This document shows, piece after piece, positions 1 to 43,467 of a stretch of DNA of 43,467 nucleotides. This DNA comes from Planctomycetota bacterium (lineage in GTDB: Bacteria > Planctomycetota > B15-G4 > SIAN01), in NCBI GenBank assembly GCA_031409275.1, contig JANNXA010000017.1:1-43467 (forward strand), written 5' to 3'. Position 1 is the stretch's first letter; the number at the start of each line of letters is the position of its first letter. Position numbers and translations under genes: made by a program. The notes beneath the pieces were generated by a model. That model ran no database searches, was not told the DNA's origin, and saw nothing but the letters and a program-made list of their open reading frames with translations.

Positions 1-142
1 GTCGACGCATGACATCGTCGGAAAACCGCGCTCCTTCCTCAGCGGGTCGGCAGACCCGCATCGTCGGAGCCGCGATTTCCCTCCTCGTCCTGCGCCGACA
101 TCCCGTCGCCTCGCGACGGGGCTCGTGAATAAACCGGGCTAA

Positions 143-302
143 CAGCCCGTTGGAGAACTTCCCGTGTCGCCTGGCGGCGTCTTTCAAGCCGGTACTTCGT
201 CGGAGTCTCTCGACAACTCACTGGGGAGTTGGCTTCGAACCTCCGCCTCGTCCCGACTCGAAATCCGCTCGCCAGACTCGCGGTGAGTTCGCCAACGGGC
301 TG
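143..302. mobile_element. 160-bp MITE, IS5/IS1182-like ends
   Basis: 17-bp terminal inverted repeats CAGCCCGTTGGAGAACT (143-159) and AGTTCGCCAACGGGCTG (286-302), 16/17 match. Flanked by a CTAA direct repeat (139-142, 303-306). Interior is an imperfect palindrome. Confidence 0.85.
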
Positions 303-348
303 CTAAATACCCCGGCGCGCGGGAACGTGCCACGATCGGCCACCGCCG

Positions 349-555
349 CCATTTGGGTGCAACCCAACGGCCGCCCCCGAACCACCGCATGGTGTCCGAT
401 TGCGTCGCGGAATCAGCCGATCGGCCCGGACCCGTTACGGCCACGTTTCCGGCCGTACACGAGATGCGCTCGTAGGAAGACAGTCACGCTCGTTCACGCT
501 CGTTCGCGGTGACGATGCGCGCGCGTTCAGACCGCATCAGACCGCGTTCGCTCGC
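349..555 (+). repeat. Transposon left-end repeat copy 1, subfamily A (partial)
   Basis: GGGTGCAACCCAACGGCCGCCCCCGAACC...AATCAGCCGATCGG. Similarity to the 13311 and 26616 copies continues to about 555. Possible degenerate right end near 699-714. Confidence 0.85.
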
Positions 556-859
556 ATCCCACGTTCCGCGCCCGTTTCGGAGCCCAGACGCAACACGGCG
601 GGCGCGTCGAAGAAGCCTCTGCGAAGTCGAGGCGACGACCGTCCCGCGGAAGCGCGGCCGTTCGCGCCGACGCTTGAACGCCCACGAAGCAGCGACGCGT
701 TCGGTCGCCGTCGGTTGACGGAGCGACCTTTGCTTTCCGGTCGCAGCGTCCGAGAGTCACCCTGACGGCCGGAGCACGAAGGAACCGATCACCCCCCGAA
801 TCGACAAGCACAGTGCAATCTGCACTTCCCTCCGTCACGGGTGGCCGCTCGCCAGCCGG

Positions 860-1554
860 ATGCGGAGCACCGTGCAGATTTACTCCGCCAGAGTCTTCGC
901 CGCCATCGCCGTCGCCGCGCTCGTCAGCGGCTCTCGCATGGCCTACGCCCAGGACAGCCATTCGACGGAGTTCATCTTCCAGATCGGCAGCACCCTGACG
1001 ACCGCGAGCTCGTCGTCGGTCACGATGATCAACGGCGGTGAGGGCTGCCACATCGATTGGCAGGTCGGCAGTTCGGCGACTCTCGGCGTCTCAACCATCC
1101 TCCTCGCAGCGTGATCGCGCTCGACAGCGTCACGCTGATGACGAGTTCGACCGTGTCGGGCCGTTTGTTCGCCCTGACCGGCGCCGTGACCATGGACTAA
1201 AACGACCTCGCGATCTGCGACTGCGACGCGCGGTGGACCAACGATGGCGCCTGCCACTCGGGCACGCTCGGCGTCCCCACCTTGACTGCGCCGAGCGATC
1301 CGGTGCTCGGCGCGCGATTCTGCGTCGACATCGAGAGCTCATTCACCGCGTTGACGCTCGCCGAGATCGTCGTCGGCTACCTGGAGACGTCGACGCTGTC
1401 GCGCAAAGGCGGCACGCTCCTGCTCGACCCGATGATCTGCATCGATCTCGCGCTCGCACCCGGAATCACGACGGTGTGCGAGGATCTCGACGACGACGAC
1501 ACGATGCGCGGGCTGGCGTTCAGCCCGGGGATCAAGCGGGTCCTCGGCTACTGA
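860..1554 (+). pseudogene. Decayed DUF3494 ice-binding-like protein with VLGY C-terminal module
   Basis: Signal peptide joined to FIFQIGSTLTTASSSSV...WQVGSSATLG, frameshift near 1105, then VIALDSVTL...GRLFALTGAVTMD, in-frame TAA at 1198-1200, then WTNDG...PTLTAPSDPVLG...KRVLGY. Confidence 0.8.
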
Positions 1555-1802
1555 TCACGGCCGGAGGCGACGGCAAGGCGTCCGGAACGTGCGCGTCTTC
1601 GCGGCGCTCGCTCTCCGGCGTCGCTAGTCGGGAGCGCATCGGATCGACGCCGTCGTTCCGACCTCGGATCGTTCCTGCGGTTTGAAGAGACTGCATCGCG
1701 GCGCGGGGGTCACTGGCGACCGATCGAGCCGGGCGAAGACGGCCCTTCGCTGGCACCGGTTGCCCCGATCTCGCGGGGTGAGAACCTCCGCGAGCCGCCG
1801 TC

Positions 1803-1890
1803 CCGCTGCTGGCGCTGGCGGCCTCGGCGAGCACGCTGGGGACCGGCGCATCGTTCAACGGCCGTCTGCTCGCGCAGACTGCGATCACCA
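1803..1890 (+). pseudogene. DUF3494 C-terminal fragment
   Basis: Encodes TLGTGASFNGRLLAQTAIT, near-identical at DNA level to about 3720-3776 (TLATGASINGRLLAQTAVS). Confidence 0.7.
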
Positions 1891-2172
1891 CGAACGACCC
1901 CACGGGCGCCGCGCCGATCCCGTCGTCGATCGCTGCGGATGCGAAAAGCAAGCGACGGGACTTCACGCGCTCGAAGGCCTCATCCGCAGCCGCAGCGTGC
2001 GGCAGCACGATCGATCCCAACACGTCGGCGACGCTCGCGGCCCCGTGTCCAGCGCGGCACGCGGTGTGCCATGGAAACACACGTCACCGAAACTCGACGC
2101 CGCGCCTCGAGCTGCCGATCCACGTCTGATCGACTCCGTCCGCCAGGACGTGCGAGCAGGAAGGAGAAACAC

Positions 2173-2448
2173 ATGAGCCTCCGATCGTGGACGCCGTTCG
2201 CCGGCGTCGCGCTGGCGGTGCTCGCGGGATGCCTGGTTCCGGTCGTCGTCGGCGAACGCGCTCCCTACTGGGACGGCCACTCCGACGTCACGTTCGCGGG
2301 CCACGAGAACTGCGGCGGCTGCGGCCACTACGACGACGGCGGCTGGAACCTCGATCCGGTGGAGCACGTGTACGTGCAGGCCGGCCTCGCGCGACGCAGT
2401 CACCTCCGAGGACGGATCGACCGCGTCGACCGTGCTCGGCGCGAGTGA
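2173..2448 (+). CDS. Small hypothetical lipoprotein with a His/Cys motif
   Basis: AGGAG RBS, ATG at 2173, lipobox VLAGC, GHENCGGCGH motif. The 3' end may be degraded. Confidence 0.5.
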   Translation: MSLRSWTPFAGVALAVLAGCLVPVVVGERAPYWDGHSDVTFAGHENCGGCGHYDDGGWNLDPVEHVYVQAGLARRSHLRGRIDRVDRARRE

Positions 2449-2690
2449 TCGCCGCGACACGACGACTGAGGCCTGCGTCGGCGCCGAAACCGCCGCACGC
2501 ATCGATCCTGGCGGAGCGTGCTCGTTCCAAGGAGCCCGAGGAATCACCTCCTGATCGACTCCCGCCGGCACGCACCGTCCTTTGCCAACTGCAGCAAGAC
2601 CCCTCGCGGAGCGACACGCTCGATCGGCACCACCGATCGCGCGACACGGCTCCGCTGGAACGACCTTCCCTTTCCCATCGATTGGAGTGA

Positions 2691-3812
2691 ATGACCGCGA
2701 TGATCATGATGCAGCTGAAAACAATCCTGCGCGAGCCACGCACCGCCGTGCTCCTGCTCGCGCTCGCCGCCACCGCCTGCTCGCAAGGCGGAAGCAGTGC
2801 CAACGGGAAGAACCTCGGCCTGCCGACCGTGATCTCGAACAGCCCCTCGAATGCCGCGACGGGCGTTCCTCCCAACGCCAGCGTGCGCGCCACGTTCAGC
2901 GAGAAGATGGACTCGACCACGCTCAACACGTCGACGTTCACGCTGTCTACCGGCGTGCTGGCGGTTCCGGTCCCAGGCACGGTCATCTATGCCAACTCGA
3001 CCGCAGTGTTCTGGCCGACGATCCATCTCGCGAACAACGCGACCTACACCGCGACCATCACGACGGGCGTACGCGACCTCTCCTCGCTCGGCATCAAGTT
3101 CAGCCACGTCTGGAGCTTCACCACCGGCGACGTTCTCGCGCCGGGCGTCGCCGTCGACCTCGGGATGGCGGGCGATTTCGCGATCCTCGCCAAGGCCGGG
3201 ATCTCCACCGTGCCGGTCTCCGCCATCACCGGCGACATCGGCGTAAGCCCGGTGGCCGCCTCGGCCATCACCGGCTTTTCGTTGAGCCTCGACGCATCGA
3301 ACGTCTTCTCGACGTCCGCACAGGTCACCGGGAAGGTGTATTCGGCCGACTACGCCGCGCCCACGCCGTCCAACCTGACCACCTCCGTCCATGACATGGA
3401 GACGGCGTTCACCGACGCCGCCGGACGTGCAGCGGACGTGATCGAACTCGGAGCCGGGAACATCGGCGGGCTGACGCTCGCTCCCGGCGTCTACAGATGG
3501 AGCACAGGACTCCTGATCCCGACGGACGTCACCCTCACCGGCAGCGCGACCGACGTCTGGGTCTTTCAGATCGCGCAGGGCCTCACCATGGACAGCGCCA
3601 CGAACGTCGTGCTCTCGGGTGGCGCCCTGCCCGCGAACGTCTTCTGGCAGGTGAGCGGCGTCGTGGCGCTCGACACGACCGCGCACCTCAACGGGATCGT
3701 GCTGTCGGCCACGGCGATCACGCTGGCGACCGGCGCGTCGATCAACGGCCGACTGCTCGCGCAGACTGCCGTCAGCATCGACGGCAGCACGGTCGTCGAA
3801 CCCCTCCCGTGA
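2691..3812 (+). CDS. Ice-binding-like lipoprotein, Ig-like domain + DUF3494
   Basis: Lipobox LAATAC; Ig-like PTVISNSPSNAATGV...ATFSEKMD...WSFTT; DUF3494 motifs FAILAKAGIS, GDIGVSP, LAPGVYRW, WVFQI, NVFWQV, NGRLLAQTAV. Start may be a nearby downstream ATG. Confidence 0.92.
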   Translation: MTAMIMMQLKTILREPRTAVLLLALAATACSQGGSSANGKNLGLPTVISNSPSNAATGVPPNASVRATFSEKMDSTTLNTSTFTLSTGVLAVPVPGTVIYANSTAVFWPTIHLANNATYTATITTGVRDLSSLGIKFSHVWSFTTGDVLAPGVAVDLGMAGDFAILAKAGISTVPVSAITGDIGVSPVAASAITGFSLSLDASNVFSTSAQVTGKVYSADYAAPTPSNLTTSVHDMETAFTDAAGRAADVIELGAGNIGGLTLAPGVYRWSTGLLIPTDVTLTGSATDVWVFQIAQGLTMDSATNVVLSGGALPANVFWQVSGVVALDTTAHLNGIVLSATAITLATGASINGRLLAQTAVSIDGSTVVEPLP

Positions 3813-3904
3813 TCGGCACCACTTGAGACGAACTGCCAGGGCGTGAAGAACGCCTTCGCGGCCGGACGAGCCTCAAACCTCGTCCGGCCGCGCTCCCGAC
3901 ACGC

Positions 3905-5617
3905 GTGCGAATCCACATGCGGCACCGAAGTAACCACCCGAATCGTCGAGCGCGGGCCGTCCGCGCCCTCGTGCTGCTGGGCGCGCTCGCCCCCGGCGCA
4001 TGGCACCTCGTCGCCGTCGCCGGAACCATGGGCACTGCGGCGTCGCCGGGGCGGTCGCGCGACCGCCCTGCCGGAGTGGGCGCCGCCTCGCCGGTCGACC
4101 TGCCGGCGCCACCGCCCGCGATCGAGAGTGTGGCGCGACGCAACGATCGCTTCGCCGCCGATGCGGTCGAATCCGCCGCGACGTCGTCGAGGCCGGCGGC
4201 CTCCGTCTCCGGTGCCCTCCTCGACGCTTCGCATGCACCGATCCTTGGCGCCGCGTCGGCCGAGGTCAGCCTCGTCGATCACGCCGGCCGGCGATTCACC
4301 GCCGACGCGCGCGTCGACGGCACGTTCTCGCTCCAGACGCTCGCGTTCGGAACGTATTGGGTGACCGCGAGCGCCGACGGATACCACACCCTCGAGGAGG
4401 CGATCGAGCTCTGCCCGGAACGACCTTCCATGCGCAAGGACTTCACGCTGCAGCAGGCGAACGAGCTGCGGATCCGGGTGACCACTCCCTCGGGAAGGAG
4501 CCTGCTCGACGCGCTGCAGGAGGCGGGCGCACCGATTGGCGCCCTTCGGATTCTCCCCGTCGCCACACGTGAGCATCCCGGCGCGCGGATGGCCGAGGTC
4601 GTCGGCAATCGGAACGACCGCTTCGGCGCGGGCCGATTCCTGGACCACGGGCCGAAGATGGAGGAGCTCGGCCCGGGCCGCATCGGCGTCCTCCTCCTCG
4701 ACTGCGATCTCCCGGTCTGGGTGAGCCTGCTGCATCACCAAGTGGTGCTGCAATCGAAGCGCGTCGGTGGGAGCCGCGAAGAGGTGAACTTCGTCGTTTC
4801 GCCCGACGAACTGATCGCCGATCTCGCGACGATCCGTTTGAGCGTGATCGCCGCCGCGACCGGGCTGCCGATCGCGGGCGCCCGCGTGACGCTGGTCGGA
4901 GGCGCGTACTTCGACGTTGGCGTGGCCACCGATCCGCTCGGGCTCGCCACCATCGAAGGCCGGGAACCCGGCGTCGTCGATCTGCATGTGTGCGCGGCCG
5001 GCTTCGAGAGGAGCCGGAGCGTGGTCGACGCGCGACCGGGAGCGACCGTCGACCTCGAACCGATCGCACTCGAGCCGGAGGTCGTGATCGAGGGGCGCGT
5101 GCTCGATGCCGACGACCAACCCGTGGCGGCGACCTTCACCCTGGGGATCCTCGATCCCGTGGACCACCGCATCGGTGCCGCGCCGCAGGCAAGCTTCAAG
5201 AGCGGAGGAGACGGCCGCTTCCGCGTGCGGGGACTCGGACGGCGCGAGTACGTGATCCGGACCTGCGACCGCGACGGCGACGGCGGGAGCGGTTGGAAAG
5301 ACGCTCCCTGGGTGTGTGGCAATCAGGTCGTCGACCTGCGCGCCGGCTCGTGCAACAGCCTCGACCTCCACCTCGTCCGAGCGTCTCGGCTCGTGATCCG
5401 CGTCGATGGCGAGGTCGCCGAAGCGTTGCGTTTCCGCGTCATCGACGAGGAAGGACTCGAAGTCGTCACAGGCGTCCCCCACGGATCATGCCCGCGTCCG
5501 CTCGATCTGCCGGCGGGCCTCTATCGCGTCTCGCTGCTCGATCCGCAGGGCGCCGTGCTCTGCGAGCGCTCCGTCACGCTCGAGTCGGAGGCCGTTGCAC
5601 TCGACCTCTTCCGTTGA
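3905..5617 (+). CDS. Carboxypeptidase-regulatory-like (Ig-fold repeat) domain protein
   Basis: N-terminal hydrophobic segment and repeated motifs SVSGALLD...PILGA, DGTFSL...GTYWVTASADGY, IEGRVLDADDQPV, DGRFRVRGL. Confidence 0.75.
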   Translation: MRIHMRHRSNHPNRRARAVRALVLLGALAPGAWHLVAVAGTMGTAASPGRSRDRPAGVGAASPVDLPAPPPAIESVARRNDRFAADAVESAATSSRPAASVSGALLDASHAPILGAASAEVSLVDHAGRRFTADARVDGTFSLQTLAFGTYWVTASADGYHTLEEAIELCPERPSMRKDFTLQQANELRIRVTTPSGRSLLDALQEAGAPIGALRILPVATREHPGARMAEVVGNRNDRFGAGRFLDHGPKMEELGPGRIGVLLLDCDLPVWVSLLHHQVVLQSKRVGGSREEVNFVVSPDELIADLATIRLSVIAAATGLPIAGARVTLVGGAYFDVGVATDPLGLATIEGREPGVVDLHVCAAGFERSRSVVDARPGATVDLEPIALEPEVVIEGRVLDADDQPVAATFTLGILDPVDHRIGAAPQASFKSGGDGRFRVRGLGRREYVIRTCDRDGDGGSGWKDAPWVCGNQVVDLRAGSCNSLDLHLVRASRLVIRVDGEVAEALRFRVIDEEGLEVVTGVPHGSCPRPLDLPAGLYRVSLLDPQGAVLCERSVTLESEAVALDLFR

Positions 5618-5686
5618 CGAGGGCGCGGCCCTCAAGACGCTCCGCCACTGACCAGCCGGCCCGGCACTCGCGCTCGAGGTCGCTGT

Positions 5687-5905
5687 CCTGTCGCGCAAAT
5701 GGAACGGCCGCCGCCGAACCGCTGCCGCCGGTCCGGTTGCATGGCCGAATCGAGCGATCGCTCGCGCGCCGTGCCGCCCATTCTTCACGTCATGGCCGTC
5801 GTGCGCGCCGGTCGGCTCAACCGCCATCCGCAGCGTCCTCGACTACCTCCGCGAAGAGAGTCGCGTCCTCGAGGCGCAGCTCAGACACCGAAGGCTGCGG
5901 CCGGT
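5687..5905 (+). mobile_element. Left-end repeat copy 2 plus frameshifted transposase N-terminal remnant
   Basis: CCTGTCGCGCAAATGGAACGGCCGCCGCCGAACC...; from 5771 VPPILHVMAVVRAGRLNRH / VLDYLREESRVLEAQL, homologous to the 7045 ORF. Confidence 0.75.
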
Positions 5906-5987
5906 CACTCCTGAAACCAACTCGCTGCGATCGAAGCGTGATGGCGTGAGGCACCCGAAGGTGCCCCACGCCACGCGCGCCGTCGGC

Positions 5988-6515
5988 TCAGCTTCCGGAC
6001 GCCTTTACCTTCGTCGGCGCCGCCTTGCAGCAGTCGCGGCAGAGCTTCTCCATCGCCCGGCAGTGGTCGGCGCACTCCTTCATCTGCGCATCGCCCGTCG
6101 CCTTCTCGCACTGCGTCGCGCACGCCGCGCAGGCATCGGCACACGCCTCGGCCATGATCGTGCAGCAGGGGCCGTTGCGTGACGCGACGCACGCCATCGT
6201 GGCGCACATCGACGCGCAGTCGAGGAGGGCGCGCTGGCTGTCGAGGTGCTCGCGCTTGCCCTCGGCGAGGAGGTCCGTGCAGTGGCTCGCGCAGGCATCG
6301 CAGGACATCGCCGTCTCGCCGGCAGCCTTCGCGAGCGGGCTCATTCCCTGCATGTGCCCGCCGTGACCCGTTGCATCCTTCTCCTGGCCTGCACCGAACT
6401 TGGTGCCGGCAGGTGCGCCCGCCGGCGGAGTCGCCTGCTTGATCGGTGCGAACGCGAGGAGCGCGCCGAGCGACGCCGCAAGAACTCCGATGGTCGAGAT
6501 TCGACGAGTGGTCAT
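5988..6515 (-). CDS. Four-helix-bundle copper storage protein (Csp/DUF326-like), exported
   Basis: GGAG RBS; MTTRR twin-arginine-like signal; many CxxC/CxxxC motifs (CDACASHC, CASMC, CADACAACATQC, CADHC). Confidence 0.85.
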   Translation of the reverse strand: MTTRRISTIGVLAASLGALLAFAPIKQATPPAGAPAGTKFGAGQEKDATGHGGHMQGMSPLAKAAGETAMSCDACASHCTDLLAEGKREHLDSQRALLDCASMCATMACVASRNGPCCTIMAEACADACAACATQCEKATGDAQMKECADHCRAMEKLCRDCCKAAPTKVKASGS

Positions 6516-6872
6516 GAACTGCTCCGGTGATGCGTTGTCGTCTGAAACTGCGGAGCGCGCTGGCAACTCCTGTGCCCGCGGGCGGCCCGCCGCCGCAAGC
6601 ACGACCGTCGACCCGATTCGCGACGGTCCGCGATCACGCGGCCCTGAGCCGCCGCTCGCGCCGTCACCGAAATGTACAAGTGCAACGAATCGTCGGGACC
6701 GACCGCTCGCCGTCACCATCCGGCGCCGGCGGATCCGCAGCCAGGTCGGGCGCGCACCGAAGCCGTGAGCGCCGGCACCACGTCGATCCCGTTCGAGACG
6801 CGCGCGATCGTGTCGCACGTCACGATGCGCACCGCGCCGGCGGCGAGAAGCGCGCTGCGAGCAAGTGGCGCA

Positions 6873-8133
6873 CCCTTAGGGTGCAACCGAACAGCCGCCC
6901 CCGAATCCCGGCATCGTTTCCGATTGCATCGCCGAATCAGCCGATCGGCCGCGGTCCGCTTCAGTCGCAAGATGATCGGCGCCAATCGCATGAGCCCTGA
7001 CGCTCGCCAGGAGGCCGCACCAGCCCGCTTCGCTCCCCCGCCGCGTGCCCCCAATCCCCCACGCCTTCGCCGTCATCCTCGCCGGTTGGCTTAACCGCCA
7101 CCAGCAGCGCGTCCTCGAATACCTGCTCGAAGACAACCGCATCCTTAGGGCGCAGTTCGGCCAACGGAGTCTCCGGCTCACCGACGACGATCGCGTACGA
7201 ATCGCCGTGCGCGGTGTCGCCCTCGGCCGGGAGTGCCTCGACGAGTTCGACACGATCGTCACGACGGAGACGATCCGCCGCTGGCGCCGAAACCTCGTCG
7301 CGCAGCAGTGCACGTTCCATCACCCGCCAACCGCCGGTGAAACGTCGCGACCTCATGCGGCGAATCGCCGCACATATCGTTCCCATGGCACGAGAGAAAC
7401 GCACCTGGGGTACGACCGTCTCGAGGACGTCGTCAAGACTCTCGGGCACGTCGTCGCGGCGAACACGATCCGCAACATTCGTCGCCGCCACGGCATCGAC
7501 CCCGCGCCGGAACGATGGCCGGCACCACACCGAATCGCGACGTTGATTTCATGAAACAGGTCGAGCCAACCTGACCGACTGCATCGAAGGCTTCCTGCGC
7601 AAGAAGTGGTTCCTAAACCTTGATCGCGACAGCAAATTCAGTGGGGCCTTCCGGGGCGTGCTCGACTCTAACGGCATCCGCATGGTCCTCTCCCCCGCAC
7701 GTGCGCCCGATTGCGACGCGTTCGCTAAGCGGTTCGTGCGGTCGATCAAGCGCGAGTGCCTGAACAAGATGATCTTCATCGGGCCGGGATCGTTGCGGCA
7801 CGCGCTGGCAGAGTTGATCGCGCACTACACAGCTGAACGACCGCAACAGGGCATCGGCAACGTGCTCATCGAGCCGCGCACTGACGTCACAGCCTCGACC
7901 GGACGAGTCACGCGCAACTCATGGCTCGGAGGGCGTCTGTCGTACTACCACCGCCTCGCGGCATAGACTTCGGACGCCTTCGGATCCCTCGAGCTCGTCG
8001 CGATTCGATTGCGGCGAATGCCTCGTCATGCGAACGTCGGCCGAGTTTCACGTACGGGAGTCATCCAGCAGGACCGCTCAAAAGTGCTCGAGCGCCTCGA
8101 TTCCGCCACGCTCGTTCGGTGGCACTCTTCGGG
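6873..8133 (+). mobile_element. Decayed integrase-core (rve/DDE, IS481/IS3-like) element with both ends; left-end copy 3
   Basis: IRL CCCTTAGGGTGCAACCGAAC (6873-6892) vs IRR GTTCGGTGGCACTCTTCGGG (8114-8133), 16/20 inverted match; encloses a transposase pseudogene. Confidence 0.85.
7045..7966 (+). pseudogene. Transposase (integrase core domain), frameshifted and internally deleted
   Basis: LAGWLNRHQQRVLEYLLEDNRILRAQ, TIVTTETIRRW, GIDPAPER, LDRDSKF, PARAPDCDAFAKRFVRSIKRECL, HYTAERPQQGIGN, LGGRLSYYHR; several frame changes. Confidence 0.9.
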
Positions 8134-8210
8134 CGTCCCGGTCCACTAGTTCGACTGCCACGTAGACGATCCGCAGTTCGCCGACGCGATGGCCGAACAG
8201 TTGCTCGCGA

Positions 8211-9578
8211 TCATGGGGACGGGCGGCACGAAGGCGGCGAGACGACGCCGGCAGACGGCGTCGCTTCGACGAGGTGCTGAACGATCCGATCGAGCACGCC
8301 GTCGTCCTCGTAGTAGCCACTGTGCCGCAGGCGGATCTGCGCCTTGAACTCTTCGACGACGTCGCGCAGCGATGGAAGGACCCCGCTCGGCTGCGGCATG
8401 AGGCGCAGCGCGCATTCTCGACCCGCCTCCGCCGGCGCAACGGGCGCTCGCATCGCCAGCTCGACGAGCTCACGGCGAAGCAGCTGCGGCGGGTAGTAGG
8501 AGTCCGCGGTGCCGGACGCGACTCCGTAGTCGAACCACAGTGCGCGCCACACCGAAACGCCGAGCGAGCCGACTTCGAGCGCCATCTCCAGGACTTTCAG
8601 GAAGAGGAACTTCACGAAGGGCCGGAGGAAGAGCCACTCGAGCAGCCGCTGCGTTCGCGAAAACTGGTTGGCCACATACTCGGAATAGAGCGCCGCCGGC
8701 GCCGACGCGATCTGCAGCATGAGCTCTGCTTCGTCGTTGCGCGTCGTCAGCAAGAGGATCGGCCGTGAATGCAGGCTCTTGCGAAGCTCGGGCCCCGACG
8801 GCCCATACGCGCACCCGCTGGCGCGTCGCCGCAGCAGACCGAATGGACGGAACATGAAGCACACGAACCACCACCCCGCATCGACGCACCATGCCGCGAG
8901 CGCAAACCACCACCCGAACAACACCAGGCCCGGTAGTGCCGAGACGATGGCTTTCGTCGTGTCGCGGTCGTCCTCCTCGAGGGTAACGCCATTCGGCAGC
9001 ACCATCACGCCATCGGACCGCACCGTGATCTGCTCGTCGGGCGAGTACTCGCCGGTGAAGGCGAGGTACCCGAGTTCCACGACGCAGAACGCGCCGAGCG
9101 CAATCGCGAGAAAAACCGCTGCGGCGGAGAGCACGAGGCGCGCGGCGCGGCACGCTGGCCGCACGGTGATGAGCGGTGTCCCGAGCATGACGACCCCGCC
9201 CGCTCGCACCCGGCCACCAAGTCGGCGCAGCACTTCAAGCACGACGTTGCCGCCATGAGAGTGCGCCACGAAGTGGACCGTCAGTGGGTCGGCGGCGGTC
9301 GCACAGACTCGGTTCGCAACTTGCTCGAGCGCGCTCGCCAGCCGCTTCGCTGCGACGCGCCGGTCCTTATCGCGATTGCGCCCCGACCAGGTGAAGTCCG
9401 CGTAGTCGAGTTCGGCGTCGAGCGCCGGCTTCCAGACAGTGTTAGCGCAGCCCGACTGCGCCATGCGCTGCTCGAGCCGATCAGCGAACGTCTGCGTCTC
9501 GCGGTTGCCGAGCCGCCACCAGTCCGCCTCCGCCGCGAAGGTCCCGTGGACGATGACCGTGATCGAGCGCGCCGTCAT
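8211..9578 (-). CDS. Membrane-associated alpha/beta-hydrolase-fold protein
   Basis: VIVHGTF, FTWSGRN, nucleophile elbow AHSHGGN, MLGTP, late HSGYY; internal hydrophobic segments; GGAG RBS. Confidence 0.75.
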   Translation of the reverse strand: MTARSITVIVHGTFAAEADWWRLGNRETQTFADRLEQRMAQSGCANTVWKPALDAELDYADFTWSGRNRDKDRRVAAKRLASALEQVANRVCATAADPLTVHFVAHSHGGNVVLEVLRRLGGRVRAGGVVMLGTPLITVRPACRAARLVLSAAAVFLAIALGAFCVVELGYLAFTGEYSPDEQITVRSDGVMVLPNGVTLEEDDRDTTKAIVSALPGLVLFGWWFALAAWCVDAGWWFVCFMFRPFGLLRRRASGCAYGPSGPELRKSLHSRPILLLTTRNDEAELMLQIASAPAALYSEYVANQFSRTQRLLEWLFLRPFVKFLFLKVLEMALEVGSLGVSVWRALWFDYGVASGTADSYYPPQLLRRELVELAMRAPVAPAEAGRECALRLMPQPSGVLPSLRDVVEEFKAQIRLRHSGYYEDDGVLDRIVQHLVEATPSAGVVSPPSCRPSP

Positions 9579-9789
9579 CGTTCACTCCGCCGTCGCCATC
9601 GTGAGCAGTGGAAGCGAGGCGAGCAACCGCCTGCGGACGCCTCGGGAATCGCGACCCGTTGCAGCCGCGCTGGCAGCGGTTCCTTCGCGACGAACCAGCG
9701 GTGACCAATCGTGTCACTGGAGTAGCGGCGATCGCGCCGTTTTACAAGCCATCGCCTGAGCGCTCCGGCCTAACGCGGCGGATCGGGCG

Positions 9790-10184
9790 GCAGCACATAC
9801 CGCGTCGTCGCGCGGACCGCCGACGATGCGTTCCGCGTTCGCTGGGCCGAACACGCAGACGACGTTGTCGTGGCTGCGCCCCGCGACCTGGAACAGCTGC
9901 AGTTCGGCGCTTCCCCCGCGCGCGCCGATCTCAGCCCGCAGAACCTCGGCCGCGTGTGCCAGGTGCTCCGGGTGCGCGACGTGGCGCGACGCGCACCCGA
10001 CGGACACGCGCCGAACGTGCTGCTCCATGAGAGTCAGATCGACGTGCGTCGCGAGCGGCACGCGCGCGACGCCGAGCAACGGCTAAGTCAAATAGCCGAC
10101 CACCGCGCCCACGACCGCGAACAAGAGCCTCAACGTGCACAGGTAGCGCAACCTCGAGCTCGTTCGCGCCTGCGGGAGGGTCAT
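9790..10184 (-). pseudogene. Truncated M28-like peptidase N-terminus
   Basis: ATG overlaps the upstream stop (ATGA); TM segment; in-frame TAG at 10083-10085; then HVRRVS...QLFQVAGRSHDNVVCVFGPANAERIVGG, resembling the M28 segment before VGAHYD. Confidence 0.6.
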
Positions 10185-11290
10185 GGGCTGGCATCCGCAG
10201 CGCGCGAGCGGTGCGCCTTGCGTCCGCCGCGCGGGACCTTGGCCGTGCACAGCTGCGTCTCGCGCAGTCGCTTGGCGAGTTCGACCGCGCGCTCGAGGAG
10301 CGCGTGCGCGCCGTCGCGCAGTTCCGTGCTGTCCTGCACGCTGCGCACGTTGTTCTCCATGTCCTCCGCCGACCAGCCGCGGCTGTGCGCGACGTAGGGG
10401 AAGGGCGGGAACACGCAGCCGATCTCGGCGAAGAAGCCCAACAAGGAACCGGCCACCGCCTGCACGTTGTCCTGGCCGCCCGTGATCAGGAAGCCGGCCA
10501 CCTTGTCGCGAATCAGCACGCGGTCGTGTGTCGTGATCTGGTTCTGCACGCAGTTCAGGCGCTCGATCATCTTCTGGTAGAGCGAGCTCGCCGCGCCCCA
10601 GCGGATCGGCGTCGCCACCAGTATCACGTCCGCCCAATGCACGAGGCCCTCGTAGACCTGCTCCATCTGGTCCTTGGGGTCGAGCTGCGTGATCGAGCAC
10701 GGCCAGGTGCAGGCGCGCGCGCTCTTCGAGTAGAAGCCCTCGCAAGCACGGATCGCGAGCGAGGAGAGCTGGAGCATGCGCGTCTCGAGACCGAGCGCGG
10801 TGCGTCCGTGCGCCAGCGCGCTCTCCAGCAGGAGCTCCGAGGTCGAGGTGCGCGGGTGGGCCGGATCCATGTTCGTGGTCGAGATGCCGAGCACGCGCGG
10901 CGGGCCGGCGTGGCGCTTGGGCTCGCGCTCGAGAGGGTGCGGATCGTGGTGGACCTTGTTGCGTTTGGTCACGGCCTCGCTGCTCACGAAGACGCGTCCC
11001 TTCTCCAGCTTCACCGCGTGACTCGGCACGCAGTCCGCGTCGTACCCCGGCTCGCCCGCGCCGCTCGTGCGCTGGAACTTGTAGTAGTGCCACGGACAGA
11101 CGACGTACTCGCCCTCGAGCTTCCCCTCGCCGAGCGGTCCTCCCACGTGATTGCACACACCCGAGATCGCGCCGAAGCGGCCGTCCTGGAAGGAGAGCGC
11201 GATCGGCTTCTTGCCGAGGCGCACCTCCTGCAGCGCTTTCCTGGCGAGCTCGTCCGCGGCGCCGACGTCGATCCATTGCTCTTGGGCCAT
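10181..11290 (-). CDS. Rieske [2Fe-2S] domain fused to a flavodoxin-like NAD(P)H-dependent FMN reductase domain
   Basis: Rieske motifs CNHVGGPL and CPWH; flavodoxin-like VLGISTT, CEGFYS...CTWPC, WADVILVATPIRWG, KVAGFLITGG. Start at MAQEQW. Confidence 0.88.
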   Translation of the reverse strand: MAQEQWIDVGAADELARKALQEVRLGKKPIALSFQDGRFGAISGVCNHVGGPLGEGKLEGEYVVCPWHYYKFQRTSGAGEPGYDADCVPSHAVKLEKGRVFVSSEAVTKRNKVHHDPHPLEREPKRHAGPPRVLGISTTNMDPAHPRTSTSELLLESALAHGRTALGLETRMLQLSSLAIRACEGFYSKSARACTWPCSITQLDPKDQMEQVYEGLVHWADVILVATPIRWGAASSLYQKMIERLNCVQNQITTHDRVLIRDKVAGFLITGGQDNVQAVAGSLLGFFAEIGCVFPPFPYVAHSRGWSAEDMENNVRSVQDSTELRDGAHALLERAVELAKRLRETQLCTAKVPRGGRKAHRSRAADASP

Positions 11291-11389
11291 CGAATTCTCG
11301 CGAGGGTCGAACGGGACCGGTGCGCGACGACTCGAGGTCGGACGCGGGCCGCAGAGTCTTCGGGCAGCAAAGCCGGGGCCGGCGCGTAG

Positions 11390-11515
11390 TGACCTGCCCC
11401 GGAGAAACCAGTGCACCTCCTCAGTGCCAGGTTGGACGCGCTCAAGGGGGCAGAGATGGGCCGGTGCAAGAAGTTCGCGCCGAAGCAGATCATCACGAGG
11501 CTGCGAGAGGCCGTC
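11390..11515 (+). mobile_element. IS3-family left end and orfA stub
   Basis: TGACCTGCCCC terminus typical of the IS3/IS407 group, then ATG 11456 MGRCKKFAPKQIITRLREA, resembling the OrfA N-terminus; truncated. Confidence 0.75.
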
Positions 11516-11606
11516 GTCCCGTCGTGCCAGTCGCTCGCTCGTTCCCTCTGGACAGCTTCTCGTCACCGGCGTTGATCGCGCACTCGCGCCGTTTGAACCG
11601 TCACGA

Positions 11607-13205
11607 CCTCAGCATCTCTCCGACGATCTCCGGAGATGGTCGGTTCGTCGTTTTCTCCAGCCTCGCCTCAAACCTCGTCGCAGGGGACACAAACAGCGCC
11701 TACGACATCTTCAGCCTCGATCGATGGTCCGGGGTCGTTGAGCGCGTCAGCGTCGATTCGTCTGGCGCCGAGGGCAACGGACACAGCGGAAGCGGTCTCT
11801 ATTCGTCGCCATCACCGGCACCAGCTGTCTCGGCCGATGGACAGGTGATCGCATTCGAGAGAGTTACGCCTCGAATCTCGTGGTTGGCGACGTCAATGGG
11901 CAGCCAGACGTCTTCGTCCACGACCGTGTCACGGGAGCGACTGAACGCATCAGCGTGGGCGTCCTCGGCATGGAAGGCAATGCCGGTAGTTACTGGCCCT
12001 CGATCTCGGCAGACGGTCGACACGTCGCGTTCCAGAGCGATGCGACGAACCTCGTTCCGAGTGACGCGAACGGTCACATGGACGTCTTTGTCCATGATCG
12101 AGCGACTGGAACGACAGAACGTGTGAGCCTGGCCTCCAGTGGCGCCGAAGCAGACCTTCAGAGCTACTACCCTATGATCTCTGCTGACGGGCAACTCGTC
12201 GCGTTCTCGAGCCTCGCGTGGAACCTGATCCCAAGCCGATCCAACGGATACCAGCACGTCTACGTGCACGACCGATCGACGGCCACCACCGAACTCGTGA
12301 GCGTTGACGAATCGGCTACGTCAATGGGGAACTACAACAGCTACTCACCGTCTATTTCGGGAGATGGGCGAGTCGTCGCCTTCATCAGCTTCGCCACGAA
12401 CCTCGTGAACGGCGACGCGAACGGCTGCTACGACGTCTTCGCCCGCGATCTGGGAAGTGGCACGACAGAGCGCGTCAGCGTGGACTCATCGGGCGCAGAG
12501 GCCGGCGCGAGCAGTTCTTACGATGGGATCCCGTCGATTTCTTCCGACGGAAGCGTCGTAGCGTTCCAGAGCGACGCGATGAATCTCGTGACCGGCGACA
12601 TGAACGGCGTGCCGGACGTATTCGTTCACGATCGAAACACTGGCACTACCGAGCGCGTCAGCGTTGATTCTGCCGGCGCCGAAAGCAAAGGCGCAAGCGG
12701 GCTGAGCGCGTCGATTTCAGGTGATGGTCATGCGATCGCATTCTCGAGCATCGCCTCAGATCTCATCCCGGCCGATTTCAACGCCGTCGAAGACGTTTTC
12801 GTCCATCAACTCTGCGCCGTCGACGCCTCCTGGTCCAACTACGGCGCCGGCTTCCCCGGCAAGAACGGCATCCCGAGCCTGACCGCCCAGAGCGACCCCA
12901 TCCTCGGCACCACGCTCTCCGTCGACATGGGGTCGTCGGCAAAGGGTTGGTCCATCGCTGCCCTGCTCGTCGGAACGCAGGAGGCCTCGATCCCGATGCG
13001 AAAGGGCGGCGACCTGCGGGTCCTCCTCGACATCGCCGTAATCATCCTGGCCTTACCGTCGACCGGCCTGACGATCGACGAGGACATCGACGACGATCGG
13101 ACGCTGTGCGGGCTGGAGTTCTTCGCGCAGTCCTTCGTCGTCGATCCGGACGCGGCGAAAGGACAGTCGGCGAGCGCGGGGTTGAAGCTGGTGCTGGGGT
13201 ACTGA
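11607..13205 (+). pseudogene. TolB/PD40-like beta-propeller protein with VLGY C-terminal module; 5' end missing, one frameshift
   Basis: Repeats PSISADGRxVAFxSxAxNLVxGDxNGxxDVFVHDR...TERVSV; +2 frameshift in GAGAGAG at 11857-11863; no signal peptide or start remains upstream. Confidence 0.85.
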
Positions 13206-13310
13206 CGGCGCCGTCCGACGCGCACGAATCGGTTCAGCTTTGCTTTTCACGCAAGCTCACGCCCGATGGCGAAGGCCTGATACCGCCTGCCAGCGAATGG
13301 CGTGACTCTC

Positions 13311-13975
13311 CCCGTGGCGTGCAACTGAACGGCCGCCCCCGAACCACGGCATTGAGCCCGACTTCTCGGCGCAATCAGCCAATCGGCCCCGAGCAGGTAC
13401 GGCCCCGCGTCCGGCCGCACGCGAAAAGCGCTCGTCGGAGCACGGTCACGCTCCTGTACGCTCGTTCGCGCTGACCGCAAGCGCGTTCGAACTGCATCAG
13501 AACGCGTTCTCTCGCCGTCAACCAGAGAACGTCTTCGAGTCCTACTCGGTCGCTTTTCGGAACCGGCCTCTTCGGGCGTCCTCGCCTCTCTCTCGCGACG
13601 CTCCTTTCCAGGAGAAGCTGTCGACCGGAACGCCGATGTTCGCGTCAGCGATGCGCTTGGCGCGGTCCGGCCGCGGCTGTTTACCGGCCCAGCGCACTCT
13701 CCGACCCGCAGCGAGTTCGTGAGCTTCCAACTCCGAAAATTCGCGTCACCGCTTGGGGTACCCGATCACCACGACGCGAACCGAGAACACGCGCCGTTTT
13801 CGGGATCGTCTTTTCTCGCGCGACAGGCGCGCCTTGGGACGACGCTCGCGAGCGCGCGACGAGCGGCCGCCCTCGACCACCGGGGCTGCAGCGCTGACGG
13901 GCGAGGAGCCCATTGGCTTCCCGAGCGATGCGGACACGCGAACTGCTCTCTGCTCGTGTTCGGCTGTTGATTGGG
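13311..13975 (+). mobile_element. Left-end copy 4; about 665-bp non-coding subfamily A element
   Basis: Starts CCCGTGGCGTGCAACTGAACGGCCGCCCCCGAACC; colinear with 26616-27285 over its whole length. Confidence 0.85.
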
Positions 13976-14123
13976 CGTCCGAGTCCAACCACGGCTCGAA
14001 AGCGAACGACTTCGCGATCGCGGTCAACAGGCCACGAACCGAAAACTCCTGGCGGCGTCGACAGCGTTGACGGCCAGGGGGCACGATTCGGACGCGGTTG
14101 AAGTCTCGCACCAGCCGCGGCAC

Positions 14124-14867
14124 GTGCTTTGCCAGAATCCGGTCGTGGGAGCTTCCCTGAAACCTAGTGCTTCGGCCCGTCACCGCAGTCGGTCGCTCCG
14201 TCCGCCACGCATCGCGGCTGGCGATCGCTTCCCTCTCGCATTGCTCGGGGTGTTCGTCGTTTTCTGGGTTGTGATGGCGATCAGTCCGCGAAGCCGACTC
14301 GACTGGTTCCTCGAGAACATGCTCGTGATCTTCGCGATTCCCCTCCTCATTCTGAACCACCGCCGTTGTCCGTTGAGCCGCATCTCGTATGTGGCACTGT
14401 TGATTTTTTCCGTGCTCCATACGATCGGTGCGCACTACACCTACTCCCACGTCCCGCTCGGGCGAGAGATCGGCGAGCGTCTGGGGTTCGAGCGCAATCA
14501 CTTCGATCGCGTGGTGCATTTCGGCTTCGGGTTGCTCTCCAGCGTGCCGCTCCTCGAAATCCAGTCGCGCATCGCCAAGTTCAAGAGGTGGTGGGGCTAC
14601 CTGCTTCCGATCGCGGTGATCGGCGCGATCTCGGCTCACTACGAGATCTTGGAATGGGTGGTCGCGGTGGTCGTGTCTCCCACGGCGGCGAACGAGTACC
14701 TCGGAACGCAGGGCGACCAATGGGACGCTCAGAAGGACACGCTGTGCGCGCTCGCCGGCTCGGTCCTCGCGATGGTTTATGCCGTCATCGCCGATCGCGC
14801 GGGCGGGCGCCGGCTCCATCAGGATCGCTGCGCGGTCAAGCGCGGCGGAACGCCCTGTCCGTCGTAG
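14124..14867 (+). CDS. DUF2238 (YjdF-like) inner membrane protein; start uncertain
   Basis: DWFLEN, LHTIGAHYTYSHVPLG, RNHFDRVVHFGFG, YEILEW, YLGTQGDQWDAQKD. Confidence 0.88.
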   Translation: MLCQNPVVGASLKPSASARHRSRSLRPPRIAAGDRFPLALLGVFVVFWVVMAISPRSRLDWFLENMLVIFAIPLLILNHRRCPLSRISYVALLIFSVLHTIGAHYTYSHVPLGREIGERLGFERNHFDRVVHFGFGLLSSVPLLEIQSRIAKFKRWWGYLLPIAVIGAISAHYEILEWVVAVVVSPTAANEYLGTQGDQWDAQKDTLCALAGSVLAMVYAVIADRAGGRRLHQDRCAVKRGGTPCPS

Positions 14868-15366
14868 CGCCCGGGCGCCGTCAAAGCTCTTTCCGCATCG
14901 ACCAGAAAGTCGTCACCAGAGAGCAGAGGTTCGTATCGAGGGAGCGGTGCCAGCGTTGGGTCATGGGTTGGCTCTCTGAGCGATTCGCGAAAGCGAAGTG
15001 CTCTCTGTGCAAATCTGCGTGTCGAAGTAGCCGCCGAAGACCGACGAGTCCGCGTCGATCCGCATCGTTGTCATCGCGAGCCACCCACTTCGTGGTGTGG
15101 CACCATCGCGCTCGACGCAGGTAGCGAGTCGGACGGCACTCCGTCCGGGCCGATGACAAGGATGTCCACGCCCAGCGCAACCGGGTCGCTGCCGACGCAC
15201 CGTCCTCCGAATGGCCGGTCTCTCCAGGAATTACAAAAAGTTCATCACGACGCGACGCCGTCGGCGGCTCCGCTCTGGAAGGGGCTTGGGAACGTCGATT
15301 GCTCTCTCTTCCACCGCGAGGCTCGACCTCGCTCCTGCGTCGCACGCCCATCGAGGTTCCGTCGTG

Positions 15367-16728
15367 ATGAATCGAAACAAGATCGTCCTGCTCGCGCTCG
15401 CCGTCGCCGGAGTCGGCGTCGCTGCAACGATCGCTCAGGAGGGGCGTCCCGGAGTGAAGTCGCGCGGCCGCTCCGGCCGCTCTCCGCGCCCAGGCGACGA
15501 GGCTGATGCGAACGCTGCCTTGCTGCTGGCCGAAGGACGCGACACCTTCCGTTACGACACCTTCGGCGACGAGGAGTTCTGGGGCGGCAAGCTTGAGCTG
15601 CACGACGCGATCAAGGGCGCTGCGCTCGGCGGGGTCGGCGGTGGGCTGAGCCCGCGCGCTGCGCTCGCACTCGGCTTGAAGGTCGACGTGGACGCATTGA
15701 CTCCCGCCGTGATCGCCGGCCTCACCGCTGGAACGCTCGACCTCGACGATCCGGCCAACACCGTCGAGCTACTGCGGCTGAATTCGGTGCTGGGACTGAC
15801 CGGATTCTTCGCCGCGGATGCTTCTCTCGACTCGATCGGCATCCAGTGCGCCCTGTGTCATTCGACGGTCGACGACTCCCTGGCTGTGGGGATCGGCCGT
15901 CGGCGCGACGGCTGGGCCGCTCGCGACCTCGACGTCGGTCAGATCATCGCTCTGGCGCCGACGGTGAAGCCGTTCGCCGACATCCTCGCGATCAGCGAGC
16001 CGACCGTCCGCGACGTGCTGAAGAGCTGGGGCCCCGGCAAGTTCGACGCGGCGCTCGTCCTCGACGGCAAGGCGTTTCGCAAGGACGGACTCTCCGGCGC
16101 GACCTTGATCCCGCCCGCCTTCGGACTCGCCGGCATGAACCTTCACACCTGGACCGGCTGGGGCTCGGTGACGCATTGGAACGCCTTCGTCGCCAACCTC
16201 GAGATGCATGGCAAGGGGACGTTCTTCGACCCCCGGCTCGACAACGTCCTACAGTTCCCGATCGCAGCCCGGAACGGCTTCGGTCACATCACGAGCGATG
16301 AAGACCGCATCACGCCGAAGCTGCCCGGGCTTCAGCTCTACCAGCTCGCGCTACCGGCGCCCGTCCCTCCGATCGGCAGCTTCGACCCGGCCGCCGCCCG
16401 GCGCGGCGACGCCCTCTTCAGCGGCGCCGCGCGCTGCTCGGAATGCCACACCGACGGCGCCGGCAGCGAGCCCGGCTGGAACATGCATCGGGCGAACGAG
16501 ATCGGCATCGACGAGTTCCAGTCCGATCGCTCTCCCGATCGCAAGTACCGCACGGCCCCGCTCGACGGGCTCTGGACGCACGTGACCGGCGGCTTCTATC
16601 ACGACGGCCGTTTCGCGACGCTGCTCGACGTCGTCGACCACTACGACGCGTTCTTCAGTCTCGGCCTCGCGGCCGGCGAGAAGGACGACATCGTCCAGTA
16701 CCTCCTGTCGCTCCCGGACGGCACCTGA
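15367..16728 (+). CDS. Exported di-haem c-type cytochrome (peroxidase/MauG-superfamily-like C-terminal domain)
   Basis: Signal peptide; two CxxCH motifs (CALCH, CSECH); RGDALF, YRTAPLDGLW, FYHDGRFATLLDVVDHY, DIVQYLLSL. Confidence 0.85.
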   Translation: MNRNKIVLLALAVAGVGVAATIAQEGRPGVKSRGRSGRSPRPGDEADANAALLLAEGRDTFRYDTFGDEEFWGGKLELHDAIKGAALGGVGGGLSPRAALALGLKVDVDALTPAVIAGLTAGTLDLDDPANTVELLRLNSVLGLTGFFAADASLDSIGIQCALCHSTVDDSLAVGIGRRRDGWAARDLDVGQIIALAPTVKPFADILAISEPTVRDVLKSWGPGKFDAALVLDGKAFRKDGLSGATLIPPAFGLAGMNLHTWTGWGSVTHWNAFVANLEMHGKGTFFDPRLDNVLQFPIAARNGFGHITSDEDRITPKLPGLQLYQLALPAPVPPIGSFDPAAARRGDALFSGAARCSECHTDGAGSEPGWNMHRANEIGIDEFQSDRSPDRKYRTAPLDGLWTHVTGGFYHDGRFATLLDVVDHYDAFFSLGLAAGEKDDIVQYLLSLPDGT

Positions 16729-17523
16729 AGACGTTGCTGCTCGCACCGGATGCCGTTTTGCCTCGGCCGTCCGCGGCGAGTCGCTGCACGGCCGCGGTAT
16801 GGCGGCGCTGCTGCTCGCCGGCGCCGGAATGCTGGTCGCAGCGTGCGTCGGTGCGATGGTCACCCGCACCGCGCGCTCGTCGCCCCGCCGGCGAATCGCC
16901 GTGCGCGAAGCGCTGCCACGCGCTGGCCGTTTCGATCTCGCCCTTCGCCTCACGCAAGGGCGTTGCAGTGAAGATCAGAACGAACGATCAAGCGGCGGGG
17001 CCGAATGTTCGTGGCGCGCCGTCCTTAATCGGCGCCAGCGCCTCCTCGATGCGATCGTGACGCGACGCTCGACTTCCAGGAAGTCGCGCCCGCGTTCAGC
17101 TGGTCGAGCAACGGGGTCATCGGCGAACAGCGAAGTGAACGTCGAGTCTCGATGAGCGGGTGAAGGTCGAGCTGCTTCCACGAGTTCGCGGTCGTGCCGC
17201 ATTCGATCCCGCCGGGCGTCGTTCCGGATGCGGGTCAGTACACCAGGCTCGCGAGCGACCTGCGACCAGCCGCCTTCCACCACAGCGAGCCCGCTCTTTT
17301 CTCGCATTGACGGATCGATCGAGAGCGCCGCGAAGATCGGCAAGTCGGTTCGCTGTTCGCATCCGACGTTTGGCGGCCCGGTCGATAAGCCGTTGCGAAC
17401 CTGCGCCCCTGTGCCGCGACGCGGCCGTCCGTGATTCCGCCTCGGGGTGCATGCGCCCGACGCCAGTGCAACAGAGGAGGAGGCCCGCGCCACTTCCACC
17501 CCCCACAGGCTGCTCCACGCTCA

Positions 17524-17576
17524 GGCTGTCGAGATCTCGACAGAAAAGAACCGCATGTCGTGGTGAGGAGCAGGGC
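17524..17576 (+). repeat. About 50-bp dispersed repeat, also at 29720-29772
   Basis: GGCTGTCGAGATCTCGACAGAAAAGAACCGCATGTCGTGGTGAGGAGCAG vs GGCTGCCGACATCTCGTCAGAAAACAACAGAATGTCGTGGTGAGGAGCAG; GGTGAGGAGCAGGGC recurs at 27575-27589. Confidence 0.75.
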
Positions 17577-17712
17577 GATTTTCGATCGACTCCTCCGGCG
17601 TCACCGCCCGTAGCGTGCAGGGAAGCGCGACGCCGGCGGTGAATTCGATGACTTCGCGGCGCGCCTGGCGGCGAGGGATCGGGTGTTCGGTCAAGCGGTC
17701 GGGAGGTGATCC

Positions 17713-20700
17713 GTGCGAGCGTTCCTCAGGATCGTCGGTGGATCGCTCGCCCTCGGCCTCCTGCCCGCGGCGCTGGCGACGGCGCAAACGGAACGAGCGA
17801 AGCGTCCGGTCAAGGTGTTCATCCTCGCCGGGCAGTCGAACATGCAGGGCCAAGGGCTCGTGCAGGCGAAGGATGAGGCGGGCCGCGAAATGCCCGGCAC
17901 GCTGACCGCGATGCTGGCCGACGCCGCCAAGGCGCCTCTGCTCGAGCACCTGCGCACCGGCGATGGCCGATGGGCGGAGCGCGATGACGCCTGGGTCTGG
18001 GACATCAGCGAGTTCGGCACCGCCAAGGGTCGGCTGGGCTTCGGCTTCGGCTGGGACCTCGGCAACAAGGACTGGTTCGGCCCGGAAGTCGAGTTCGGCC
18101 ACGCGCTCAAGGAGCACGTCGACGATCCGGTGCTGATCATCAAGACGGCGTGGGGAGGCAAAAGCCTCCACGTCGATTTCCGCCCGCCGAGCTCCGGCGG
18201 CACCGTCGGGCCCTTCTATCAGCAGTTGGTGGCAACGGTGAAGCGCGTCCTCGGCCACCTCGCCGAGGAGTTCCCGGATCTCGGCACGAGCGAGTACGAG
18301 CTCGCGGGCTTCGTCTGGTGGCACGGCTGGAACGACTTCTGCGATCCCGAGCACGCGGTGCCGGAATACGAGCAGAACCTCGCGAACTTGCTCCGCGACC
18401 TGCGGCGCGATCTCGCGGCGCCCGGCCTGCCGGCCGTGATCGGCGAGTTCACCGGGCCCTGGGGCGCCGACTGCTCGGAGCCGGCGGCACTCGCGATTCG
18501 CCACGCGCAGGCGGCCGTCACGGCGCTGCCGGAGTTCCGCGACAACACCATCTTCGTCACGACCCACGATTTCGTGCGCGCCGAGAAGGACTCGCCGACC
18601 AGCGAGGGCTACCACGAGTTCAAGAATGGCGAGACCTACCTCCTCGTGGGCCGGGCGCTCGGCGACGGCATGTGGAAACTGCTCTCCCGAGAGTCCCGGC
18701 CGGCGGAGCGCGCCGACTCGGTCATCCGGGACTTCGGCCTCAAGAGCTACGTCCGGATCTCCAAGGATCTGCCGCACTCCGAGGACCAGCCCTGGAAGCT
18801 CGTCTGCACGATGCCCTACAACTGCCAATTCCAGCCGTGGATCGCCGTCGACGCGCGCGCTGGCGAGACGCTGCAGTTCAATTCCACGAATCCGCTCGTC
18901 CTCTACCTGACGCCGACGGAGACCTGCAGCACCATCGCCGGCGCTCACGAATACGAGGCAGCGCACTGGATCAGCGGCGAGGGCGCGATCTACACGATTC
19001 CGCCGGGAGTCGTCGTCAACCGCGTGCAGTACCGCGAGACCGGATACGACACCGACATCGCCGGGTCGTTCGTGTGCAATGACGAGGACTTCAACATCCT
19101 CTGGCGCAAGGGCGCGCGCACCGCCTACCTCTGCATGCGCGACCACTTCTATGACTGCCCCGACCGCGAGCGCGTCGGCTTCTGGGGCGACGGCACGCCC
19201 GAGCTCAACCAGTGCTTCTACGTGTTCGACACGGCCTCGCATCGCCTGTGCAAGGAGCTCGTGCTACGCCCGCTCGAGCCCGACTTCTATCCCGGACAGC
19301 ACCTCGAGTTCCTGGGCGAGTACGGCCTCTGGTTCTACTACCTGCACACGGGCGATCTGGCAGCGCTCGCCGCGGTGTACGCGCCGACCCGGACGTTCCT
19401 CCTCGAGACCTACCAGTTCGGCAACCCGAAGACCTGGTTCGACTGGGGCGCGGACAGCAAGGACACGAGCATCCTCGAGACCTGCTTCGCCTACATCGAT
19501 CTCGGCACGCTCCGGAAGATCGCGCTCGCCACCGGCCATGACGCGGACCTGCCGGTCATCGACGCCCGGCGCGCCGCCATCAAGGGCGACTTCGACGCGC
19601 GCTTCTGGAAGGGCGGCTGGTACCAGTCGGCAGACGTCGAGGCACCGGACGACCGCGCCAACGCGATGGCCGTCAACGCCGGGCTCGCCGATCGCTCCAA
19701 GTGGGACGCGATCTACGCGAACGTCCTGGCGAAGACCACCAACGCGAGCTGCTTCTTCGATCGCTGGGTCTTCGAGGCGCTCTGCACCATGGGCCGGCAG
19801 GACCAGGCGCTGATCCGCATGGCCGCGCGCTACCGATCGATGATCGACGGCAAATTCACGACGCTCTGGGAGCACTACGATCGGTGGTGGGCGTCGTGGC
19901 TCAACGCCTTCGACGAGGGCTCGTCGCTCAACCACGGCTGGAACCCGCCGGCCCTCCTCCTCTCGCAAGTCATCGCAGGCATTCGTCCGGTCGCGCCGGG
20001 CTGGGTCACCTACGAGGTCCTGCCCAAGGAGGCGTTCCTGACGTCGATCAAGGTCGTCGTTCCGTCGATCAAGGGCCGCATCGAAGTCGCGATCGAGAAG
20101 ACGGCCACGAACTACGTCGTCGCGCTCGCGTCGCCGCCGCAGACCACGGCCATCGTCGGGATCCCGCGCGGTTCCTTCTCGTCCCTCGAGTCGATCGCGG
20201 TCAACGACACGCTCGTGTGGGACGGCGCGCCGCGCGGCGCCGTGGCCGGCGTCTCCTGGCTCGGCGAGGAGGACGGCTACGTCAAGTTCAGCGTCGCGCC
20301 GGGACGCTGGCGCTTCACCGGCCACGGTGCTTTGCCGCTCGCAACGCCGAAGCCGCCGCGACCGGCGCCCCGGCCCGTCGTGCTCCTCGATTCGCGGCCC
20401 TGGATCGCCTCCGCGTCGGTGCCCGACGGTTCGTTCCTGTTCAGCGGCGGCAAGATCCCGATCGACGTGGCGGCCGCCAACGCCATCGACGGCGATCCCT
20501 GGACGGGCTGGCGCGACATGACGAGGACCCAATCTCCTGGCCAATGGTTCCAGGTCGACATGCGGGAGCCGCAGTCGTTCGACCAGATCGAGCTCGACAA
20601 CACCTGGGCCGCTTGGGACTCGCCGGTGGAATACAGCGCCGCCGTTTCCGACGACGGCGCCACCTGGAGCGCCCCGATCGCGGTTGGCCGCGGGCAGCTC

Positions 20701-20823
20701 GGCATCACGACGCTCGCGTTCCCGCTCACGCGCGCACGCTGGATCCGAGTCACACAGACGGGGACGAGTCCGACCTACCATTGGTCCATCTACGAGCTGA
20801 GCATCTCCCGCAGCGCGAGATGA
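17713..20823 (+). CDS. Secreted SASA-type (sialate O-acetylesterase-like) esterase + GH78 alpha-L-rhamnosidase-like + F5/8 type C (CBM32-like) fusion
   Basis: Signal peptide; FILAGQSNM, IIKTAWGGKSL, WWHGWND; DCPDRER, TTLWEH, SLNHGW; C-terminal AIDGDPWTGW...WFQVDM...HWSIYEL. Confidence 0.88.
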   Translation: MRAFLRIVGGSLALGLLPAALATAQTERAKRPVKVFILAGQSNMQGQGLVQAKDEAGREMPGTLTAMLADAAKAPLLEHLRTGDGRWAERDDAWVWDISEFGTAKGRLGFGFGWDLGNKDWFGPEVEFGHALKEHVDDPVLIIKTAWGGKSLHVDFRPPSSGGTVGPFYQQLVATVKRVLGHLAEEFPDLGTSEYELAGFVWWHGWNDFCDPEHAVPEYEQNLANLLRDLRRDLAAPGLPAVIGEFTGPWGADCSEPAALAIRHAQAAVTALPEFRDNTIFVTTHDFVRAEKDSPTSEGYHEFKNGETYLLVGRALGDGMWKLLSRESRPAERADSVIRDFGLKSYVRISKDLPHSEDQPWKLVCTMPYNCQFQPWIAVDARAGETLQFNSTNPLVLYLTPTETCSTIAGAHEYEAAHWISGEGAIYTIPPGVVVNRVQYRETGYDTDIAGSFVCNDEDFNILWRKGARTAYLCMRDHFYDCPDRERVGFWGDGTPELNQCFYVFDTASHRLCKELVLRPLEPDFYPGQHLEFLGEYGLWFYYLHTGDLAALAAVYAPTRTFLLETYQFGNPKTWFDWGADSKDTSILETCFAYIDLGTLRKIALATGHDADLPVIDARRAAIKGDFDARFWKGGWYQSADVEAPDDRANAMAVNAGLADRSKWDAIYANVLAKTTNASCFFDRWVFEALCTMGRQDQALIRMAARYRSMIDGKFTTLWEHYDRWWASWLNAFDEGSSLNHGWNPPALLLSQVIAGIRPVAPGWVTYEVLPKEAFLTSIKVVVPSIKGRIEVAIEKTATNYVVALASPPQTTAIVGIPRGSFSSLESIAVNDTLVWDGAPRGAVAGVSWLGEEDGYVKFSVAPGRWRFTGHGALPLATPKPPRPAPRPVVLLDSRPWIASASVPDGSFLFSGGKIPIDVAAANAIDGDPWTGWRDMTRTQSPGQWFQVDMREPQSFDQIELDNTWAAWDSPVEYSAAVSDDGATWSAPIAVGRGQLGITTLAFPLTRARWIRVTQTGTSPTYHWSIYELSISRSAR

Positions 20824-20939
20824 CCCGGATGAATCGCGCGAGCGTGCGCCCGCGTCGGCCCGCCGCCGCTTCGCTGGCGCTCGCCCCCTCGACGAATTCG
20901 GTGGCGTGATGCAGGCAATCGTTGGACAAACTCACGGCC

Positions 20940-23939
20940 ATGCAAACGATCCAAGCACTCGCCGCTTTCCTGCTGCCCTCGCTCGCCGCCGCGCAAGGCG
21001 CACCGCCGGCGAGCGCCGGTCGATACGCGGGCTGGCGCCATGACGGCGTGCTCTCGATCCTCACCTCGCCCGAGGGGGCCGACCTGCCGTCGGGAGCCGT
21101 CTTGGCAGGCTTTCCGCTGCTGGTCCGGCTGCACCAGGATTGGTTCGACTTCTCGCAGGCCAAGGCGGACGGGGCAGATCTCCGCTTCTCCACGCCGAAG
21201 GGTGAAGCGCTGCCGTACGAGATCGAGCAGTGGGATCCGGATCATGGCACGGCGAGCATCTGGGTGCGGATTCCCCGGATCGAAGGCCAAACGCGCCAAG
21301 TGGTCCGAATGCACTGGGGTGCGGCAGACGCGGCGAGCGAGTCAAACGGCAAGGCGGTCTTCAACGAGTCGAACGGCTACCTGAGCGTGTGGCATCTCGG
21401 CAACACCGTCCAGGACGCCGTCGGCACGCTGGCATCGCAAGACACGGGCACGACGGCGGCCGCCGGCATGGTCGGAAAGGCGCGCCACTTCGCGGGCGGA
21501 CAGGGAGTCTTCGGCGGCGACAAGATCGCGGACTATCCGAAGGGATCAGCGCCGCACACCTCGGAAGCCTGGATCCGCCCGGAGAAACCCAACAGCACCG
21601 TCCTCGCGTGGGGCAACGAGCAGGCGCAGGGGAAGGTCGTGATGCACTTCCAGAGCCCGCCCCATGTGCAGATGGACTGCTACTTCTCCGACGCCGACGT
21701 CGGGAGTTCCGGCCGGCTGCCGATGAACGAGTGGATCCACGTCGTCCACTCCTATCAGCAAGGCGCCTCCCGCGTCTACGTGGATGGAGCGCTCGCGGGC
21801 GCGTCGCAGAACCAGGGGTCGCCGCTCGCGATCCAGAGTCCGGCCAAGCTCTGGATCGGCGGCTGGTACGACAACTACGACTTCGTCGGCGACATCGACG
21901 AGGTGCGCATCAGCAACGTGACGCGCTCGCCGGAGTGGATCCGTCTCGAGTTCGAGAACCAGAAGGCGGTGCAGACGCTCGTCGGGCCGCTGATCCAGCC
22001 GGGCGCGAAGTTCCTCGTCGCTCCCGCGGCAGCGAGCGTCATGGAGGGGCAGAGCATCTCCTTCACCGCTCAGGCCGGCGGCGCGCAGAAGGTCTATTGG
22101 TCGCTCGTCCGTGACGGCGTGGCGACGCGCGTCGCCTCGGACCGATTCACGTTCACCTTCGAAGCAGGGCGGGTGACCGGCGACACGACAGCGACGCTGC
22201 GGTTCGAGGCGGTCTACCCCGATGGCGTGAAGACGCTGGAGGTCCCGATCTCCATCCGGGAGGAGATCGCCGAGCCGCAGTTCACGCTGCGCGCACCAGC
22301 GGCGTGGGACGGCCGCGCGACCATCGAGGTGGTGCCGGAGATCACGAATCTCGCTGCCGCGCAGGCGAAAGGGGCCGGCGACTTGAAGATCGCGTGGAGC
22401 GTCTCCCCGATCGCGGTCATCCAGGAGGCTGCGGCGGACCGGCTCATCCTCGTTCGGGCACAAAACCGCGGCGAGATGACGGTCACGGCCACCGTCAGCA
22501 ATGGCGGGAAGCCAGCGCTGCAATCGGTGACCATCGCCGTGACGGAGCCGGCGCATGACGCGTGGACCGCGCGCGCGCCGGCGAAGAACGAGAAACCGGA
22601 GGACGGCGAGTTCTACGCGCGCGAGGATCAGGACACGGGCACGTTGTTCTGCAACGGGACAGCGATCGAAGCGGCCGACGCGGTCTTCCTCAAGGTCTTC
22701 GCCGACGAGAAGCCCTACCAGACCGAGACGGTGACGCTCGGCGCGGACAAGTCCTACGCCTTCGCGGTCAAGCTCCGTTCCGGGCTCATCAAGTACCGCG
22801 TCGAACTCGGCGCGCGCACTGGCGGCCGCGAGACCGTGCTCCACACGGCGAAGGATCTCGTGTGCGGCGACGCGTTCCTGATCAACGGCCAATCCAACGC
22901 CGTCGCAACCGATTGGGGCGAGGGCGACCCGCCGCCGTTCCACAGCGAATGGATCCGCACCTTCGGCTCGATGTCGGGGAGTCCGGAAGGCCAACACCTC
23001 TGGGGCGAGGCGACCTATCGCGGCCGCGACTCCGAGAGTCTGCAGATCGGTTACTGGGCGATGGAACTCGCCAGGCGGCTCGTCGAGAGCCAGAAGGTGC
23101 CGATCTGCATCATCAACGGCGCCGTCGGGGGAACGCGCGTCGACCAGCATCAACGCAACGTCGCCCAACCGACCGACATGACGACGATCTACGGCCGCCT
23201 GCTCTGGCGGGTGCGTGAGGCGCGACTCACGCATGGCATCCGCGGCGTGATCTGGCATCAGGGCGAGAACGACCAGGGTGCCGACGGCCCCACCGGTGGC
23301 TTCGGCTGGGAGACCTACCGCCACGACTTCATCGAACTCGCCGCCGCGTGGAAACGGGACTACCCGAACATCCAGCACTACCACGTCTTCCAGATCTGGC
23401 CGAAAGCGTGCGCGATGGGCATCGACGGTTCCGACAACCACCTGCGTGAAGTCCAGCGCAACCTGCCCACCGCGTTCTCGCGGTTGAACGTCATGTCCAC
23501 GCTCGGCATCGAGCCACCCGGAGGGTGCCACTACCCGCGTGCCGGCTACGAGCAGATCGCTGTCCAACTCCTCCCGCTGTTCGAGCGCGACCACTACGCG
23601 AAGCCGTTCACCGCGCCGGTCACGCCGCCGAATCTGCTGCGTGCGCACCTCGTCGGCGACGCGAAGGACGCGGTCGCGCTGGAATTCGACCAGCCCGTGA
23701 AATGGGACGCCGCGCTCGTGAGCGAGTTCTATCTCGATGGCGTGGCCGGCCAGGTCGCGTCCGGCCGCGTGGCGGGAAGCACGCTCACCCTCAAGCTCAC
23801 TGCACCATCCAGCGCCACGACGATCACCTATCTCGACAGCAAGTCGTGGAGCCAGTCGCGGCTGCTGCGCGGAGAGAACGGCATTGCCGCGCTCACCTTC
23901 TGCGATGTGGCGCTGCAGTCTGCGGGATCCGTCCGCTGA
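20940..23939 (+). CDS. Secreted DUF2341 + LamG-like + SASA esterase domain protein
   Basis: FPLLVRL...GADLRF...LPYEIEQWD...IWVRIP; WIHVV...VYVDG...GDIDEVRIS; INGQSNA, INGAVGGT, IWHQGENDQ, GCHY. Confidence 0.88.
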   Translation: MQTIQALAAFLLPSLAAAQGAPPASAGRYAGWRHDGVLSILTSPEGADLPSGAVLAGFPLLVRLHQDWFDFSQAKADGADLRFSTPKGEALPYEIEQWDPDHGTASIWVRIPRIEGQTRQVVRMHWGAADAASESNGKAVFNESNGYLSVWHLGNTVQDAVGTLASQDTGTTAAAGMVGKARHFAGGQGVFGGDKIADYPKGSAPHTSEAWIRPEKPNSTVLAWGNEQAQGKVVMHFQSPPHVQMDCYFSDADVGSSGRLPMNEWIHVVHSYQQGASRVYVDGALAGASQNQGSPLAIQSPAKLWIGGWYDNYDFVGDIDEVRISNVTRSPEWIRLEFENQKAVQTLVGPLIQPGAKFLVAPAAASVMEGQSISFTAQAGGAQKVYWSLVRDGVATRVASDRFTFTFEAGRVTGDTTATLRFEAVYPDGVKTLEVPISIREEIAEPQFTLRAPAAWDGRATIEVVPEITNLAAAQAKGAGDLKIAWSVSPIAVIQEAAADRLILVRAQNRGEMTVTATVSNGGKPALQSVTIAVTEPAHDAWTARAPAKNEKPEDGEFYAREDQDTGTLFCNGTAIEAADAVFLKVFADEKPYQTETVTLGADKSYAFAVKLRSGLIKYRVELGARTGGRETVLHTAKDLVCGDAFLINGQSNAVATDWGEGDPPPFHSEWIRTFGSMSGSPEGQHLWGEATYRGRDSESLQIGYWAMELARRLVESQKVPICIINGAVGGTRVDQHQRNVAQPTDMTTIYGRLLWRVREARLTHGIRGVIWHQGENDQGADGPTGGFGWETYRHDFIELAAAWKRDYPNIQHYHVFQIWPKACAMGIDGSDNHLREVQRNLPTAFSRLNVMSTLGIEPPGGCHYPRAGYEQIAVQLLPLFERDHYAKPFTAPVTPPNLLRAHLVGDAKDAVALEFDQPVKWDAALVSEFYLDGVAGQVASGRVAGSTLTLKLTAPSSATTITYLDSKSWSQSRLLRGENGIAALTFCDVALQSAGSVR

Positions 23940-23983
23940 CCGGGACGCGGGCTCACGGCGCAGGCGGTCAGTTCCAGTCGCGG

Positions 23984-24012
23984 GGCGTAGGGTGCAACCG
24001 AACGGCCGTCCG
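23984..24012 (+). repeat. Left-end repeat copy 5 (terminal ~28 bp only)
   Basis: CGTAGGGTGCAACCGAACGGCCG, 44 bp after the stop of the upstream gene. Confidence 0.8.
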
Positions 24013-24301
24013 CCGGGCGTCAGCGAACCGCCGCACTGGATCGACCCAGCGAGTCCGACCAAACGGGCCGAACCGTGCTCTCCGGCTGTCGATCAAAGAA
24101 CGTCCTCGAACTCCTGCTTCGGCCGACGGCGGCGACGACGCGCTCCCTGACGGGGCCTCGGGTAGGAACACCGCCCAATAGGCCGGCCCGGGAATTGCCT
24201 AGCCATCCGGTGCGGATGAAGGCGCGTCCACCGACGCGGCCGTCCGCTCGACAGCGGAACATCTCCGCGGGTCAAGGTGACGCTCGAAATTGGAGGAACG
24301 C

Positions 24302-24907
24302 ATGAGGCACGCCGGATCCAGCAGCCCCCAAGTCCTGACCGCCGCGGTCCTGTTCGCATCCCTAGTCGCGACGGGCTGCACCTCGACCGCCGCGTCCAAC
24401 GAGCGCGCCGAGCCGACGTCGGACTTCGCGCGGCCGGGCGCCTACGTCGGCCTCTACGGGATCGAGTCCTTCGAGAACTTCCACACATCGGGTTCCGGCG
24501 TCAGCTCCGGGAACAGCGACGTCGGCGCGGGCCTCAAGATCGGGTACCGGGCCACGCCCGACGTCGCCGTCGAGTTGCTCGCCGAGAACGTGAAGGGGTT
24601 CAGCCTGACCGACTCGAACGCAAAGGCGGACATGACGCTCGTGAACTTCGGCCTCATGGGGAAGTACTACCTCGCCACGGAGCGATTCGAGCCCTATCTC
24701 CTCGCCGGGTTCGGCCTGGCCAGCGCCCACGTCCGCCACTTCGACTATGACAGCCAGGGCGGCTTTCTCCGCGGGGGCGTGGGCATGGACGTCTACATCA
24801 TCCGCAACGTCGCGGTCTTCGGCGAGGCCAACTACAACCGGTTGATGGGCGGGGTCAGCGACCTGCACCACATCGACGTCCAGCTCGGCCTCCTCTTCCG
24901 CTTCTAG
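24302..24907 (+). CDS. Outer membrane beta-barrel protein (OmpA-like/porin family)
   Basis: GGAGG RBS; signal with VATGC; amphipathic strands GLKIGYR, GKYYL, EPYLLAGFG, RGGVGMDVY; terminal LLFRF. Confidence 0.85.
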   Translation: MRHAGSSSPQVLTAAVLFASLVATGCTSTAASNERAEPTSDFARPGAYVGLYGIESFENFHTSGSGVSSGNSDVGAGLKIGYRATPDVAVELLAENVKGFSLTDSNAKADMTLVNFGLMGKYYLATERFEPYLLAGFGLASAHVRHFDYDSQGGFLRGGVGMDVYIIRNVAVFGEANYNRLMGGVSDLHHIDVQLGLLFRF

Positions 24908-25621
24908 CAGCCCGTCGGCGAAAACCCGGTTTTCGTGACCGTGAGACGGTCGTACTTGCGAAGCACCCAGCGTGTTCCATCTTCGGCAGCGAAGGCGGCC
25001 GCGGCCTTCGGACGCGCCATCGCGAGTCGCCTCATCTGGTCGCTGAATCGGGTGTCGCCGACTTCATCGAGGAGCTCGGCCGAGCGACGAACGGACACGA
25101 AACCCGCCTTCGACGACTCCGCGAAGTCGGGGATGGATGCCAAGGAGAATCCGCGAGTACTCGGCATCTCGCGCGGTTGAACGCGTTTACAAACCAGGAA
25201 CAATCGAAACGTCGGGAGCCGCGCAACGACCGTAGCCTCCCGGACCGGCCGCGGCACGGCCGTTGCAGTCTCCGGGTGAGTGACGCAACGCACCGTTGCG
25301 AGACTCTCTGGAGATGATCATGCGTAAGTGGTGGAAGCTTGTGAATCTCGTCGCGGCCTGCTCGACCCTCGGGTTCTGCATCTCGACCTGATTCGTGCCG
25401 TCCTGATCGGGCTCCAGCTCCTCGCGGCGTCGTGTGCCGGGAGCGAGCGGGAGGTCCGGCGCGATTTGTTGCATTCCTACACTGTCAATCACCAACAGTT
25501 TCCACGGACCGCCGGCGTTTCTTATTGGCTGATATCGTCGAGGTCAGTCGGTTCGGCGTGCTGCAGAACTGGAAGAGATCTTTCGCGCGATGCCGGGCTC
25601 GACCCAGAGCGCAAGGCCGAA

Positions 25622-25895
25622 CCCGTAGCGTGTAACCGGACGTCCGCCTCCGACTCCCGGCATCGTGTCCGACTTCTAGGCGGAATCAGCCGATCGGCCC
25701 CGAGCCGCTTCAGCCGCCACGAGAACGGCGCTGATCCCATGAGCCCCCGCCGCTCGCTCCGTGGCCGCGCCAGTCCGCTACGGTCCCGCGCCCCATGCCG
25801 CCGATCCTCCACGCATTCGCCGCGGCGATGCACGTGATCCAGAAGGAGCTGCTCTCGCGCCTGACCTACCGGCGCTACCTCGCACTCTCGCGCGG
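25622..25895 (+). mobile_element. Left-end copy 6; subfamily B with transposase start stub
   Basis: CCCGTAGCGTGTAACCGGACG...; ATG 25795 MPPILHAFA matches the transposase start MPPIPHAFA; colinear with 29381-29655. Confidence 0.85.
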
Positions 25896-25973
25896 CGGGA
25901 AGCGAGCGGCGCGGCAGCGATCCGGCGCTACCGGTGCTGGACAGCACGCCACCACCGTGCGACGCTGCCTCCC

Positions 25974-26600
25974 ATGTGCGCACACATCCACGCCAACTTC
26001 CAGGCCGCCGCGGCTGCGGAACTCCTGCACGCGAAGCTCGATGCGCGCGGCTGGGTCCCTTCGCCCCACGTCGTCCCGACTCAGCCGCTCCTGGCGCTCC
26101 GCCGCGCCACCGAGGGGCGCGTGCTCGAAAGCCTCCACTGGGGCCTCATCCCGTCGTGGGCGCACGACATGAAGATCGGCGCCAAGACGTTCAATGCGCG
26201 CGCCGACAGCCTCGACGAGAAGCCGTCATTCCGACCCGCGTTCCGCGCGCGCCGATGCGCGCTCCTCGTGAGCGGCTTCTACGAGTGGGCCACCGTCGAC
26301 GGGAAGCGCGTGCCCTACCTCTTCAGCGTGCCGGGCCACGCCATCTTCTGCCTCGCCGGGCTCTACGAGACGTGGCGCCCTTCCCAAGGCGGTGCCGAAG
26401 TCCACTCGTGCACGATCATCACGACGGCGGCGAATGCACAGACGCTGCCGATCCACGATCGAATGCCGGTGATCCTCGGCACGGAGGTGCTCGATCGCTG
26501 GCTCGATCCGGCCACGCCGCACGACGCTCTGCCGGGCCTGCTCGTTCCCTTCGCGCTGCCGATGACGATCGAGCACGCAACCATCGCGGCGAAGCACTGA
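25974..26600 (+). CDS. SOS response-associated peptidase (SRAP; YedK/HMCES family)
   Basis: Met-Cys start; LHWGLIPSW, FNARADSL, KPSFR, RRC, GFYEW, LAGLYE, CTIITT, IHDRMPVIL. Confidence 0.92.
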   Translation: MCAHIHANFQAAAAAELLHAKLDARGWVPSPHVVPTQPLLALRRATEGRVLESLHWGLIPSWAHDMKIGAKTFNARADSLDEKPSFRPAFRARRCALLVSGFYEWATVDGKRVPYLFSVPGHAIFCLAGLYETWRPSQGGAEVHSCTIITTAANAQTLPIHDRMPVILGTEVLDRWLDPATPHDALPGLLVPFALPMTIEHATIAAKH

Positions 26601-26615
26601 GAGCCTGAGAAACAC

Positions 26616-27285
26616 CCTGTAGGGTGCAGCCGAACGCCGCCCCCGAACCACTGCATCGTGTCCGATCTTTCGACGGAATCAGCCGATCGGCCCCGAGTCG
26701 TGACAGCCACGTTTCCGGCCCTACGCGAGATGCGTTCGTAGGAGGACAATCACGCTCGCTCACGCTCGTTCGCGTTGGCGATGCAAGCGCGGTCAACCCG
26801 CATCAGAACGCGTTCTCCCGCCGTCAACCAGAGAACCAGTTCGAGTCCTACTCGGTCCATTTGCGGAACCGGCCTCGCTTCACGATCTCGCCGCTCTCTC
26901 GCGACGCTCCGCCCCAGAAGAAGCTGTCAACCGGGAGCGCCGATGTTCGCACCAACGATGCGCTTGATGGGGTCCGGCCGCAGCTGTTAACCAGCCCCGC
27001 GCTCTCTCCGAACGACAGAGAGTTCGAAAGCTTCCGACGCCCAAACTTCGCGTCACCGCTTGGGGTACCCGATCACCACGACGCGAACAGAGCGCGCGCC
27101 ATTTTCGGGATCGTCGTATCTCGTCTCGCGCGACAGGCGCAACTTGGGACGAGGCTCGCGAGCGCGCTACGAGCGGCCTGCGTCAACCGTTTCGGCCGCT
27201 GCGATGACTGCCGAGGAGCGCATTGGCTCCCCGAGTGCTTCGCAAAAGCAAACGGCTAGCTGTTCGCGTTCGGCGGTCCCTCGGG
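26616..27285 (+). mobile_element. Left-end copy 7; about 670-bp non-coding subfamily A element
   Basis: CCTGTAGGGTGCAGCCGAACG...; colinear with 13311-13975; begins 15 bp after the SRAP stop. Right boundary approximate. Confidence 0.85.
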
Positions 27286-27770
27286 CACCGAGTAGGACTC
27301 GAAACCGTGCTCTTGGTCGACGCGGGCGCATCCCGACCCATCGAATACCAAGCCGTCCCCTCCAGCACCGCTCCGCCCTCCAAGCAGTTTGAACCGTCGC
27401 ACGGCGTAACGCGCTCCGACGCCGCCCGAGTCATTGAAGCGCCGGCGAGAAGCCCGGTCGGAAGCGTGAACGTCGCCGTCGCGGCTGACGTCATCGAGCG
27501 TCGACGGACAGATGCCGTCATTTTCGGCGCTGCGATCCGCAGATTCGGAGACAGCCCTTCGCGTGCACCATTCGGGTGAGGAGCAGGGCAAGCGATTCCT
27601 GATCCCGAGGCGTCGCTAGGCCATCGACCGGGGTCGACGACGTGTGAACCGGCGCTATCGACTTGGGCGAGCATCGCCACCTCGCTTGGGAATGGTCGGG
27701 CTGGTCGAAATGCTCGGTCGAGTTCGAGATCCGGCTCGTGATCGAATCGGATCGTCGCGGAGGAATGTCG

Positions 27771-29258
27771 ATGTTGTCGAATCCGTTGAAGCGGTCGTGT
27801 CCGACACCGGGGCTTGCGGTCGGGCGCGCGGTCGCAATCGCGGCGGTGATCGTCGCGGTGAATGGCGCCCACGCCGTCGCCCAGACCATCACCGCGATCG
27901 GCCCGCTCGTTCCTCTCGGCCCTCCAGTGGTCCCGGCCGGATTGAACAGCGATGGCACGGTCGTCGTTGGCTGGGCTCAGAATGGCGTCGACCTCCGCGC
28001 CGTGCGGTGGACCAGCACTGGCGGGCCGCAGGACCTCGGAGCGCCTCCCGGCGCGGTCCACGCCTACGCGAACGGCGTGAGCGGTGATGGTCTGACGGTC
28101 GTCGGCGACGAACACGGCGGGCCGAATGGCGGCGGCGCGTTCCTCTGGACCAGCGCAGGCGGGATGCAAGAGCTCGGATCGTCACTTGGTTTTGTGACGT
28201 CGAACGTGACCGCCGTGAGCGAGGACGGCGTGACGGTCGCGGGCTCTGGCCAGGATTCGAACGGCGAATTCCATTCGTTTCTGTGGACCAGCGCAGGCGG
28301 AATGCAGCTGCTCGATTCGCTCGCGCTGTTCGGCGGTGAGAGCACGGTGAATGTGAACCAGGACGGCAGCGCGATCGTCGGCAACATGTTCGGCGGCGTA
28401 TTCCTCTGGACCAGCACCGCGGGCATGCAGAACCTCGGCCTGCTGCCGGGTCGGAACGGAGCCGTGGCTGCCGACGTGAACTCCGACGGGACGGTGGCTG
28501 TGGGGAACAGCTACAGCTGGAGCGGCAGCACCGGCTTCACGTTCATCGATGCGTTCGGTTGGACCGCGTCAGGCGGGATGCAGGACCTTGGCGTACTGCC
28601 CGGCGATGGCTTCTCCTATTCCACAGGCGTCAACGGAGATGGATCGATCGTCGTTGGGAACAGTTACAGCCTCGTCGCCGGCTACGTCGGCCGCGCGTTC
28701 CTCTGGACGCCGGTGCTCGGAATGGTCGAGCTGAACGCCCATCTCGCCGCGCTCGGCCTCGACCTCACGGGCTGGGACCTCGGCGAAGTGAAGGGAATCA
28801 GCGTGGACGGCTCCGCGCTCTTCGGCTTCGGAACGCTGAATGGCCAGCCGACCGGCTGGGTCGTGAACGGTCTATGCGAAGCGTCGTGGTCGAACTACGG
28901 CATCGGATTTCCCGGGACGCTCGGCATCCCGTCGCTCACCGCGCAGGGCGACCCGGTGCTCGGCACGACGCTGAACGTCTACGTGGGCAACTCCGCGACC
29001 ACGGCGACGATCGCCGCGATCCTAGTCGGCACCCAACCGACCTCAGTCCCGATGGGCAAGGGCGGTGATCTGCTCGTCGTCCCGTTGATCACCTTCCTGA
29101 TCCCACTCCCGGTCGGCGGGACGACGCTCGCCGAGGACATCGACAACGACGCCGCGTTGTGCGGGCTCGAGTTCTTCGTCCAATCGCTCGTCGCGGATCG
29201 CGGCGCAGCGAAGAGGCAATCAGCGAGCGCGGGTTTGAAGCTGGTGCTGGGGTACTGA
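27771..29258 (+). CDS. Secreted HAF-type extracellular repeat protein with VLGY C-terminal module
   Basis: GGAGG RBS; signal ending AHAVAQ; repeats VxxDGxxVVG...AFLWTSAGGMQDLG; C-terminal WSNYGIGFPGTLGIPSL...GLKLVLGY. Confidence 0.9.
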   Translation: MLSNPLKRSCPTPGLAVGRAVAIAAVIVAVNGAHAVAQTITAIGPLVPLGPPVVPAGLNSDGTVVVGWAQNGVDLRAVRWTSTGGPQDLGAPPGAVHAYANGVSGDGLTVVGDEHGGPNGGGAFLWTSAGGMQELGSSLGFVTSNVTAVSEDGVTVAGSGQDSNGEFHSFLWTSAGGMQLLDSLALFGGESTVNVNQDGSAIVGNMFGGVFLWTSTAGMQNLGLLPGRNGAVAADVNSDGTVAVGNSYSWSGSTGFTFIDAFGWTASGGMQDLGVLPGDGFSYSTGVNGDGSIVVGNSYSLVAGYVGRAFLWTPVLGMVELNAHLAALGLDLTGWDLGEVKGISVDGSALFGFGTLNGQPTGWVVNGLCEASWSNYGIGFPGTLGIPSLTAQGDPVLGTTLNVYVGNSATTATIAAILVGTQPTSVPMGKGGDLLVVPLITFLIPLPVGGTTLAEDIDNDAALCGLEFFVQSLVADRGAAKRQSASAGLKLVLGY

Positions 29259-29380
29259 CGAGGTCCGCATCCCGAACCAAGATCACGACGTGTAACGGAT
29301 GGCGCGCGGGCGGAGGTGCATGAGGGCGCGCAGTTCGTCCGCCATCGCGTCGACGAAGGCCGCATCGTTGATGTGGCAGT

Positions 29381-29655
29381 CCCGTAGGGTGCAACCGAAC
29401 GGCCGCCCCCGATTCCCGGCCTCGTGTCCGATTGCACGGCCGAGTCAACCGATCGACTTCGAGCCGCTTCAGCCGCCACGGGAGCGGCGCTGATCCCATG
29501 AACCCACGACGTTCGACCCGTGGCCGCGCCAGCGCGCGAACGTCCCGCGCGCCCCATGCCGCCGATCCTCCAGGCATTCGCCGCGGCGATGCACGTGAAC
29601 CAGAAGGAGCCGCTATCGCGCCCGACCTAACGGCGCTACCTCGCACTCTCGCGCG
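29381..29655 (+). mobile_element. Left-end copy 8; subfamily B
   Basis: CCCGTAGGGTGCAACCGAACGGCCGCCCCCGA; colinear with 25622-25895 including the MPPILQAFAAAMH stub. Confidence 0.85.
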
Positions 29656-29934
29656 ACGCCGTCCAAGTCACCGAATCGACCCTCACCCCCACCGATCGCA
29701 ACGGACTTCTCCCCGCCCGGGCTGCCGACATCTCGTCAGAAAACAACAGAATGTCGTGGTGAGGAGCAGCGCAGCGGTTGCTCGAGTACCACCGAGATGA
29801 GGTGTTCCGGCAGGCGCGCAGGCGGGTGGGATCGCCGCGCGGCGGAGGATCGCGTGCCGCTCGAACGCGATCGGCCGACGCGACGCCGACCATCTGAGCC
29901 GTCGCTCGACCGCAGCAGCGACCGCGCCGCACTT

Positions 29935-30807
29935 CTACTCCTCGCCCTGCCCCTCGCCCTTCTCGTCGACCTTGAAGTGGAGCGGCTCGCCCTTCGGCAG
30001 CAGTTTGGCGACAAAGGCGATCCGGTTCGGGATCAGCCGCTCGATCTGGGCGGCGTCCTTCTTCGGGAGGCGCTCGCGGTCATGGAGCAACGCGAAGGCG
30101 AAAAGCGCCGACTCGGCGAGATCCTCCCCCTTCGGGTTCTCCTCTGCGTACCGGGTGACGAAGCCGCGGTCCTTCTGCTGCGCCGCGAGCCACTCGGGCG
30201 ACGCCGCGTGCGTCTTGTCACACGCGGCGTGCACCGACTCGTGGAAGAACCTCTCCTCGAGGTCGTGCGTCGCGATGCGCTCGGTCGCATTGTCGGAGTA
30301 GACGACGATCAGCCCGACGTCGCTGAACGCGGTGACGCCTTTGCCGCCCTTGTGGACGACGAGCCGCTCGACGCCGCGACGCAGCGCCGTCGGCAGCTTG
30401 CCGAGCCGCGGCGTGTAGCGGAGCGCCTCCTTGCGCGCGTCGTCCGGGCGCTTGAAGTCGGCGTCGATCGCGAGTTGGACGCGCGTCGCATCGCTGAAGT
30501 GCGCCACGAAGAGGAACGCTTGCTGGCGCAGCTCGGCCGAGTCATCCGCCTTGTCGGGCATCTCGGCGAGGCCGCTGCCCTTCTCCTCGAGGCGCACGAA
30601 CGTGTCGGGATCCTTCTCGACGATGAAGTCGAAGTCGGTGCCGACGACGGAGGAGGCATAGGGCGCCGCGTCGCCCGGTGCAGCGCCGCAGACACTGCCG
30701 GAAGCACTGCCAGAGACGCTGGCGAACAGGTGCGCCGCGAGCAGCGAAAGCGCCGCGAGCGCAGCGCCCGACGACCAGAGGGAACCGTTCTGCAGCGGGT
30801 GGAGCAT
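29935..30807 (-). CDS. Exported hypothetical protein with HExxH motif (possible zinc metallopeptidase)
   Basis: Hydrophobic N-terminus; FFHESVH, then FVTRYA..NP..EDLAES, a zincin-like pattern. Start uncertain. Confidence 0.7.
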   Translation of the reverse strand: MLHPLQNGSLWSSGAALAALSLLAAHLFASVSGSASGSVCGAAPGDAAPYASSVVGTDFDFIVEKDPDTFVRLEEKGSGLAEMPDKADDSAELRQQAFLFVAHFSDATRVQLAIDADFKRPDDARKEALRYTPRLGKLPTALRRGVERLVVHKGGKGVTAFSDVGLIVVYSDNATERIATHDLEERFFHESVHAACDKTHAASPEWLAAQQKDRGFVTRYAEENPKGEDLAESALFAFALLHDRERLPKKDAAQIERLIPNRIAFVAKLLPKGEPLHFKVDEKGEGQGEE

Positions 30808-30881
30808 CGACACGCACACCTCCGTTTCGCAGCCGGTGCGAAGTAGAGACGACGCCGGAGGGTCCCGCTAGCGGCTGCTCG

Positions 30882-33710
30882 TCACCTCGGCGTGAGCACC
30901 AGGCGATGGAAGAGCGTGGCCTGCGTATCGGCGATGAGGCTGAAGTCGACGCCGGGGGCGATGTCGTCCTTCAGGCGAACGCTCTTCATCGGAACGACGG
31001 CGCGATGCCACTTGCCGTCGCCGCTCATCGGCACGACGAAGTACTTGTCCGCCCCGAACGGTCGCTTGCACTTGACGAAGAAGACCCCTTGGTAGTTGTC
31101 GTGGAAGACGATCTCGAGATCCCAGCCGTCCGCGTGCCCCGCTCGGAACGCGTCATCGACGTCGAAGTCGAGCGAACCACCGGGCGGACAGCTGCGCGCG
31201 TAGCGCATCGGCTCGTTCAGGGTGGTCGGATGGCCGAGGTTCCCCGGACCGGTGTAGGTGTACGCCACCGAGCCGATGGAAGTGACGTCGCTGCCATCGT
31301 CGGGGACCTCCGTCAGGAACGCGCCGTAAGTCCCCGTCTGGTAGGTGGTGATGCCCGCTGGCGCCGTCAGCTGCTTCAACGCGATCCACGCGGAGGGCGC
31401 CTGCGCCGGATGGGCCTTCCAGCCGACGTGCCGATTGATGAATCCGTGGATCGGCTCGGACTCGTACCCCGACTGGTACTCGAGCAGCCACGCGTGGTCG
31501 CCATACGTGCCGACGTACTCGCTGCCGCAGTTGAGTTCGGCGAGCAGCGTCCAGTACTGCCACTGCACGGTGCTCAGCGGCAAGCTCGAGGCGTTGTCAG
31601 CCTCATGGAAGCCGCGCGCGAACCCCTGATCGGTGAAGCCGACGTAGAAGTGGTCCTCGGCCGTCTCGGCCTTCGCGTTGGTGATGAAGAAGCCCTGGCC
31701 GGCGTTCGAGACCGCGCGGCGGAACTCGTCGTCGGCGCGCACGGAGTCGAAGCCGTTCCACCAGCCGCCGGCGGTGCTCGGCTTGAAGACGGATGGCAAG
31801 CCGAGCGGCGCGAACGCGTCCTCGTAAATCGAGCGGACGGTCGCGGCGTAGACGGTCGCGAGTTCGGGGGTGAAGTCGACGGGATAGGCGCCGCTCGCGG
31901 GAGGCGTGAAGTTCGCGGCCGTCAGGTTCATCGCGGCGGAAGTGCCCGGGTAGGCGACCACGGGGAATTGGCCGGTGGGCAGGCGCTCGCTGTCGATGGC
32001 GAACCACTGGCCGCGCTCCAGCACGAACCGCCCCTGCCACGCCGGATTGAACGCGACGAGCGCTTGCAGGTTCGCCGCCTGCGCCTGGACGAACCGCCGC
32101 AGGTACGACTGGTAGCGCGGGTCCCAGAACTGCGGGTAGTCATCGCCATCGACGTTCTTCTTCTTGCTCTTGCCGACCTTCGAGAAGAGCCACGCCGGGA
32201 ACGGCCTTCGATGGTGCAGGATCACGTTCTTGCCGGAGTTGAGGATCTGATTGACCCGACCGTTGTAGGTGGAGGTGTTGCTCCCGTTCAACGGTCCGAA
32301 GTTGAAGGAGTTGTCGGCGCTCTCGATCACCGACCATTCGTAGTAGGCGCCCACGTCCATGCCGGCGATCCACCCCGGCAGCTGGTTGCCGCGGTTGTTG
32401 TAGATCTCCGGCCATCCGTAGGTGAGGTAGATCCCGGCGCGCGAGTCGCGAGCAGGCACCACTGGCTGGCCCGCACCGACTGGCAGCGCGACGAGGAGTT
32501 CGGCGACGGCGCTGCGGCCGGCGTCATCGGTGACCTTGACCCGCGCCGTCGCCGCGGTGGTATCGAACGGATACTTGTGCGGCAGGCGGACGGTGATCGG
32601 CAGCGCATCGCTCCAGGGCGTCCGCGCGTCGAAGCCGTAGACGCCATCGCCCTCCCAGTCGAACTCGACCTTCGTCAACTTCGCGCCGGAAGCCGGTGTG
32701 GCATCGGCCCGGAAGTCGAGCAGCCGCGGAAAGGGCAACGTGGTGGAGCCGCCGCGCGCGAGCTGCAACGTCACGGTCGGAGCGCTCGCCGGCGCGACGT
32801 GGATCACCGGCGGATATGCGGCGCGACGTCCCGAGCCGTTCGTGATGCGGGCGACCGGCCGGTAGGTGCCCGCGGTCGCGTATTGGTGGGAAGCCGTCCA
32901 GCCGCTCGCGTCGATGGTCCCGTCGCCCTCGAAGTCCCAGTCGATCACCGGGCTCCCGGCGGTCGTTGCCGCCGCGAAGCTGGTGGTGAGCGGCGCACGG
33001 CCGACGCCCGGCGTCGCGGTAGCGCTGCCGTCGAGCTCGGGCCCCTGCAGCGCGGCGGTGTCGCGGATGCGCACGTCATCGAACCAGAGGCTGTGGCCGT
33101 TGACGGTCGCGTAGACGATCCCGAACTCCGCGAGCGAGAACGCCTTGCCGGCGTGGACGATGTCGGCGGCCGGGTTGTCGAAGACGGTGACCCCGTCGAG
33201 CGCGACGATCATCCGCCCGTTCGGCTGGTCGACGACGAAGTCGAGGACGTACCACCGGTCGGGCGCGATGACGACGTCGCGCAACACCTCCACCCGCGAG
33301 TAGTCCTCGACGCGCAGGACGAGCATGTCGTCATTCCGCCGCAGCCCGACGTTCGGGCGCTTCGAGGAGCTCGACTTCGGTTGCAGCCCGACCATCGTGA
33401 TCTGCTCGATCGGCAGCTCGTCGTGATTCGGGTCGAGCGCGAGGCGGTCCGACTCCACCCGGAAGTGGAGGCGGATCGAAAGGGTCGGCGCCGACATGCT
33501 CCCCGAGGTCGGCCACTTCTTGAGCTGCGTCGAGTCGTTCGAATGCAGGGCGTAGCCGCCTTGGAACGAGCCGGGCCACGAGCTCGCGACGACCCACGAA
33601 GTCCCGTTCCATTTCTCCCCCGGCTCGAATCCCGAGGAGACCAGATCGCCTGCAGCGGATGGCGGTGCCAGCGCCAGCAACAGGAAGGAGAGCGCCGCGC
33701 AGTGGTTCAC
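30882..33710 (-). CDS. Secreted protein: LamG-like + PKD domains + putative glycoside hydrolase domain
   Basis: Signal from GTG 33710; PKD motifs WDFEGDG, SHQYATAGTY, FDWEGDG, VTDDAG; YYEWSVIE...FNF...PAWL...PQFWDPRYQ resembles a clan GH-A beta-galactosidase-like barrel. Confidence 0.7.
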   Translation of the reverse strand: MNHCAALSFLLLALAPPSAAGDLVSSGFEPGEKWNGTSWVVASSWPGSFQGGYALHSNDSTQLKKWPTSGSMSAPTLSIRLHFRVESDRLALDPNHDELPIEQITMVGLQPKSSSSKRPNVGLRRNDDMLVLRVEDYSRVEVLRDVVIAPDRWYVLDFVVDQPNGRMIVALDGVTVFDNPAADIVHAGKAFSLAEFGIVYATVNGHSLWFDDVRIRDTAALQGPELDGSATATPGVGRAPLTTSFAAATTAGSPVIDWDFEGDGTIDASGWTASHQYATAGTYRPVARITNGSGRRAAYPPVIHVAPASAPTVTLQLARGGSTTLPFPRLLDFRADATPASGAKLTKVEFDWEGDGVYGFDARTPWSDALPITVRLPHKYPFDTTAATARVKVTDDAGRSAVAELLVALPVGAGQPVVPARDSRAGIYLTYGWPEIYNNRGNQLPGWIAGMDVGAYYEWSVIESADNSFNFGPLNGSNTSTYNGRVNQILNSGKNVILHHRRPFPAWLFSKVGKSKKKNVDGDDYPQFWDPRYQSYLRRFVQAQAANLQALVAFNPAWQGRFVLERGQWFAIDSERLPTGQFPVVAYPGTSAAMNLTAANFTPPASGAYPVDFTPELATVYAATVRSIYEDAFAPLGLPSVFKPSTAGGWWNGFDSVRADDEFRRAVSNAGQGFFITNAKAETAEDHFYVGFTDQGFARGFHEADNASSLPLSTVQWQYWTLLAELNCGSEYVGTYGDHAWLLEYQSGYESEPIHGFINRHVGWKAHPAQAPSAWIALKQLTAPAGITTYQTGTYGAFLTEVPDDGSDVTSIGSVAYTYTGPGNLGHPTTLNEPMRYARSCPPGGSLDFDVDDAFRAGHADGWDLEIVFHDNYQGVFFVKCKRPFGADKYFVVPMSGDGKWHRAVVPMKSVRLKDDIAPGVDFSLIADTQATLFHRLVLTPR

Positions 33711-33975
33711 GCGCGCTTCGAACAGCCTTTCGAACAATCGAGTCTCCAGTGGCCAGCCAACGGAACGGGTCGAGGCTTGGGTAGCCGAACCGCATCCTCT
33801 CGCCACCCGAGCCGAGCGCATTGCGGGTGGTGCGGCCTCCGGATGACGGGGTGCATCGCGATCGCGCGCGCCGCCCGCTCGCTCGATGCAGCGACCGCCG
33901 TCGTGGACAGCGGTGCGGGCAACCGGTAAGCAGTCGCGCGCTCTCGATCGTCTAGATCGCGGGACGCCTCCAAGA

Positions 33976-35448
33976 ATGATGCCTCACCACCCGCCCCACG
34001 ACTCGCACGCCCGTAGCGCATGCCGCGGCGTCGGAACGGTGCTAGGCGCCGTGCTGCTGATGTCGGCGTGCGGGCCAACCGACACGGAGTTGCGGGCGGC
34101 CGGTCGAGTCGAGCGCGCCCGGTGGACGGCGGAGGGGGCGCTGAACGTCGTGATGATCGTCGTGGACACGCTCCGCGCCGATCACCTCGGTTGCTACGGA
34201 TATCCGCGCGCCACCTCGCCGAACATCGATCGACTCGCCTCTCGCAGCGTCCGCTTCGAGAGTTGCACCACCGCCTGGCCGGAGACCTGCCAGAGCATGG
34301 CGGCGATCCTCTCGGGAGCGTGGTGCCAGACGACCGGCGTCGTCGTGCGCACGCCGCAGGCGATCCCGCAGGAACTCGAGCTGCTGCCGGAGATCCTCGA
34401 TCGCCGCGGGTATGCCACGGCCGCCTTCACGACCAACAGCGTTCTGTCGAAGGAGAATCGCTTCGATCAGGGATTCGACACGTATGTCGAGCTGTCGCGC
34501 CCCGAGTTGAATCCGAAGCGGTGGAGCGAGGTCGCGCTCGCTGCGGAGTGGATCGGCCAGCACGCCCACGAGCCGTTCTTCCTGTGGGTCCATCACCTCG
34601 AGCCGCACGCGCCGTACGCCCCGCAGAACGCCGGCCGCTTCGTCGGCGATCGCTGGTACGACCCGAGTCGTCGCGTCGAGGTGAGGCCGCCGGAGCGCTC
34701 CTACGACGCGCTCGGCGGGTTTCCGGGCTTCAGCGCGATCCGCGGCCACGACGAGCTCGCCTACTACATCGCCGCCTACGACTCGGAGATCGTCGACGTC
34801 GACGCGAAGGTCGGCGAGCTGCTGGCCGCGCTCGACGAGATGGAGCTCGCCGACGACACGATCGTGATCCTCGTCGCCGACCACGGCGAGGGCTTCGGGG
34901 AGCACGACTACTACTGGCACGGGAAGGTCCCCTTCGAGGAGACGGCCCATGTGCCGCTGCTGCTGCGGGTGCCGGGTGTAGCGCCTGGCGTGTCGCGCGA
35001 CGTCGTCAGCACGATCGACGTGGCACCGACGGTCCTCGAGCTGCTCGGCCTCCCGAGGGCGCCGCTGCACGAGGGTGAGTCGCTCGTCACGCGGTTGCGC
35101 GACCCGGAGGCGCCCAACGACGAGCGCGTCGTTTTCCTCGAAGCCGGCTTCGAGAAGCGCGACCGCGCGTGGCAGCGCGCCGTCCGCGACCGGCGCTTCA
35201 AGCTCGTCTACATGCCGGGCCAGCACGAGCGCCGCCAGCTGAACCTCGACGAGTACCAGCTCTACGACCTCCAGGACGACCCCGGCGAGACGAAGGACGT
35301 CCTCGACAAATTCCCGGAGGAAGCAGAGCGGTTGCGCAAGGAGCTCTTCGCCTGGATGCGAGACGCGTCGCTCTTCGCGACCGACGACTCGCCGATGACG
35401 CCCGAGGAGCTCGACCGGATCCGAGCGCAGGGTTACGGCGGCGAGTGA
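33976..35448 (+). CDS. Sulfatase-family protein, possible lipoprotein; start uncertain
   Basis: NVVMIVVDTLRADHLGCYGY, SPNID, PFFLWVH..EPHAPY, YDSEI, VADHGE, HVPLL, VSTIDVAPT, LYDLQDDPGE. Confidence 0.9.
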   Translation: MMPHHPPHDSHARSACRGVGTVLGAVLLMSACGPTDTELRAAGRVERARWTAEGALNVVMIVVDTLRADHLGCYGYPRATSPNIDRLASRSVRFESCTTAWPETCQSMAAILSGAWCQTTGVVVRTPQAIPQELELLPEILDRRGYATAAFTTNSVLSKENRFDQGFDTYVELSRPELNPKRWSEVALAAEWIGQHAHEPFFLWVHHLEPHAPYAPQNAGRFVGDRWYDPSRRVEVRPPERSYDALGGFPGFSAIRGHDELAYYIAAYDSEIVDVDAKVGELLAALDEMELADDTIVILVADHGEGFGEHDYYWHGKVPFEETAHVPLLLRVPGVAPGVSRDVVSTIDVAPTVLELLGLPRAPLHEGESLVTRLRDPEAPNDERVVFLEAGFEKRDRAWQRAVRDRRFKLVYMPGQHERRQLNLDEYQLYDLQDDPGETKDVLDKFPEEAERLRKELFAWMRDASLFATDDSPMTPEELDRIRAQGYGGE

Positions 35449-35478
35449 CGGGCATCCGTCACGTCGAGCGAGTCTTGA

Positions 35479-35605
35479 CCCGTAGGGTGCAACCGAACGG
35501 CCGCCCCCGAATCCCGGCATCGAGTCCGATTGCACGGCGGGATCGGTCGATCGGTCGCGGTCCGCTGCAGCCGAGACAAGAGTGGCGCTGATCCCATGAG
35601 CCCGC
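35479..35605 (+). repeat. Left-end repeat copy 9
   Basis: CCCGTAGGGTGCAACCGAACGGCCGCCCCCGAATCCCGGCATCG...GGCGCTGATCCCATGAGCCC; 30 bp after the sulfatase stop. Confidence 0.9.
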
Positions 35606-35689
35606 AACGCCCGCCCCATCGCCGCGTCAGCGGTAGTAAGCACTGAGCCGGTGGACTGGTTCTTTTTGGGCAGGTCACTCGCTGCACTG

Positions 35690-35812
35690 CGCATCGCCGA
35701 GAGCGGCACCCCGCACCGCGAGTCGCACTCGCTGGTCGTCGGTCAGCGGCAGCCTCCGGCGACCGAGCTGAGCCTTGAGGATGCGGTTCTCCTCGCGGAG
35801 GCAGTCGAGGAG
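35690..35812 (-). pseudogene. Inverted transposase N-terminal fragment
   Basis: [39 protein letters not shown], homologous to the 7045 ORF. Confidence 0.85.
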
Positions 35813-36198
35813 CGGGGACCTGGGGGCGGCGGAGCGTAAGGGGAGTGCGCGGCCATGGCACCAGCAACGCAGGCGATGCGCGCCGTTCGGTGTCGGGACG
35901 AGTTGCGCCGCGAGGCGGTCGAGCAGCAAGTCGGAGGCGCCGACGGTGCACGCAGGCACGCCTCTCAATCGAGACCCAGAGTTCGAGCCCCGCTGCGTAC
36001 CACGTGACCGCTCAACGCGAACAGCGAGGGGTCAGGCGCAGCTTCCCGCCACTGAACTGCGGATGGCGCGCGCGGTTTGCTGTCGGAAGTGGTCGAGTGC
36101 GCTTGGCTGGCGGTGGCTGAGCCAGCGGCAGGGATGACTGAGAGAACATGGAGGCCCGGCGTGCGGGCAGTGGTAGGCGCGCTTGGGGAGGTCGAGCG

Positions 36199-37035
36199 AT
36201 GTGGACTGCACTTTTCGCGCGTCCCGAACGCGCGCGAGGAATCGCCGCGACGATCCTCGTGCTTGGGGCGGCAGGGGCGTTGGCCGGATGCGGCACTCTT
36301 CCGAACGGCCGACGCTGGGGGGACGACGTGACCCTTTGGCCGAGCGGAGCCCGGCTCGGTCGCGCCGCCTGGAATGCTCTTTCGCATCCGATGACCTGGG
36401 CGCCAATCGCGGGCGCCGCGGTGCTCCAGATCGACCGCTGGGACGAGCGGATCTCGGATTGGGCGACCGATACGACTCCGCTCTTCGGCTCGGTCGAGAA
36501 AGCCGAGGATGCACGTGGATGGACCGGCAACGCCTCGGACCTCCTCTACTTCGCGAGCGTGATCGCCACTCCGAGCGGAGACGAACCGCTCGACTGGGCA
36601 TGGGCCAAGACCAAGGGGCTTGCCGTCGGCATGGGCGCGCGGGTCGCAACGCTCACGAGCGTCGATCTGCTGAAGGTTGCCGTCGGCCGGGAGCGGCCGG
36701 ACGGGAGCAACGACAAGAGCTTCCCCTCGCAGCACGCGGCGGCCATGTCGGTCAACGCGACGCTCACGTCGCAGAACCTGCGGTCCATGTCGCTTCCCGT
36801 CGGAGCGAGGTACTCGCTCGACGCCGGATCGATTGGACTCGCGGCCTTCGGCTCGTGGAGCCGGGTCGAGGCCGACGGCCACTATCCATCCGACGTCCTG
36901 GCCGGCGTCGCGCTCGGGCATTTCCTTGCGCGATTCTTCGAAGAGGCGTTCCTCGGGCTCGCCGAGGGGCCGCTCCAGGTCGAGCCGGTCGCGATGCCGG
37001 ACCTGTTCGGGCTCGCGTTCAGCTGGCGATTCTGA
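36199..37035 (+). CDS. PAP2-superfamily phosphatase with lipoprotein signal
   Basis: GGAGG RBS; lipobox ALAGC; KVAVGRERP, SFPSQH, SRVEADGHYPSDV. Confidence 0.88.
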   Translation: MWTALFARPERARGIAATILVLGAAGALAGCGTLPNGRRWGDDVTLWPSGARLGRAAWNALSHPMTWAPIAGAAVLQIDRWDERISDWATDTTPLFGSVEKAEDARGWTGNASDLLYFASVIATPSGDEPLDWAWAKTKGLAVGMGARVATLTSVDLLKVAVGRERPDGSNDKSFPSQHAAAMSVNATLTSQNLRSMSLPVGARYSLDAGSIGLAAFGSWSRVEADGHYPSDVLAGVALGHFLARFFEEAFLGLAEGPLQVEPVAMPDLFGLAFSWRF

Positions 37036-37056
37036 GCCGCACCCGGCTCAGAATCG
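37027..37056. terminator. 13-bp perfect hairpin spanning both stop codons of convergent genes
   Basis: CGATTCTGAGCCG-CACC-CGGCTCAGAATCG; no U-tract. Confidence 0.55.
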
Positions 37057-37893
37057 AAGGCCGAGCTCGACGGCGAATCCTCGGTGCTCGCCGGCGAAGG
37101 CTTTGGCGGAGGCGAACACCGGGAGTTCGTCGGGTCGGTAGGCGAGACCGACATACCCACCGTAGTTGCCGGCCTCGAACTCCATGTCGTTATCGAACCC
37201 GTGGTCGATCAATCCTGACATCACGTCGAAGAGCGCACCCACGGTGATCTTCATGTCGGCGACGTCGATTCCGACACCGGCGTGGAGCTGATAGTTGTAG
37301 TAGTTGATGTCGCTCTCGACGTCGAACAGCTTCCCCGCTGACTTGTCGAGGAACTTCACGTCGCCTTCGCCTCGCGAGTACGAGTAATTGGCGCCATAGT
37401 CGAGGATGAACTTCGCGTTGCCCCATTGCGCGACTTGGGGCATGCCATCGAACGAGATCCGGACGCCGACAAGGTCGAAGTCGTCGAGCATCTCGAACTG
37501 CTCACTGAAGGCCGCAACACCGACCCCGAGCGCTTCGTTCCCGAAGCGCGCCTCGATGCCGCTGCGACTCCGGTCGGTTTCGAGGTCGATCTCGTCGAGC
37601 TTGATGGCGATCTTGCTTTTGAACTTCGCGCGGATCACATCGCGCCGCACCGCCTCCAACTCGATGTCCTCGTGGAAAGCGGACAGGCGGAAGGCGTAGC
37701 CCTCATCGCTCCCTTCGGCGCGCGTCCACGCAAGCTCCGCGAAGCGCTCGACGTTCAACGCGAACGCCGGCGCGACGTACGGCGACGTGATGGCGTTGCT
37801 GGGCGCCACCGCAACCGGCGCGCTGGGAGGATCGCCGCCTAGGGCCGCCAAAATGCACGGAACGGCCGATCCGACGATGACACTTGTGAGCAT
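37048..37893 (-). CDS. Putative outer membrane beta-barrel protein
   Basis: GGAG RBS; alternating amphipathic strands (GIEARFG, ILDYGANYSY, YQLHAGVGID, GYVGLAYR); terminal ELGLRF. Confidence 0.7.
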   Translation of the reverse strand: MLTSVIVGSAVPCILAALGGDPPSAPVAVAPSNAITSPYVAPAFALNVERFAELAWTRAEGSDEGYAFRLSAFHEDIELEAVRRDVIRAKFKSKIAIKLDEIDLETDRSRSGIEARFGNEALGVGVAAFSEQFEMLDDFDLVGVRISFDGMPQVAQWGNAKFILDYGANYSYSRGEGDVKFLDKSAGKLFDVESDINYYNYQLHAGVGIDVADMKITVGALFDVMSGLIDHGFDNDMEFEAGNYGGYVGLAYRPDELPVFASAKAFAGEHRGFAVELGLRF

Positions 37894-38145
37894 TGCCCGC
37901 TCCTGGACGTGGTGCCGCGCCGATGGATCGCGTTTGCGCCAACCCGCGCTGGAGGCATGTCGAGAGGTCGCCCGCTCAAGTCACTCCTGAGCACGCCCTC
38001 CTTCCGATCGCGCGATGCGCTGCTTCCGCAACCTGCATGCCGGCCCATCACGCCCACAAACGATGATTCGCAACGCGATGCAACGCCCTTTTCTTCAAAA
38101 GGGCGACACGAGGTCGCGCCGCGGGCACGACTCTGACAGGGGAAG

Positions 38146-38170
38146 CGTTCATGGCGCAACCGAACGGCCG
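38146..38170 (+). repeat. Left-end repeat copy 10 (degenerate, short)
   Basis: GCGCAACCGAACGGCCG. Confidence 0.5.
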
Positions 38171-38534
38171 AGGCTGAGTCGCGTTCTGAAGTGCCGTTGA
38201 ATGAGGTGTCTGGCCGATTCAAGAACCAGCGTGTCAGCAGACCGTCGATGCACCCCGCCATGTCCTGGATTCGTCTGGCCGCGCGAGTCGTGCTGGTGAT
38301 GGCCGGCGCGACGTCGGCGGCGCGCGGGCAATCGCGCAAGCCCTGCCGGAACTACCACTGCGATGGCGTCGATCGGTGCGACTGGACCGTCTCGAAGACG
38401 CAGTCGCCGACCTACGAATCGCTCGACGAGTCGAAGCGAGCGGGGCGCTCGCGGGCTCAGTGCCGCGGCCATCGCGCGCTGGAAGGTGCACCACACTCGC
38501 CAGTGCCCGGCATGCACGCCCACCGAAGGACGCG

Positions 38535-38912
38535 GTCGCGCGCAACCTGACCGACTGCGTCGATGGCTTCCTGCGGAAGAAGCGATTCTTGATCCTCGAT
38601 CGCGACGGGAAGTTCAGCGCGGAGTTCCGCGGTGTCCCCGAAGACCACGGCATCGAGATGGTGCTCTGTCCCGCACGCGCGCCCAACTGCAACGCCTTCG
38701 CCGAGCGGTTCGTGCGTCAGCTGCTACCACCGCCTCGCGGCGTAACTCTCGCGACGCATTCGGATCCCGCGCCCTCGTCGCGATTCGATCGCGGCGAATC
38801 CCTTGTCGTGCGAGCGCCGGTCGAGTTTCACGCACGGGAATCAGCCAACCGACCCGCTAAATGGCGTCCGTGCGTTCGATTCAGCCACGTTTCTTCGACT
38901 GCACCACACGGG
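38535..38912 (+). mobile_element. Transposase core remnant plus right end
   Basis: VARNLTDCVDGFLRKKRFLILDRDGKF...PARAPNCNAFAERFVR, deletion to YHRLAA-stop; 3' region colinear with 7966-8133; IRR CTTCGACTGCACCACACGGG ends at 38912. Confidence 0.85.
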
Positions 38913-38937
38913 TGCGGGAGAACGAGTCCGCCACCGA

Positions 38938-41724
38938 TCAGCGCGCCGCGAGCTTCCACAGCTCCGCGAGGCGCGCCGCCATCCACGGCACCTGCGAGCA
39001 CCAATCGCGGATCTCGACCGTCTCGCGCAGCACCGCCGGGTCGCCGCCGTCCTCGACGATCCAGCGACGCGCGAGCTCTTCGGCCCGATCGAAGTGACGG
39101 ACCGCCGCCTCGTACTGTCCGTCGCGCTCGACCGTCCACGCGATGTGGAAGCCGGCGATCGCGGCGACGCGGCGATCGAAGGACGAGACGCCCGGCGCGA
39201 GCAGCATCTGCTCGATCTCCGGCGCGACGGCGCCGCGGTCGCTCTCGATCACGCAGCGCAGGAGCGGCAGCCAGTGGACGAGGCGTGGCCGCGCCTTCCC
39301 GTCGTCGCGCTCGCTCCGCGGCACCTGGCCGGCGAGCGGTGCGACCTCGGCCGCCAGCTCGGCCGCCTCGAACGTCCTCCCCTGCACCAGCGCGACGTCG
39401 CGGAGAGCGGACAGCAGCTCGACGAGCCCGGCGCCGATCGTGTCGGGATCGTCCGTGATCAGCAGTTCGGTGCGTCCCTTGAGGATCGCCGTTTCCAGCA
39501 GCGCGCGCGCCTCCGCGGTCCTGCCCGCCGCGAGCAGCACCGCGCCGAAGCTCGCGCGAACCTCCATCGCGGCGAGACGCGCGATCGGCCGCTGCGCGTA
39601 CCATTCCTCCATCAACGCCGCGTTGTCGCACGTAATCCAGGCTTCCCGGACGGCTGCCGCGACCGCACCGAGCCGGATCTGGCAACGGACGAGGATCGCG
39701 ATCCCGCGGAACAGTTCCGCCTCCAACTGGGCGTCCGTCCGTTCGATCCGCTCGATGCGCTGGGTGGCGGCCCGCAGCGTCGCCTCCGCGGCGGCGATCT
39801 CGGGGAGCCCCCCTTCGGCAAGGAGCGCGCTCGCAAGAAGGCGGCAGGCGCCGCTGTGCTCCGCGTTCAGCCGCAGATCGTCCGGCCGCCGCGCGAGCGC
39901 GGGGATGTAGGCGTCGATGGCGGCGCGCGCCGCGGCGATCTCGCCGGCGCGATCGCCCCGCTCGTGGCAGATCAGGAGCTGCTCGCGGCGGGCACGGGCG
40001 CGGACGGCGAGAAGCTCCGGCGCGTCGCCGAGCGATCCGAGCAGCGTCGTGATCTCGCGCTCGGCGTCGGCGAACCGCCGCTCGCCGACGAGCGCGCTCA
40101 CGACGAGCTGGCGCGTTTCGGCAAGCTGCACCGCATCGCCCGCCTCGACCACGCCGTCCCGCGCAGCGAAGCCGTCGATCGCGTCGCGGAGCAGCGGGAG
40201 CGCGTCGCCGAACTTCCCGAGCTGCGTCTCGATCCGCCCCATCGCAAGCAGCGTCGACGCGCGGCTGCGGCGGATCGCCGGGTCCTCCTCGCCGAGCGCC
40301 GGCAGCTCCTGGATGATCGCGTGCGCCTCCTGCTCGAGCTGCAGACGCGTCTCGGCGTTGTCGATGCCGCTGTCCGCCTCGATCTCGGCGATCGTCCCGA
40401 GCATCCGGTTCAGGACACCGAGCGTGCGATGGAGCGCGTCGCGCGAGCTCCGGCGCTGGCTGTTCTGCTGCCACGCGATCGCGCTCGGCGTGCCGATCAG
40501 CACGAGCAACACGAGCGCCGCGACAGCGGCCTGCGCTGGCTCGCGCGCGATCCAGCGGGCGACTCGCGTCAGGAGCCCCGCCCGGCGCGCCTCGATCGGG
40601 CGGCGCTCGAGGACGTGGCCTAGATCGCGCGCGAGGTCCGCGGCCGTGGCGTAGCGGTTCGCCGGCGCGTGGCTCATCGCGACCTGGCAAACGGTCTCGG
40701 CGTCGCGCTGAACAGCGGCGTTGCGCGCGCGGATCGGCGGCAGCCGGCCCGAGTCGATGGCGGCGGCCAGCGCGACGCGATCCGGCGCGCAAAACGGCGG
40801 CGCGAGCGCGAGCAGTTCGTAGAGCGTCACGCCGAGCGAGTAGACGTCGCTGCGCGCGTCGACCTGGTCGAGCTCGCCGCGCACGATCTCGGGCGGCGAA
40901 TAGGGCAGCGAGCCGATCTGCGAGCCGCTCCTGGTGATCTCCGACGCGTCCTCGGAGCTCGCCAGCCCGAAGTCGAGGAGCACGACGCGGCCAGCGGGCG
41001 TGACCATCACGTTGCTCGGTTTCACGTCACGATGGAACACGCCGCGGCCGTGCGCGTGGGCCAGCGCCTCGGCGACCTGCCGGACGATCCGCACGCAGGC
41101 GTCGCCGTAGCTGCCGGCGAAGAGCCAGGTCGCGGCGGCGGCGGCCTCGTCGACCTCGGGATCGGCGGCGACGCGAGCGACCGCGCAGGCGAGGTCGGAG
41201 CCGGTCAAGGTCGCCGGCGGCCGCTCGCGCAGCTCGGCGACGATCTGCGCCAGCGTCGCGCCGCGCAGGTACTCCATCGCGAAGTAGGGCGTCCCGTCCG
41301 AGTCGCCGACGAAGTGGATCGGCACGATCGCCGGATGCTGCAGCTTCGCGACCGTCTCGACCTCGCGCTGGAAGCGCGTGCGCGTCTTCGGGAAGAAGAG
41401 GTAGTCGGGTCGGATGACCTTCAGCGCCACGTCGCGGCCGAGCGACTCCTGGCGGGCGAGGTAGACGACGCCCATGCCGCCGGCGCCGAGCCGTCGGATC
41501 AGCCGGAACTCGCCGAGCCGTTCGGGGATCCGTTCGTCGTCGTTCGGCTTCGCGGCCAGCAGGTCGAACGTCTGCAGCCGGGCGAGCCGCTCACGCAGCG
41601 CCGTCGCATGGGCGGGATGCTCGGCGCAGATCCGCTCGATCGCGGACGCGCCCTCCGATTCCATCCGGTCGAGGCACTGCTCGACGAGCGACTGCACCGA
41701 TTCCGACTCGTCGCTGGTCACCAC
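38938..41724 (-). CDS. Serine/threonine protein kinase with TM segment and TPR-like helical C-terminus
   Basis: LGAGGMGVVY, VALK, HRDVKPSN, DFGLA, GSLPYSPPE, SDVYSLGVTLYE. Confidence 0.95.
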   Translation of the reverse strand: MVTSDESESVQSLVEQCLDRMESEGASAIERICAEHPAHATALRERLARLQTFDLLAAKPNDDERIPERLGEFRLIRRLGAGGMGVVYLARQESLGRDVALKVIRPDYLFFPKTRTRFQREVETVAKLQHPAIVPIHFVGDSDGTPYFAMEYLRGATLAQIVAELRERPPATLTGSDLACAVARVAADPEVDEAAAAATWLFAGSYGDACVRIVRQVAEALAHAHGRGVFHRDVKPSNVMVTPAGRVVLLDFGLASSEDASEITRSGSQIGSLPYSPPEIVRGELDQVDARSDVYSLGVTLYELLALAPPFCAPDRVALAAAIDSGRLPPIRARNAAVQRDAETVCQVAMSHAPANRYATAADLARDLGHVLERRPIEARRAGLLTRVARWIAREPAQAAVAALVLLVLIGTPSAIAWQQNSQRRSSRDALHRTLGVLNRMLGTIAEIEADSGIDNAETRLQLEQEAHAIIQELPALGEEDPAIRRSRASTLLAMGRIETQLGKFGDALPLLRDAIDGFAARDGVVEAGDAVQLAETRQLVVSALVGERRFADAEREITTLLGSLGDAPELLAVRARARREQLLICHERGDRAGEIAAARAAIDAYIPALARRPDDLRLNAEHSGACRLLASALLAEGGLPEIAAAEATLRAATQRIERIERTDAQLEAELFRGIAILVRCQIRLGAVAAAVREAWITCDNAALMEEWYAQRPIARLAAMEVRASFGAVLLAAGRTAEARALLETAILKGRTELLITDDPDTIGAGLVELLSALRDVALVQGRTFEAAELAAEVAPLAGQVPRSERDDGKARPRLVHWLPLLRCVIESDRGAVAPEIEQMLLAPGVSSFDRRVAAIAGFHIAWTVERDGQYEAAVRHFDRAEELARRWIVEDGGDPAVLRETVEIRDWCSQVPWMAARLAELWKLAAR

Positions 41725-41825
41725 GTTCGACTCGTTGTCCTGCTCCGACCGACCGGCAGGACCGCAATCATGCCACGCACGCGACGTTCGCCGGCCGCGA
41801 GCACGATCCGATCGGCGTGAATCGA

Positions 41826-42581
41826 TCAGCGGCCGACGCGCGCATGGCTCTCATATCCCTCCCTCCGGTCGCCGCCCTCGCCGCCGACGTTGACCACGGT
41901 CGCGCGGCCGAAATCGAAGCAGAGAAGACGCACGGCCCAGTTCCCGGGCGCGCTATCCCAGCCGAGCGAGCGGAGCAGCATGAAGCCCTCGCGATCCGGA
42001 CCGGACCCGAAGTCGAGGAGGGTCAGGTCGAGGAGGCCCCATGGCTCGTTCGCGGAATCGGCGGCGGGTCGCGAGTCGTGCCGGAAACCCGCTCCTGCGA
42101 AGTGCATCGAGCGTCCCAGCGTCGCCGCCCCCTCGTCCAGCGGCCGCCCGCAGAACGGAAAGAGCAGGTTGAAGAGGAGCAGCGAGCAGCGCTCGGCCGG
42201 CAGGCTGTCGATCGTGACGTCCTGCTGCGCCGTCCCGCGCCCGATCGCCAGGTGGAGCGGCTGCCCCGCGCCAGCCGCGAAGGTGACGTCGGAGAACGTC
42301 GCGTAGTCGGGCGTCGCTTGCCCGTTCACCGCCGTGATCACGTCGCCCGCGCGCACGCCGGCGCCCGCGAGCGCGCTGTGCGCCGGCACGTGGGTGACCA
42401 GCACGCCGTGCGCGTCGAGCGGCACCTGGTTCTCGGCGCGCAGCTCGTCGACGAGCGTGCAGCCGATCAGGTGGACGCCGCCGCCTTTCTCGACGTTCCA
42501 CGCCATGCAGCCGCCGAGCGGCAGCGTTGCGAGCAGCGTCATTGCGATGAACGAACGGCGAATCGAGTTCGAGCGGCACAT
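41826..42581 (-). CDS. PDZ-domain lipoprotein
   Basis: AGGAGG RBS; lipobox LGGC; GVLVTHVPAHSALAGAGVRAGDVITAVNG. Confidence 0.8.
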   Translation of the reverse strand: MCRSNSIRRSFIAMTLLATLPLGGCMAWNVEKGGGVHLIGCTLVDELRAENQVPLDAHGVLVTHVPAHSALAGAGVRAGDVITAVNGQATPDYATFSDVTFAAGAGQPLHLAIGRGTAQQDVTIDSLPAERCSLLLFNLLFPFCGRPLDEGAATLGRSMHFAGAGFRHDSRPAADSANEPWGLLDLTLLDFGSGPDREGFMLLRSLGWDSAPGNWAVRLLCFDFGRATVVNVGGEGGDRREGYESHARVGR

Positions 42582-42682
42582 GACCGGTCCTCCTTGCGGC
42601 GCATCACGTCGCGCCATGGAGAACAACAACGCGGACGGGCGGACGTGTCGCGAGGATCGACGCGACAAAGCTCGATCGACGC

Positions 42683-43276
42683 TCAGCCCGGCGATGGCCC
42701 GAGCGCCTCGGCCAGCCCGGCGAGCGCCCGATGGAGCAGGCTGCGCGTCGCGAGCTCGCTGCGGCCCATCTGCTCGGCGACCTCCTTGTGCGAGAGGCCC
42801 AGCACGCGCGCGAGCGCGATCACCTCGCGGTGCTCCTCGGGGAGCTGCTCAAACGCCCGCTCGAGCCGGTCGAGCTGCTCGTGCGCCGACGCGTCGCGCG
42901 ACGGCGTGAGGAGGCTCCTGCAGGCGGCGGCCATCTCCGCGTCCGCGTCGCCGCCGGAGAGTCGCTCGCTCCTGGCCGCGCGCCGGTCGCGATTCCAGAA
43001 CTTCGCCTTGTTGCGGAGGAGTCGGATCGCCGTCGTGAAGAGCCAGCGGCGGAAGTTCTCCGATCCCTGATGCTGGAAGCGCTCCGCGTGCTCGAGGATC
43101 TCGCGGCAGATCGAGCTGACGAGGTCGGCTGACTCCTCGCGCGCGCGCAGCCCCGGATTCATGCGCAGCCGGACGAAGGCACGCAGCTTCGGCAGCTCCC
43201 GGACGAGCAGCGCGCCGACGACGTCGTCGTCGCCCTGGGAAGCAGGCTCCATCAGGTCGTCGGGGTCGTGGCTCAT
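42683..43276 (-). CDS. ECF sigma-70 factor
   Basis: LRAFVRLRM, DLVSS, FRRWLFT (region 2); TPS linker; LPEEHREVI...GLSHKEVAEQMG...LLHRAL (region 4); GGAGG RBS. Confidence 0.93.
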   Translation of the reverse strand: MSHDPDDLMEPASQGDDDVVGALLVRELPKLRAFVRLRMNPGLRAREESADLVSSICREILEHAERFQHQGSENFRRWLFTTAIRLLRNKAKFWNRDRRAARSERLSGGDADAEMAAACRSLLTPSRDASAHEQLDRLERAFEQLPEEHREVIALARVLGLSHKEVAEQMGRSELATRSLLHRALAGLAEALGPSPG

Positions 43277-43467
43277 CACGCCTCCTGCGGTCGGCCCCGC
43301 CGCCCGGGGGAATGCCCGGTAGGAGGCTAGCCCCTGGGATGACCGCCGCGCAACGAAACGCCGCCAACGTTGATGAATCTAGCAAGCAGCGCCACTGCCG
43401 ACGGTCCGCGAGGTTCGTGGACCGCCCGAGCGACGCTCTCCCAGGAGGTCCGACATCGTGAACTCGA

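Follow-up and report, generated by a model that had tools for sequence, protein, structure and literature searches.

Co-oriented insertion-sequence ends in a planctomycete contig: a decayed island likely shaped by end-mediated deletion and block movement

Why should one short repeat, almost always in the same direction, punctuate a run of otherwise unrelated genes? The question is raised by a 43,467-nucleotide stretch of a Planctomycetota genome (contig JANNXA010000017.1; the window hereafter), which the first-pass annotation read as a candidate cassette array built on one end of a DDE transposon, proposing a genome-wide profile scan of that end. Such a scan, using separate left-end and right-end profiles (the window supplied three of the eight training copies for left ends and two of the eight for right ends), a threshold of 13 bits and the reversed genome as control, recovered 13 ends in the window, 36 across its genome (G000), three weak matches on C7 included, and none in the control. 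Every repeat copy listed earlier was present at its coordinates, and element anatomy bears out their identification as ends of a DDE element. The tip itself is CGT rather than CCCGT, two bases inside the start first given. The copy at 38146, taken for a left end, has no left-end score and belongs to a minus-strand element, so that a unanimous orientation (ten of ten) becomes 12 of 13; right ends, placed only at 8133 and 38912, number four with 38146 and a weak one at 27574 (16 bits). In total, left ends outnumber right ends 9 to 4 in the window (p 0.27), 14 to 9 outside it and 23 to 13 genome-wide (p 0.13), an excess that is not significant, and the two are about equally frequent in genome G062. 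The 13-bp stub proposed at 17607 is a plausible one. Its exact sequence has six occurrences, five of them (all but the stub itself) at recognised ends, and none in the reversed control; the 11-bp core occurs 11 times against 6 in that control.

An insertion sequence (IS) of 1.4 kb has this repeat as its terminal inverted repeat; its single ORF encodes a 355-aa DDE transposase and lies between CGT...ACG termini. A TGT tip was seen only in two decayed window copies, and the outer CC next to the CGT tip varies across the family. A domain scan found rve_3 and HTH domains in 24/24 family members; residues D176, D242 and E277 of this DD35E protein are unchanged across the family, and its fold is closest to those of retroviral integrases, IS21 IstA and TnsB. 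PDB sequence searches returned nothing significant. Among NCBIfam models, the best match was IS481 (NF033577; 108.4 bits, E 4.6e-31, cut-off 224), followed by IS3 (NF033516; 94.4 bits, cut-off 160), with no IS6 model among the matches at E 0.1. Intact copies carry the transposase as one continuous ORF without a frameshift. The earlier statement that no intact transposase or integrase is present holds for the window but not for the genome, where two intact transposases lie at C18:13746-14807 and C55:11107-12165. The family is very large and poorly catalogued: 7370 of 8000 scored protein clusters belong to it at E <= 1e-50, the element family is present in 32 of 61 related genomes, and its hosts are environmental Planctomycetota, Acidobacteriota and Gammaproteobacteria, yet source annotations name it only 'transposase' or 'integrase core domain protein'. 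Literature searches found no description of its ends, target preference or behaviour; ISfinder or TnCentral may list it.

The features of the window are collected in Table 1. They include a non-coding derivative, type B, which occurs in 3 of 42 genomes, all of one genus. A search of its interior for structured RNA gave no Rfam match; the covariation term was +7.35, with double changes in 9 of 166 pairs, from six sequences only. No sigma-70 promoter was found in the ends within 25500-27800, using a promoter model that may not fit this host. Remnants of a second, different DDE element are also present, its 423-aa transposase being encoded on C53, C2, C55 and C27.

Table 1. Ends, element remnants and bounded blocks in the window.
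Position	Strand	Feature	Remark
351..555	+	Left end and first ~200 bp of the type B derivative	Non-coding
5689..5901	+	Diverged left end and 5' transposase-gene piece	
6875..8131	+	Near-complete element: left end, transposase with internal deletion, right end	rve_3 in 7658-7963
8132..8239	+	UPF0261 gene 3' stub, cut at right-end tip	Family name from G003 homologue
13313..14029	+	Type B derivative: left end and ~650 bp of conserved non-coding interior; right end lost	
17500..17576	+	Remnant of second, different DDE element	
17609..17619	+	11-bp left-end stub	Moderate support
23986..24011	+	26-bp left-end stub	
25246..25623	+	Phospholipase-D (cardiolipin-synthase-like) gene fragment, cut at left-end tip	
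25624..25897	+	Left end and transposase start fused to 3' end of a small host gene	Fusion repeated at 29383
26618..27574	+	Type B derivative, then transposase 3' remnant and weak right end	Tip 27574
27575..29382	+	Carved block: intact exported-type gene and 3' stub of convergent UPF0261 gene	
29383..29658	+	Left end, second copy of fused unit	86% to 25622-25897
29692..29785	+	Further piece of the second DDE element	
35481..35631	+	Left end, stops before transposase start	
35696..35829	-	Inverted 5' transposase-gene piece	
38148..38208	-	Right end of minus-strand element	28.3-bit right-end score
38535..38910	+	Right end with 3' remains of transposase gene	
38911..43467	.	Ser/Thr kinase, PDZ protein, ECF sigma block	97.2% identical to G003:C39

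The blocks between ends measure 0.8-6.4 kb and are multi-gene, of mixed gene orientation and in some cases include gene stubs. Among 21 hand-picked cargo ORFs, nine lie on the minus strand and 16 begin with a hydrophobic N-terminal stretch, in rough agreement with the description of the cargo as mostly exported, with start sites being guessed. Uninterrupted reference sequence was available for 4 of the 14 window tips, and at these the proposal that blocks are cut at tips was upheld: all four are breakpoints in native DNA, those at 8131, 25624 and 29383 cutting genes exactly at the tip and that at 27574 being placed only to within 12 bp. Specifically, the UPF0261 stub has uninterrupted homologues in G000:C24, G004:C38 and G001:C76, the phospholipase-D gene runs on in G004:C46, and the carved block, here between a right end and a left end, has an element-free native context in G003:C3. 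Nested truncations run from a tip into another copy of the same element at C55:6805, C55:12340 and L036. Several retained pieces are useless gene stubs, and the inner breakpoints of solo ends do not fall at tips, leaving them unexplained by the transposase.

Comparison with the congener G003 further supports the transfer of one block across species, its boundary being marked by a right end. The identity of the kinase block to G003:C39 extends over 4572 bp, against a median of 76.5% for 91 matches of at least 600 bp, and the G003 copy also lies behind a right-end stub, with a different upstream neighbour. A second shared segment (L033 and C33) is 96.5% identical, with no end detected there in G000. 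No homologue of the segment L112:2915-5593 turned up in the three other genomes searched, so that there is no empty site for it. Among the joints listed for four sequencing runs of one study (contigs only; two runs possibly from the source sample), none fell at a tip, and neither circles nor reordered blocks were seen.

Co-oriented arrays, as described for the window, are also present in other genomes. Family-wide, neighbouring ends share orientation in 45 of 53 pairs, with mixed orientation in G066, G067 and G069, and on G062:C4 11 of 12 clusters follow the skew flip that marks the replichore. The probability of 0.002 originally attached to the shared direction is invalid because orientation is common to whole contigs and replichores, and insertions cannot be treated as independent. 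A universal preference for the leading or lagging strand was rejected: 34 of 36 ends in G000 derive from elements on the locally C-rich strand, elements in G061 and G062 occupy the G-rich strand, and flank skew at 57 single loci divides 29:28. On G068:C1, two subfamilies run mostly in opposite directions within one region. Two dispersed repeats of G000 lack orientation bias (13:20 and 10:10), and its second DDE family is oriented like the CGT...ACG element (7:1). The islands of G000 may belong to a single physical region that assembly broke up, the end of C2 overlapping the start of C27, and would therefore represent fewer independent clusters. Direct-repeat arrays around unique segments were found at L112, L108, L106, G003:C11, G006:C29 and in this window; in the first three the repeats are intact with unique spacers of 1-3 kb, L112 carrying five copies in 17 kb.

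The flanks of individual copies were then informative as to how the element joins its target. No target duplication of at least 4 bp was found in 63 copies (0/34 and 0/29), no 8-bp duplication occurred in any of them, and no length from 1 to 9 bp exceeded permutation. A blunt or 2-bp duplication mode may exist, with 2-bp matches in 6 of 34 copies (3.8 by permutation) and 8 of 29 (5.7; p 0.16). Among 24 testable young, near-identical copies in G061-G063, none is a simple insertion. Two positions past the cut, G was found in 1 of 31 natural continuations compared with 22 of 34 real right flanks; the two flanks therefore come from separate targets. A like asymmetry is seen at 29 other loci, where the copies are mostly solitary (G at +2 in 22/29). 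Reciprocal partner flanks were absent from the fetched regions, except for one tandem right-left junction with a 1-bp spacer in L112/L108 (contig data), and unresolved inversions or cointegrates within one chromosome were rejected on this basis. As a control, an IS5-like element that shares these Acidobacteriota genomes lacked a duplication in 9 of 9 full copies and showed similar strand bias and zones, so that the pattern is partly a property of these genomes.

Given this element anatomy, breakpoints at its tips, the lack of duplications of at least 4 bp and a co-orientation that follows the replichore, we consider it probable, if by no wide measure, that the island was built by repeated end-mediated adjacent deletion, with likely movement of blocks between directly repeated copies. 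The window is an IS graveyard, IS26-like in behaviour, and its form is likely the work of deletion from the ends together with pseudo-compound movement of blocks. The transposase would often link an end of the element to a target close by on that molecule, removing the intervening DNA until stopped by a useful gene or by chance. Segments between same-direction copies could move out as pseudo-compound or circular units and back in, the return probably occurring by recombination at an existing copy and thus preserving direction. Direction itself may be set at the scale of the replichore, through fork-linked integration or survival of only polarity-preserving products, with a polarity that differs by lineage, and later deletions not starting at a tip would wear the interiors away, leaving left ends and right ends on their own. 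Counting against this model, recombination between IS copies also removes target duplications (PMC11708052). The IS5-like control, the possible unity of the G000 islands, the even split of flank skew at single loci, the mixed neighbours in G066, G067 and G069, the inner breakpoints of solo ends, the second shared segment without an end and the lack of tip joints among those listed weigh against it as well. A stronger version, which we regard as unlikely, casts the element family as an obligate rearranger that gives each of its ends a target chosen separately, almost never inserts simply, and spreads only as a deletion, duplication or block-transfer junction, with IS26-like block swaps at existing copies; if true, environmental bacteria would harbour a second engine for gene stacking, one that is independent and very widespread.

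The null model of the first-pass annotation, an insertion hotspot, accounts for clustering and orientation, but not for precise breakpoints without active end-mediated deletion. In its fuller form, simple strand-biased insertions with no or 2-bp duplications accumulate in dispensable DNA and are reshaped by host recombination and decay, with no special tendency to delete. Orientation set at the replichore level, the similar behaviour of the IS5-like control and the second DDE family, the slight excess of 2-bp matches and a family-specific orientation bias reported for other IS (PMC3971601) are consistent with this explanation. However, simple insertions are lacking among the near-identical copies, mostly solitary copies show the flank asymmetry too, copy-copy recombination should leave reciprocal flanks, of which the fetched regions show none, and tips cut short other copies of their own element; we thus hold it to be rather unlikely. 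We view with more doubt an IS26-like targeted conservative reaction, by which a circle with one copy and its cargo might be joined beside an existing copy, always in the same direction, to build arrays. The intact direct-repeat arrays and the right-left junction would fit, and according to PMC4196232 the IS26 reaction creates neither a new junction nor a duplication and leaves no sequence signature. By sequence it would nevertheless be the same as RecA-driven integration, it would leave unexplained both the common orientation of distant clusters across a replichore and the new cut points in genes, and the joints listed from reads include no reordered blocks.

The original proposal of an integron-like array, in which the left end alone would be the recurring attachment site for captured, selected genes, now appears highly improbable. 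The nine left ends of the window against four right ends, several of the former 16-125 bp downstream of a same-strand stop codon, would favour such a system; set against this, both ends are present with no significant left-end excess, right ends also bound blocks, and those blocks retain stubs and genes in mixed orientation. A system based on left ends only is ruled out by the separate profiles. Targeting of the element's own end, also proposed, left a trace at only 3 of 52 tips, where own-family DNA adjoins, and no recombinase was found among the 34 window ORFs scanned. The array itself is what decay has left and does not amount to a new programmable cassette system. If tips do carve and stack native genes, IS26-type island building would extend beyond the IS6 family and beyond clinical plasmids, and many boundaries of mosaic islands in Planctomycetota and Acidobacteriota would be predictable from a short motif; the intact copies open this mechanism to direct testing.

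In integrons, cassettes mostly carry a single gene and point the same way, and an attC site closes each one. The likeness to the window, a short recurring site between unrelated genes, is superficial: the site here is a transposon terminal repeat, the chemistry is DDE rather than tyrosine (no IntI was among the ORFs scanned), and the cuts that define blocks in native DNA lie at arbitrary positions. IS3 family elements have TG...CA tips. Our element shares with IS3 and IS911 an order of N-terminal coiled-coil helix, HTH_21 and rve resembling fused OrfAB, and its one abutted right-left junction may recall IS3 copy-out/paste-in and the tandem dimers of IS21 and IS30, but it scores below the IS3 cut-off, has one ORF without a frameshift and lacks both TG...CA tips and a regular duplication. 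Fusion of orfA and orfB raises adjacent deletions, according to PMC11708052. The closest family, IS481, has in common a single ORF and a DD35E integrase core, whereas the present element scores less than half the cut-off, has CGT...ACG tips and shows no 4-6 bp duplication. IS481 termini are TGT...ACA, and its target duplication is 6 bp. PMC11708052 gives 4 bp, and describes an IS481 copy without a duplication at a rearrangement junction. Compared with IS26/IS6, the transposase belongs to another lineage (rve_3/HTH, 355 aa), the ends are CGT...ACG, the 8-bp duplication is missing, hosts are environmental and orientation follows the replichore. What is shared with IS26/IS6, as described in PMC7986276 and PMC4196232, is an arrangement of direct repeats among unique gene segments with lost flanking duplications, deletion between element and target, and the movement of segments with one or two copies.

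Copies of one repeat, which the first-pass annotation had read as a possible integron-like cassette array, were confirmed at every position it gave in the window, which is the entire contig C17 of a 5.6-Mb genome (G000) in 55 contigs. Separate left-end and right-end profiles (five training copies from the window) identified 36 ends genome-wide at >=13 bits, 13 of them in the window, and 0 in the reversed genome used as a control. The window comprises nine left and four right ends, rather than right ends at two places only, plus an 11-bp stub. The ten of ten on the plus strand reported earlier became 12 of 13, since one presumed plus-strand left end proved to be the right end of a minus-strand element. 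Left ends outnumber right ends without reaching significance: 9:4 within the window (p 0.27), 14:9 in the rest of the genome and 23:13 in total (p 0.13).

Features of the window and their positions
Position	Strand	Feature
1-305		A pair of neighbouring dispersed repeats, present genome-wide in 20 and 33 copies, without strand bias; contig begins inside
349, 13311, 26616	+	Left ends explained as type B
860-1114, 1814-1923, 2691-3812		Intact ice-binding-like (PF11999) lipoprotein gene with Ig-like domain; two paralogue fragments upstream
1282-1554, 11880-13205, 27765-29258		Three ORFs sharing a C-terminal domain (~120 aa, no Pfam match) that recurs in congeners and on C16, C25, C51 and C55; it may be a sorting or anchoring domain specific to the lineage
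5988-6511	-	Exported helical protein rich in Cys, no Pfam match; presumably resembles four-helix copper storage proteins
8131	+	Right end cutting another UPF0261 copy
13400-14029, 26705-27330		Type B interior
17500-17576, 29692-29785		Second DDE family
25624	+	Left end cutting a phospholipase-D gene
25624-25897, 29383-29658		Same fusion at both sites: left end, transposase start, 3' end of small host gene
27574	+	Weak right end; opposite boundary of the block cut at 29383 (BLAST boundary within 12 bp)
27575-29382		1.8-kb segment
29383	+	Left end severing a UPF0261 gene at its tip; gene intact and DNA continuous in G003:C3
35696-35829		Transposase piece, inverted
38146	-	Right end
38254-38545		Two pieces ~95% identical to G000:C44 8771-9157, between two right ends; by sequence, apparently a recent partial duplication
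38910	+	Right end at block shared with G003:C39

The ends belong to a DDE element of ~1.4 kb with one ORF of 355 aa, and the search for an intact transposase proposed by the first-pass annotation succeeded twice, on contigs C18 and C55. HTH and rve_3 domains were found in 24/24 aligned members of its family, with D176, D242 and E277 invariant, and the predicted structure (mean pLDDT 71.9, pTM 0.47) suggests a fold closest to those of retroviral integrases, IS21 IstA and TnsB. The family is large: of 8000 clusters scored, 7370 reach E 1e-50 or better, and it has a match in 32 of 61 related genomes. Across 77 fetched loci the conserved tip is CGT at both ends and the outer two bases vary, which reduces the CCCGT breakpoint motif suggested earlier to these three bases. 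Among 88 flanks from three Acidobacteriota genomes (G061-G063), T is absent at -2 and A stands at -4 in 45, a bias repeated in 58 flanks from other genomes. A derivative, type B, consisting of the left end and ~650 bp, also occurs on C55 and C35 and in a congener (G003:C23). Its conserved non-coding interior, confined to one genus, carries nested inverted repeats, had no Rfam match or covariation support, and may represent another miniature element inserted inward of the left end.

Host DNA is cut at element tips, and 4 of 14 window tips had an uninterrupted reference among the sequences compared. As the ends at 27574 and 29383 bound one G003:C3-like block, the DNA between them is a native segment lying between two same-direction ends. 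Over 4572 bp, the block beyond the 38910 right end shares 97.2% identity with its G003 counterpart, against a background median of 76.5% (91 hits of >=600 bp obtained by comparing fetched G003-type loci with G000); the G003 copy likewise begins at a right-end stub, but with a ThuA-family ORF upstream. One other hit reached 96.5% (fetched locus L033:13324-15027 versus G000:C33 123078-124781), with no family end detected beside the G000 copy. The remaining window cargo gave no long matches in five relatives (40 candidates scored per genome), spacers of an array on G003:C11 match unrelated G000 loci, and 3 of 52 tips adjoin own-family DNA. The left flanks of the two copies of the fusion differ, which argues that a truncated unit was copied after forming. 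Given even coverage of the window contig in the two deep runs, and no joint at any window tip among those listed (assembled contigs, four runs of a single study), the array looks static in those runs.

Near-identical young copies in G061-G063 form intact direct-repeat arrays, up to five in 17 kb; a tandem dimer at L112:1495-1497 (also in L108), whose right and left ends are separated by 1 bp, is from its sequence a candidate active junction. No target duplication of >=4 bp flanked any of 34 complete copies in these genomes, where 2-bp matches occurred in 6 of 34 (3.8 by permutation); among copies from other genomes, 0/29 matched at >=3 bp and 8/29 at 2 bp (5.7 by permutation, p 0.16). For 24 copies one flank had an uninterrupted homologue, continued by the other flank in 0/24, and no reciprocal flank was found on another copy in the fetched regions. 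G occurs two positions past the cut in 1 of 31 natural continuations versus 22 of 34 real right flanks, so the two sides of a copy derive from different targets. As a control, an IS5-like element from those loci showed duplication in 0/9 full copies (read by eye), and PMC11708052 states that adjacent deletion and inter-copy recombination often cause missing duplications; both caution against over-reading their absence here.

Of 53 neighbour pairs of the close subfamily <=30 kb apart, 45 are co-oriented, a pattern present in 9 of 10 genomes; including distant relatives gives 54 of 70, with G066, G067 and G069 mixed (G000 omitted, fragments of one broken gene counted once). On G062:C4, direction switches from + to - at ~2.2 Mb, a rule that 28 of 30 left ends and 11 of 12 clusters obey (two short hits and a hit from a different contig omitted). 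GC skew also flips there (twenty 20-kb samples; two contrary, left arm), and it is the G-rich strand that carries the elements. Comparison of orientation with replichore across G000, as the first-pass annotation had advised, placed 34 of 36 ends (including three weak C7 hits) in elements lying, judged by local skew, on the C-rich strand; tRNA genes there prefer the G-rich strand (37:22). A second DDE family (423-aa transposase, also on C53, C2, C55 and C27), without significant BLAST match to the first transposase, shares the G000 islands and their strand bias (7:1); in G062, orientation bias extends to the IS5-like element. In G003, one right end cuts into the second DDE family. The G000 islands may form one region. 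According to PMC3971601, orientation bias relative to replication differs by IS family. Since the bias is replichore-scale and includes other elements, co-orientation in the window is inherited from that larger scale and the integron-like cassette logic is unneeded.

Judged against the usual IS481 and IS3 termini and the general definition of integron cassettes, among other membership tests, the element belongs to none of IS6, IS3 and IS481 (NCBIfam 108 bits for IS481, cut-off 224; 94 bits for IS3, cut-off 160), and the array is not an integron. We found no description of the 355-aa transposase family in the literature (supplements, ISfinder and TnCentral being outside this scope). The transposase may often join one end to a nearby site with deletion of the intervening DNA; segments between direct repeats would move and then re-enter at existing copies, and later deletions starting away from tips would leave solo ends. 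Such outcomes are attributed to intramolecular transposition of IS6-family elements in PMC7986276, and abutted-end junctions to copy-out/paste-in elements in PMC7780238. PMC4196232 presents the targeted conservative route of IS26, a reaction without a signature in sequence. An array of this element would work like one of IS26.
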